A DNA stretch of 64,000 nt, from the NCBI GenBank assembly GCA_965235115.1, contig OZ249436.1, forward strand, positions 20,772,001 through 20,836,000, given 5' to 3'. Numbering within the stretch: the stretch's first letter is position 1; every line of letters begins with the position of its first letter. Below, in pieces: positions 1 through 64,000 of this stretch. A program made the translations under genes and the position numbers. This stretch comes from Laetmonice hystrix. Taxonomy: Eukaryota. The notes under the pieces are model-generated. The model saw only the letters and a list, made by a program, of their open reading frames with translations. It did not search any database and was not told the origin of the DNA.

Positions 1-85
1 TGAAAAGCATGAAAACAAGTGCTCCAGCAACTAGCCATTTAACCAGGCGCGCTGGATATGGACGAACCATTGTACTTGATCTCAT
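1..85 (-). CDS. First coding part of a gene running off the left edge; N-terminus resembles a type II membrane protein signal-anchor
   Basis: Strong minus-strand acceptor (poly-T tract + CAG) puts an exon start at 141. ATG at 85 opens MRSSTMVRPYPARLVKWLVAGALVFMLF, a short basic segment followed by a hydrophobic stretch, open to the window edge. Family cannot be assigned. Confidence 0.45.
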   Translation of the reverse strand, partial: MRSSTMVRPYPARLVKWLVAGALVFMLF

Positions 86-912
86 TCTCCAGCATTCATC
101 TTGCTATTTTTGTTTTGAGGGCCGCAGTTCCTGTTGATTAACTGAAAAAAAAAAACAACAGTCGTTACAAACTACACTGGATATGACAGGCAGACCAGCA
201 CATAAAACTTAACTTGACAAACTTGGCGTCTTGTCAGGTTTTAAAAGATTACCCATATATCTAATTTTAAAAGGGTGTTAAATCTTAATGCCAGTGGAGA
301 GTTCTAACAACTAAACAAAAATACTTAGGTCTCAGTTCCACTCGGAGACTAATACACTATGCAGGTGACCTGCCAGTGTAAAAAGCTGTGTTTAGACAAG
401 ACAGATTGGACTTACTGTTCCAGCCTATCGAAACATCAAACAGCCTGCTCATTCCACCTCCAATATTGATAATGTACTATACATGTGGCTATTATACTCT
501 GGCTGTTTGATTTTTCGATAGGCTGTAGATCTTATGTTTTGTAAGAACAACCGAAAACAGTGTGTGAACTTGTTGGTAAATTTGTTAGCTTGATGATGAA
601 TTGGCAATTCAAAATGGACAAATAACGGTACAGTTGAACCCGATTATTCTGAAACTGGACGATCCGACAAACTGAGGATCTGACACTAAAATAGCATAGC
701 TCTAACCAACTGTTTTCAGTACATTTTGCTGCAAATATCAGACGTATTGAACTCGAACACCTTATTCCCCTGACCAAACATCCTAAACTAACTAGTTTAA
801 AATTCTGCGATTCCGTCCCCTATTCTGTGATCGCGGAATTTGACTGCCACTAGAAAACTCTACTGCCCATCAGAGGGGTGAGCCCAAATTGTGACACATG
901 TGTGCTCACTTA

Positions 913-1928
913 TTGGAGTTCCCACTTTCACGTGCGCCAATGTACCAAGATCATAGTGAGTCGCGGTCCATCCAGTTGCCGAGTGCAAAATTCTGTCAGG
1001 GTCACGATGTAAAAATGATATCTAATGCTAGTATGAAGCCAGTACGATGTGCCAGAATACTGGTACGATTTGACACGAAACTAAATGAACAACCACAACA
1101 TAAGTACAAACAACCATGACATCAGTACGATGTATCACGACTTGCCAAGGCAGTGACAAGATGTATCACGATGTGTCACGAATTACTCTGATCTCCTATG
1201 ACATCATTCCGGTGTCGACACTCAGATCTCCGTTGGTCTCAGATCTCCGGGAGCATGGTTTCCTATGGTTTATACTATGCTCAATCTGACTAAGTGAGCA
1301 TGTGCGAGTTGCTGTTTTGGCTCACACCTCTGGTCGTCTGCTACGTGATGGGCGGTGGAGTTTTCCTCAAACAAGAATAAATGATAGTCTGAATAGGAAA
1401 ATTGTTAACCAAATATCGCAGAGGAGATAAGAGTTATTATGTGTGACTCAACTGAGACCTGATATTTCGGATAGTTGGACTAGAATACACGGCTATGCAG
1501 CTAACCTCCTGGAGATCAGAGGCCACGGAGATCTGAGACTGCGACACCAGCTTAGTTACGACTATCCAAGACTATGTGTCTCAGTGGGTTCGTGTTCACC
1601 TTGTACTTGTAGACATTCGTAGCACATCTTGACTACATTTTCCACGGTCATGGCCATTTTTTACAACACAATTGCATACAAATATTCATGAACCATCGCA
1701 ACACTTACACGAAGTGTCACGACAGCACTACGACATCGCTATGACATTTGATCTGTGACGAGTGCACAAAGTACCACAATTTTTTTGAAAATTCTGAAAC
1801 TTGCGCCAAGCCAAAAACTGGACGACTTGCTTTCAAACTTTTGTAACTGTTCAGGACTTCCTACAACATCCCTATGACATACCACGATCTGACATCGGCT
1901 TGAAAATCATGAAGGTGGGAAAGCGACT
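913..1928. mobile_element. Non-autonomous DNA transposon inserted into a MITE copy, TTA target duplication
   Basis: Degenerate inverted termini (ttcccactttcacg ... catgaaggtgggaaag) with TTA at 910-912 and 1929-1931. The flanks (853-912 and 1929-2016) rejoin into the same MITE sequence seen intact at 19419-19772. Confidence 0.5.
1209..1550. mobile_element. MITE family 'ccggtgtcg/ctcagatctcc', copy 1
   Basis: Terminal inverted repeats ccggtgtcg..ctcagatctccg / cggagatctgag..cgacaccag; near-complete inverted copy at 19419-19772. Confidence 0.8.
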
Positions 1929-3943
1929 TTAGTCTGATGCAGCATCTAAACAATGGGAAACTTTGCTCCGGGTCCTGGAGATCTGAGACCGCGGAGATCT
2001 GAGTCCGCGATACCGGCATTAGGTGGGGTCATGGGACCATGAAGCTTCAATCCTATTGGATAATGCTCTACGGCTAAAATATACACTGCCTCACCCTGGT
2101 ATACTTACTACTGTGTGGATTACTGACACTGGCAGTCTGGTAGTTAGTAGTAGACTCGCACCTTATACAAACTCGCACCCTAGTCAAGTCCCCTCCGTCC
2201 GACCAACTTGCAACCGAGCACCCAGGGGTGCATTTCTATAAAGCCCAAAAGACTCTTTGAGACCCTCGCTGAACCCAAAGAGTCTTTGCGGCGATGTGGT
2301 GTTTCTATAACAATCTATTCTTTAACACTGGTCCCGAAATGACGTCTTTTGAAAGACTCTTTGCGCAAAGACATCTTTCCTTACAGAAACGCCCCCTAGG
2401 TCAACTCGCACCCAGTCAATACTCACGAATTGCTATTACCCAGCTCCTGCATCCTAATGCCAGTAACAGCACTGGGCCCAGGGGTGTGTTCCACTAAGCC
2501 CGAAAGATATCTTGGAAATGGTTGCTGAGCTAGAGGTCTTTGGGGCGACGGGTGTTTCACTAACCACCTGTTCTTTAACACTCAGTCTCAGTGGTGAATC
2601 CAGGATTTCAGAAAATGGGGGGCCCACCTTTTGAACTGAACCAAATCCGGGCGCATTGAACAGGGGGCCTCTGCGCCCAGAGGTCGCACTCTGTCTCGCC
2701 CCCAGGGCGCGTACAGGGAGGAGGGGGGCATTTTTGCTACGATTTTGTGCATGCGTACTTAATCATGGACGGCGCCTTAGTCTTAGACTAGTTGAGGGCC
2801 CGGCTCCTTGAAAATACTCAAATCTACTCAACTCAGGAAATGGAGGATTCACATAGGGTAGTATCATAGGCTAAAAACGTTCTTTTGGGTAGATTTGTGA
2901 GGACTGACACAGTGACAGTGCACACTCATTGCCATTGCCATTGCCATTGGGATGATAGGGAATATTATTAGATCTATAATATAAGGCTATATTATTTTAT
3001 AATAAATAAAGCCTAAAAAGCATACGCACCACCGAGGTAAACAATGCATGTGAACAAATGCACTGGCTGTGTCAATCCTTGCTGGTTGACTTAGCCCTAG
3101 CCTAGGCCTAACGTGTTAGGCTATTTATATATCGGTAGGTTATTTACTTATCAAAGTGCAGCGCAGGGTAGTGCCTGAAGCATAGCCTAACGTCACTTCA
3201 ATGATTGGTTCCGCTTCCTCTGTCAGTGGGTGATGTGTCAGTCTGAGCTCTCAGAACGGGCCTCAGAACTCATAGAACTGGACTGACTGGTCCGAGCCGA
3301 GCCACTGCTGCTTGGAGTGTGCTCGGGTAGAAACTGGCTGGTCCCCTGCCTCATTGGTCTATCTCCGAAAGAGGTGAGGCAGGGGACCAGCCAAAACCGT
3401 GGTCTCACAATGCTATATATTTTCATTGCTATTTTCCTGCCGACTGGCATCGCGTAAGAAAATAAAATTTAAGATTATTTGTGCAAAATCAAAATCAGAA
3501 GTATTGGTTTTACTATTAGTACGAATATACAATGACGAATCCACATATAATTTGTCGTGTTTCGGTAGGAAAGACTATCATAAATAGATTCCAGGTCTGT
3601 AAAATTGAATTCATGATGGCGGGTCCTTCCGTTGTAATTTGGGCGCGCTTCTCCAAATTTCCAAACAAAGTTCTACTTCACCCTTCTCAGCTGATCTAGT
3701 TCAAAGCCAGTGAGTTTTCTTTGACATAAAATGAGACGGGATCCTGTCGAGGATTTGTAAGTTCTGTTTACCTTAAAAATTTGCCTCATGACATTGCAAG
3801 CTGAAAAAATTATCTCCCACTTTCGTGACTCAAGTCTCAACTCAACTTCAACTTCAACCAGCAACTTCAAGTCAAGCTTTGGCCTGGCCCTGGGGCTGGG
3901 CTTGGGCCTTGGCATTGTGCCATTGACTGAGTGTCGTCCCAGT

Positions 3944-4717
3944 GGTAACCAGTCGATATGGCCCAGGACCATTATGGCCCAGATGATATGGCCCAGGGTG
4001 CCAGACGATATGGCCCAGGGTACCAGTCGATATGGCCCACGGTTCTGATCGATATGGCCCAGCCAGTCAGACTATATGGCCCACTCTCACTCAGTGGTGA
4101 GGAGTCTGGGACAGGGAGTCAGGGGGCCCGGGGAGTCGGGGGGGGGGGGAGGGGCTGCATTGGGCGGGGAGTCGGGGCCTGGGACGGAGAGTTAGGTGGC
4201 CTGCATGGGGCAGGGAGACATGGGGCCTGGGACGGAGGGTCAGGTGGCCTGCATGGACACGAGTCAGGGGGGATGTCAGGGGGGATGTCAGACCCTGAGG
4301 GGGCATGGGATGGGGAGTTAGGGGCCCCCTAGGCCTTCAAGACCACGGGTGACATTTTGGTCGGCCGGCCGCACCGACATATGCATGCGACTCGCCACTG
4401 ATATACATACGAGTCTACAGCCAGAGGTCTGACTGATATATGGCTACAGTAGGCGTAGGCCTACATGTCATTGTCAGAACATATATTTCTAAAACATATG
4501 AACAGTTACCCTTACCCTTATATTAAGTTATAAGTCTCTTACCCTTATACAGGCATGATATTGGTCAAAATCTCATGTTATATCAAAGATGGGCCATATA
4601 GACCCACTGGATGGGCCATATCGACCGTGGACCATATAGACCAGGGGCCATATCGACTGGGAGTGGGCCATATCGACCAGGGGCCATATCGACCATGGGC
4701 CATAACGACTGGCATTC
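3944..4717. mobile_element. Foldback-like non-autonomous DNA transposon with subterminal tandem repeats and 8-bp TSD
   Basis: TIR ggtaaccagtcgatatggccc / gggccataacgactggcattc; arrays of ~19-20-nt gatatggccc units at the left end and inverted at the right end; direct repeat GTCCCAGT at 3936-3943 and 4718-4725. Confidence 0.75.
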
Positions 4718-7078
4718 GTCCCAGTCTTATCACAGAGCCTCAGAGGCAACAATCGGCATGATTGCCATGAATATTTCTGAGCTTGATACTTTTTTCCTCA
4801 TTTGATATGGCCCATATTATGGGGGGCATTAGATTAGGGCCAGTGCTGGTGGGGGGCTGAAACATTTGTATCGGATCCCCTTCCCAACAGATACGAAATA
4901 GACCCATCCCTTTGCTTTGCCTTTGGACCTAATATTTTCAGCCCCTTCCCCTATTTCCAGATACTTGCTACACCCCGGACTGAGCCTGAGGGAATGTTTT
5001 CCACACTACGCCCACAATGCACATCGAACTCGAAGTGCATTCAGTGCGCATCGAAGCGCATTCTAGAGTTTGCATCCTTTACCGAATTCTAGAATTTCGG
5101 TTCGCTTCGCTTTGCTATTTGCAGCTAGTCTGCAAGGTACCGAAGTAAAGTGAAGCGCATTCTGACGACGATAGTTGTCACCCGCTAAGTAAAACCCATT
5201 GCGCTAAAAGGGCCACCCATTACAACACTGAGTAGTGCGCTTCGCTTCACTTCTAGTGTGAAAAGAACCGCATTCTACTGTATGTAGTGTGAACAGAATT
5301 GAATTGGAGAATGCGCATTGATCATGTGCATTCTGTGCTAGTGTGAATGGTGTGGATTCTGCAGTACGGTTCACATCGCTTCACTTCAGTTTACAGTGTG
5401 AAAGGGCTATAACACTAGGACTAGGTCAAACCTTAACCCTAGCCCAAACATATTGTTTCGGGTCGGTAATAAGTCACACTAATTTATTTATTCTGGGGCC
5501 GGCTATTGGACTTGGAAAATTTAACATAGAAGTGAATGGTTGCTAGGTCGTTCTTTTCGAACTAGCAACCCATGCACTTCTATGTTAAATTATCGACGTT
5601 GCTACTATCGACTATAGTAAAAGGGGCCCCAGCTGTCTGATGGCAGAATAACCACTGCGTAAACGGCTATCCTGCAATAACTCTCTTGAAATGTGGTATC
5701 GACTATCTTGCCAGATTGCTTGAAAATTGCAGGTCTAATTACTTTCTAAGTCAAAGGACAACCAGCAATTTTGATTAGCCACATTTATGACCCATTAGCC
5801 ACATAAGTCATTTGGTAATAAGGTGTATTTCCCCATGTTCATCGTGTAACACAACCTCTTATTCGTGACTTAACACAGGGTCCCCAGTAACAGTGGGACC
5901 TCCCACATTTTAAATATTTTGTCACATACATGTATGTATTTTAAAAACACATTTTTGTGACAACCCCCTTCAGTGGCGGATTCAGCAGGGGGGGGGGCTT
6001 TGAGGGCTTAAGCCCCCCCCCCCCCCAGCTGACTCCAGGGTTATCATTTTGCAGTGTGTCTACGGCTCACCGAAGAGGTTTCATACATACATCAAGCCCC
6101 CCCCCCCCGTTGCAAAATGGATCTGCCCCTGCCTTTTGGGAGATGGCTACAGCAGCACTCTTCTGTATGGCCTACTGACCACAGATGCCCCTGACAACTC
6201 GCTGGTACCAGAAGCCTCTCCTCCAGCTCAAACCTGCTCCTTCAACAGGTTTGCCCCCCACCCAACACCATTTCTCCCACCCACCTCAACTCACAGGCCA
6301 CAACACCTGGCACCATGAGAGACGCTATTGGATAGGTGGCATTCACCAAAGTGGCGAACGATAATTTAAATTTATTAGCCACATTGCAGTTCTGTTCGCC
6401 TTATAGATGGCAAAGTGGCGAGCGGCTAGCGAGATCCCTGCATTGACCATACTATCCTTATTAACAAATTACAAACTGTACAACATTGCAGTATCAGTAT
6501 CAGACGGGTTCCAACTAGATGACATACCAACAAGATGATTCTTACTTTTTTAATGGATGAAATAATTGTTAATTCGTTCAGGAAAGCAAATTGGCCTGTC
6601 TTTCGACCTAGAGGTCTAATAAATATACAATATAGGAATGTAAAAATGAGATTATGTACTGTAGTTCTTCTGAAGTTTTAGAGAGTTCTGGATTTCTGTC
6701 GTAAAATAGTCGAGATAAAGTAACGAAAATTCCTGGTCTTAAAATAATTGGGAGCAATTGTCACAAATATGGTTAGAGGTGTGAGTGATTGTCGAGTGAG
6801 CATTTAATTGTCTTGTGAGCATATATGTTGGTGCCCCGGGGTCCCCATATTGGAGGCATGGAACCATGTCTATCAACTTCCAAGTCTCAACAGACACTTG
6901 ATTTGGATCTTTCACCAGACATTCCCTTTTCGAAGATTTTTTTAAAGGAGCTGTGCCATAATATTATTTCTATTAATATTATTTATTACTCTTCCAAAGA
7001 CTAAGTATTAGTATTATTATTGTCCTGACGAACATATTCTTTTATTATATTTATTTTACAGCAAGATCAACAATTGCC

Positions 7079-9608
7079 ATGGCAGAAGTACTGGTAAATG
7101 AGTGTGTTGCAGTGCTGAATGCCACAGAAGATACAGAGTTCGTATTACTATCTTCAATGGATAGTTGCTATGAAGAATGGACTCGAACCTCTCTGTCAAA
7201 GGAGGAGCAGATTAAAGAGAGCATAAAAGGTAATATGACTTTGAGTACTTATTCTTCTTACAAATTTAATCGGCACTGGCCAAAATAACCCCCCTCTCCT
7301 TAAAAAAACAACAACCCATATCGGAGCACCCATAGCCCTAGCTGTAATTAATTTGCTCGAAAAGACTGACCATTTCTTTCTGATTTGAAGTCAGATGTAA
7401 TATTCCACATAGCATTATTGGTAAAAGCTCTCGATGAAGCACCATTGGTGTTTTTTGAATTTTATTTTTAGTTTTATTTTACCCATTTTCATAATTAAAC
7501 ATTTAAAATGCTTCCAGTGATGTTTTTCCATGAAATTTAGCCTACTTTTCAAATGAGGCTTGAAGGCATCAGTACTGATCCATACTAGTTACAGGCTAGG
7601 AAATTCGTCATTGTGCTCATTTGAAAGGCCTCCAGGACCATTTTTCAACAGACCATTCCTGTACCAAGGCCACTGACAAGTGAAAGACAAATAATCGCCA
7701 GAGTTGGACAAATCCACTAGCCCGAGGTCTGGGACCTGCCATGTTATTGCTTCGGACTTGTGAAAATATATCAATGGTAGCCCGACTGACTTTTGCCCAG
7801 GGCTTGTCTTTTGAGGTGCGCAATTGTGCTTGTGCACCTGAAATTGTTCCAAGGCACGCAAAAGACTGCGCACCTACCTATGAGATTAGTTAAAACTTTG
7901 CGTGCCTAGACAACTTCCTCTAGAGTGACCCTATTCTCTCGAGCTACAGGTTTGAACTTAACTATTTTTTCACATTTTTCAGCACTCACCCAAATGTATG
8001 AAGAGGAAAATGAGAAGATCGCGGTGTTGTCCTCAGCCAGTGAAACAAAAGAACTAGAAAGATTAGCTGAAGAAAAGGGGGCAGCAGAAAGTCATCAGAG
8101 AAAAGCACAAGGGGAAGTTGGTACATTGGAACAAGAGATTGCGGAACGCAAAACGGAGGCAGATCAAAATCAAGATAAATACAATAAGGTGAAAGAGGAT
8201 ACTGCACAAAATCTGCAAAGCCTGAGGTATATTTTAAGATTCTTTATAAAATATACTCTTAGTTTTCCAAAGCTGCCTTTGTACCATACCCAATCCTTGT
8301 TTCGCAAAACATGGCTTTAACATCATGAGTTATCCTGGCCGACATGAGATTTTTCTGTGAATCCGTGGATCTGGCTTTGTTTCTGCCTTTTACACTGTAT
8401 TAATCAATAGAAGGGTAAGATTGCCCACTTTTTTTATGCTTGTTCTTTAGGTAATGATCCGAAATTGAAATAAACGCAGTCAATTCAACAAAACTTGAGT
8501 AAAAATAATTATTTTAAGGGTTTTTTTTAGCAGTCTGGTACCATGGCACGTCCATATCGACAATATTTTTAATTAATTAATTAAGCGTTGACGTTGACAC
8601 ATTTGGCTAGAGACGATTATGCGGGGAGGGCTGGCAGAGCAGAGCGAGGCAACGCATGCGCCCAATCCCGTTGCTATAGTAACGACCGCCCTAACAATGC
8701 TAATGCGGCCATGGCATTCGTTCTCGGTTCTCAGTCCATTGGGATGAATATAAATATGGGACGTATCACCTCATTATGGCTCATAATCAACAATAGACCT
8801 CCCACAAGAATATTATGGATACGACAGAATGTTTTATCAGTCCAGTGGGATAGATTTAATATCAGACCTGTAAGCTTGCAATACACAGATTCGTAAGAGA
8901 TGGGGACAGCGCTTCGCCAACATCAGCGGCCGTAGGGTGATCGATTACTTTTAAGAGGCACCATACTATAATTATATAGCATGAGCTGATGAGGCACCAT
9001 AGCAGTCATATTTGATAAAGACAGGACTGGAATTGCCTGCATCAAGAATTTAAAAATTATTTTCTTTTATTTCTAGGTATGAGGTGACCCTCTACAGCAA
9101 CATCAGTAACATTCGCTGGCAATATGATGTTGATCTAGAGGAAGTCAAGGGATGTATCCTTTTAAGTAAATAAAGAAATTTTAAAATAAAAAGTCACTTA
9201 GTGAATAAATAGTAACGTATAGGAAACATTGAAGGTTTTACCATATTACTTTAAGCTAAGCATATCAGAACAGATATGAACAGGACCAGGGGTCTTCTTC
9301 ACAAAGCACACGCAAGATTTACGGACCCACAAACTGTTTATTACACAGCTGGATAATAATAGTTTGCGGGTCCGTAAGTCTTGCATGTGCTTTGTGAATG
9401 AGGCCCTAGGCTTGTTTTGGTAAATATCAAAGAATGATGAAAGTTTACAGTTATTGACATGTGTTTGGACCAGGGCTGGGAAAAGTCTTATCCTTAACTG
9501 AAGTGAACTAAAGATACCTGCAAACAGAACAGTGTGCAGCCGTTCCAGATGAACACCAAACAGAACTCAAATTTTTTTATTGCCAACTATCTGTGGGACC
9601 TGATGTAA
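7079..9608 (+). CDS. SPC24: Kinetochore protein Spc24 (NDC80 complex subunit), 4 coding exons, ~188 aa
   Basis: Exons 7079-7229, 7983-8226, 9077-9153 and 9514-9608 join in frame (567 nt). N-terminal coiled coil, then RYEVTLYSNISNIRWQYDVDLEEVKGY...VQPFQMNTKQNSNFFIANYLWDLM*, matching the Spc24 C-terminal RWD-like domain pattern (LY..I..I.W.Y...VKG...P..L....S..FI..YLW.L). AATAAA at 9867-9872. Confidence 0.88.
8446..8954. mobile_element. ~500-bp TTAA-flanked MITE (Kolobok-like) in an SPC24 intron
   Basis: Ends ...ggtaatgatc / gatcgattacttttaa; second copy at 58600-59110 with ttaaagg...ctttaa termini. Confidence 0.7.
9154..9513 (+). other. U12-type (minor spliceosome) GT-AG intron in SPC24
   Basis: 5' splice site GTATCCTTTT at 9154; branch site TCCTTAAC at 9491-9498, 15 nt before the 3' exon; no polypyrimidine tract; splicing restores the Spc24 frame. 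Confidence 0.9.
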
Positions 9609-11669
9609 TTAAGAGATGTCTATATGTAAGAACTGTTCTTTATCCAGGTTTTTTTTCAAATTTGGCAAGGAATTTACTCTAACGAAGAGCCAGCACAGTA
9701 TACAGCAGCGTAGTTTCATAGTGCTTACTTACACAGATAAAACTGCCCAAGGTTCAGTTCCACAAAAGGAAGCTGAATCCGCTTTGTCTGTAGCTATACC
9801 TAGGTTAAATTCTGTACTGTATATTACATATATATATGCTTATTTGTACGTCTCTAATTGTAAGTGAATAAAGACTTACAAATTCAGATCTGTGTGAGGA
9901 AAAACTTCCATTTGGTGTCTGAAAAAAGCAACTCAATATTTGGTAGCGATTACCTCCTTTGCCATCATTCATATAACCCATGGAAGCAAACACGCAAATA
10001 ATTGCTTTCAAAAAAACGCTCAACCTTCAGGAATGCAATTCATTATCTTTGGGAAGCAAATTGCTTAGAACTGTTAATTTCAATCCCTGTCATGAAAAGG
10101 CCATATAATACAAATGTACTGGGTACTATCCATAGTATGCAAAGGACTTGTTGCCCATATGTTAAACGTGTATGTTTTCATGCTTAAAACAGACGATCCA
10201 ATAATTATAAATACCAACAACTATGGGTACGAGGTAAAATAATATTTATTTCTTCACAGACAGTTAAGAGCAATAATGATAATGTAACTGAGACAGGTGT
10301 ACTTTTGTCATACACAAAATTTAAACGTAAGGCATACCAATGATCGTACAATTTCAATTTTACAAATGAAAAATAACCCAAACAGCATCACGGCAACATA
10401 TAAAAAAAATTACTTGTTTAGGCCACGCTTTTTTTATTGTTTGGTTTACAGGCACCCTGCAAAGTTACCAAAAGTACGGCGGACGAAACAAAAATAGACT
10501 TCCTCCTACTTTACCCAATTTTTATGATAGTTACATTAACATGTCATGTCGGTGGGAAAAAAAACTACACACCTAAAATATAAACACTTAAAACCCTCCA
10601 TAGGGCTCCTGGGGCCTTAAATTAATATCGATTACTGGCTAGGGCCTAGGCTTAGTGTAGCCAACGAGACTAGACAGTCTAGTCTCGTTGGTGTAGCCTA
10701 GGCAAAGAATGGTGAACGACCTGGAAGCAGGTTTTGTGGTAGGCTTCCGGTTCCAATTTGTAAAAAGTAAATGTTGTCTAACGTGCAGATATTTATGCCA
10801 GGTGATGTGGGCAGGATTAAAAAACTGTTTTTCTGTGTTCTGACTGGCACATCAGGAAGTTAAAGGTGATTTTTTCCAATTTTTTTTTTCTTTCCTACTT
10901 TGGGGTTTCCCCATGTAGGCGTGCCCGTAAACCAAACAATAAAAAAAGTGTGGCCTTAGCGTTGACTACTTTCAATTTTTCCAGGTTGGGAGGGAGGTTC
11001 TAACATTTTTTACTCTATGAAGTGGTGGCTTGCCTGGGGGAAGATATCTATGGTATTCATGGTCAGAAGGCAAAGCCGGAGGGAAACATCTATGGTGTTC
11101 ATGGTCAAAAGGCAAGTTTGGAAGGTACACAAGACCATAGACACTTTCAAGCCAGAAACTGAAGAAGAAAACATGAAAATTGTTGTTTAAATCTTTGTTC
11201 AAGTGTTCTTAATAGAGCGGAAAACGTTGTTCTTTCACCTTATTTTAAGAGTTCTTTGAAAAAAAATCAGTTCGGGACATTTCCCAGGTTGGGCAGGGAC
11301 GCTAATAAAAAAATATTTTTTAAGTGGCCTAATGGATATCTGACGAGAGCGAGAAAATGTTACGTAGGATGTGAAGTAACTTTTATGATGATTGTTTCCA
11401 GAAAATGAATCTGTTAGCTGCTGGCAGTGCTTTTTTAACATTTGAAAATGACGATCCTTAACGGAATGTAGCTCGCCCTAATTTACTTGTAAAATGCTGA
11501 GAGTGACGCTAGGGTGAGAATGTATCTTACCATGATTTCAACAAGTGGGCAATTTTCTCGTCCAACCTTGACCTCAAAGTTAAATTACCAGTGACAATGT
11601 TTAGTAAATTCAATGCTCAAAACATCTGACAAAAGCATCAATGTCGATACCTGATCTTTGTCTGAGATT

Positions 11670-11945
11670 TTATCCCCTGAAGGGTGCTTGATGTGTTTTA
11701 AGGTGTCCCTTTAAATGATCTGATCGAGTAAATGTTTTGCAGCAGACAGGACAAAAGTGTTGTGGTTGCTTGTGCAGTCTCCGGTGGCGGTACATGTTTG
11801 AAATGTTGGAATAACTGTTGCCACAATCGGGACAAACGAAAGCTTTGGTAGGTCCTTGTCCGTCCGGATGACCTCTGCTCCTGTGGTCAGACGAATCTAT
11901 TGTGAAGCCCACTCCTGCCGACTGATTGCACATTTCCCTTTGGCT
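11670..11945 (-). CDS. Gene A alternative terminal exon 2: two C2H2 zinc fingers
   Basis: Acceptor tctttgtttgacag|AGC, phase 0, compatible with the constant-exon donor at 16202. Encodes SQREMC...FVCPDCGNSYSNISNMYRHRRLH...CPVCCKTFTRSDHLKGHLKTH...stop. Confidence 0.8.
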   Translation of the reverse strand, partial: SQREMCNQSAGVGFTIDSSDHRSRGHPDGQGPTKAFVCPDCGNSYSNISNMYRHRRLHKQPQHFCPVCCKTFTRSDHLKGHLKTHQAPFRG

Positions 11946-13772
11946 CTGTCAAACAAAGATGAGAACACACCTTATATACTCTTTTTCTTGTAAGTTTTCA
12001 TTAGCATAACATAGAAATGTACATGTACTAGGCCTTAAACAACTTAGTAATATTACATTTGTCTAGACTGACCGTTTATAAATTATTCTAGGTGAAGTTT
12101 TAGTTTTACAAGTGCACGGCTCTATAATGGCAGGCATGGCAAATTACTCTTGCCGGACACCACGGGCAAGCTGATCAAAGTTAAGCAAGTCCAGCACACT
12201 GCTCTCATTAGCCTAACACAACGCATGAAAGTATTAGGGGCAATTTGATTTCAGAGGAGGGCAAGTAGATTTCGATAGACCACTTGCCCCGTTTCAAGAC
12301 AGTGCTCAAACTGAACAATCAGTCACCCCTGAATGGGAACGTGGAATATGACATAAAAAAATCAGAATGTAACATTGTAAGCCAAAACAAAACCAGCCAA
12401 GACTTGCACTCCCTATTCAGACATAATTAGAAGAGGATAAATTAATTTTCGCTGACCTTTTTGTTGAAATTGGATATTTTATGTCTCTTTATCACATCAT
12501 AAAACATGTACTGTCTGATATACTGGTAGACTCTGACTGCCCATTGTAACGTATTTTGGCACCAAGTCTACAGATAGGGGCCTACTTTACCTCTTAGTGA
12601 AGTACCAGTATTATCTTGTGAAGAACTGCATTGAAACATAATTTAATATGACCAGATGGATGACAATAAACTGACACAATTCGATGGTTCAAGTAGGTCC
12701 GACCAGAGTGGCTTGGTAAAACACCATCATGTAAGCTGTCGTCTTCAAGGCCAATACATGTAGCACTGCGAAATGTTATATTATTTTTTACCGATTTTAA
12801 ACTGATTTTTTTAAAGATATCCCCACCTCAGAAACAAAATTCTTCTGCCAGCTAATTAGAATACACCGTACTTGTAAGCAAGACACTAGCAAACATCTGA
12901 TTGCAGATTTAGTTCCACACACTTGGTCATAGAAACGTACATCACTTCTAAGTATCTAAAGATTCAAATAAAATGGAAAATCAGGAATCTTGATCCAAGA
13001 GCCTTTCAGATTTGGAATACTTTTTCTTGGATGTCTCCCACTCCACTAAATTTTCAAAAAGCCATAGCACAAAACCTCAAAGATAATCTGGGTATGATAT
13101 CAAAAACCATTTCATCTTTTTCTTTTCAATGACAGATCACAAACAAATTTTTCCTGAACCTTTCAGTTTTCAGAAACACTAATGTAAATCGAAATGTGCT
13201 GATCAAGGTACCTTTTCAAATTTCATTGTCACGGAAAGATATTTTCACCCTGGGCACCTATAAATCTTATAGGAACCACCAACAAATTCTGGTCTGCACA
13301 CCTGCACAATTCTGCACGGACTGTCGGCGCCCTTGGTAGTTCCACTTGAAGAAAGTTGGATCAGACCCAGACCTGGGGCACATTATATTTCATGTCTCAC
13401 AGTCCACACGTGAAGGCATCCATCTGTAGCTCCCCCGCAACAACTTTTCTACACCACAAAATTAAGTTCACTGCCAATAAAGATTTTCCAAATAACATGT
13501 ATGGGATGCCTCTAACTTTTAATCATACCTTATCCATGGAGTAGGGGGCTAATTAGGACATGTGACAAATGTCCCAAATAAAAAGGATCAATTTTGTATT
13601 TAGAAAGTACCTCTGGCCCCTCCCCCATTGTTCAAACATTGTTTGTCAATGATTTTTGCTGATGTTCTCTCCTGATTTGCACAAAACACGGATTCATTTA
13701 TTTATCTTCATTTTTTTAGTCAACTTTGGGGGAGTACTGCATGGGAAACACCGTAGCCAACTGACTAATTTG

Positions 13773-14039
13773 TCATTTGTCACTACGGATATAGTCTGTT
13801 TGCAGCCTTGAGGATATCAAGCCTGATGAACTAGTACTGGAGTCGTGCAGTCTATGTCTCCTCATGTGTGTCCGAAGTACATCAGACCTTTTGAAGCCCT
13901 TTTTACACACTGGACAGACGTAGCCGTTCTGGTAGTAGTGTGTCTGACGATGCCGCAGCATGTTTTGTTTCTTCGAGTATGACTTGCCACATATTGGACA
14001 GGTTGCCCGGTCTTCTTGCCCATCATGCTCATCTCCAAT
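13773..14039 (-). CDS. Gene A alternative terminal exon 1: two C2H2 zinc fingers
   Basis: Acceptor attttgctgtgtag|ATT, phase 0. Encodes IGDEHDGQEDRATCPICGKSYSKKQNMLRHRQTH...YVCPVCKKGFKRSDVLRTHMRRH...stop; minus-strand AATAAA at 13697-13702. Confidence 0.82.
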   Translation of the reverse strand: MGDEHDGQEDRATCPICGKSYSKKQNMLRHRQTHYYQNGYVCPVCKKGFKRSDVLRTHMRRHRLHDSSTSSSGLISSRLQTDYIRSDK

Positions 14040-14432
14040 CTACACAGCAAAATAATTATAAAATTGAGTCCAAAACGTTGACAGATTGTTGGAAATTTGG
14101 TGCTTTGTTTGCTAGCACATGTTTGTGATGCAATTCTTTCATGGAAATAAGTTTGAAGGTGCAAAGTTTGTCTTGCTTTAGAATTTTACTTTTCTAAATA
14201 TGCTTGTGTATTATTTTTGACTTCTCCAACATTTTCACAACCCCTTGTCCATGTGTGCTGTTTTGTTATATATGGTTCAGGAAATATATTTGTTATTATT
14301 TATTGCAATTTTCCCTAGAAATCAAGAAAACTTTCAACCAGTCCTCAAAAGAAAATTTGTTGCTCAAGGTGGTCAATCCAAGGCTGGTGACTAGGTACTT
14401 CTTGACATTTGTATTAAAGCAATCACCAAGTA

Positions 14433-14754
14433 TCCCTCATTTCAGAGACTCCAAAATGCAGACATGGACTGTCAGGTTACATAAAGCCTTAGAACTGGAG
14501 AAATCTAATGAAATTTAACATTCAGTTGCCTGTTGTCGCCACGAAGCGAATGTCTCATGGCTGGTTGTTGACCTAGCATGGACTTTGGACAGCCAATAAA
14601 ATTCATCGGGCGATGAACTGATGAATTCCATTGGCGTTTCAACTAGAACGTTAAATTTCATCAGATTCCTCCATTTCTGTGGGTGAACATTGATTTATTG
14701 ATTTATGTAGTCTAAGGCTTTACATACATTTTGGAGTCACTGAAATGAGAGACA
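14433..14754. mobile_element. MITE, shared family with 31015-31378
   Basis: Inverted termini catttcagagactccaaaatg / catttttggagtcactgaaatg; related copy at 31015-31378. Confidence 0.65.
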
Positions 14755-15741
14755 CTCGATGATTGCTTTAACAAGCAGAGTGGTCAGTCTGTCAATTAAA
14801 TTAGAACTGAGCTGGCTAAAGTGCCTAGCCTCAGTACCACCTGACCTGATACTAGTGAATCAGTATTGATTTAGACCAAGGGACCGTTTCACCCATATTT
14901 TTCACAGATGAATGCTTCACCAGAGTTTGCTGGTCTAATTCACAAGTAAACGGACAGCTGGTGGAATAAACACCGATCTTATTGTAATTAGTTAGGTACC
15001 TTTATAGTCATGCACTATGTATGGCAATATTGCTATATAATACCCCGTAGTATAAGCTGCCTCAGGACTTTGGTGCATCCACTCACTGCATACAAATTTG
15101 GCACCTCGGTCCATACTGAATCTATCACGGCAAAATCAACTGAACTTGCTTTCGAAACTATCAACGAAATCTATTTGTGACAACGTAAATCAATGGGAGC
15201 TGGTGATGACATTCAGTCACCACAACATCAGGCTCAATACCCTCCAGTAGTGTTAACTTTCTATCGCCTGACGCTCGGGCTACTAAATTCTCCAGTCGGG
15301 CTACTGGTGTCTACTGAGGGCTTGAGTCAATGGGCTACCAGTTAAATACTCTCCATCTGGTGGACTGGGACCCAGCTAAATAGGGGTACACATGTAGTTC
15401 TATTTCTAACCATTTTCCAAAGCTCACTGGTCTTTAGTCAGGTTTCTTCCGGAACATTTTTGTTTGAAATAACTGAATTACTTGTAAGAAAAGGTATAAA
15501 AGGAATGGCAGTGGGGAAGAGGAGACTATATGTGATGGGGGTAAAAATTTTAACTCTTTATAAAATTAAATGCTTAATCAACCAGTTTTGCTATAGGCTA
15601 CCAGAATTTCAGGGTAGTGGACACAAGGTTTGGGCTAGTCAGTTTTTTTCTGCTGCCTAGTCCCGGGCTATCAGTTACGGGAAAAAAGTACACCACTGCC
15701 CTGTATCAGTCATCAATTTCTAGACTTTCAGTTTCAAGAGC

Positions 15742-16059
15742 ATAGGGAGTGAAAGTAACGTCACAATCTTGTGGGATTTTGCCAATTCCTGGGAATATGC
15801 CGCTTGGCGGCAATGTTTAAAGCAATGGACGAAACCTTACGACATCCCCCACCAAGCCTACTACAAATTGTGTACAATTATTAATTTCCAACTTTATACC
15901 CTGAATGATAAGCCTCAAAATATTTTTAACTCTGCTTGTATCTTCACATGCTGCAATTCTCCTATGTTTACACAGTTTACAACTGTGCATCATTCCCTGG
16001 AAGTGGCTCAGTTCCACCCATTATCGTCCCACAGGGTGATGTCACTTTCACTCCCTATT
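15742..16059. mobile_element. Small TIR element in gene A intron
   Basis: atagggagtgaaagt..cgtcac..tgtggga at 15742 is matched in inverted orientation at 16027-16059. Confidence 0.55.
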
Positions 16060-16201
16060 GATAACACAAGGGCAGCCTTTACTTTTACATGGGAACTAAG
16101 TTACTAGAAAATTTCATGTCATCAAACCTAAACCAAGGTTTCAAGGAAAAACAAGCACATATAAATTTCAAAAAGAAATGTAAACCACACCACTGTTATA
16201 C

Positions 16202-17179
16202 CTTGTTTGTCACATAAACATCTGGACACCATGTAGAACTGGATGCATCAATTTCCTGAATACTTTGGCCAGTGTGCTTCGACTGTTGATTAGATACATG
16301 ATGCAGTTCCACTTCATCTCCCAGATGTTCTGACCACACAAATCCTGCCATGCCATGAGAGTCATGTCCAATGAAATACTCATTCTTTACTTCATTCGAC
16401 ATGGCTAATTCTGACTGAAACTGTTGTACTGATGCACTGTATATTTCTTCAGACTTTCTTCTGACAAAATCTGGTTCCCTATCCAATCGTCGTTTTGCTG
16501 GAGGTTCGTTACATCCACCAGAACTGGTGTAAATGTCATCATCATTCTCTTCACGGTCACCAGTGTCAACCTCAGAACTTCTTCCATTACTTGTGTTTAA
16601 ATTCAAATGATGAGGTGAAACCCATCCTGAAGCTGTTGACTCATCTCCTGAGCATTCTGATTTCTGTCTTGGTGAATGTCTCCTGTGTCCGATGATTCGT
16701 GCCGGATTTGCTATTTTTGAGGCAGCTGTGAATCCATTCTCTGGTCCATTTTCCTCAAAATCTGTTACTTCAGCTACTTCTTGTTTGATGATATTCGAAG
16801 CTAAATTTCCATTTTTGCTAGTCCTTGTCAGTTCATGGTTCTTTGTGTTACTTCCGTACGTTCTTCTTAAACCTTGATCTGTACCATTGCCTTTCCCAAG
16901 CTGCCGTTTATGTCTACTTGGGACACTCTGATTTAAGGAAATATATTGATCAGAATGTTCTGCAGGGTTACTTTGAACTGCTGCCTTTGTCACTTCTATA
17001 TCATTCTTGAAATTTTTGCTGATATGTACAAAAAATACTTCGCTGTGGTCTATGCTGACGCCTAGGAGACCTTCCACAGACAAATCTTTGTCAAACTGCA
17101 GGCTGTTTTTACACAGTAATGTTACAGTGTCAATGAGGAGACTCTTTACACGCTGTTGCTCAGGTTTTAACTCAGCCAT
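16202..17179 (-). CDS. Gene A constant exon: unrecognised ~55-aa N-terminal domain plus disordered linker; putative zinc-finger transcription factor with alternative C-termini
   Basis: 326 open codons. Acceptor tatttttcag at 17282 with an in-frame stop before the ATG. N-terminus EQQRVKSLLIDTVTLLCKNSLQFDKDLSVEGLLGVSIDHSEVFFVHIS is paralogous to the ORF at 25294. NLS-like PPAKRR and SUMO-like IKQE. Phase-0 donor AAG|GTATAA at 16202/16201. Confidence 0.85.
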
Positions 17180-19418
17180 CCTGAGGTTCCAATTGAACTG
17201 TCCTAACTTTGAACACAGACAGAGTGGTGTTGCTGTTGAGAACTTGGCAGAACACGCAGTGTAGTCGACTGCTGCAGTTTCCTGAAAAATAGATTATACA
17301 ATGTAGGTCTAAAGAATTCTACAAGAAAAACCACAGCATTTACTTTGCAAAGATACTCTGTTCAAAAGTAACATGCATATGTCATGGCTAAATCTTCAAA
17401 TTGATATCATTGCCACTGGCTAATCCTTTAAACTTAAAGTTAAAGTACAGAATAGGCACATGTATGTGTGATGTGGTTAAACTTTTTGGCAAGTACCTTA
17501 ACTGAGACCACCAGAAATTCCTGCAGACAACCAAGGTTCCATTATATGGGTTGTCCGGCGGACAACCCGAGAAAAAAATCCTTAAATTGAATGCTGATAA
17601 GCCTAGGTTTATGGGAAATAATGCCTTTGCAAAGCCTTGGCCTCCTGAGAAATAGTGTTAGGTGCACTGAAATTATATAAGTAGATGATATATTTACAGT
17701 TAACATGCGTTTTCTACAGACAGCCCACACAAAAGGAAGTATGGACCATGGTGACATTGAATTTGACATCAGTGTCATAGTATTTGGATGGCACAGCCAT
17801 CTGCGGACAGAAAACTTTTGAATTAAATAGGCTGCAATACAGTGCATTTGGAAGCATACATCAACTCTCAACATAGCCTACTCAAGAATCAAGCGTTTTT
17901 AAAATAAGTAGGCCTATCAGCAGTTTTTAAGTTAAGTGAAATTTTATTACCTTTTTAAAATCAGAAACACTTGTTTTTTTTCATTAAAAACAAACATAAT
18001 ATTAATATGTAATGCGGTAATGGGTTTGACTTAGTTGACTTAGCACATGACCTTAAAATTTTAAGCCTGCCAAGGGAGTAGGCCTAAGGCCTTGTGCCAC
18101 CCTTGTGCCACCGCCCTCTGCGAGTCTGTGAGTGTGACTACTACGAACCCACTACTACAAGTGAGTGCGACTGTGGAGTGTGGTGGTATAAATAAAATCC
18201 CAAAATCGGTACATTCAAAAACGCTGACGGTGCCCATGCATGGGAAGAATGACGCATTCCTTCCAACAGACCGAGACAAAAGCAAGGCTGGTAGTTCAGA
18301 GTGACCCCCCCCCCCCCCCCCCATCCCCGACCTGACTGATTTTGCATTGCCAATCATGCCCGGCTGCACCATCTATAATCGAGGAACCCCCCCCCCCCCC
18401 CCCCCCCCAAATATTTATGAACAGCCTATCATTATCAATCATGCATTACTCCATAGCCATAGGCATAGCCTAGCCCTAACGTTAGGCCTAATAAAAGTAG
18501 TATGGAAGAGAACGCCGATGCCCCCATGGAATAACTACTTTGTGTTCTAAACAGATCTACTGCTTTACGAAAGCGTTATCTGCTATCAACGGTCTGTTCT
18601 TCATGCTATTTTGAGGAGCACTTACATAAAACTAGGCCACTGCATCACAGCTGAATGGCGTTTTCAAGCTTTTTTCGGAACCTAATTTCTATGGCCTCGC
18701 TTTGGAACCACACAGGACTCTGGGAGCGGTTCGTATTCTGTTATCCTCACCATCCACTACCACCGTGTAGACAGTTATGTGCTGAAATTGTTCATCACAA
18801 TGGCATGAGAAGTGTTACATATCAATCGTTAGATAGTTTAAGATCTATCGTGCTGGAAACATATTAAGGCATAAAACATATCGGTCATCATAAATTTTAG
18901 TTAGATAATGACAGGCTCCCTCGAGCTAGCCGTTTCCTTATCGAGTGTGCAGCTTTGTCGTGAATGTGGGAATATCTCCCAAAATTTATATATACCACGG
19001 AAGAAATTACTCAAATAAGACATTTAAATGAAAGGTAAGATCATTTTTTGCCAAATGCACCAGTAGTAATACTAATTCGATTCCTGAATAGTCCAAAATA
19101 CGTGACTGACTATGATTTGGGAACCATCGAAATTTGAAGGAAATTTTAGGGATTCTTTTTAGTATTTCCGCGAGGTGGCGCAACTGTATAAACACGGCAG
19201 GTCACAGAGTTAGAGGAGGCTAGGCCAGTCTAACACCTTGCATGATGCAGTGTTAGAGTTGATAAAATTTAATGCTAGACAGCCGCGAAATCTCTGAAAG
19301 TTCCCTGGACTTCTGCAGAGCTATTTTAAGCGTGGCGTGTACTCGCTACACATCTACTATGATCTAGGCTATGCGCCGTACTGACTGTACAGTGTACACA
19401 TTCCGCTCAGTCACCTTC

Positions 19419-19772
19419 CCGGTGTCGCGGTCTCAGATCTCCGTGGTCTCAGAACTCCGGGAGGTTAGCTGCATCGCCGTGTGTTCTAGTCTAACTATCC
19501 GAAATATCAGCTCTCAGTTGAGTCACACGTAATAACTCTCATCTCCTCTACGATACTTGGTTTACAAATTACAGTTTACCTATCCAGACTGTCCTTTAGT
19601 CTTGTTTGGAAGAAAACTCCACCGCCCATCAGCTAGCACTAGCAGACGACCGGAGGTGTGAGCCCAAACAGCGACTCGCGCGTGCTCATTTAGTCAGATT
19701 CAGCATCTAAACAATAGGAAACCATGCCCCCGGAGTGCTGAGACCAACGGAGATCTGAGACCGCGACACCGG
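19419..19772. mobile_element. MITE family 'ccggtgtcg/ctcagatctcc', copy 2
   Basis: TIR ccggtgtcgcggtctcagatctccg / cggagatctgagaccgcgacaccgg; inverted relative to 1209-1550. Confidence 0.8.
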
Positions 19773-20225
19773 CTTGAAGCAGTCACTTGCCGGGACTTGG
19801 ACGCGCCAAGTCCCGTCCCGGGACTTGGACGCGCCAAGTCCCGTCAGCAAGCAGTTGACCTGTCGGTGTCCTGCAATAATAATATTTTATTAATATAGCC
19901 GCTCATTGAGCAAGGCTTCTTTAACTGGCATAAATCCATCTAGTTTGACCGCAGGCCCTACCTCGTAGGGGTACGGTAGCGTCATCATCCAGGCCCAAGA
20001 GATATATTAGGCTTTGTGCAATATGAAATTTAATATGTTTTGCATACGACCATTTCAAATCATCAATAAAATATTTTTAAAACCTGGAAGTTTGTGACTC
20101 TTCTACCTAGTAGCGCTTGTTAAGCAAAATCTGTCACGACGACCTATACAAAAAAATAGCCAGAATTATTCCCCACGTATAGTAAGGTCTCCGCAGATGT
20201 CTTCCTTTAGTTTTAGCAAGACTCC

Positions 20226-21382
20226 TGGGGCCCATTTCACTAACAATGTCCCCAGCCAAAATCCCCACCAATGTCCCCAGATTGGAGACATCCCCACTCA
20301 AGGTGTTTCACTAAAAAGTCCCTCCCCCGGGACGTCCCCGAATCGGGGATTTTGGTGGGGACTGCTTCTGAGCAGTCCCGCCAAGTCGCCAATAAAATAA
20401 CGTTAATTATAGGTATATCTTTAAGTAAATAAAGCTAAAATGTGTCTAACCGTAAAGTAGAGATCTTGCTGTCTCTCCCCAGTGCCACGAACACAACGTT
20501 TGTGTTTACAGAGAGCGCTACGTGACGTCCAAACAAACCATTGCCTGACATCAAAATAGACAGTGATTCTAGCTGACACAGTTAACGGGCATGGTGGACG
20601 TCTAAAATAACGTGTTTTGGAATGTTAGTTTATCATAATCAAACAACATCAGGGCTGTCCATCTGTCGCATTGTCGCAAAAAATGTGCGACAAGGACCAT
20701 GAAATTTGCGACAAGGGCTTCCCCCCGCCCCCCAAAAAAGACACCCCCAAAGACCAGACACTTTGCTCCAATCAGTTGGAATTCTGCTCCAGGATTTGCA
20801 AGGGTGGCCAGCCCTGAACATAAGTCGAGCTCATGATTTTAGTTACATAGATTGTAAAAGGTAAGAATGCAAAATGCACTACAAAAGGCATTAAAACAGC
20901 ATGTTTTAAGTTTCTCTGCTGGGCGAATTATCATCAGCATAAGCGGCAATCGGCAACCTGTGACATTTTGTTAGTGAAACAGTCATCGGGGGATGTCGCC
21001 GGGCTGTCCCTGTTTTGGGGATGTCCCGCTTGGGGACAAACATTCTTAGTGAAACGAGCCCCTGGGGCCCGTTTCACTAACAGCGACATCCCTGCAACAT
21101 CCCTGATTTAGGGGGCATCCCCACTCAAGGTGCTCTGCTAAAATGACCTCCCAGTGACATTCCCAATTCAGGCAATATTAATTTCAAGGACATTTTAGTG
21201 AAACAGGGGTGCGTTCCACTAAGCCCGAAAGACGTCTTTGAAATGGTCGCTGAGCCCAAAGAGGTCTTTGCAGCAACGGGTGTGGACACTAACCTCCTAT
21301 TCTTTAACATTGGCCCCGCAAAGACTTCTTTCCAAAGACGTCTTTGCTAAAGACGTCTTTCGTTAGTGGAACGCACCCCAGG
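20226..21382. mobile_element. Cluster of abutting or nested GGGGC-terminated MITEs (PIF/Harbinger-like, CWG targets)
   Basis: ggggcccatttcactaa...ttagtgaaacgagcccc, then ggggccccgtttcactaa..., then ggggtgcgttccactaa...ttagtggaacgcacccc (the last family is also at 2224-2400 and 2480-2580). Confidence 0.65.
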
Positions 21383-22289
21383 ATGTCTCCGATAAAACAA
21401 GAGCTAGACAGCAAAAAAGTGTGGTCTAGCCTTCTATTCACAGCTGTACCGCGCGTCCTCCCTATATGCATGACCACACATAGACATTTGAGCAGCAGCA
21501 CGCTAAAATAATGCTATAAAGTTCTATGAAATAAGGATTCACACACATCTTGATTCATATTTACATTAAAAGACCAACTCCTCACACTAGTATCAACAAG
21601 AAGATATAGGCCTACACCTTCTTAAATGTTTTAAAGGTGGTTAAACTGGATGACCTCCCGAGTTCCCAACTTAAACGCTGCTGGAACTCTTTATAAAGCG
21701 TTAGACCTAATATTTGTTTAATGTTGTTTGTTTTCCTCAAATTAGAAATAACCCAAGCGCATATAAACACCTTTATCCATGCGCCAGCAGGGTTTCCTGC
21801 AGGCCCTTTTTTTTTTGGGGGGGGGGAGACTCCCCCCCCATTATTTAACTACTCCCCCCCCCCCCCCCAAAAAAAAAAAAAAATTCCAGGGGGAAATATT
21901 TTGCATTACTCTCTCTTCCTCCAAACTTGCAGCATTCCCCCCCCAAAAGTCGAAAATCTCCAGGAAAATCTCGATCCATACTTCGCGCCATAAAGGAGCC
22001 TCGTTCTGTTATCTGTTTATATTTGTTATCAAAACGTATACATATATATTCAGACATGTATGCTGAAATTTACACAGGACTTCGGACAATGATGAAACAA
22101 AATGTGCGATATTTCAATCAACCCTAAATTTGTGGTAAAAATCCCTAATTTTTCTCTGATTTCACAGTGAACTGACAAGATATTACCACTTCTTGAAGCA
22201 GGCAAAGAAGTCTGCTAAAATACCAGAAACGTTGATTCTTCCAAATAGATCTACCTCCTTGACTGAACATTTCCTCGGATTTCCCTTAC

Positions 22290-22544
22290 CTGTGACGTCA
22301 CATTGTCATTGATAGGAATCTCTGGTTTTCCATGTTTGTTTTATCTGTTTTTTATGACAGTAGGCTCTCAAGATCATGATGTTATCGTAATGTAAAGGGG
22401 GCCAAGCCAGGGAAGGCCAGGCCACAACAAAAACAAACTGGACCACAGCCCCAAAAGAGGGCATGTCCAGATCTGCAGCCAGGCCCTTGTTAAGCTGTAT
22501 CCTCACTGGACGTGTGCGATGTGAGTGACTCGCGCGTTTTTATA
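22290..22544 (-). promoter_or_regulatory. Candidate promoter and non-coding first exon of gene A
   Basis: Minus-strand TATAAAAA at 22537-22544 followed ~250 nt later by a strong donor CAG|GTAAGG at 22290/22289. Confidence 0.35.
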
Positions 22545-23037
22545 GAAGTGATGGAAATAAGTGGAGCCATTTGTAGTTGCACTGGCCGCGTTGCGACACA
22601 GATAGGACCTGGTTCTATTTTTGTCGCACACTTAGCGTGACAAAACATCTTGACCGATCAGAACTGAGATCTACGACCTTGAACTTTGTTCAAGAGCGTC
22701 AAGAGATACACCTATACACGGCTATAGCCTACTCATTTTTAATTGATTTTAACACTGACATTGTATCTCAGGGAATCCCCGAGCTATTGTGTACACAATC
22801 TCTAGTAATCTCGTAATGCAAACAATCGTGATTTGCTTTTCTGTGCCCCCTCTCCGGGTCCCCTTTAGTGATATCTTGGATCCGTAAGTGATAGATGTGC
22901 ATAATATTTAAATATGTTCCCAGGCCCATAGTCTATACGCAGACGTATCACGCGCATCTGGTGAAGATGGTGGAAAATCGCATCGCACGCGTCGTGCACG
23001 TTGCGATAACGTTAACACTCTTCCAGATAAGGACACT

Positions 23038-23192
23038 GGGGCCGGTTTTACTAAAGGTCGAAAATAACGACGTCGAAAGTTTAACATAGAAGTGAATGGT
23101 TGCTAGGTTGTTATTTTCGACCTAGCAACCCATTCACTTCTATGTTAAATTTTCAACGTCGTTATGTTCGACTCTTTAGTAAAACCGGCCCC
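23038..23192. mobile_element. Palindromic MITE
   Basis: ggggccggttttactaaa...tttagtaaaaccggcccc near-perfect foldback; degenerate copy at ~5495-5630. Confidence 0.65.
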
Positions 23193-24593
23193 CGATTACT
23201 TCTCAGAGGAAGAGATGGAAAACAGTGCCTGTATTTTAAATTTGACATTTTGGTAAATGTCCTGTGAATTGTCCCAATGTCCGGTGAATTTCAGAATTTC
23301 ACCGGACATTTGTCCAGTGAAAGCTCAGAAGATTTCACCATGTCTGTGTATGTGTCATCCTCCCGCGCTCGGGGTTGAACCGTTTGATTCATCCCCTCCC
23401 TCCTGCCCGTCTATTCTTAGAAACGCGTGGCTCGCAGCGCCATCTGTTTTCCCCCTTGCTGCCGTCTGCTGCACAGCTCCATCTGATTAATAGCTGCTGC
23501 ACAGCTCCATCTGAGGCCCGATTAATAAAATTAGCGTGCATTTCTGGTTAACCAATAGTACGTTCGGACCGGAACGTTGCCACGGTGAAATTATTGTTGT
23601 TAAAGCAATGGCGAAGCCAACGATAGCAGCAACGGGTAGGCATTTAATCCTGACAGTGACACTATAGTGACAGTGGGAGGAACAATTTTGAGTTGACAGG
23701 GCTGCAAGAACACACACTATAACTATAAGTATTAGCTATCCCAACCTATAATTATTTAACCCACGGCACGGGCGAGACCGAGCCAGCGCCAGCGACACCG
23801 GGCCAAGTCGCGAGCAGGCCGGTGTTCGAAGTGCAGAGAGCGACGATGCAGAAATCAGGGGAGCTAAACTTTAGAATTTCGCGTGTTAAACCGTATCAAG
23901 TCAGAGTTCTACAAACTGTATTGTTAGGGAGGGACACATTTGTTTATCAGGGAACTGGGCAAGGCTATCAGGCATTTTTGCGAGAAGTAAGCCTTCGGTG
24001 AGGACCGTTAGTGCGGGTGGAGCGACGATGACAGGTCCTATTAATATTCATAAGGTTGACCTCAGGGTCAACTTCCGCCCGGTTAGCATGGGCTGAGCTC
24101 AAGGGGTAGAATGCAGGATGAGCGATGCCCCTTGACAACTCAAGATGTGTGTGTATAGGGTCCGAGATCTTCGATATATCGCACCACTCTCTGATCGCAC
24201 CACAATTTTTGTTGCGACCTGTATGTACAATGCATTTTTACCCTGGTGTCAGTGAAAATATTGCTCTACCAAAAACGGACCTCTCCTGTGGTCTTCTTAG
24301 CTGTTTCATGATAGTGATGAACCACATGTAGCCAAGTGATGAACCACATGCATTTCATGACATGCTCTACCCCTGGGCCTTATTGAATAATAAATTGAAT
24401 TGCATTTAATAAGAGGCCGAGGTTAATTACACGTGGTATCCTCACTGTGCAACAAATTTGACTTCGGGCCATTTTGTTTTAAAAAAACAGTGCCTGACCA
24501 GCCATGCGGAACACTATTCAGACATGAATGGTGTCAATTTGAAACTAAGATCGACAAGATGACCTAACTGTGTAAGATTTAGGGAAATTTGCA

Positions 24594-25023
24594 CAGGGTT
24601 CCCACGGAGTCGGGATGTCGGGAAATAGTCAGGAAACCCATCAGGTCGGGATCCTAAGGTTCTCTGAAAAGTCCTGATTTCATCACAAAAGTCTTGAAAT
24701 TACGAAAGCCAGTGGCTTGGCTAGCCCAAACCTGTACTTTCCTAGCCAGGGACTTCGACAATGCTCCACTTGTCAGTAGGGCCTAACCAGAACTTTGGTT
24801 TGTGAAGTTTTTCAAATTTAATATAGTTTCAGTTTTAAAGATGTCAGACTATATTTTATGAAACTATAAATTTATTTTTAGCCTCAAAACAGGTTAAATG
24901 CCTTGATCTTTTTTTAAAAGGTGGTGGGGTGGGGTGGAGGGAGGACTTGACATTAGACGCAAAGTTCTGAAAAAGTCGGGAAATAGTGCTGATTTCTATG
25001 GGTCCTGATCCGTGGGAGCCCTG
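24594..25023. mobile_element. CAGGG-terminated non-autonomous DNA element
   Basis: cagggttcccacgga ... tccgtgggagccctg inverted termini, flanked by tttgca on both sides. Confidence 0.6.
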
Positions 25024-25293
25024 TTTGCAACTGTTTCACTTTTTTTGATACATCCTGTATAGTTTAGCTACAGTTGCTTCATTGTAAACTGACAGAAGGG
25101 ACAGTTTGATAATTTAGTCATTCACTTTTGACCATAATTCACTGCCATAGATGTGGGTGCTTCTTAATTCTGTTATTATCTTTTTTTCTCTTCATAGAAG
25201 TTGACCTCATCTCCTCATCGAAATTCCATGAATGATTGGTGAAGGCAGAACGACCAAGAACGACGGCACTGGTGTATCACATGTGTTAGGAAG

Positions 25294-26331
25294 ATGAAAG
25301 CCGACCAAGAGAGGGTTAAGCACCTACTGACGGACACTGTCACCTTACTGTGTAAAAATGGTATTCAATATTCAAAGGAACTCCGGATTGAAGCACTGGT
25401 GGGCATTACTGTAGACCAGCATGACGTTTTCTTCGTTCACATCAGTGAAGGATTCCTGAGTTCCTCTGCTGCTCAAGCAAGTACCAAAGCTGCAGAAGGG
25501 CCCAAGGATAAAGTAACCACAACAGCTGCAGCGTCTTTAACTGACAAAATACAGATAAAAGCTGAAGCTGCTGTAGAAGAACAACAAGAGACTGCTTCAC
25601 CACCTACACAGACTACTGCAGCACCTACGGCAGCAAAGGTTATCTTGCCTCGAAAGTCAAATGATACACACAGTCCAAGCGGCAGCACCAACAGTCCAGT
25701 CCACCAAGCCAGCCCTCTTCCACAAAAACAAGTTTCAAAGGATGAAGAGTCAGAACAATGTATAGAGATCATACAGCCCCAAAGTGTTGATACATTGAGC
25801 GATGACGATGTGTTGGTTATAAGTCCACAGGTGCCCACAAAGTTAAAAAACCCGAGCCAAGTTGCTCATGCTGCAGTTAAAGTAGCTGGTCAAAAGAGGG
25901 TGCTTCGTCACTCCCAGAACCAACATCAAAAGGTGACTGTAATATCACCTGACAGTGATATCAACTTAGATGATACACAAGCTATGCAGCAAGGCTATTC
26001 GAAAGTAGTTGGAGAGCTTTTAGTGCATACACAGTATTCTGATTATAAATATGAAAAGCCTGAAGAAATTGGTGAGCCTCAAGTGAAGAGACAAATGCTT
26101 GATTGTGACCAGAGTAACAATGGCTACATGTCTGGTTATGGTCAGAAAGTAAAGCACGTAGACACTGGGAGTGACCATAACCTGGGCACTTCCTGGCCAC
26201 ACCTGTCCAGCATGACGGGAGAGTTTTCAGGACAGATGTCGGGGGAGAGTCCTCAAACCGGGTCACTCCCGGGATGTTCGTCATGGCAGTCGCTCTCAGG
26301 TGGCAGTCAAGTGGCAGCAGGATCAGAACTA
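25294..26331 (+). CDS. Gene B constant exon: same unrecognised N-terminal domain plus disordered linker
   Basis: 346 codons after an acceptor (ttttctcttcatag, 25197). MKADQERVKHLLTDTVTLLCKNGIQYSKELRIEALVGITVDQHDVFFVHISEGF aligns ungapped to gene A (31/54 identical by my count). IKAE, DDDVLVI and EPQVKRQ motifs. Phase-0 donor CTA|GTAGGT at 26331/26332. Confidence 0.85.
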
Positions 26332-27428
26332 GTAGGTGTCACTTTAAATTAGGGATCTTTGTTGACTATGTATACAAGTTTGCAAAAATTAGACCCAAGT
26401 GGTTTTTAGCCTTGGCCCAGCAGCTGGGCCAGGCTTTGGTCATACTCCTTGCCTTTCAGAACTACTGTCTCCCTTGTTTTTTTCTATTTGCTTTCACATA
26501 GTGCCATAATTTTATCCTATTTAGGAATGCCATGATGTAGAATGTGCTTTTCTTCAAATACTAATCCCTTTGAGTAAAAACACATTCAATTTATTAAGTA
26601 AAATTAACGAATGTCAATTTTTCACCTGCCCCCAGATGAGTGTACTTTTGGACTTTGCTGTCAGGAAGAACGCTGCTCTCAAAATTGCTGTCATTGGTCA
26701 TTTTTTATTCAGAGAGACCTAACAAACATTTCAAGACTATTTTCAGCTTTGCACTCGTTCACTTGAATAAATGTCATTTTCGACCCCCCTTTGGGGGGTT
26801 GCTGTCAGTGGCGTAGCCACATTAAAAATTGCTGTCACCAATCAAATAAAGATTGGGCACTGTTTCCAGCCTTACCATCGTTCACTTGAATAAATGTCAT
26901 TTATTGCACCTTTGTTCAGGTATTTTGGGGGTCAACGCCACCTTGCTGGCCCGGCAGCAATACCTTAAATGTCAAGGAATGACTCTAGAATGAATCCATG
27001 AAGTCAAACCTTTTGCCCTTATTTACATGATTAAACATTCTAGGCTCCCGGTCTAACTCCCCCGTCCCCGCGACGCTGCCTGCTGAAAAACCCCTACATT
27101 GTAAACGATCTTGTCTTACTTATTAGTGACTTTTAATGTTGTCTATTCACTACCTAGTAAATGCCGCGCCATTTTTTAGTCCTTTGGGACTAGCTTGCAG
27201 TATCTACTGGGCATTTTGTTGGCCAGATAGTAGCTTGTTTGGTGTACATGCGTGCCTTAAAAAATCTGGAACCGGGACGCCGGAGACAACCAAAATTTCC
27301 ACTCCTATTAAGGCGATAGCATAGGTACTCGCCGGGCTACCGACCCTATGTCTGCCTGGCCAGTGGACTACCATGCAAGATTTTTCTAGACCTGTGTGTG
27401 ATTGTATTAGGCACGGAGCTTTTTTCAG

Positions 27429-27635
27429 TGTCCAAGCCAAGGCAATGGAAGGCATCTCAACGACACTCAGTCGCCCGATATGTCCAACAATGTGCAATTG
27501 TTGGAGATGTCAGATGAAGACCTTCTTGAATCTACAAATCAATGGATTATATCTGTGTGTGAATTTGGATTACAGAATCAATGCAAGGCAAAGAAAAGTA
27601 TATTACCTGGGTGCTCCTGTCACTCTCATGCTTGA
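27429..27635 (+). CDS. Possible additional phase-0 terminal exon of gene B (68 aa, no recognised domain)
   Basis: Acceptor ctttttttcag|TGT opens CPSQGNGRHLNDTQSPDMSNNVQLLEMSDEDLLESTNQW...CHSHA* in phase 0; could be chance. Confidence 0.3.
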   Translation, partial: CPSQGNGRHLNDTQSPDMSNNVQLLEMSDEDLLESTNQWIISVCEFGLQNQCKAKKSILPGCSCHSHA

Positions 27636-27801
27636 ACACAAGTTCTACTGTGAAACAAAGTTTCTGCTTGGTTTTAAAACTGGAGTGAGAATATAACACC
27701 CCACCCCCACCAACAGCCTGCTATTTTTGGAAGAACCTTCTTTTTTAGTGGGTATTGGTAAGAGCAGGGGATAATTATTGTTGGAGTAACTAAATGTTTC
27801 C

Positions 27802-28220
27802 CAGGGTGTGCAGCAACTTGAAAAGTGCTTGAATTTTCAGGCCTGGCTTGAAAAGTACTTGAATTTTGACAGGGTTTTGAAAAATGAATAAAAACCTTGA
27901 AAAGTGCTTGAATACCTGTGTTTTATCCTTGAATTTGGTGGGAGGGAGGCAGTAACGAAATCGGGGCATGATGTACATGTAGTCTTAAATTCTTAGGGAT
28001 TTTGACTGCTCGCAACTGCCGTCGGCTATTCTCCGTCATTTTATTTTTGCACAAAAAGTATTGCATGAACAAGAAACATATCTGCAGTGACTAAAGTCAG
28101 ATACAGTCCTATTAATTGACCATACTAGCTCAGATTTTGCCACGTGCATGTCCTTGAAATTAGAGAAAATGGCCTTGAAAAGTCCTTGAATTTTTTTGGT
28201 GAAATTTGCTGCGCACCCTG
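27802..28220. mobile_element. CAGGG-terminated non-autonomous DNA element
   Basis: cagggtgtgcagcaa ... ttgctgcgcaccctg inverted termini with repeated cttgaaaagt.cttgaa subterminal motifs. Confidence 0.6.
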
Positions 28221-28413
28221 TTTCCAGAAGTAGATTAAAGAAAATAATAATAAAAAAGCTTCAAGTGTCATTTTTTAAAAAACCACTGGTTATACAAACA
28301 GGATAATTTACTTTTTTGGGCCAAGGTTAATGCAATAATGGTGTGCTACTCTGAAATTAGAAAGTTATTCCACTTGTAATGTTCACAGATGTGCTTTGTC
28401 TAAATATTTTCAG

Positions 28414-29449
28414 GTTGATCATAACCGCGTGGGAATGTACCCATTGAGAGAATCAATATTAGAGCGTCGATTTGCCGCACGCACCAGACAGAATATTCCA
28501 GGCAATACCCTTAGGCGCAATGAATGGGCAATGCGTACATTTAATTCATGGGCAGTTGCTCGTAATGAAAGAATGGCCGATGCCAGTAGCATTGACACTG
28601 TTGCAGTGAAAGATGAGTACACTAAAGTAAAGAATCTTGACGTTATGACTATGAGTGATGAAGAGTTAAACTACTGGCTAGGTAAATTTGTTGTTGAAGT
28701 CCGGAAGGTTGATGGAACAGAATATCCACCGAGAACCATAATGTCTATTCTAACGGGCATACAGTCCTACATTCGCCTGGCGCGCAACCGTCAACTTGAC
28801 ATAATGACAAATGAAGCATTCAAAGGTTTTCATCAAATCATGAATTCTGAATTAAGTCGTCTTTCAGCAAGTGGAGTGGGTCAAAAAAGGAAAGAGCCTG
28901 TAGTGTTTTCTCTAAGTGATGAAGAAAACCTTTGGAAAACTAAGGAACTTGGAGACCACAATCCGGTGATGTTGTTGAAAACTCTGATATTGCTTAATCG
29001 GAAGCATTTCGGCCTTTATGGCCGTCGAGAGCATCGCAACCTCCTCTTCAACCCTCCACAAATAACACTTCATGAACCACCAGGCAAGCTGGCATATCTA
29101 AAATTCACTGGCGATACATCCAAGAAACCAGGAAAAATTGAAAGAAAGGAAGTGATCTACCAATTGGCCAATCTGGCCTACCCAGAGAGGTGTCATGTGC
29201 AGCTGTATAAAACGTACATGTCCTTGTGCCCCCAGGATGGGCGAGATGGAGCATTTTACCTCACACCCCTGCAAAATTCAAAGGACAATACTAGGGGAGT
29301 CTGGTACAGCCGCCAGCCTGTAGGTGCAGCTCAGTTAGCCAAATACATGGCAGAGATATACAATAGAAACTCTGAGGCAACACAGTTTGAGGGGGAAGGC
29401 GAGCAAGAACATCAGATTATAGAAGGGACAGGGCCCAGATCAGTGCAAG
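28414..29449 (+). CDS. Gene B alternative exon: Crypton-derived tyrosine-recombinase-like (DUF3504; ZMYM/KCTD1/QRICH1-like) domain
   Basis: Acceptor atattttcag|GTT, phase 0. Motifs NT.R...WAMRTFNSW, ELNYWLGKFVVEVRKVDGTEYPPRTI, HFGLYGRREHRNL, ERCHVQLYKTYMSLCP, FYLTP and WYSRQPVG are typical of DUF3504 proteins. Probable donor G|GTAGAG at 29449. Confidence 0.82.
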
Positions 29450-30009
29450 GTAGAGTATTAAAGTTTTTATTGTCCTATTATGTAAGTCTTTACATCTGGG
29501 CTTCCTCTAGGCAAGAATAGTCCTTAGCCACCGTGACTAAACGGGTAATCAAATGTTTTAGCCACATCAAAATTTTTTTATCCATTTTATTTTTTCTCAC
29601 TCGAACTAAATAAAATATAAAACCTGGAGTTGTGTACACGTTTCAGAAAAAATGGCATGAATTTCCTCCATCTCCGGATTTTAAAGTTCGCCAGTGTGGC
29701 GAAAACATGGTGTGTTTTGTTATATTACGTTTTGCCACTTTGCTATTGTTTTTGCCAAATGCGAACGTGATGAACGGCTAGCGGAAGCCCAACCCATGTA
29801 TTTAAGCCTCATGCACTGCCTAGGTACCTTGTAACCATCTAAGTTACAACTCACCGGCATATACATTAAAATTATAGTGGCCAAATTTGTATAGGCCCAT
29901 GCCTCAACGTAAGAGGAGGTGTTCTGACTGTGTCTTTCATATGACATTTAGAGAATAAAGCTGTGGTTGGTTTATACACAATATATAGGGTCATCTTGTT
30001 TCTTTTCAG

Positions 30010-30056
30010 TCCCAGGTGGAAACCTGAAACATGAGGGCGAAGGCCTCGAGTGTTGA
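30010..30056 (+). CDS. Probable short last coding exon of the DUF3504 isoform
   Basis: Strong acceptor tcttgtttcttttcag; a phase-1 join gives VPGGNLKHEGEGLEC*; AATAAA at 30249-30254. Confidence 0.5.
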
Positions 30057-30554
30057 GGTTTTTCACCAGGCACACAGGTAAGTTGAGCAGCGCTATTGTA
30101 AGAATTGTGAATGGCCGTGAGCCTCCTCCCAATAGCGAAGCTAAACATACCTGTTGGCTGGTAGAGGCTGATTATCTTTAGCTATCTGCACCTCGCACCC
30201 ATGACTGGCTGTTGCCTCTTGTAGGGCAGTGCAGTGTCTTATTTTCAGAATAAAAGTTCTTAGACTTGCCCTCAGGAAATTGAATTATTTTTGTCCATTC
30301 TGATTTGTCAGGGTCTCACATTTGCTGAGAATAGTTTGAATTATATGGCAGGGTTCATGGGTAGTGTTGCCAGAACATTGGTGACCTTAAACTCTAAAAC
30401 ATACTATTGGTCTGGCAAGCGACATAAATCCATGTGAGTTACATCATAATTTACATAACTGAAAAATGACTTGTGTAGATTCAGGTAGGTATCTGGTTAT
30501 ACAATAACTATTTATTATGTAGACATACTAAATGGTATTTTGTATATTTTACAG

Positions 30555-30743
30555 TGGGAGAACGTGCTGGAACGACAACGGACTGTAGTTCAGTGGAAGC
30601 CATATGTGTGCACCATTCCGGGATGTGGCAAGGGCTTCCACCATTTACCTAGTCTGTGCAAGCATCGGCGTGTCGCCCATGGCTTCTCCAAAGGCAGACA
30701 TCAAGACCAAATGGCTCACTTCAACCAATGGCAGTCTGACTAA
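30555..30743 (+). CDS. Gene B alternative terminal exon: single C2H2 zinc finger
   Basis: Acceptor atattttacag|TGG, phase 0; KPYVCTIPGCGKGFHHLPSLCKHRRVAH then stop; AATAAA at 31736-31741. Confidence 0.78.
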   Translation, partial: WENVLERQRTVVQWKPYVCTIPGCGKGFHHLPSLCKHRRVAHGFSKGRHQDQMAHFNQWQSD

Positions 30744-31014
30744 TAATACCTCTCATAGACTCGGATTATAAAAGGAATGCAGTTGTTAACTCAACAAACA
30801 GCTGACAAAGAGACATGTTGTACATGATCTTTCAGGAAAAATACTCGGAACATTTAGCATAAAGTTGACATAACTTGTTCTATATGAATTCTCTAAGTTA
30901 TCAGAATTTCGCTTATTTCAATACTGATCCACATGTCTGTCTCAGTCTAAGGCATTCTGCACTACACATGGACACCGAGCACGTATTTTGAAGGACATTA
31001 AAGCCATTCACGAT

Positions 31015-31378
31015 TGTCTCCCATTTCAATGACGCCAAAATGCAGACATGGGCTGTCAGGTTAGATAAGGCCGTAGACTACATGTAGAAATGGGGAAAGC
31101 TAATGAAATTCAACATTTCAGTTGCCTGATAAAATCATTGACCTGGCATTGACTTGAACAGCCAACGAAATTCATTGGTTCACTGGCTGATGAAGTTCAT
31201 TAGCTGTTAGACCTGTAAACAACCAGCCATGGGACGATCGCTTTATAGCGACAACAGGCAATTGGAATGTTGAATTTCATTAGATTGCTCCATTTCTGGG
31301 TACCCATTTATTGCTTTATGTAGACGAAGGCCTATCCTAACAACCCATGTCTACATTTTGGAGTCATTGAACTAAGAC
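31015..31378. mobile_element. MITE, shared family with 14433-14754
   Basis: ttcaatgacgccaaaatg / cattttggagtcattgaa termini and a shared internal sequence. Confidence 0.65.
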
Positions 31379-32358
31379 TTTATTTATTAAAATTTTGAGC
31401 ATTCTGACATTTTCCATTTTACCTGAAGCTGTCTAGCTACATGAAAAGTACACGTGCTTCTTTATGACTGGAATTATGATATACATCACTTCTGTGTCTT
31501 AATTGAGAAAGGTATAATTTTATACCATTGTCTTCATTGTGTACCCTTCTGTGTACTTCTGCCATTATTACATTGTATCTGAAACCAGAGTAAATCCACT
31601 TCGTAATTGTTGATTCGTTGACAAGTATCCTACCTTGAACATCTGTATGATGTTTGAACACTGAAGAAGGAATGCATCTGTTGTCTTAAATTATACATTG
31701 ATCGCTGTATTTAAGTTATTGAATATTTCTGAGAGAATAAAGAAGTATATTTTTCAGTCACTGTTTTGATTTTTTTTTTTTATTACGCTGTCAGTAGCAG
31801 ACTTCTTGTTTATAGGAGTTAATCCGAGTTAAAGAAAATGTAAACTCTTGACCGTATGTTTACTCTCACAACAATCCATTCCAGTGGCCTTATTCACTGG
31901 TCCATTCTAAATTCATCACATCACATCACAAACCGTTACCAAACAAAAACAATTTATTCCTTTTTAACAGTTTTGCTTGAATGAACATCTAGGCCTCCAC
32001 TGTAATTAGTGGCTGTCTGGCTACTGGTTGGCATAATTTTGAGAAACTGTGACTCAAAACACGGGCAGAGGAAAACATTGAAAGGTCTTCTCTGAAAAAT
32101 AGAATGTAAGGGGGAAAAGACAAAAAAAAACCGCCCCCCTCGGGTCTCGGTTCCAATGTCTGGGTATCGTAAGCCTACATGTAGACATAAGAAATTATGA
32201 CTATCTGGCGTCGGGCTGTTAATGGTTGATTCACATAAACAAAACTTTTGTCTAAATATGTGACAGATTTATGTGACGTCTAGCCGTATTATCATTATCG
32301 AAATTATGACTATATGTCATAGTGATATTCCTAATAGCTGTAGTATTCCTTTTTGCAG

Positions 32359-33093
32359 GGAAATTCCTTCAGCAGCCCAGTACGTGGTTACAAGAACCCT
32401 CGTAATAACACCATGTGTCAGCCTGTACGGGACGTCCTCGAGAGTAGCCTTGCCCTACCTGTACTCATGGAGGCCAAGAAGGTGACAGCCTTTCGACTTT
32501 TCTGGCGAGGACATGACACTATTCAGGGGTGGGAAAACATTATCTACAACCGCCTGGAACTCGACGCCCTAATCGCTGACCATCCGGGGGTTTCGTTCTT
32601 TATATCGGCCGTCACAGCCACAGCACGAGACATTAAGACGACAGCAGGTAATGTCGACGCCCGGCTACGAGCCTATCCAGCTCTCGGATACTGGGTGGCC
32701 TCCAGAGAGGCAGATTTTGATCAACATTTTCTCATGAAGCGCTTGACAAATGCAGCAACTGGAGCAGAGCTGAAGACGATGCTTCAGAGCGATGGTGAGA
32801 AAATGACCGAGGTGGCAGCACTCAATCTCATTGTGAAGGATTATGGTAAGGGATATGTTCAGCAGAGAGTCAGTGAGAGTGCTTCCATTTGTTGTAATCC
32901 CGAAGAAGAACATCCAACAATTCGCTTCATCCTCAAAGAAGACTACTTTGAGGAGAGACTTCGAGAAGCAGTTGATCTCCTTAATGGTGTGGGATGTCCT
33001 GTGTCCCTTGAGAAAGTAGATCTGGACGGAGCAGAGAATGATCAGGATATCCAAGAGGAAGAAGAAGAAGTCGAGGACACTGCGACCACCTAA
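32359..33093 (+). CDS. Uncharacterised 244-codon coding exon with acidic tail; either another gene B terminal exon or a separate gene
   Basis: Acceptor attcctttttgcag|GGA in phase 0; long ORF with globular-looking composition, more GC-rich than its flanks; internal ATG (MCQPVR) also available; no domain recognised. Confidence 0.65.
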   Translation, partial: GNSFSSPVRGYKNPRNNTMCQPVRDVLESSLALPVLMEAKKVTAFRLFWRGHDTIQGWENIIYNRLELDALIADHPGVSFFISAVTATARDIKTTAGNVDARLRAYPALGYWVASREADFDQHFLMKRLTNAATGAELKTMLQSDGEKMTEVAALNLIVKDYGKGYVQQRVSESASICCNPEEEHPTIRFILKEDYFEERLREAVDLLNGVGCPVSLEKVDLDGAENDQDIQEEEEEVEDTATT

Positions 33094-35582
33094 TAGTATT
33101 GTAGCATTGAAATGGGACAAGGGAGTGGACGATCTGCACATCAGCTTAGCATACATGACCGGCACAATGAAGTCCTCAGGAGTCAATAATTCAAGACCAA
33201 AGACTAAACAGTGTTGAAATTTATTCTTCACCATTGTCTGACTTTGATTACAACTACACAATGTCATTTATTCATAAACATGTTTACAGGTATCTGCAAT
33301 AGAAGTACATAGGACTAATTTAAGTTTTTTCGTTATTGTTTTTTTTTCTTGCGGATAAAAATTGCTCTTTTCTAAAGAATCGATCCCAATCCCAATTCAC
33401 ATAAGGTCTCAGCAGTAAAATGTATTATTTGCATAAGTGTTGCATACATGTGTATGTATGTTTGTGGTTGCACTCTCACTGAAATAATCTACATTAATCA
33501 TATATTTTGGAAAAAAATGTAGGTGCCTGTACCGGTAGTTTGAATTGTGTATCCCTTTTGCACTGTGCTTAACTGCCAGTGTTATTGAAGTAGTTGGCTG
33601 CCCCTGATATGGTGATGAGAGTGCAAAAAGTGTATATTACTACAGACTTATCGTTATGGTATTGTGGTAGCTGGTAAATTAGGCAAAGCATGATCGTATT
33701 GGAAAACTACTGATAGTAATTGGTGGTACGTATTCTACTTAAAATTTTAAAAATCTTTTAACATGCTCACCTCAAGCAAACACTTGCGTTAATTTATAAC
33801 GACAGAAAGTGAATATTGGAATTTTACTTTTATCTTATTTTCTGAATGTTTAAGTTCATCAAAAATTAGTTTAACAAAGTTTTCGGTTTTGAAGACAAAG
33901 TTTCAGCGTTATGACACCAAGACTTAAAACAATAAGTCCCTCCATAGATTATTAACCCTATCTGCTACCTCCTTTCTCATCCCCATATATTTTCCCATTT
34001 GGAAACTTCACTAGTTCAATGATCTTGATCGAGTGTCAGTGAATAGACTTGCAAAATGACGTTTGCATGTAAAAGACGAATATTGCGAACAAGCCTGGTT
34101 GGTATATCGGCTTGTCGGCATAGATTTTCTCATGACCCAAGTAGGAAAATATATATCCTTGTACACGGTTGACAGTGAATAATTAAGAGAAAAATATCGA
34201 GTACTTTCTGGTCATGCAGAACTTAGCTTCAACTCCTTTAAACTTAAACTGATCCTGTAAGACTGACATTTTATCTTAGTGAGTAAGTCTGTTTGTGTTT
34301 CTCAAACTGCCAACGATCATTTTTATACCACTTTCTTTTCTGAGGGGATATATCGGTTTTTAGTGTAGGGACATATGAAATACTTCCTTGCAGCTCTACA
34401 GTACATAGGAGTAAAAAGCAGTATTAATTGCAAGCACTTAATGACCTACATAATTCTTTGTTGCCTTCAGTTTCGAGTCTGCTTTTGTTGATTATGGACA
34501 ACGGTAGAGTGATATGTGCACCAGATTTTATTACCTACTTCCGTGTGGGCTTCCATGAAGAAATCTACCTGGCAGAATAACTGAAGAGCAAATTTCAGTA
34601 GAAACGATGACACTGAAGTGGGCTGGTCTGGTTTCGGAAATGAAGGGTTTTCTAGCCAATGGCTGTAGAATAGCCATGTTATGGTGAAGATGAGGCCCTA
34701 ATTTTGGTGTAGAATCAGTATTGCGAGCAACGACACCCTCAATATGAGTCTGGTAAACAGGCAAAAAAAAGTGTTGTTCATACACAGAGAATGCTTTTCT
34801 TTTTTACGTTTACAGAATGTTTTTGAACACCTAGTGATTTACAATATTCATGTAGTGTGTGCTAAGGTAGTAATAATTGGGACGTTCACGTTCTAAGTGG
34901 GCTGTTTACTGAGCCGTGGGGCAGACGTTTTTACTTGCCCTATATATTTTTTAAAAGTGCTTGCATGCATATTTTCAAAAAGTGCTAAAACGGTCAGTTT
35001 GCCTGTCTTAGACTGTGGGAAAAATTGGAGAAGATCTATTAGAGAACGGCTTGAAACAAACCGCATTCTCTTATTGTAAACTTGGATTTTTATCCTCTAA
35101 TATTTAGAGCTTGATGATCTGTGTTTTCTACGAATTTTACCCAGAAATTCTGAACTTTGCCAGGATTGATATTACATGTATTAAGTCGTGAGGTTAAGGA
35201 ATACGTAGGCTCTGTGGCGCCATTTGTTTCTGGAGCCGTTGCAGGCGAGTTAGCTTGAGAAATAAAAAGATGCACCTACAAGGGGGGATGCCGGTTACAT
35301 ACGTTATCCTGAAGACACGATTGGGATACTGTCTGACTAGATAAGGGGAGTCCGGTTTGCTGGAGTTAGGTAGCATCTTCTGATCAGATCACGTTTGTTT
35401 AAACTGTCAAAAGTCGGTAGTCATTTCAACGATGCAAACCTTCACACTACATGTATTACATTTTTCATAATCATAATTTAAGTAGGACATGATTTCTATT
35501 ACTTCTGGAATTTAAAATATGTAGAGTATAACGACAAGTGCCCAGATATACCGTACTAATAATTTGCTATCGTATAGTCAAC

Positions 35583-36180
35583 ACAGTGGAGTCCGGTTAT
35601 AACGAAGGGGACCGCGGCAAGAAAATTCGTTATCTGCGGAATTTCGTAACAGGGAGACGCATAAATGTTTCAGTTGGCCACCAGGGGGCTCTCCCAACTA
35701 GATTTAGTCCAGGGGCCCGTCTTGCTAACGTAGGTCGCCGCAATATCGCCGTCAAAGTCGTCAAATTTGCTGTTATTATGTATCGACTGGCCGTTCGGCG
35801 AGGAATATTCTTAGTAAGACGGGCCCCTGAAGTCCGCGTAGCTGCCGCTAGAGTGCTCTCTAAGTTGGCCGACCTAATCACCAATCATTTTTTTGTTTAG
35901 GACCAATAAATAGGCCTGAGACTAGAGACCATGGCCCTCAGGTGGCAAAAGTCGGCATTCATTTTTGGACAAGTCGGTGTTTTCTTCACAAGTCACTGCT
36001 ATAGTAGGCAAGCTAAACATGGGCGAAGGACTTCGTTATTATAGCGAAAATTCGTTATAGGCAAACTTCGTTATATCCGGACTAAATTATATTAAACATA
36101 ACAGAGTGTGATTCCGTTCCTGAAATTGACTTTGCTATATGCGAGAATTCGTTATAAGCGTGTTCGTTATAGCCGGACAT
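35583..36180. mobile_element. Tc1/mariner-like MITE containing a nested palindromic MITE
   Basis: cagtggagtccggttataacgaa ... ttcgttatagccggac inverted ends with repeated ttcgttat; nested ggggcccgtct...agacgggcccc at ~35711-35828. Confidence 0.55.
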
Positions 36181-39100
36181 GTAGCAGGCTTTAATTTTAA
36201 GGTAGTGTAAAATATTTACAACGAATCCAGGATCCGTTACCTTCATGATGTTCGTAATTTTAGTACCATATAAAAAAGGTATTTGCCACAGTGCACCTAT
36301 CTTTATAAGTAACAGACAGCAGCGTGATTGCGTGAATATATTATGTATGCTAGTCAGTTACTATAACACACACCAAAGACATGGAACATAAGGGTGAATT
36401 TGCAATCAAAATTTTCGGGAAACCTTTACTTTCCAATCATATTATGTGAAGATCAAGCATCAGGAAAAACCTTTTATTAAATACATAGGTCTGAAATAGA
36501 CGATTTGGATAATAAAAGAATTGGTTAATTGGGGATGTAAAGACAAAAAGTTGTTTTTAAGCGCAAATATATAATTAAACCCCAATAAACAGACCCTTTT
36601 ACACTTCTACAAGTCTAATTTGACTTTGTATCCATATAGATGGACCCCCATGGTGAATTCCCATTAAAGATCAGATATGCACGTCAGGCTAATTGGATGC
36701 AAAGGCGCTTGCTGCTAAGGATATTGCCGTGGTTGCTCAGGCATTATGGTCATCAGAACAGTCGATTTTACCAGAGAGTGCCTCGATCATGTATACTCAG
36801 TACTATAGATTAGAGCCCAATAAGAAGCTGCCATGAACGATGCACGGATAATTAGATCTAACCTCATAGCAGAATTAGTGAAAATACCGGTAGTTGTCTT
36901 GACTAAATACACATGTATCAGAGCTGAGAATTAGCTAACCTTTCACATCGTACAGAACAACAAATGACCAATTCAGATATATAAAATTTTGCCGTTTATT
37001 ATAATTGGAACTTTTAATACAAAGAAAATTTGCTTCGTGAACAGATCATCCGAAGGCAAAAAAATATCTGTTGATGTCAAACACCAATTCTTATGTTGTC
37101 CTATTAACAGATATCGAAGAATAAACATCTGGATTGCCCAAATAGGTTCTGTGCCAAAAAATAACTATTATGCGGTATGTGATGAACATGAATGGACACA
37201 CCACGTGTACCAAGTGTAATTATTTATGTGGAACGACACGTTCAGAGGTGGAACCTCGAGAATTTTTGGGTTTATAATCTTGTATACCACTGGTGGCTGC
37301 AGTATTTATCTTTGATAGCCTCCCATATTCTCTCATTATCTTTTGATATGGTAGGGTCAGTGAGTGTAGAAGTTGAAAGGTACCTTCTGTAGTGGCGCAT
37401 TAAGAAAATCCTGAAGAGGATGACTGGCTATTTAGAAACTCATGTAGAGGATTAGCATATATCGCATCTGTCATCGTGAACGTCTCCCTGAAATACGCCA
37501 AGTGCTGATCTACTCATGTGTCACGCTGTGGAGAGGATTTTGCGTCATATCGGTAACAAACAGTGATTGAAAAATCGAATCGGTAACTTGCAGGTTTTAC
37601 TGTAACGTAACATGAAGCACCAAAGAGAGACTTTGTCATTTGTAAATGTTTCCTATTTTTAGTACATGTACAATTGTTGCCAAGATAAAACTACCAGTAG
37701 TAAATTTGTGTGTAGTACCACTGAAATCTGACTACCAGCGAAAAGAATATGAGTAAAATCAAGATGGTTTGAATCGCAGTTGCAGATTGCTTGTTCATGA
37801 TTAGCGTCACAACTGGACACCGTTGCATTATATGTTCGGGGCCCGGTATATATTTCAGGTTTACGCTTACCGTACCGGCTTTCCTCATGTCTTGTTGGTC
37901 GGCAACTGTGTATTCATTTTATGTAGAATGAGGTTCTTGTTTGTTATTCAGAATGTAAATATGGCAAGTTTTGTGATACGCCGAGTGCACCGTTATTCAT
38001 TGTACTGACTAGTTATAGTTAGATATGCATAGAGTAAGTAATTTTTGTGAAGCTGCTTCTAAACGTGGTTTTAAAAACTAATTATGATATCAAATGCACC
38101 AAGTAGGCCCTAAATGCGTTTAGGTGTAGGCCCATGTATAGATATGATAGAAGCCTCAAGGGTTGGGGAAGGGAAAGGTCATGACTTATGTAATCTTTTC
38201 GTTACCTGTGTAATAACAAATAAACATTTTCATGCAATAAAGTCGTGAAAGGTCACAAGCTTAATGTGTTTAATACACTTGGAGGTTAAATCCCGAGGGA
38301 GGATTGAGGGTCAGCACACTCCTTGACTTAAATAGGGCTAAGCTTATAGTATATTTCTTTCCTTTTCTCTCATAGATGACCTAAATTGATCCTGTTGGAA
38401 ACTCTCCCTCTTCAGAAATCCTGAATCCCGCCGTACGTAACATCCAAATACATGTACTACACTCTCTGGTTCCGGGCCCATATTGCCATTATTATTACGC
38501 CAAGTAGGCCTAGGCCTAATTTATGTTTTTCTTGATGATCTGTATTTTTCTACGAATTTAACCCAGAATTTCTTAACTTTGCCATAATTGATATTACTTA
38601 TGAAAACGACAAGTACGCCTAATTTTTGTTTTCTTTGTCGTAGATCTAATGTTATTTGTCAATGTCAGTTGTCTATAAACAAAAATTACCAAATCTAGGG
38701 GGTCCCCCAATTATGTTTGTGCCGTAACTACGGTACGGGCTAGTATGATCAGAGCTGAGTTGGAGAATCATATTAAGTAGGTATAAGGAGGGCTAAGTCA
38801 TAGAACGAGACTGGGCTAAGTAGGCCTAAAGAGTAGCCTAATGGTCGGACCATTTGATACGGGAGGGGGGGGGGCTAGGCCTATGTTGTTTTTAAAAAAT
38901 AATCTGTTCACCAAACACAGGGAAAAAATGCAGGTAGTTTGGTCATCAAACTAGTCTACATAAAAAATAGTTTGTTCGGATCCAGACCTAAAAATTCAGG
39001 GGTGGGGGGCAAAGTGGGGGCAAACAGAAAACCGGGGGGGGGGGCAGGCACGTACCCAGGGGGGGGGGGTTCCAGGGGTTCCGGAACCCCCCCCCCCGGC

Positions 39101-39689
39101 CCCCTCCGGTCCCCAGGTCGACTGGTGCAAAAACACAGGTAGCCCCCGGGCAGCCCTCTTGTCCTGATGGAACCCCCCTCTAAGCACAATCCTGGGTACG
39201 TGCCTGGGGGGGGGGGGGGGGGGCAAAGAGATATGTCATACACTTTGATCTATTATAATGGCAGATTTAAACTGGTGGGGGGGGGGGGGGCAAACAGGGG
39301 TCAAACTAAATTTCGGGGAGGGGGGCATTAAATTGCCCCCCGCCATTGCAAGTAGGCCTATAGACTAGGCTAATACTAGTAGTAGTAGGCCCAATAGCCT
39401 AGGCTAGCCGCCTACGTACGGGCCCACTAATTAAGGCTTTAGGCCTACTTTAGATATGAGAAAGAACTGAACTTTGGTTGGCCTAGGCTAAGCAAAGATA
39501 GGCTATCACAGTTTTTTTCTTTCTTTGTGACTATGAATAGGCCTAGGCCTACACTGAGGCAAAGCATAGATGTGTAGGAGATCTCTATGAGCAAAGAACC
39601 TCTGTCTGAGACCCAGAAATTTATCTGCTCAGGAGGGCGTTTGTCACACGTGACAATTTTTTCATGTCACATGATCTACAGTAGTCAAG

Positions 39690-42600
39690 ATGGCGGCGCT
39701 TAGTTTACAACTCGTTGTGGCTGTGCTCGCCTTTTCAACTGTCTATTATGTTGCCAGTGCCTACCCAATTCTTGGTCACACCCAAGGACAGCCATGGCCA
39801 ATGCCGCGAATTTACAAGCCAACGACCGTTCAACAGTCACTCAATAAGGAGAAGTTCAGGTTCGCTGTGAGAGGCTACGACTGTGACATTCTAGAGCAGG
39901 CCATTCGCCGCTACTACGGCCTCGTATTCTACCCGGGAGCCGGTGGCGGGGAGGCCGGCAGCCGGCAGGCCGGCGGCCGGACGGCCCTCCGCTTCGAGCC
40001 ACACGGTTCGCAGTGGGGCCGACAGCGGCGGGCAGTGAGGGAAATGAAGCAGCAACACAACGCTGTTACCGACCTCCCCGTTTTACAAAGTCTTGATGTA
40101 CTGCTCACGCAACCCTGCGACAAGTATCCGTCTCTGAAGATGGACGAAAGCTGTAAGTAGAATCAAATTTTAGATAGACTCTATGTAATAAATTAATTTA
40201 AGGAGTACCAACAGTTTTATTTTTTCGAATCTAGCCAGGCTAGCTATGCGTAGTTTGACAATTGCTTCAACTTCATACAGTTCAATTGCAGTTTTTCCTT
40301 TTGAAAAGATTTGTTTCTGTGCATCTAATTCCATTTGTTTTGGGGAATCTAAACACGCATCAACTAACCTTTTTCTCAGTATCCTATGACTACTGACACC
40401 GTTCATAATTTCTCTCAGTCTCAGTCAACCAGATTGAAGCTGTATTTGAAAAATATTTCACAGACCTATTCTTTTGATACCGGTCCACCACAAGCAAGGA
40501 TTTTTCTTCGCCTCCAGCGAAGAACAATGTATACTGTACTGTACATACTGTACTGACACTCCTAATAGGCCTACCCTGCTGTTTTTTCATTTAGATGATC
40601 TCAGTGTGCAGACAGGAGCAGCCAAGTTGATGACAAACAGCATCTGGGGTGCTTTACGAGGACTTGAAACTTTCAGTCAGATTGCTTTTGAAGCAGACAA
40701 CAGTATGGTAAGAGCTGTTAGCAGTAGATGTACCATGACAAAAATTATTGTCTAGTAATCATCAAAATATCATTCCAGTTAGAAAGAAAAAAATAGGAAT
40801 TAACAAAATGTCTGAGAATTGAAAGGTAAATCATTTATGTCAAAGCTGCAAGTTGACTTTTTGTGTTTCTAGATCTTGATTAATAATACAGAGATATCCG
40901 ATTCACCTCGCTTTCCCCACCGTGGTGCTATGCTGGACACATCAAGACATTTCGTCCCTAAATCAGTCCTCCTTCAGAACCTGGTAAGAATCCCTCCTTT
41001 TTGAAGGCAATATTTATGTTCAAATGCATGATGGTAATGATGAGTTTTAATCATGATCAAATTTAATTATTTGGGTAAACTTAGAAAAAGGTTGTTAATA
41101 TTTATGTTCAAATGCATGATGGTAATGATGAGTTTTAATCATGATCAAATTTAATTATTTGAGTAAACTTAAAAAAAGGTTAGTCCTTTTAAGTAAATTT
41201 TGTTGTACAAGATGTGATAAAGCAAAATATGTACATGGACATGTACTGTAATAAGCTTTTTAGACAGTTTTTTCCCCAGGCTTTCATGAAATATTTCATG
41301 GTTCACAATCCAGTGTAAAATTTTTCCAAAGCAGTAAGGTAGAGTGGTATTGTGTCAGGGTTCATATCTAAATCTGCTTTTACCAGTAATAATTTTAAGG
41401 GTGACACTACTGAAATTTTTTGAGCTACAATGTTTCAATACCTTTCAGGATGCTATGACCTACAACAAACTGAATGTGTTTCACTGGCATATTGTTGATG
41501 ATGAATCCTTCCCATACCAAAGTCGCACCTTCCCAGAACTCAGTAACAAGGTGAGAATTTATCGAAGGATTTTATACTATTATTTACTGCAGGCTATGGA
41601 GGAACATCATTACGGTAATTTAGAATGAGTTTTATTCTCACAACAAATCATAAAACGTTTATACTCAAATAATAATTCATTTGATTTCAGGGTGCATGGG
41701 AACCATACACTCACATCTACACACAAGAAGACATAGTGGAAGTGTTGGAATATGCACGTATGAGAGGAATTCGAGTCATTCCAGAGTTTGATACCCCAGG
41801 TAAAAAACAACTGCAGATAACCAGTATTGTGTATTCTACAAATTGAAGTCCTTTAAATGAATGTCACTTTACAGATTTGAACATTTTATAATGAAGAAGG
41901 AGACTACTAACATACACTTGATATTTTGGCATTGTAGGGCATGTTTACTTTAGAGACAGACCCTGAACAAACAAGCAGATATGTACTTTGCAAACTTACT
42001 GGTACAAGAGAAATAATAGGTGAAAAAAAGTTTTATTCCACCTGTAAAATTCGGATCAAAGAGCAAAAGCATTGTATTGTATTGACTGTAAGGCATTCTG
42101 AATGATTTAGGCCACTTCATCAACTGTTGGCAATATGATATTAACTTGTCATTGCCAGGTAATGTTAGGCGTCAGTCAGGTACACGTTTACTGTTAATGC
42201 TGACCTGTGGGTAGTGTAGCAAACAGTACGGAACAGTATGTAATGGCTTGGGTAGACTTTTTGTCTCATACTAACTAGCATTCTGATTTTTTTTTGTGAA
42301 GTCAGTAGATTAATAATTGGTAAAAGGGTAGTAGAATCTGAATGATGATATCATTGTAAAGGGAGTCGAAGGCTGGTAGGCCTGCTTGTAGTTGGAAGTA
42401 GTAATGTTGGCAAGTGTAGGGCCAAAAAGTGTAGAACATATTGCCAAAGACAAGAATGTTGAAAACGTTGTTATTTGTGGAATGAAAATAGGTCACAGTC
42501 AGTCGTGGGGAAAAGGCCAGCCTGACCTTTTGACGGAGTGTTGTACAAAGGGTGTGTTTAACGGAAACTATGGCCCTATAGACCCAAGCAAGGAGTCCAC

Positions 42601-45600
42601 GTACACCTTCCTACAGGGACTTTTTACAGAGCTGCGTTCAGTCTTCAAGGATCATTACCTCCACCTGGGTGGTGATGAGGTTAGCTTCAGCTGTTGGTAA
42701 GATGGAGTCGTCTGGGATTCATACACTTTCATGCTGTCACTCCTGTCCTCGCCTTTTACTCAACTCCAGTTGTCAGTCAAAACAGCTTTTAATACTAGTG
42801 AAAGCCCAATCGTGCTTGCCTGAGACATTTTTTTGTTAGAATGAAGTGGCATAGCCTAATCTAATGGCAGTTGAAATCATTGCTGTGTATATATAGCAAA
42901 TGCATGGATAAAAAATGGCATATAAAACTCGTCCCTACATATGAAATTAGCTGTCAAGTTTTTACCAGAGTTGTCGAAAGGTAGTCCACGTTTTATGAGG
43001 TAGAAAAATGTATGTTGTACTTTGTTTTCAGGCAGAGTAATCCAAACATCACAGATTTTATGAAGGCCCAGAATTTTACAACATATGGCGCCCTGGAGAG
43101 TTATTATGAAAATAGGTAAAACTTTCAGGAGTTTTCCATAGTAGTAGGCCTACTTGCTCCCTCCCCCTGAAAAACGGTATTTTTACTTGCCTCTGTTAGA
43201 GGTAATTAAATTTTCCATTTGAAAACCATGGTAAAGTTTTCCAAAAGTTATGAATGGCATACCATCATGTTTCCCCGTTGTTCTTCTAGAGTGCTAGACA
43301 TCCTGAACAAACTAGGTAGTGGGTACATGGTTTGGCAAGAGGTCGTGGACAATGGCTGCAAGGTCAGTAATAATAGTGAAATATTATGATGTATTTGATT
43401 CCTTTTTAATATGATTTTTTGAAATCTATTCCAAGATATTGCAAAATCATGTTGTGGTGTTATGGCCCTGTCTTAGAGGCCTTGATAATCTATGTGAAGG
43501 TCGCGGTCCGAGACAGACAGCATCACCCACACCATTCCCCCCGTGTAAAGGTAGCAGTCTGAGACAGACAGCAGCACCCACACCGTTCCCCCAATGTGAA
43601 GGTAGCAGTCTGAGATAGACAGCATCACCCACACCGTTCCCCCTGTGTGAAGGTAGCAGTCCGAGACAGACAGCAGCACCCACACCGTTCCCCCTGTGTG
43701 AAGGTCGCAGTCCGAGACAGACAGCAGCACCCACACCGTTCCCCCAATGTGAAGGTAGCAGTCTGAGATAGACAGCATCACCCACACCGTTCCCCCTGTG
43801 TGAAGGTAGCAGTCTGAGACAGACGGCAGCACCCACACCGTTCCCCCTCTGTGAAGGTAGCAGTCTGAGATAGACGGCAGCACCCACACCGTTCCCCCTG
43901 TGTGAAGGTAGGAGTCCGAGACAGATGGCAGCACCCACACCGTTCCCCCTATGTGAAGGTAGGAGTCCGAGACAGACAGCATCACCCACACCGTTCCCTC
44001 TGTGTGAAGGTAGCAGTCTGAGACAGACAGCATCACCCACACCGTTCCCCCCATGTGAAGGTAGCAGTCTGAGACAGACAGCATCACCCACACCGTTCCC
44101 CCCATGTGAAGGTAGCAGTACGAGACAGACAGCATCACCCACACCGTTCCCCCTGTGTGAAGGTAGCAGTCTGAGACAGACAGCATCACCCACACCGTTC
44201 CCCCTGTATGAAGGTAGGAGTCCGAGACAGACAGCATCACCCACACTGTTCCCCCTGTGTGAAGGTAGCAGTACGAGACAGACAGCATCACCCACACCGT
44301 TCCCCCTATGTGAAGGTCGCAGTCCGAGACAGACAGCATCACCCACACCGTTCCCCCTATGTGAAGGTAGGAGTCCGAGACAGACAGCATCACCCACACT
44401 GTTCCCCCTACGTGAAGGTAGGAGTCCGAGACAGACAGCATCACCCACACCGTTCCCCCTGTGTGGAGGTAGGAGTCCGAGACAGACAGCATCACCCACA
44501 CCGTTCCCCCTATGTGAAGGTAGGAGTCCGAGACAGACAGCATCACCCACACCGTTCCCCCTATGTGAAGGTAGCAGTCTGAGATAGACGGCAGGACCCA
44601 CACCGTTCCCCCTATGTGAAGGTAGCAGTCTGAGATAGACGGCAGGACCCACACCATTCCCCCTGTGTGAAAGTAGCGGTCTGAGACAGATAGCAGCACC
44701 CACACCGTTCCCCCTGTGTGAAGGTAGCAGTCTGAGACAGACAGCATCACCCACACCGTTCCCCCTGTGTGGAGGTTGCAGTCCGAGACAGACAGCATCA
44801 CCCACACCGTTCCCCCTGTGTGAAGGTTGCAGTCCGAGACAGACAGCATCACCCACACCGTTCCCCCTGTGTGAAGGTAGCAGTCCAAGACAGACAGCAT
44901 CACCCACACCGTTCCCCCTACGTGAAGGTAGGAGTCCGAGACAGACAGCATCACCCACACCGTTCCCCCTCTGTGAAGGTAGCAGTCTGAGATAGACGGC
45001 AGGACCCACACCGTTCCCCCTCTGTGAAGGTAGCAGTCCCAGACAGACAGCAGCACTCACACTGTTGCCCCTAAGCAGCTATTGCACGGAAAGTCGGGAG
45101 AATTTTTTCAAGATGTTTTTATTTCACAGGTACGTCCAGATACTGTTGTTCACATATGGAAGAGCGGCGCCGACGAGATGGCTAAAGTTACCAAGATGGG
45201 TTTACAGGTGATCATGTCGACGCCCTGGTACCTCAACTACATCTCCTATGGCGTTGACTGGAAGAAATATTACCAATATGAACCACTCGACTTCAATGGT
45301 AGATGTATATGCACAGCGTTAAAAAACCCACATCACCAGAACTTGCAAACTTTGTAATTTACGAATTGTAGGTAATCCAAACCTAACAATGAGAATCTGA
45401 CAACATTGTTGGTTTTGCAGGCACTGCAGCCCAGAAGGCGTTAGTGATGGGAGGAGAACTGTGTATGTGGGGAGAGTACGTGGACGGTACCAACCTCATC
45501 GCCAGGATATGGTCCGTATTTAGAGTGATAATTATTGTTATCTTGTGTTACCCTAATCACCTCAGTAGTTTTAGCTTCCATTGTTCTCTCCCAAACTAAG

Positions 45601-46227
45601 TAACTAAAATTATTCTTCTCAATGTTCTTTTTAGCCTTTAACACTGATAGTTCTGAAAATTGTCAGGCACTTTATTACATACTTGATCGTATTCAAATTA
45701 GCTTCGTATTCCAGAAATGAACGTGGTCATATTGAAACTGTGTACCTCCTGACCATATGAGATACTAACAGCCCCCTAGATGGCACACCGTGCTGGCAGT
45801 GGATGTTGAGTGTAGGTGAGGGAGTTGAGGTTGTGTTATTGGTGTGTTACTTCAGGCCGCGTGGCTCGGCCGTGGCTGAACGACTATGGAGCCCTGTTAA
45901 TGTGACAGACACATCTGAAGCCACGCCTCGTCTTGAAGAACATCGGTGTCGTCAAATCAGGTTTGTCAGTTGAAGAAACTTAAGTCTCTCTAGTGACAAA
46001 CAGTACGAGAGAAGCGAATAGTGATTTTCCAAAGTTCTAACTTTATGATGCCACCTTTTCAGCTCGCATTTATGGCATTTTTATACTGTAGAGTGTTTTT
46101 TATCATACCCCTAAATAAACATTCCCATATCTAAACATACGGTTTTTGACTTTCCAGGCGAGGTCTCAGTGCAGAGCCTGTCAGTGGACCCGGATTTTGC
46201 CGGTGGGAATACGTCCCAAGGAACTAG
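39690..46227 (+). CDS. HEXB: Lysosomal beta-hexosaminidase (GH20, HEXA/HEXB-like), 12 exons, ~564 aa
   Basis: Exons 39690-40152, 40595-40707, 40873-40983, 41449-41550, 41691-41799, 42492-42696, 43032-43115, 43290-43362, 45130-45298, 45421-45511, 45856-45960 and 46158-46227 join in frame (1695 nt). Signal peptide, [61 protein letters not shown], catalytic [23 protein letters not shown] and [13 protein letters not shown]. Probably a pro-orthologue of both HEXA and HEXB. Confidence 0.95.
41009..41181. repeat. Two-copy ~88-bp tandem duplication in a hexosaminidase intron
   Basis: aatatttatgttcaaatgcatgatggtaatgatgag...aaggtt starts at 41009 and again at 41097. Confidence 0.85.
43490..45073. repeat. 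51-bp minisatellite, ~31 copies, in hexosaminidase intron 8
   Basis: Unit consensus tgtgaaggtagcagtctgagacagacagcatcacccacaccgttccccctg, head to tail without spacers. Confidence 0.95.
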
Positions 46228-46956
46228 CCTGCCTTAGTATAACCAGTCGGATTGATTTAAATCCAGTAAGAGGCACTCGCCAAAGAAAATTTCGCGTGAG
46301 TTTGTGTGATTAAATGATGACATGAGAATGACTGAGACTGTGAATCCTGCCATTGATTAATCACGATATATTATTGCTACATAGGGTTTCCGGGCGCTGG
46401 ACACCACCCTGAGAGTTTCTGGGTAATAAACTGGGATGGAAAGACTTGTAATTGACACAATTTGAAGCCTATAGAGGCAGAGTATAGATATCGTACAGAT
46501 GTCAGCGTACTGTTCTGAAAAATAATTTATAATAATAAAAAGTGATGTTTCAATCCTCTAGGGTAAATGATTGCTTTCTCGTGGGACTTGTTTCTCCTGA
46601 TAGAATACATGATTGCAATTAGTCGGCTGAACGTGTCTAGGTGAGTGATAAGCGTGGAACCAAAACCTGGAAGTGCAGTCATTCAGCGATCACAGAGCGG
46701 TCGGAAATGCTTCAGGTGCGCGCCGACACGGTGTGGTAAATGTGGAAAGTAGGCTTTGAAGGAGATGGCCAAACGATTAATCATTCTAGAAAGGACAAAA
46801 TTAGTAATGATGAAAACAAAGTCAAAGACGCTCAAAGCACCACAGAAAAGACCTTTTTTAAAGTAGATGCCGTTGTTGCTAATAGTAATAGGACTTCATG
46901 TATATTTCTAAAGATTTTCGTTAAGAAAGAGCTCACTCTGCCAAGGCCAGCTCCAG

Positions 46957-47217
46957 GGCCCGTTTTTTTTTGTTTACTTTTCCACCGTGAGCAAGGGTGA
47001 GCTGAGCTGAGCAAGGGTGAGCATGAGCTCATTCTCACCTTTTTTTTTTTTTCAATTGCTTTTTTCCATGAGGCGGCCTCATGGTGAGCAACCTCGCGGA
47101 AAAACACCCCAACAAACGAAAACAGTGAGCAAAACGGTGAGCATGAGCTTCTGCTCACCCTTGCTCAGCTCAGCTCACCCTTGCTCACGGTGGAAAAGTG
47201 AACAAAAAAACCGGGCC
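46957..47217. mobile_element. Palindromic MITE with CAG target duplication
   Basis: cag|ggcccgtttttt...ccaccgtgagcaagggtgagc ... gctcacccttgctcacggtgg...aaaaaccgggcc|cag. Confidence 0.7.
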
Positions 47218-48439
47218 CAGTAATGATCATAACAACGAGAGTCAACTTTTAGACGGCAGCAGAAAGTCGAGTTATCTTTGGGGTCATATCCGAGAGACCC
47301 TGAATGTAGCGAGCCGTTTCAACTTTTAGACAGGTCGCTTCTCTGGCATGAGAGACCCACCTCACCAACTAAAGCTAGCTTAAAAACCAGCTCACTCGCT
47401 AGGTGGCTCTGTGGTCGACGCGAGTACAGCGCGAGTATTCGCGTCGACTACAGAGCCACCTAGTGAGTGAGCCGGGAACCAGCTCAAGAGATGCCCAGGG
47501 CCCGGTTTTTAGTTTGGAAACTGCGGAAGATTCAAATCTTTAGATTGAATTCTTGTTTCAGAGCTTCTGATTGGTCCTTCAAATGAAGTCAGCCAATGAC
47601 AGACAATAACACAAGTCAGTCTTAAAATTCCAGTCTTAAGATTGGTAAAATGACGAACCAGGGCCTGCTGTTATTGAGTCCTGAAAGACTCAAAGAGTGA
47701 GATTACAAAGCTTTACAAGTAGGCCTACTGTCGGCGTGTCGACAGGCGGCCTTTGGACACCGCCCTGTAGGGGGGGGGGGGTACGCTCCGAACTTAATTC
47801 ACTAAATAGTGCATGCTGGTGATATTTCTTGATCAAAATAGAAGCCCGGATTTGCATCGATACAGTGTTTGCCACCAGAGGGCAGTAATAGGACGTCGTC
47901 TCGGCCAGGAGGTCGTGGTGGCAAGGAACTCGAGAACAGAACTTTGCTGATAGATGGCATGACGAGTGTCGACTGTCGGACCTCAGACAGCAGGGTGTGA
48001 CGCGATACTCCAGCTATACTTTGTAGCTCTTTGTGATTCTCTAACATTTCATTTCGTCGTTCATTTTGAAAAATAACCTACGGATCGCAAAAAATAAAGT
48101 AGGCTCTAGCCTACGAAAAATCTATCACGTTTCTCAATTTTCTCAATTTTTTGAATGTTTTTTTAAGAGGCATTCATCACATTTCCACACAGAGAAACTC
48201 TTGAAAAAAAAGAAAACAGTAAGAAAACATTTGGAAAGAAACCATGTGTACATTTCCGTTATCCGTTTCCTTTGAAATCGAGGAAACTTCCAGTGAACTC
48301 CTTTTCATGTGCCCGTTTCCGTTCCGCCTCAAACAGTAGGCCTATAGTAATTTCCCATTAGCATGCCGTTGCCTGCATATCGTTTAGCATGGGCACATTA
48401 TGGCATTATTATGTTTTCTCTATAGTATCCAAATTTAAA

Positions 48440-49265
48440 ATAAAACATCAAGGTGCATATTTACCGATGCTGTTGTTCCCTCACAAGGATAGTGAGACTA
48501 TTTAGGGTGACGGTCCGCTTTGGCAGGCTGTTCCAGTCATGGAATATGTAGCTTAGGCCTATAGGTTAGTATTATTTTTGAAGGCAGAAGGGGTGTCGGG
48601 CTATATCATGGAAACAACGTCCTGTCCGGCGCCGTCTGTTTTGTTTCCCGGCTGAAGACACCTGATAGGGTTAAACACGCTGTCGTGGTTTACACGTTTA
48701 CACGGTTTACACGGTTTACACGTTAATGAATACATCTAGGCCCCTACTTGTGAACATTGATTGTTAACACAACAGCAACAAACTCCTATAGGCCTACTGC
48801 AAGCCTCAGCAGCTGTCCGTAAACAATTTAACATCAGATCAGTGCTCAACCAATTACCTCGTCGATACAGCTAGATCTATGAGCAGTGGGGGTTCCAGGG
48901 GGCCTAGGGGGCACGGCCCCCCTTGGATTTCCCCCCTTTTTTAGATGAAGATTTATTAGTACAGTGAAAATCAAAAGCCGAGCATAGCGAGGCGAAAAAC
49001 AAATTTAGGTGCGCCCCCCCCCCCCTTATCAAAATCCTAGTGGGCCCTCCTTATCCAAATCCTGGATCCCCCACTGATGAAGAATGGTTGTATATTATAA
49101 CTGCTATTTTGCGGAACTGGACCAGAAACATACGAAACGAACATCTATCAAAGGTTTGATATGAGTGGGCGCGAGGATCTTCATCTTCTTCCTGTATGGG
49201 TGATATATTGGCCATCTCCAGTTGGTCATAACATGAAGTGATGGACTTCAAATGGCCGGGCAAAT
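48440..49265 (-). pseudogene. Degenerate CR1/L2-type LINE reverse transcriptase fragments
   Basis: Minus-strand MANISPIQEE..D....SYQ (resembling the ANVTPIFKK..D..NYRP motif) near 49200 and WNSLP near 48530; interrupted by other repeats. Confidence 0.35.
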
Positions 49266-52200
49266 TAGTTGTCCAAATTCATATTTTTAGGTGTAACCTT
49301 ATCTTCTGTTTGCAAAATAACTACCTGCTTGGTAACGGTACAACAAAGAATAGCTTGTGCCAAACGTAACCAATGTGAAGATTACTGAAAATGATAGATT
49401 TAAGTTATAATAGACCGTATAGGCCTATATAGATCTAGGTACAAGTATGATTTCAATATTATGGAACCGGTAGTTTTCCTTATTCAAATTCAAATAATTG
49501 TGTAGATATCTGACCTTGCATAGCAGAGAACATCATACACTTGCCATTGTTGTAATTCCCTGGGCCATGCTTATGGAAACAATATTTCAATGGAAGCAAT
49601 CGTTCTGAAAACTAGATCTTAATGTCGGATTTCGCCGGTCATAGAAAGTGGTAATCTGCTGAGGTGAAAGTCAACGGGCTAGACCACTTCCCTCTTTCTG
49701 GATTAAATAGACTCAAAGACACATGATTCATAGATCTTTGGGAGACCCTCTCCTCATGTTGTCGGTCACGGTGCTGCTATCGTCTGAAGTAGGCATGCCG
49801 TCTAAGATGGCAGTCCACCAAATAGCCTAATAAAGTCACTTCAAAGCGTCCTCCCCAAAACTCCTCTTAAATGATGAACACCTCGTTTGCCATGGAAGAA
49901 AACGATCGTTCTGGGTGTGAGTCAGTTATCGCAATAACTGAGGTTATTAATGTGGCAGCATGTAGAACGACGGCGGCTAGGGTGAGGCGCGTGAACCGCA
50001 ACTGAGTGGGCCGCCAAAGAAAAATCGGATTAAGTCTCAACGGTAGGTCAGCGCAAAGAGCCATGGAGCGGCCGTGTCTTAAGTGATGGATGGCGATAGG
50101 CGTCGGCCTTTCTAACAGTCAAAGAGTACTGCACCAAGTGGTGTTTGTGTTTTCAATGAAGGAGATCGCAATAGGCTTATAATATCCCCACGGTGCCTGT
50201 CTGCCTGCAGTTAGAAGGCGTGGTGAGGACAAGCCAGAATATGACTACAGGACAGGTCATACATTATGTCCTCACCGAGGGGAGCGGACGGTAGACTTTA
50301 AAAACAATACAGATTGGTTAAAATGACCGGGGTAATGGTTAAATTGGAACAATCTAGATGGTAGGTATGTGTCCGACCGAGATCTTAGTTAAAGCAACCA
50401 ATCTATTTTTGCTAGTTTTTAAAACCAATCCATATTGGTTGCAATAGAAACCAATGTCCATTGGCTATTTCAACCAAGACCAATCCAAATTAAACAAAAT
50501 ACGCTGATCATTTTAACCAAATTGTTGGTTAGTGTCGTATACTTCGCTATTAATGGGAATAATAATAACATAATCTACTTAGTTTAGCACCAATTTTGGT
50601 ACGAATCTATGGACTGGTGAGTTCAAACGGGTCCATTAAAAATTTTGTATACAAGTTCAAACGTCTGCAGCCATAAGCCGGCTACTCCGCGTAAAAATGT
50701 CGACTATTTCTACCAAGGAGTTAATATAACGTTTTCTGGCATTCGATGATGGTATTTCCATGAGCAATGTTAACAAAGCACACTTCATAATTATTAGGTC
50801 CCTGTTTGACATCCACTCTATAGTCCCCAAAGACTGTATTCATACTATTGTCAATTTATGCCCACGGTCGCATTAGCCGGCTCTCACAGGTATATGACAC
50901 GTCAGGGTCTTGAAAAAGAAAGGGACAGGTGTGATGGTTATCCAATAACTAATCACAATGGTTATACCCAGTCAGAAATGTGAGCTCACAGTGAGGTCAC
51001 AGTGATCTCACATAAGGCCATGTGAGAGCATTGCACAGGAAAAGTTCGATCTGTTTACCGGTTTCTGCCTTCAAAGTTGTTTTCACTTCATCTTTTCCCC
51101 GCTTGATTTTGATCTCCGCCTCATAGAATGTATACACGTAGCGTGACTAAAAATAAAAATGTATGCTGATGTACATGTTTTTAATCTGCATTTTATAATT
51201 TGTCCACGATTTCATGCAGTAATTTACATGTATTGTACATACTCCGATAGCATCACATACCCGGCAAAGGAGCTAATATCATTCCACTCAGTGATAGTTG
51301 CTTAAGTCCGATATTTAAACATGCTTTGCCAGGTAAATTCTGCAGAAGATTACATGATTGCAAATAGCAAATTAGGTCATTAATATTTGAAGCAATATGT
51401 TTGCATACTTGCTACAAATACAACGTTCCAGGAGTGGAGGATGTTTCTTCTATAGGGCAGACGGACACTGAGGAGTTCCCCCGGGTAAAACCCGGGTGAG
51501 TGTCACAGTGATGAGCCGTATGTGAACATTATACCATATTAGTAATTTATACAAATCCTCAGTGTCAACCTACCCTTATAGGCTGTATGCCTTTGCCATT
51601 GTAGTTCAACGGCACCTCATCAGTCATGGTCGCAGGAAGAATGCGGCGAACCACCTCTCCAATATCGTTATTCCACAAAGAATTTTGAAAATATCTGCAC
51701 AAAAGCATGTTTAAATTTAATTCCATAGTTAACAGATTACCTACCTATAAAGCCAGGTTCATATTTCTGACGCCTAACTACGCCGACTGACCAACGCGCG
51801 CAGTCGCCTACCTCGGCGACTTTACTCACTGAGGTCGTCCGATAACCTCCCGGCGTCGAAGTATGAACACTCCAACGACATTCACACTTCTTGATGGTCC
51901 TCTCATTATCAGAAATCTGCTCCATCATATTCTATATTTTTAAGATATATATTTGCTCAAATCCACTCTTTTTCATTGATTTGAGCAATATTGGTACATT
52001 TGTAATTATGACCCAGCAAACAGCATGGACGTGTTGCACTTAATTGTGTCAACATGTGTAAAACTGGTGAACTCAACAACGTTGTGTGCTGGAGTTAAAT
52101 GCGTAAAAGGGACAGAGATTCAGAATTTGTCGGCATCTCTTCCTTATAAGTTCTGGCACCAAATTGACCATGACGTGGTGGGTCAGGTTGCAGTTGGCAG

Positions 52201-52845
52201 CCTCTATCTAACTAGAATTTCCATTCCCGAAATGAACCAGCCGGCTGGTTCTCACCAGAAATTTTGTCATTGGTAATGATTGACTAAAACTAAATATGGT
52301 ATATTTTCATGCAATTTGTAGCCTACCTTTTGAATTCCCTTTCCTGGCATACCAGGCGTGGATCCAGAGGGGTTGGGGGGTTGGGGGGTTCGACCCCCCC
52401 CCCCTTTGGGCACTTTTGCATGCGCGGATCCAAGGTCACAGGGAGTGCAGGGGAGCACGCTCTCCTTTTTTGAAGAAGTGACACAAATTATTGGTAGGTA
52501 AGGCCTAAATGCTTTGGGAAACTTTCGCATTCCGTCACAATTTCTATCTTCAGTTGCCAGTAAATCCTTTGCCTTCTAAATTCAAAAATAATATGGGGGA
52601 GGTGCCCAGATGTTCGCCTCGCGCGCTCGTCCCCCCTTTACAGTCCTGTATCCGCGCCTGTTCTGTAGGTATAGGCGCCCTTTAAAAAGACCCTGAACCT
52701 CACCCTTCAAGAAATCCTGGATTCGCGCATGCGCCTACGTACTTTGAAGATCAGTCTAACAGATAGACTGATAGATAATGTTTTCTTGGATGTTTTCTTA
52801 GTCAGTTTGTAACCTGCGTGATGATTGCTGTGCCTTTGCAACTGT

Positions 52846-53131
52846 CCCAGCGGGCACATCACGTGGAAACCACGTGGATAACTGGTGATGTGCGCCAGTT
52901 GGGGGAAATTTGGTTCCAGTATCACTTTGAAAAGACGTGGATTTCTGGTGGAAAAGGTGATGTCCATCATTTTTGCCAGCTCGGGGAAATTTGGTTTCAG
53001 TATCACGTTGAAAACACGTGGATATGTACACGTGGAAATGATTGGTGTATTTCTCGTTGAACACACGTGGATATCTACACGTGGAAATAATTGGTGTATT
53101 TTCTCGTGGAATACACGTGGATATCTGGGTC
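52846..53131. mobile_element. CCCAG...CTGGG-terminated MITE with repeated CACGTGG motifs
   Basis: Termini cccagcgggcac / atatctggg; many acacgtggat repeats. Confidence 0.5.
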
Positions 53132-53727
53132 CCATACAAAGTTATATTAAAATATGTAAATGTCTATGATAATATTTCCCCAAAGAAAAACTGGCTAACT
53201 CTGTACGACTGTTGACTTTGAGAAAGAGCCGTTGTGAGAAGCAGCAAGTTTAACAGTACTGGCAACTGGATCCATCGTAGCTAACTCGCCAGCTCTGTGT
53301 GTATACAGAGCTGACGCTAGGGTGGGCCAAAAATCTAATGAATTTGTTATATTGCAATCTCAAAAGCAAAAAATATATCAAGAAGTTAGGAACTTCTTAG
53401 CGTTGCGGTGGTGTAAATCTTTAAGGCGGTGGTGTAAATCTAGATGAATCTAGATGGTTTTCCGGACGATTACTTTTTTCTAGCGAAATACCCCCATTAC
53501 CTTACGGGTGCTTTCACTGTAAGCCCCGAGCGTTAGCGAAGGCGTTTATGGTAAATGTTCTGACTTTACAAATGGAGAAAAAATACGAGAAAAAGTAGAG
53601 GATTTTATTGAGAGAGAAAAATTATCAACCGAGGGGTGCTATCAATAAACCCCCGCGCATTACCGAGGGGGTTTATTGATAGCAACACGAGGAAAAACAG
53701 GATTCCAACCGTGCAAGATACAAGCTA

Positions 53728-53798
53728 CAAGCGTGGCTGAATGGGCAGAGACGCGGACCTGTGATCAGCAGGTCCACGGTTCGAGTCCCACCAGTGCC
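53728..53798 (+). pseudogene. tRNA-derived SINE head or tRNA pseudogene
   Basis: A box TGGCTGAATGG (53734) and B box GGTTCGAGTCC (53778) at tRNA spacing, but the acceptor and anticodon stems pair poorly. Confidence 0.55.
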
Positions 53799-56700
53799 CT
53801 GCGAAAAAGCCATCCGGGTCTCAGAGTCAGTGACCACTCAACCATGGCGGCCATATCATGGCTAAAAATAGCCGCATATGAGACCCCGCGCACAACACGA
53901 ACGAAGATTGCCGAATTGCCAAATGTCGGAAAGTCCCCTTGTTTTGGTGACCCGAGTAAACACCCTATTACACCACTCGTAAACAATGGATAACTTCGCG
54001 CAAAAAAATAGTTCCACTATCCTTTAATAGTTCCTTCCGTATTTGGGGTATATCTGAATTGTAAATAAATTTGTTGGACTCCTTAAACCTTCCTCTATTC
54101 AGATAGGGTAGCTAGGAATTCCCATAAGTAGTAATTAAGAAAGTTGGAGAAAGAGTTTGATATGTGAGGAATCAGCGCGTAAAAAGGCAGTGGTGGCAGA
54201 GATATAAGCTACGCGCAATGTCTCATGGGAGATTGCGTCCTCACTACGACAGTCGTCATCCTGTGGTAAAGTTCCGTATATATGTCACCAGTGGGTTATG
54301 ATGTTTTGTTCAGACACCAGATCCGTTGGCCAGAGAAGTAGACAGTCGACTCTGACTCTGTTTACCTTCAGCTTCTATGCCCTGTTTGTGAACATTTCTG
54401 ACATAAGCAACTGCAGTGACCAAGTGAGCTGAGCTTTCCACTGAAAGACCTCTGAGCTCCTTGGCCTCTCGGGTGTGTATTCTATTCATGCCTCAATGAG
54501 ACAAAGTTTGTCAGCCACTTGCTGCAGAAAGGGGGGTTCTCCACCGTAAAAAGTGTTGATGTCAATATGACAAATGAATTAAATGCCGTTCCCGTCCTTT
54601 AATTATTTATCCCCCCAAATTCGTAAACTGAGGTGGCCAAATGTAGATTCTACAATCTGGAGAAAAGGTACGTGAATTAGCATTTTTAACTTGATGATAA
54701 TAGCGGAAGTAGATCTGGCGTGTCTCTGCTTGGAGACTACAATTATAATATTGTCAACAAAACAGTGTTGGTGGGCGATCGAATAGGCCATAAAACACTC
54801 AATTTTATGGGCTAATCTGTTTGCTCCTCATCATTCTTGTCAATAACGTATAAAACATGAATATTCATTCTCCTTCTTGTGGTTAGATACCACGCCCCTC
54901 TTTCTCGTTGCTGCAATAAAGCTTCGTCTCAAGACTGGCGATCAGATCCTGACAAGTGGCAGAAAAACGAGTAGCAGTGCGAAGGCGGGAAGCTATGACA
55001 GCAAAGTTTTGCCCTCACCAAGTTCAGGACACTAACATCAACAACTCTGTGTTTCTTTGTCCCCCACGAACAAAACGGTCCGGGAGGGCTCATCCGGCCT
55101 GGCAATAGTGGTCCCCGGAAACACATTTTTATCGAAAGGCGATGTTAATAAGCGCGAGGAAGTCATTTGTGCAGATGTTGTACGACCCGGACGGGACTTT
55201 TGTACCGCGCAAATAATAGGCCTAGGCCTACTGACGTCAACAAGTCAACTCATGCCGTTTCTACATTCAGTGAGTGATAGGCAGGGCAACTATAGTTAAA
55301 ATACTTGACGCACAGTCCTTTCAAGAGAGTTCCTTTATCCCAACTACGTCTACTGATAGCCAAACCGGTAATAATAGGTGCAGTGAAAATGAAAATGGAC
55401 AAGATCGCTGGAGTTCAACATCTGATTACTGAAAACAGGCGCGGATCCAGCATTGCACGAAAGGGGTCGCCCTCAAGGGCCAAAGGCGCGAGAGGAACAA
55501 TCGCAAGTGGGGGTCTGCGGGTCCTCCCTCTGAGGATCTTTCAATTAAAAGTCCATACAAAATTTCTCGGCATATGGAAATAGAAATTGTGACGGAAATG
55601 AAAAGCTGGCCTAGCCTATACCAATAAGTTCAAAAAAGGGCCTCTTGGATCCACGCCTCTGAAATACTTTCCCTGACAAACAATCTTGACTATTTTGTTT
55701 GAGCTTGCATGACGTTTAGACGTCGATTGAGAGGGCGAAAGGGGACCCAGTCACTGAGCTCTGTCGCCTATATACTTGCCGCAGCGGACGGTTATTCCGG
55801 TCCCTTTCGGCGGGACCTGTTCAGGTATTGTCGCCTCCAATTGATTGTCAATCATTCGTCGTCAAACGCTGCATGGGTCCTATAGCCACTATAACAGACC
55901 TGTGCGTCGATTTATACAAATGGCCCTGAATAAGCGCTGAGTTCCTTGACAATGTCGCTGCATCATAGCATGATAGGACTATAGGGTTTATACCTTAACC
56001 CCCTAGGGTCAAGTACCTTCCTTTCAGACATCGCCTCTGAATGGTTGACAGATCCGTGTTGTTCATGTCGAGCTGACATGCATTCCCTTTTAAAATTGGG
56101 CCCCACGTTCTTTGCTATTTGCGATGGAGTGCATGAGACTGGTCGCATTTGAAGCCTAGCTTCGTCGGTGAAGTAGCCCTTCTCCACGCAGGGCCTCTTG
56201 GGGTGAGAAATTACCTCGGTTATTGTGAGATAGGGCCTGGTCAAATTTAAGGTGCAGCATCTCTTTGCAGAGAGCAGAAGATATGCCAACGCGTACACAC
56301 AATTATATTATACGTTGGCAGCTGGCGCCTTGATGGCGAACATCCCGGGGCAGCCATTCGGGGACCTCTAAAACAGTTTGTATAGTATTAGATACCCAAG
56401 ACAACAGGGCTGAAAGCAGATAATAGGCAATAGAATTCCCCCTCAAGAGGGCCAACCGATGTTTTGGCTGTACATTATTCACAGACAGACCGGGCCTAAT
56501 ATAAATACATGTTCTATTTGTTAAATTGAGTCGATAATGTCTTCTATTTATACTACACAGAAAGCTTTTGTCATACAAGGTGGTTCTTTTCAATTCGTCA
56601 ACATCTGAACATTGTTGTATGATTGTAGTCCACCGAGACAAAATCATGGGGCTGATGTAAAACTGCCATTTTTAATGCGAACCAGAGCAGCATAATTTAA

Positions 56701-57494
56701 TCCATGCAGTTGCAATTCTTTTTACACAATTAGGCCCACATAATATAACTAGCAGTCTAACTGTTACTGCATACATTTAACACTATTATATCTATACTAT
56801 ATCTATACGTGGTAGCAGTTCCATAACGTACACCCCATCCCCAACGTTTCAGTTATACAGAAAGTTTACTTTATGTTGGACCTACCCCAGTCGACAAAAC
56901 AAACAACCACAACACGCCTAGAATTCTGTTAACGAATGTGATTTGCTAGAAATGAGAGGATATCGAAGGAATCCACAAGATGTCTATCTAGTTCGGAGAG
57001 CACAACTTTGTATAGAACGCAATATTGTTTAATCATTGTGTGGAGCAGCGAGCCGCGGGTATATTCTGGCTGGAATGTGAACGTTAATGTCTGTCCCGCC
57101 GGGCCCCTTTGTATTGGAGAACATGCCGCGTGCCATCGTCACCAATTCCGACCTGACGAGATGTCCACCCCCTCCCCTCCTCCTGCGGGCCGGAACCACG
57201 ACAACCGAACATAACTACGTATTGTCGGGGCGGGCGAGATCTTTAATCGGCCGCCTCTATTCCTACCACACCATATACTGTCCTCTACTCTACACGGGTA
57301 TCCCGAGGACGGCAGGAATACAGGATGGTATCAAGACAGTTAGAACTGCTTTAATCGTACTTACGTTAGAAGGTAGAACAGAAATGGATGTAATCAGCTA
57401 TTCGCTAAAGGGACCCCATGAATACTTGGCAAAAAACAGTGCCACAGGTGTTGAAACTTCACACTCATAGCTAGCTGAGATGAAAGGCAAGGCA

Positions 57495-57596
57495 ACGAGA
57501 GAGCGAGATGAAAGGCAAGGCAAAAGAAAGACAGAGAGACAGAGGGGGAGAGAGACAGAGAGACAGAGAGAGACAGACAGAGAGACAGAGAGAGAA
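57495..57596. repeat. (GA/GACA)n microsatellite
   Basis: Imperfect gagagacaga runs. Confidence 0.8.
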
Positions 57597-58599
57597 CTAA
57601 CTACTTGATGAACTATAGCCAATAGCTACGTCGTCACAGGACAGAAAAATGACAAGGTCATTATGTAAAACCACCAATCCACCGCCCCCACCACCACCCC
57701 ACCACCACCACCACCACCGAGCAGCCTACCACAATATATAATCATTGATTAACCTTCGACAAGTTTTGCTTAAATTTCTTTGGAGCGCTTCTATTGACAT
57801 GAAACAAACACTGATAGACAGACGGTGTACGTCTTCTCTGTGTAGATTTAATCAATGCGACCTGATTCCTTGGTGTGTCCTCAAATTGATCTTCTTAGAG
57901 GTTCACGGCTCTATGGATAATGATATCCAGATGCTATCTGCAGCTGGCCTTCAGCTCGGATGAGTTAAGATAGGATAAGTCGTTATGGCGCCATGATTGC
58001 CGCAGACACACAGCCCGCACAGATAGCAACTCTTACGTTGCATTACTATGCCAATCAAGAGGTGTGATAGTATTTTCCCTGTCACGCAACGTCATGCGAT
58101 TTCCCCAGTGACTTGAAAAGCCGCACGCGTTGTCGTCCTGCTAACAAAATGGAGCTGTTAGTGTACAGCACAGCCTGTGAATGTAACTTTACAATTAGGC
58201 GTACACTATATACAGTTTTGCCCCGTTTCCCCCGTCTCTAAATTCCCCTCTCCGTATAATAAAGACAACCATATACTTAGCTCAATCTCTTACAATGTTT
58301 ACGGATTCTGTAATACCGTTATTTCATGTCGTATATACGCGCGGCGGTTTCTTCAGCATGACGTGTTGATCATGCAGGATTTCGCGCCGTGTTTTGACAA
58401 AGAAATGCCGCCGTTTTGTCCAATTGGACGGCGTAATTTAAGTTCACGAAATGTTTCGGTAAACCGGTAGCACGCCATCTGTTATTGACACTATGGTAAA
58501 CACAGTAAAAGGTCAATCTTGTTTGAAGATACATGGCCTGGTTTTGATAGGGCTGTTCTGTTATCGGTTTTTACCCCCGACCAATGTAATGTTTCGGAC

Positions 58600-59110
58600 T
58601 TAAAGGGAATCTATCCGAAAATAGAAATAAACGCAGTCAATTCAACAAAACAAAACAGTTATTTTAAGGGGGTTCTAGCAGTCTGGTACCATGGCGCGTC
58701 CATATCGACAATATTTTTAATTAATTAATTAAGCGTTTACCTATTTGGCTAGAGACGAGAACACGCGAATCAAATCATGCCCTTATTTGGAATATGGGGG
58801 GGGGGGGGCGGAGCAGTGCGAGGCAACGCATGCGCCAAATCCCGTTGTTATAGTAACGACCGCCATGACCGTTACCATGGTTAGAGCGGCAGTGTTCTAG
58901 GTTCTCAGTCCATTGAGATGAAAATATGGGGGTATCGCCTCATTATGGCTCATAATCAACAAGAGACCTAGCACAATAATATTATGGATACGACAGAATG
59001 TTTTATCAGTCCAGTGGAATAGATTCAAGATCAGGTAAGCTTGAAATACGCGGATTCGTAGGAGATGGGGGACAAAACTCGGCGGCCGTAGGGTGATCGA
59101 TTATCTTTAA
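58600..59110. mobile_element. ~500-bp TTAA-flanked MITE (Kolobok-like), second copy
   Basis: Colinear with 8446-8954; ttaaagggaatc...gattatctttaa. Confidence 0.75.
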
Positions 59111-61880
59111 ACAATTTCAGCCACTTCGGGAATAGGACAGGTAAGTGGGGGATTAAGGTAATAATTGTAGCCTACTCTCGATCCGGGGAGGGGCGGGGTA
59201 TATAGGTGATGAAGAAAATAGGCCCTAATGTGAATAAGAAAGCAACGGCCACAAAAAAGAATATTAGTCCGCTCACATTCGCGCCCATTTGCTGAAATGA
59301 ACGCTCACAGATCCTGCGCGGGAGCCTAGGTAAGCCGCAGAGGACCAGGCACAACTTGCCGAACTAGGCCTAGTTCTTTTGAGAAGCTATATGGAGGATT
59401 TCCCGGTGACAGTCTAGCCGAACCGGTGGTTAATTGAAAGACAAACACCCAGCGTAAGTTTAAATAATGAAATATCACTGCTTGATCTCTTCGATAGGCC
59501 TTGGCGTAGATCTAATTTATGTCACTGGTGTAGTAAGCTAATGAGTGAGGTGGCGCGCATGTTCCTATTTGGGCCGTGAGTGATATGTAATCTGTGAGAG
59601 TGCTTTCCCCGAACGAACGAAGATTGCCGAAAGGACGCGAGTGTGAGAATGTATTAGTCCGTGGAGAAGTCGGTCGGACTATAGGATTCCATGGGTATAT
59701 GCAGGGTCTATATAAGTTGCCCATTCCGTCGTATCAAAAAATACAAATAAGAAAATACATATGCCTTAGGGTTAAGGTTAAGATTAGGGTTAGGATTCCG
59801 AAGATATATCAATATATAATCTAATATTACAATACATCATCACAGACTTCAAGCCCTAGGAATTGGACCTAAGGGTGGGGTTACAGCCCCATATAACCCC
59901 ACTCCTTGGTTCGCTATATTCAGGACTTTAATAAAGTAAATATAAAGCCATACGTTAGTCGTATGTTAAAAGAATCACCCCAACAGTGCCGAATAAGGTT
60001 TCCAAATGGATTGGACGTCGACAATTAAATGACCCATGTGAAATGTCATTCGGGCGTTACCATCTTTGTAATAACAACTCCATCTACTCTCTACACAGAG
60101 ATCACCCCCTGCCTTGCATCTCCCACAACGTTCGGATCATTTAACAATGTATAACCCCTGCAACATAATTGTTATACATACAAAAAAGATCAAGGAAGAA
60201 AACAAAAAAAACTATTTTTTTGCTATGTCTGCTTCAGTAAAGTTCAACCTAGGAACAGACGAGTGCTCGCTCTGATTTGTTTATCAAGCAGACGACCCTT
60301 GGTAAAAAAATCAGATCTCTATACGCAAATGTATGATAAAAATTAGTCTACCCGTGCAGCAGTGCGAGAGATCCTAGCCATAGAATGACTCTCCTAGAAA
60401 ATGTACATGTACGATCAGAATGCAAAGGTGGCGCATGGAAACGGGCATGGAATGAACTCTTCTGGGCTATTATCCGTACACAGTGCCAGTGGCATAGACA
60501 CTAAATTGAATAGATGATGAAGGCACATTCTAATTTCCGTGACATAGTCTACATTATGCGAAGAAATATGATCGCTGTTGCCTGTCTTTAATTTGGCGTC
60601 TCTGTGTAGGCCTATATCGCTTCATGTCTTCATATCTGATGCCTGAGCTACGATTTGGTTCAATGTGAATAGCGTAGATAGGCCTATGTCATATCACAAT
60701 GCGTGAATCGACGAGAAATGCGGGTTGGAGGCCGAAAGTGACGACAGCCAAATTCCGGTTCCGGGCATTTAGATAACTGATAACTCCACAATTACTGTTC
60801 TCTTTGTTTTCAAACTTACTATACATCAGAACCAGCATCTCTTATGTTAGAAACAAATGCATTTCATACTTAAAGGAGAAGACCAGTCAAAAATCACATT
60901 TGGACAGCTGCAAGGCCTCTATATATACTCAGCTTTCAGAGTAGTGGTTGGAAATAAATGTCCCCCTATTCCAAGAAGTCATATATTGAACATGACAACC
61001 GTGTCAAAATCACTGGCTTCAGCAGCGCAGCCATTTGTTGCTATTGGGCTGACCGGAAGTGACGTTCCAGGGCTAATCTTTTGCATGCCAGGGCTAGGCT
61101 ATACTTTATAATACCAGGCTAAAGGCAGCCGAGGCGGGTGGCAAATCGACGGGGGTCAGTCCCACAGACACAGTCACAGTCACAACTAAACGCAGCAGGT
61201 CTGTGCTGACACTGCCATTGCTCGCGGTCGTAGTCAGAGTGGCGCCGGGCCTCAGGGGCCAGAGCTGCCGTCAACATCCCACGCATGCACAAATCCAAGT
61301 GGGACGAATGCAGGCGGCCGAAACCCACGGCTGCCCAGATCCGTGTCCACCCTGATATGTTCCCTGACATCGGTAGGCTTTTCCTAGCCATTCCTCATCA
61401 CTATCGATGGTTTTCGTCTATGTTCTAACAAATTTTGCTTATAAGCTGTCAACGTTCGCTGTCTTCCAAATCGATCAACGCAACAGGTGCGTCAGCTTTC
61501 AGTTCCTCCCAAACTGGAGAGCAGTCGTGCTGCGCGTGCTCGCCTAGGGCGAGCATGCGCACTTTGAGATTAGCCCAAGGAATGGCGGCCTTCACAAGCT
61601 GAGCAGGTTGTAAGAAGCCTCCGGCTCTAAAGTGCCTATATCTTAACCATCTGAGCACCAATTGTGTTCAAATATATTTTAACTTGCTTAGAATATCACG
61701 GCATGTGTGCCAGGCCTATACAGACTGGCGATGGTCTTTTCTTTTAAGAAATATTTAATTTTCAAAAGAAAAGCCCTATGTTAAACCAATGAGGAATTGT
61801 GACGTAACCGAAGCTGCATGTCGCCAGCGGTGCCTCATTAACATAACTTTATGTTAACCAGGTCACGAGACTAAATCTAT

Positions 61881-62146
61881 AGGCCCAGCTCCACTAGGAG
61901 AGCAGGCGATTTGTTGGAGACTAGCATGAGACTGCCACAGCACTGTGGTAGTCGCGTGCCAGTTTCCTAGTGGAACATACCCATCAAAAATTCAGTCGCG
62001 CGATTTTAGTCTCGCGACTGGCAGGAGACTGTATCAGACATGTTTGATCGAGTCGCGAGCAGCCGGAGACTGTGGGGAGATTTTTTTTGCGGGACTAGAG
62101 CGCGACTAGCTCGAGACTCGCAAGGTCTCCTAGTGGAACTGGGCCT
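61881..62146. mobile_element. Harbinger-like MITE
   Basis: aggcccagctccactaggag ... ctcctagtggaactgggcct inverted termini. Confidence 0.7.
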
Positions 62147-62588
62147 TTACGCTCCCTATAATAAGACAAAGCAGGAATAATGTGTACACCCCCACAGCGG
62201 TCTAAGAGGTCTCGAATGTCCTGAAAAAGTCGTCATGATATTATAAAAACAAACAAAACATGAAGATCTTTAAATGACTACAGGGTGGCCTGAGAAAGTT
62301 AAATAAGAAACTCTAAACGATTTCCTTGGCGACATATTTGATGTTTGAGAAGGGGTAAGGAGTGTTTCACTTATGATGATAGTGATGATGATGATGTATA
62401 GGATGATCGCGATGATGATATGATACAGATCGAAGCTCGCACACCGGCCTACTCCTTTGGTAAGTGGGTTAATTTTACGTGCACCGCATATTATAAACAC
62501 GCTTTGGTAATCTAGTCCTGCGCAAAGAGAGGCGGTGCTGGCCGGGGGGGGGGGGGGTGAACCCACAACGACCTAGTTGAGTGCCGAA

Positions 62589-63361
62589 AGGTACGTTCAC
62601 TACGGCGTGACGCGGTGCGGTGAGGTGCGGCAAAAACTAACCACGCGGTTCTTCAAAATTTGTACTGTTCACACATAGCGCGGCACGGCGCGGCGCGGCG
62701 CGGTGCGATGGGTAGAAATTTCAGAAAATGACGTACTGAATGACACTAGTCGTACTCAGGTGTCCTTCAGACCTCAAGATAATGGACGTCTTGCTGCATG
62801 ACAGCCACCTTGACGAAGAAGAGGAAGAAGAATATCTCTTGTGCATGATAGCTAGCTATCGTGGGTTGAAAAGACCCAGAAGATGGTGGGTACATTCCAC
62901 TAACCAAAGACGGAAAATGTATGGGGCATTCAATTCACTTACAAGTGCCTGAGTTAAAGATGCATGTTGATCGCTACAGGCAATATCTACGCCTCGATGC
63001 TGAACAGTTTGCCGATGTACTGGATTATGCTGTTCCTGTTATAACCAAAAAAGATACATCATGAAGAAATGCCATCAGCGCAAAGGAGCGACTCAAAGTA
63101 AATGACGTCACAAGGGGGGGGGGGTATTCCTTCCGGAAGCCTCACGCGGCAAGCGAATCAACGCGGAAAAATACTGCAGGAGAGTTCGTGGGCGGTGAGA
63201 ATCGCTCGCCGCGTCATACCGCGTCCTGCCGCACCGCACCGCACCGCACCGCACCGCACCGCACCGCACCGCAAGTCTGAACACGTTCATTACTTAACAT
63301 TGGGGGCGTTTAGGGGCGGTTAAAACCGCGCCGCGCCGCGCCGCAAGTCTGAACAGGCCTT
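62589..63361 (+). mobile_element. Internally deleted PIF/Harbinger transposon with a broken transposase N-terminus
   Basis: RRWWVHSTNQRRKMYGAFNSL ... DRYRQYLRLDAEQFADVLDYAVPVITKKDTS*RNAISAKERLKV (Harbinger transposase N-terminal pattern) with stops and a frameshift; gcggt/accgc subterminal repeats in inverted orientation at the two ends. Confidence 0.75.
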
Positions 63362-64000
63362 GAACAGGCCTTAAACCTTCTCGGCCCCGACCCTCCGGGA
63401 GGAAAGAAGGGAACACGGAAACGGTATTAAGTATAACTGAGTTTAACAGAATTCCCAAAAGAAAGAAAAACAAAAATAAAAACAAAACACAAAAAAAACG
63501 GAAAAAAGAAAACGAAGAAAATCCCCTGAAATGATTGAACGTAGGAAGTTCAAAGGAGGAAAGGTCACAAAGATTAAAAAAACAGGAGAGAAAGGAAAAG
63601 AAACACATTGAAAGGAAAGTTATCTAGAGGATAAAACAGAATATGCTCTGACAAACGTGACCGAGGTTGATAGAAATAGAATCGTCATTTGTTTGTTCGT
63701 TTTGCCAAATTCGAAGAAATGCTTACATTGCATGCATGAATGCATTGTACTAAAAAGACAATAGATTTTTATTAGCGAATATTTCCTATGTCCTTGACCT
63801 AGAGATGCTCGTTTCCCGTGACCTATATCTGTCAGGGACATGTCACATACGTGTCGTCCCTACACGGACCATGCTGGCAACATTACCGACCGACCTCTCG
63901 ACGGCGGAACCGACGACATGTACTTCCGGTAAACCACATTTCAGGGCCGCCTGATTCCATCTTAATGATGGAGAAAGTTATTAGTCGAGGGTGTGCGTGT

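Follow-up and report, generated by a model that had tools for sequence, protein, structure and literature searches.

Divergent genes of Laetmonice hystrix with a shared N-terminal domain and putative alternative last exons

Results

Two divergent genes with constant exons and downstream modules

The window analyzed here is a 64,000-nucleotide stretch of Laetmonice hystrix DNA (GCA_965235115.1 OZ249436.1:20772001-20836000), and all positions are counted from its first letter. It holds two divergent neighbors, gene A on the minus strand and gene B on the plus strand, each with a constant exon of ~1.1 kb that ends in a phase-0 donor (Table 1). Two modules are supported for A, both with two C2H2 fingers, and three for B, namely a QRICH1+DUF3504 exon, a single-finger exon, and an exon encoding a new ~230-aa domain. 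A sequence-only reading of this DNA had proposed that each constant exon leads through its phase-0 donor to stop-terminated phase-0 end exons in a system lacking a BTB domain. The open reading frames, donors, acceptors, and Pfam matches bear out this layout: the end-exon acceptors at 14039, 11945, 28414, 30555, and 32359 are all in phase 0, and every one of these exons has its own stop. A Pfam scan of the A and B constant exons found no BTB domain, the sole match being a weak DUF4116 below its cut-off.

Table 1. Positions of exons, domains, and candidate exons of genes A and B in the window
Feature	Position	Strand	Description
A module 2	11670..11945	-	Phase-0 acceptor 11945; 2xC2H2; stop 11670-11672; RNA extends to at least 11300
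A module 1	13302..14039	-	Phase-0 acceptor 14039; 2xC2H2; stop 13773-13775; ~470 nt further; donor 13302
A constant exon	16202..17281	-	ATG 17179; phase-0 donor AAG/GTATAA after 16202; within ORF 16196-17293
A N-domain	17012..17179	-	~56 aa; helix + beta-hairpin; profile matches; 56% identity to B over 55 aa
B constant exon	25198..26331	+	ATG 25294; phase-0 donor CTA/GTAGGT after 26331; within ORF 25243-26352; acceptor 25197/25198
B N-domain	25294..25479	+	Similarity to A; AlphaFold2 model
27429 candidate exon	27429..27635	+	Proposed by the sequence-only reading; good acceptor, otherwise unsupported
B QRICH1+DUF3504 module	28414..29520	+	Phase-0 acceptor; read-through stop 29518-29520; Crypton-derived
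Putative terminal mini-exon of the DUF3504 module	30010..30056	+	Phase-1 donor 29449/29450; sequence reading only
B single-finger module	30555..30743	+	xKPYxCxxxGCxK-type C2H2; phase-0 acceptor; own stop
B ~230-aa module	32359..33093	+	New alpha/beta domain; phase-0 acceptor (score 11.2); own stop

Both A modules match zf-C2H2 above the PF00096 gathering cut-off of 25.2 bits (14039 exon, E 9.9e-14, 51.4 bits; 11945 exon, E 3.8e-9, 36.9 bits), and the 91-codon frame of module 2 is intact and starts exactly at a strong acceptor. The finger of the 30555 exon falls below the cut-off (E 7.4e-4, 20.3 bits) with the pattern C-x4-C-x12-H-x4-H present, and the same finger type also terminates the N-domain proteins P0097, P0078, P0076, and P0139 of other organisms. 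These three exons are exactly the real C2H2 frames within the 64-kb window. The 28414 exon matches both PF25561 (QRICH1; E 2.5e-18, 66.7 bits, cut-off 30.8) and PF12012 (DUF3504; E 1.1e-33, 117 bits, cut-off 29.7) without interruption. The QRICH1+DUF3504 exon, counted in the sequence-only reading among the swappable DNA-binding exons, carries a Crypton-derived domain that is not a proven DNA binder. The exon proposed for B at 27429 is unsupported: its ORF has neither a Pfam match nor a finger, none of the family loci contains a relative, and the genome has a single copy of it. The stretch 26.6-28.2 kb is flanked by high-copy repeats.

A and B share a short N-terminal domain

The two genes had been credited with a common constant domain of ~1 kb, and what they have in common is limited to an N-terminal domain (N-domain) of ~56 aa, with 56% identity over 55 aa (E 3e-20). 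AlphaFold2 models the B N-domain with a pLDDT of 89 as a helix (residues 2-23) followed by two strands (29-40 and 44-55). We found no Pfam match for it, no match in a PDB sequence search, and no usable match in the ESM Atlas, and a Foldseek search of the model against the PDB returned nothing at E<=1e-3, its weak rows (SRF/MADS core, E2F-DP) being without weight. Public data hold 1,694 cluster representatives of the N-domain, for which there is no Pfam model. The N-domain probably acts as a handle that binds a partner or itself.

Splice borders used in an RNA-like run

A single run, X4, comes from the same sample as the DNA runs and was used as contigs only. The sequencing runs listed included none marked as RNA; we treated X4 as RNA-like solely because its contigs end at or jump between splice sites, and we compared them over a 20-kb stretch with an upper limit of 31300. 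The splice borders used in X4 are 17280/81, 16202, 13302, 11945, and about 25198.

The constant exon of A opens at the acceptor ttttcag/g at 17281, and contig 27 is exactly 16202-17280 plus 9 and 50 unmatched letters at its ends, so splicing uses both borders of this exon. Contig 25 spans 13302-14029, which it joins directly to 11945..11300 through the donor CAG/GTGTGC at 13302, ~470 nt beyond the stop of module 1. The expectation that end exons with their own stops cannot be chained therefore fails for RNA. Of the junctions anticipated for A, 16202 to 11945 is absent or rare in the X4 sample, since contig 25 crosses 11945 without a branch; we infer the junction 16202 to 14039 because contig 27 runs 9 letters past 16202 and contig 25 ends at 14029. 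X4 gives no cover at the variable site 14030.

For B, 98 letters of contig 28 to the left of 25196 are unmatched. The B donor at 26331 is weak, and the scoring matrix favors 26299/26300, which is in phase 1; we took 26331 as the donor on the strength of its homology to the exon end conserved in the family. Contig 30 (26052-26432) runs through this donor at a depth similar to exon depth, and the ortholog P0010, which ends ...SGSEV/V, is a read-through form. Contig 31 lies at 29068-29328, within the DUF3504 exon. X4 cover is scant or nil over 29309-30642 and some other bins. Among the X4 rows listed for the 20-kb stretch up to 31300, we found no B junction and no second junction from either constant donor (16202 or 26331), and the joining of one constant donor to two different modules was not seen in these RNA-like data.

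A large family with a phase-0 bias

A profile search with the N-domain gives 42 matches in the genome, 37 of them at E<=1e-3 and 32 on one contig, and all sit in open frames of 71-837 aa. A and B are thus two members of a large family rather than an isolated pair. The layout proposed for them by the sequence-only reading is family-wide in this genome, with arrays of 1-7 zinc-finger exons or of up to 17 copies of the ~230-aa module. At one locus, L059, two one-finger modules are near-identical and have the appearance of a recent duplication.

The best donor is in phase 0 in 18 of the 22 family constant exons examined. For the downstream zinc-finger frames, the best acceptor is in phase 0 in 34/44, compared with 95/317 and 147/518 in controls (28-30%; binomial p 3e-9). 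The stop follows the last finger at a median of 11 aa, and a phase-0 donor scoring at least 5 bits precedes the stop in only 2 of 42 finger frames. The AATAAA signals that had been noted for most end exons are at chance level, a hexamer lying within 600 nt in 25/42 family zinc-finger frames compared with ~58% estimated by chance.

The ~230-aa module occurs only behind N-domain exons

The genome has 56 copies of the ~230-aa module, all intact. Each of the 56 follows one of 10 N-domain exons on its strand, 1.8-50.5 kb downstream and with no intervening N-domain match, and the arrays behind these exons number 1, 1, 7, 2, 17, 1, 2, 6, 17, and 2 copies. Eight paralogous modules share 26-46% identity with that of B, and over the whole set of copies identity to B's module is 26-47%. 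The best acceptor is in phase 0 in 9/9 sequenced modules.

AlphaFold2 models B's module with a pLDDT of 83. In the PDB, a sequence search returned nothing above noise (best E 0.02, across 26 residues), and a Foldseek search with the model had no match at E<=1e-3. VIA-align placed SIRV1 ORF119 at Z 7.9 (rmsd 3.5, 111 aligned), under the tool's caution line of Z 8, followed at lower Z by Vientovirus Rep (6.3), parvovirus B19 NS1 (5.5), geminivirus Rep (5.4), Helitron (5.3), and AAV Rep (5.3), all below 8; these Rep-type rows stand among many ferredoxin-like folds. No HUH motif was found in the conserved columns of the module alignment, and a search of longer proteins found no long protein containing the module.

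Family members in other organisms

Annotated annelid gene models link the N-domain exon to C2H2 exons. Four of these proteins, KAK2144882.1 (Paralvinella palmiformis), KAK2177203.1 and KAK2160293.1 (Ridgeia piscesae), and KAI0222081.1 (Lamellibrachia satsuma), begin with the N-domain at residue 1, continue into a long linker, and finish with C2H2 ends; they are true family members. They are labeled only "hypothetical" or "C2H2-type domain-containing", with one product per model and no domain or isoform system described. In one 90% cluster from another organism, three members are spliced at ...LQRK/MEGEH to a one-finger end and three read through.

Among 80 loci of other organisms, most genes have 0-1 finger module within the flank at hand, and tblastn of 80 metagenome loci found neither the ~230-aa module nor DUF3504. 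Protein searches returned no product linking the A or B constant exon to any module, and an A+B profile run against proteins of similar length found the read-through ortholog P0010 only. The one longer-protein match to the B constant exon, P0005, is not an ortholog and was set aside. In the open-access literature searched, we found no description of the N-domain or of such arrays outside arthropods, and as far as this literature reaches the family of A and B is undescribed.

Discussion

We consider it probable that A and B are members of a lineage-expanded, modular nuclear-factor gene family and that alternative last exons are the most likely mechanism by which their modules are used. In each gene, a short 5′ exon precedes the ~1-kb constant exon, which codes for the N-domain and a long low-complexity linker and ends at the conserved phase-0 donor. 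One to many module exons downstream on the same strand, each starting at a phase-0 acceptor and ending at its own stop, code for C2H2 fingers, the Crypton-derived QRICH1+DUF3504 domain, or the new ~230-aa domain. The last exon would be chosen through the 3′ splice site together with polyadenylation, so that, in the manner of fly lola, one N-terminal part could receive various heads at its C-terminal end, DNA-binding or otherwise, with several modules of one gene truly joined to its constant exon. Of the lola-like isoform-diversification reading first proposed, the layout holds and extends across the family, and the joining of one donor to several acceptors has no instance among the X4 rows listed. 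The architecture gives good support to a lola-like design built on a new domain, in which the modules would be used alternatively.

These may instead be one-isoform genes, in which only the first module is coding and the others are recent tandem duplicates that lie in the 3′ UTR or go unused, with no regulated choice. Contig 25 fits this, as it places A module 2 behind the module 1 stop in the same RNA with no skipping junction, and so do the near-identical pair at L059 and the 0-1 module of most genes in other organisms. However, old copies that go untranslated should decay, and the ~230-aa module is intact in every one of its 56 copies, although they match B's at only 26-47% identity. Phase-0 acceptors have been kept in most finger frames and in every ~230-aa module sequenced, and A module 2 is itself intact and opens exactly at its acceptor. 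We regard the one-isoform explanation as unlikely.

It is less likely still that the modules or sub-arrays have promoters of their own and are either translated alone or attached to the constant exon by trans-splicing, as happens in mod(mdg4). An ATG stands just before the conserved domain in 3/9 ~230-aa modules, B's included, but there is none ahead of the first conserved helix in the other 6/9, which would leave those without a usable start. X4 reads through the B donor, yet the DUF3504 exon has some cover, and a DUF3504 paralog on contig 12 keeps the same acceptor-like start with no N-domain match on that contig, as separate expression would allow. Against this, a phase-0 bias is sensible only for joining to a phase-0 coding donor, and independent genes need not all lie on the strand of the upstream N-domain exon, as 56/56 modules do. 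That the downstream frames arose by chance or are debris of transposons, rather than being exons of A or B, is very improbable and is largely refuted for 14039, 11945, and 32359: the unsupported ORF at 27429, the ~10 dispersed close copies of the DUF3504 family, several with stops, and the repeats flanking 26.6-28.2 kb would suit it, but the 11945 acceptor and 13302 donor are used in X4 contigs, and the Pfam-level domains, the phase statistics, and the 56/56 linkage speak against it.

A broader proposal, which we put forward tentatively as falling a little short of an even chance, is that in each of ~40 genes the 56-aa handle is joined to one of as many as 7 zinc-finger exons or of 17 or more ~230-aa modules, along with captured Crypton domains; the ~230-aa domain would possibly be a DNA binder of disarmed Rep-like type. 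This would yield several hundred nuclear-factor isoforms in a lophotrochozoan lineage, independently of the arthropod BTB loci. End-exon arrays through which a transcription factor exchanges its DNA-binding head are textbook material only for a small number of BTB genes in arthropods, and we know of no other documented example. If our reading is true, the same logic arose on an unrelated, unnamed N-terminal domain and spread through a whole family, with arrays of lola length. The family would offer for study a new protein domain that is likely a protein-protein handle, a new ~230-aa module found only in these arrays, and a natural series from 1 to 17 modules for the growth of alternative-exon arrays by tandem duplication and capture of mobile-element domains. 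It also carries a warning for annotation: annelid gene models with one product per locus may chain or drop modules.

The Drosophila genes lola, mod(mdg4), fruitless, and broad belong to the BTB class and have alternative end exons that encode zinc fingers or FLYWCH domains, and the variable exons of mod(mdg4) and, in part, lola are trans-spliced. Lola-type loci (PMC13490949) and the A/B family are alike in layout: one or more constant 5′ coding exons end in one donor, and behind them stands an array of last exons, alternative in the fly and putatively so here, whose acceptors match in phase and which each bring a DNA-binding domain and a stop. They differ in that a 56-aa helix-hairpin domain replaces BTB, that there are ~40 genes rather than single loci, that the modules include Crypton-derived and ~230-aa domains, and that alternative use is putative here, where one chained RNA is seen.

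The DUF3504 module has a counterpart in vertebrates, where isoforms a and b of KIAA1958 carry different intronless DUF3504 exons, with further cases in KCTD1 isoform b and bird ATF7IP; loss of the catalytic R-H-R-Y residues of the recombinase serves as a criterion for such Crypton-derived domains (Kojima and Jurka 2011, PMC3212892). In these genes a DUF3504 domain derived from a Crypton tyrosine recombinase, contained in a single exon, is an alternative end of a host gene (PMC3212892), as it would be in B. Unlike them, B has the new N-domain as its host N-terminal part, and its DUF3504 exon stands alongside finger modules and others. Host-transposase fusion genes, described in vertebrates for DNA transposases, have a mobile-element domain and a splice acceptor downstream of host exons, to which alternative splicing joins them (10.1101/2020.05.07.082677). 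Compared with those fusions, capture in the A/B family recurs across a gene family and stands beside C2H2 modules that are not of mobile-element type.

Constant exons and module exons of genes A and B

The window is animal DNA of ~42% G+C with spliced genes, and the sequence-only reading, which saw in it a pair of lola/mod(mdg4)-like loci without a BTB domain, was largely right in what it observed. Each of the module acceptors listed in the table below is present and in phase 0, and each exon is closed by its own stop. A pattern scan across the whole 64-kb window found only three real C2H2 frames, which are the exons at 14039, 11945 and 30555. The frame at 27429, proposed as a possible end exon of B, was dropped: its acceptor is good, but it contains neither a domain nor a finger, and none of the family loci has a relative. 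The argument that most modules have an AATAAA of their own carries no weight, since the hexamer occurs within 600 nt in 25 of 42 family finger frames and ~58% is estimated by chance.

Features of the window (splice borders are written intron/exon; E values are from Pfam)
Feature	Position	Strand	Splice border	Content
Gene A open frame	16196-17293	minus		ATG at 17179
Gene B open frame	25243-26352	plus		ATG at 25294
A module	acceptor 14039	minus	tgtgtag/ATT	88 codons, two C2H2; E 9.9e-14
A module	acceptor 11945	minus	ttgacag/AGC	91 codons, two C2H2; E 3.8e-9
B module	acceptor 28414	plus	attttcag/GTT	QRICH1 + DUF3504; E 2.5e-18 and 1.1e-33
B module	acceptor 30555	plus	ttttacag/TGG	62 codons, one finger; E 7.4e-4, below cut-off
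B module	acceptor 32359	plus	tttttgcag/GGA	244 codons; no Pfam match
Repeat space between divergent A and B	19300-24640			packed with very high-copy repeats
161-codon frame	39675-40160			161 codons, signal-peptide-like start; no Pfam match; probably opens an unrelated gene for a secreted protein, as its first exon
Tandem array	43493-45072			51-bp unit repeated 31 times with 92% matches; several frames open on both strands, up to 543 codons

The constant frame of A exits through AAG/GTATAA after 16202 and that of B meets a GT after 26331 (CTA/GTAGGT), both in phase 0, and B has a strong acceptor on its 5′ side at 25197/25198. Each gene does have a constant exon of ~1 kb, but only the N-terminal ~55 residues of the two products can be aligned (56% identity, E 3e-20), and the remainder of the exons is low-complexity and mutually unrelated. 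A Pfam scan found no family in either constant exon. The repeat space that separates A and B, or the sequence next to it, must hold their 5′ exons. In this space the summed depth in DNA-like runs reaches 38,000, compared with ~57 over single-copy exons.

The N-domain family

The N-domain, the ~56-aa N-terminal domain common to A and B, was turned into a profile (alignment A1). At E<=1e-3 this profile matched 1,694 cluster representatives, of which 1,061 also passed E<=1e-10, and nearly all of these matches start at residue 1-20. A Pfam family is absent in 149 of the 150 best matches, and the four named members, all annelid, are labeled "hypothetical" or "C2H2-type domain-containing." The genome from which the window comes, 627 Mb in 35 contigs, holds 42 matches, 37 of them at E<=1e-3, and every one falls in an open frame of 71-837 aa. 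Of the 42, 32 sit on contig C1, which accounts for 11.8% of the genome. There are three head-to-head pairs, at 20789003-/20797294+ (A and B), 47051904-/47055023+ and 31683733-/31691610+. Two tandem N-domains stand at the N-terminus of three proteins from other organisms (P0006, P0171, P0200).

An AlphaFold2 model from 37 sequences has a helix at 2-23 and a hairpin at 29-40 and 44-55 (pLDDT 89), and searches of the ESM Atlas, of PDB sequences and with Foldseek against the PDB (E<=1e-3) returned no sequence or fold match. From position and conservation only, we infer that the N-domain might act as a BTB-like binding handle.

Exon architecture across the family

To describe the architecture, we added A and B to 20 paralogs, with 10 kb for each paralog. 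In 18 of these 22 genes the constant frame closes with a best donor that is in phase 0 and is preceded by a conserved S-[DE]-[TM] end, which the B donor at 26331 matches (SEL/VGV; the ortholog P0010 ends SEV/V). On the same strand downstream lie 44 frames with a C2H2 pattern, distributed over 16 of the 22 genes, and a single gene has as many as 7 within 10 kb. Among the 44, 34 have a phase-0 best acceptor, compared with 95 of 317 same-strand and 147 of 518 opposite-strand controls without fingers (binomial p 3e-9). The finger frames stop at a median of 11 residues past the last finger, and a phase-0 donor of at least 5 bits precedes the stop in only 2 of 42, which, as far as the coding sequence is concerned, makes them end exons and not links in a chain. 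Other long same-strand frames downstream of family genes, at L048:7137-7628(-), L036:7892-8605(-) and L049:5423-6133(+), contain no fingers and are not copies of the ~230-aa module. A weak DUF7769 match, below the cut-off (E 0.0018), occurs in one of them, and they may be additional module kinds.

Linkage of the ~230-aa module to constant exons

The strongest result of our analysis concerns the ~230-aa module, the domain of B's 32359 exon. The whole genome has 56 matches to it, none with an internal stop, and all 56 lie 1.8-50.5 kb downstream of 10 N-domain exons on the same strand, in arrays of 1, 1, 7, 2, 17, 1, 2, 6, 17 and 2 copies, with no other N-domain match intervening between an N-domain exon and its copies. 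In the nine modules that were read, the best acceptor is always in phase 0, and six have no ATG ahead of the first conserved helix. The module is found solely behind constant exons, with its frame intact in all copies and mostly without a start of its own, a pattern that is difficult to account for without splicing between constant exon and module. Granted that joining, genes with 17 stop-terminated copies would have to use such splicing alternatively.

Five other family genes are followed by a total of eight paralogs of the B exon, with 26-46% identity, and the module has no match in Pfam or among PDB sequences. Its predicted fold is confident (pLDDT 83, pTM 0.80), and fold searches with the model gave middling matches only, many ferredoxin-like folds among them. 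Rep-type (HUH) nuclease/origin-binding domains recur, with Z scores of 7.9 for SIRV1 ORF119, 6.3 for Vientovirus Rep, 5.5 for B19 NS1, 5.4 for geminivirus Rep, 5.3 for Helitron and 5.3 for AAV Rep. Judging from the predicted model, the module may be Rep-like, which we treat as a lead and not as a finding.

RNA-like evidence at the locus

Four sequencing runs contain the locus, all from one sample of one study and none recorded as RNA. X1-X3 cover introns and exons evenly. We read X4 (59 million letters) as RNA-like because its contigs break off at splice sites or skip from one to another, and because its depth is zero in 12634-13300. Contig 27 of this run spans 16202-17280 with unmatched ends of 9 and 50 letters, so both borders of the A constant exon are spliced. 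Contig 25 (1,587 nt) fuses 14029..13302 directly to 11945..11300, with a donor CAG/GTGTGC at 13302, ~470 nt past the stop of the first A module. The acceptor at 11945 is used in RNA, and A's two finger exons are chained in this RNA, in which translation would stop within the first; this one RNA contradicts the earlier statement that the end exons cannot be chained.

Junctions from 16202 to both 14039 and 11945 had been expected. The 9 letters of contig 27 past 16202 would fit 14039-14031, contig 25 ends at 14029, and the variable site 14030 has no X4 cover; we infer a 16202 to 14039 junction interrupted by an expressed SNP. Contig 25 crosses 11945 unbranched, so the 16202 to 11945 junction is absent or rare in the X4 sample. 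Contigs drop rare forms, and its lack here therefore does not prove that the junction never forms.

On the B side, 98 unmatched letters extend beyond the left end of contig 28 at ~25196, a sign of a spliced 5′ exon. Contig 30 (26052-26432) crosses the 26331 donor unspliced, with a depth similar to the exon's, leading into ...GSELVGVTLN-stop, and contig 31 lies within the DUF3504 exon at lower depth. Among the X4 matches listed, with the region examined up to 31300, there is no B splice junction.

N-domain loci in other organisms

In one 90% cluster of Logan-derived proteins, three members are spliced ...LQRK/MEGEH... to a one-finger end and three read through at that site. The spliced members show that the join of constant exon and finger exon is real outside this genome; given that half of this cluster reads through, as does the B contig, a product of the constant part only, with no end module, may be real as well. 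The one-finger end (xKPYxCxxxGCxK...) is common to P0076, P0078, P0097, P0139 and the B 30555 exon and is probably the ancestral end.

Metagenomes contributed 80 N-domain loci, 66 of which were analyzed once repeats of the same gene had been removed. Most have 0-1 finger module in the available flank, and three (L053, L059, L110) have 2-3 each. A subfamily of 630-715 aa (L084, L099, L102, L112 and others), with a conserved ...FDTEDSDMHAQM followed by a stop, has no finger exon within up to 8 kb, so a DNA-binding end is not universal among members. Because modules are few in these metagenome loci and the ~230-aa module and DUF3504 are absent from all of them, the long arrays look like an expansion within the window's lineage.

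Comparison with known systems

We regard the lola-like reading as the best explanation of the locus and as moderately probable. In the X4 contigs listed, no donor is joined to several ends, and in open-access papers we found no account of the N-domain or of such arrays outside arthropods.

The DUF3504 exon of B belongs to a family with 24 genomic matches, of which ~10 close copies (44-61% identity) are dispersed on other contigs, several with stops. Only one other copy, L045 (Pfam E 2.4e-15), lies behind an N-domain exon, and the genome match across it has one TAG. The closest paralog, L051 (G000:C12:14628300-14630300, 61% identity), begins at an acceptor-like pyrimidine tract and CAG, both in frame (...FYTCSLQ/), and because a genome profile search found no N-domain match on that contig, L051 may be the end exon of some other gene.

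The B exon fits a Crypton-derived domain captured as an extra end exon. Vertebrate KIAA1958 and KCTD1 and bird ATF7IP are published cases of such an event (PMC3212892), and work on transposase capture reports it in more general form (preprint 10.1101/2020.05.07.082677).

Follow-up and report, generated by a model that had tools for sequence, protein, structure and literature searches.

Capture of Crypton recombinases as alternative exons of host genes has been described before. According to the main text of Kojima and Jurka (2011, PMC3212892), a Crypton-derived DUF3504 domain forms an alternative exon, used or predicted, in the vertebrate genes KIAA1958 (isoforms a and b), KCTD1 (isoform b) and ATF7IP (an intronic YR), and a role in DNA binding or protein contact was proposed for this domain; the words "Annelid" and "Capitella" are absent from that main text. 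Here we describe an exon of this kind in the annelid Laetmonice hystrix. It lies in a stretch of 64,000 nucleotides (assembly GCA_965235115.1, contig OZ249436.1, positions 20,772,001 to 20,836,000 of the forward strand), which is referred to as the window and to which all coordinates given without a locus name apply. In common with the three cases above, as that main text presents them, the window exon is an intron-free DUF3504 exon that has lost the catalytic tetrad. It differs from them in that relatives of the donor still reside in the genome (61% identity) and the splice sites of the element can be traced, and also in being one of three kinds of tail, alternative to a zinc finger.

The nearest solved relative of the exon is human QRICH1 (PDB 9HJT; residues 31-315 aligned, E 4.5e-21). 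As stated in the available part of the report on the zinc-finger co-regulator Zincore (10.64898/2026.10.26.761783, PMC13538652), the QRICH1 DUF binds SEPHS1 in this complex. QRICH1 and the window exon are alike in their two-domain fold and in placing a dead recombinase in a transcriptional regulator; they differ in that QRICH1 has no swappable tails and probably has a separate origin.

The organization of the host gene calls to mind lola and mod(mdg4) of Drosophila. Both are TTK-type BTB genes with about 20-30 isoforms, and the accessible text of PMC11426971 reports that no TTK-type BTB was found in annelids. The likeness, which here concerns genomic anatomy, consists in a constant N-terminal exon with many frame-matched tails, each carrying a single C2H2 finger, a pair of them or some different module. 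In the genome studied here, arrays reach 17 consecutive tails of the same kind, compared with the 20-30 or so isoforms given for lola and mod(mdg4) in that text. In contrast to these genes, the constant domain of the host is a 55-aa helix-hairpin unit without BTB match, its tails comprise a dead recombinase and a domain termed here domain X in place of FLYWCH, and all tails seen are on the host strand.

Taken alone, the Crypton exon is another case of an already known type of alternative-exon capture. New is its combination with a non-BTB family and with a second, possibly nuclease-derived tail. We estimate the probability that the exon is a working, non-catalytic alternative tail of a modular transcription-factor gene at roughly two in three.

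Organization of the host gene

The constant exon (25198..26331, + strand) contains 346 codons counted from the ATG at 25294, lies within an ORF at 25243-26352 (except for its upstream end) and terminates in a phase-0 donor, CTA/GTAGGT. Its ortholog P0155 is 59% identical over 361 columns. The beginning of the reading frame (25294..25479, +) encodes a conserved N-terminal domain of ~55 aa, predicted to fold into one long helix and one beta hairpin (model pLDDT 88.7). No Pfam family was found for this domain, and no BTB match was obtained in the constant exon or in 42 aligned members. By analogy, it is presumed to be an oligomerisation or cofactor module.

Two alternative terminal exons, both in phase 0, are located further downstream on the same strand. 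One of them (30555..30743, +) encodes 62 aa with one C2H2 finger, matched by Pfam zf-C2H2 with E 3.5e-4 and 21.3 bits, which is under the cut-off of 25.2. The other (32359..33093, +) encodes 244 aa with domain X, as defined by 55 genomic matches, their alignment, a structural model (pLDDT 88.5) and fold searches. A divergently placed paralog, recognised by sequence and domain match, has a constant exon (16202..17281, - strand) that encodes this N-terminal domain too and likewise has a phase-0 donor; its phase-0 terminal exon with two C2H2 fingers is found at 11673..11945 (-), and a second one begins near 14039, as judged by eye.

The Crypton-derived exon (28414..29449, +) is situated between the constant exon and the finger exon, and a junction from 26331 to 28414 is predicted from the sequence. 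The preliminary description regarded it as an alternative C-terminus. It ends instead at a phase-1 donor, CAAG/GTAGAG (29449/29450), past which its frame stays open in the intron until a stop at 29518-29520, so that an unspliced transcript would add 23 more residues. A candidate mini-exon (30010..30077, +), predicted by the strongest acceptor score of the region and delimited by a GTAAGT donor, would provide a tail of 15 residues with the stop at 30054-30056, 21 nt before this donor, and a protein of about 706 aa in total. Joining of the Crypton exon to the finger exon would yield 32 out-of-frame residues. The proposed interchangeability with a zinc finger therefore holds as exclusion by frame, because splicing from the phase-1 donor would shift the reading frame of the finger exon, which is in phase 0, and every predicted route excludes the finger.

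High-copy dispersed repeats (depth in thousands) at 27771-28190 and 30970-31340 flank the Crypton exon and the 3' end of the finger exon. The repeat at 30970-31340 is inverted in structure, and a related one is found near 14470-14720. Farther away in the window (39690-45400, +) lies a gene with a signal peptide, whose motifs we take to be those of a beta-hexosaminidase (GH20); a tandem repeat of 1.6 kb in one of its introns (about 43450-45080) lacks stops in several frames.

Structure of the Crypton-derived exon

The exon is stop-free over its whole length (345 codons and one base), as originally noticed. Its assignment to DUF3504 was confirmed by a Pfam search, in which PF12012 matched residues 164-316 with E 9e-34 and 117 bits (curated cut-off 29.7), covering model positions 1-161 of 162. 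This domain is preceded by a QRICH1 domain at residues 36-148 (Pfam, E 2e-18). No Pfam match to PF00589 was obtained in the exon; the complete Crypton protein P0273 has one.

The start of the exon at a phase-0 acceptor, also part of the preliminary description, was verified: the acceptor reads ttttcag/GTT and its phase fits the phase-0 donor of the constant exon at 26331/26332. However, the acceptor alone is no evidence of capture, since Crypton copies have a candidate phase-0 acceptor there too. It was returned by script for L002 and L008 and recognised by eye in L003, L005, L007, L009 and L011, while it is shifted in the frameshifted L006 and L010 and lost in L004. The distance from the acceptor to the P.NT motif is 84 nt in the window exon and 75-84 nt in the genomic Crypton copies. 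At the other end, similarity to recombinases was initially thought to stop at MAEIY. In fact it resumes after a 39-nt in-frame deletion and continues to the element's own splice donor: EHQIIEGTGPRSVQG aligns with EQLIMERTGH.SVEG, right up to the donor used by the elements. The exon thus corresponds to the main exon of the element itself, flanked by its native splice sites. Because the element brought both of them along, finding these sites counts for less as evidence than it might seem. The CpG observed/expected ratio is non-discriminating (exon 0.59, constant exon 0.38, elements 0.56-0.86).

An in-frame ATG is found 21 nt into the exon (Met8, 28435) and stand-alone DUF3504 genes exist, which would be in keeping with a nested separate gene that has its own intronic promoter and is unjoined to the constant exon. 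This is very unlikely, given that the exon starts at a phase-matched acceptor and that a blastn search with 26332-28470 gave no match to the 5' part of the element or a promoter.

Loss of catalytic residues and of the Tyr exon

The tyrosine reported earlier in place of the box-I arginine was corroborated by alignment with complete elements: FGLYGRREHRNL aligns with F(G/A)LR..EH and Tyr202 (29017..29019, +) occupies the position of the catalytic Arg. Two more catalytic lesions are present inside the exon. The 39-nt in-frame deletion (site 29365..29366, +), evident against all nine aligned genomic copies, took away the NHS box, which includes the catalytic His, and Pro341 (29434..29436, +) replaces the conserved His of the TGH box, according to alignment with the elements. 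The second catalytic arginine is retained as Arg318. Beyond the exon, the expected place of the element's short intron and Tyr exon is occupied by a ~200-bp dispersed repeat (29495..29700, unstranded; 40 dispersed matches, 75-95%) that begins 45 nt past the donor, and the VRSYK exon is absent in all frames up to 30600, as determined by three-frame translation. With Arg changed to Tyr, the His box deleted and the Tyr exon absent, the R-H-R-Y tetrad is broken, and the recombinase is dead, as had been supposed.

Probable origin from resident CryptonA elements

The genome (627 Mb, 35 contigs) was searched with the exon protein. This gave 24 matches, the best 13 of which, after the self match, are pieces of 10 loci with 44-61% identity, many with stops. 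The Crypton loci represent decaying CryptonA elements that show the R, H, R and Y motifs: the Arg of box I, NHSWR and TGH, followed behind a short intron by a VRSYKR exon. Nine genomic copies, one of them (L003) without its 3' part, were aligned to the exon. They form five families that are 93-98% alike within a family and have 55-62% nucleotide identity to the window exon, synonymous sites between exon and families being near or at saturation. All five families (L002-L011) have HSWR instead of the usual HSLR box.

Near-identical dispersed copies, which the preliminary description named as a mark of a recent transposon, were not found, and the exon is single copy by depth and by DNA matches. 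Its depth of 53-61x (34x in the third run) compares with 58-63x (42x) for the constant exon; depth and variants were taken from read contigs of genomic type (three runs, one sample). Exon DNA was touched by none of 40 non-self matches (40 of 145 candidates scored), and the closest protein relative within the genome has 61% amino acid identity. In sequence, domain order and intron positions the exon resembles CryptonA as outlined in the available parts of PMC3212892 and PMC13465315. It differs from CryptonA in being single copy and in lacking the catalytic tetrad, the Tyr exon and detectable element ends around it.

Independent domestication, suggested on the basis of the sequence alone, is partly upheld by phylogeny. 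In a quick 48-row tree the exon is nested among local elements with support of 97 and 98, far from seven WOC/ZMYM-like rows, six of which have MYM fingers. On the other hand, with 18 rows the AU test did not reject a tree in which the exon joins three WOC/ZMYM-like rows (p-AU 0.56), and the lnL of this tree was 1.9 above that of the free quick tree, although this test is weak because the ZMYM stem is long (1.9-2.5). The latter result and the common loss of Arg, His and Tyr would suit descent, through a displaced copy, from the ancient WOC/ZMYM/QRICH1 domain. We nevertheless consider such an origin highly improbable: identity to the seven WOC/ZMYM-like proteins amounts to 30-35%, compared with 61% to the local element; the exon is uninterrupted by introns, keeps the boundaries of the element and a remnant of its TGH box, and has no MYM fingers (Pfam); and a DUF3504 locus split by introns lies elsewhere in the genome, at C6:30.31 Mb. 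Identity values, inherited exon boundaries and the separate C6 locus lead us to prefer independent capture over the outcome of the tree test. The exon would thus be derived from the CryptonA families of this genome rather than from WOC/ZMYM.

No ortholog of the exon was found among 14 proteins at E<=1e-20 (best 45%), among the 150 representatives listed (best 48%) or among longer proteins, although the constant exon does have one in the collection searched (P0155). The Crypton exon may be lineage-restricted, or it may be uncalled in the species of P0155. P0007, a long-branch DUF3504 protein from a metagenome contig, is 41% identical to the exon and ends before the His box; it is possibly an ortholog or sister of the exon or a parallel domestication. 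Two or three tandem dead DUF3504 units occur in the animal proteins P0002, P0010, P0012 and P0081, one of which has C-terminal C2H2-like fingers.

A second Crypton piece in sense orientation (L026:2955-3590, +; G000:C1:31844445-31845095) is located 2.3 kb behind another host-family gene. It belongs to another lineage (40-52% amino acid identity to L015), contains one stop and one in-frame deletion, and has a phase-1 acceptor. It may represent a failed or lapsed capture.

Probable selection on the open frame

Conserved sites, 99 in number, were defined from seven complete or near-complete outside elements. The exon has changed 22 of them and kept 77, and 17 of its changes are not common to the nearest family; in the nine genomic copies, 8-15 of the same sites are changed. 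Six length differences separate the exon from the families, every one a multiple of 3, including the 39-nt deletion and another of 18 nt in conserved motifs. A stop or frameshift is present in the same stretch in eight of nine genomic copies, the exception being L007, which is open over the whole main exon.

In the quick tree, the terminal branch of the exon measures 0.67 changes per site and those of sister families 0.11 and 0.25. The tips of the seven copies that have sisters add up to a length of 0.28, and these copies contain 21 breaks; without L011, whose count is possibly inflated, there are 13 over 0.22. With a neutral share of 0.1 out of the 0.67, the probability of no break would be 6e-4 to 2e-2, depending on the rate; it would be below 2e-7 for 0.42 and 0.02-0.15 for 0.05, the share of the branch that postdates insertion being inseparable from evolution in the vanished active family. 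Among the exon variants listed, three of three are silent (P about 0.02, one sample). Taken at the level of sequence, these data support retention of the open exon frame under purifying selection after catalytic loss.

Some of the observations would also agree with an unused intronic Crypton fossil, a solitary remnant, with a frame open by chance, of a family that has died out. The splice sites belong to the element itself, no exon ortholog was found, L007 is open over the same stretch, and the broken insert of L026 is comparable in its position behind a family gene, so such inserts can sit unused. Still, a fossil is unlikely. The exon has suffered three lesions, 17 private changes and two deletions, yet it has no stop or frameshift, whereas copies only 2-7% apart are mostly broken. 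Moreover, the Tyr exon is gone while the Crypton exon and both its ends persist, and the silent variants argue in the same direction.

Alternatively, the exon might be spliced in through its good native sites and kept merely as harmless or as a dose-tuning dominant-negative, with no target of its own. The fastest branch of the clade and the deletion of two conserved loops would be expected in that case, and the N-terminal domain would be common to the finger and domain-X isoforms. We hold this for quite unlikely in view of the 77 conserved sites kept, and loss of the acceptor would presumably be simpler than holding 345 codons open.

Possible course of the capture

In the preferred reading, that of a working alternative tail, a CryptonA would have integrated in sense orientation directly downstream of the constant exon, in an annelid transcription-factor gene of modular build. 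The phase-0 acceptor of its main exon would have fitted the phase-0 donor of the host, so that the insert could serve as an alternative exon in the right frame, with no need for new splice sites; its use in this way we infer. Subsequently, the captured exon would have lost catalysis with the box-I Arg, the His box, the His of TGH and the Tyr exon. The open frame and the preservation of most conserved QRICH1/DUF3504 residues suggest selection on a protein of ~700 aa, whose variable end would be the Crypton part instead of the zinc finger or domain X. Judging from its relatives, the Crypton tail is most likely a non-cutting DNA-clamp or a protein-docking module. The shared N-terminal domain might bring it to chromatin partners, with oligomerisation conceivable by analogy to BTB.

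To our knowledge, known Crypton domestications are at least 500 million years old and their donor elements are gone. Here, donor families, splice sites and a second, possibly failed insert in one genome make the steps of capture readable. Their probable order is readable as well: an exon with its own phase-0 acceptor arrives downstream of a phase-0 donor, its catalytic function is lost and its fold persists. The locus may also serve as a small test case for the role of dead DUF3504 domains, relevant to ZMYM, KIAA1958 and KCTD1.

The host family and domain X

The N-terminal domain has 37 matches in the genome and is found in 129 proteins elsewhere, including those of the annelid Ridgeia piscesae, its only named relative in our searches. 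Judged by these matches, the host gene is one of at least 37 annelid genes in which a non-BTB N-terminal domain is followed by phase-0 alternative tails. All eight paralogs for which donor candidates were listed have one in phase 0, and nine C2H2 exons behind them are in phase 0. Besides C2H2 fingers, the tails of the family include 55 copies of domain X (~220 aa), all 55 matches being on the same strand and within 51 kb downstream of 10 host-family genes. For example, at G000:C1:19917000-19946900 (L029-L031, minus strand), one family gene is followed by two C2H2 tails, one unrelated tail of 174 aa and 16 domain-X matches, 15 of which are listed with phase-0 acceptors. A larger array (n=17) occupies C1:46.59-46.64 Mb. 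The 174-aa tail (L029:4171-4692, -, phase 0) is of a fourth kind; it has no Pfam match and is possibly another captured domain. In another species, one constant exon is found in two forms, once continuing into its intron (P0250) and once linked to a C2H2 tail (P0251).

Fold searches with the model of domain X revealed a ferredoxin-like core and weak likeness to HUH/Rep nucleases. A His pair is not conserved, and the combination of His-x-His and catalytic Tyr that marks HUH/Rep endonucleases is missing, no His being invariant among 18 aligned members. Invariant residues include P107, Y111, K160 and D161, which we assume to match the Pro before HUH and the lysine of YxxK(D/E).

The host family looks like an independent annelid invention of the lola/mod(mdg4) design, with two unnamed domains. 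A more far-reaching view, tentative and rather doubtful, is that the family is a standing platform for the capture of dead mobile-element enzymes. It would have captured Crypton twice (two lineages, one decayed) and, before that, an HUH/Rep nuclease fold, which would then have multiplied into 55 or more tails; its phase-0 donor would take any frame-matched exon, and the dead enzymes would still recognise the ends or origins of their parent elements. If so, annelids would have in this family their own equivalent of KRAB zinc fingers or mod(mdg4), with one effector domain and many sensors of mobile DNA.

No publication on the host family was found in a search of the openly accessible literature. 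In protein models of relatives, gene predictors mostly extend the constant exon into the intron, and the family is therefore probably mis-annotated in many worm genomes. In three of the relatives, P0152-P0154, the N-terminal domain is present twice in tandem, which hints that it works as a dimer.
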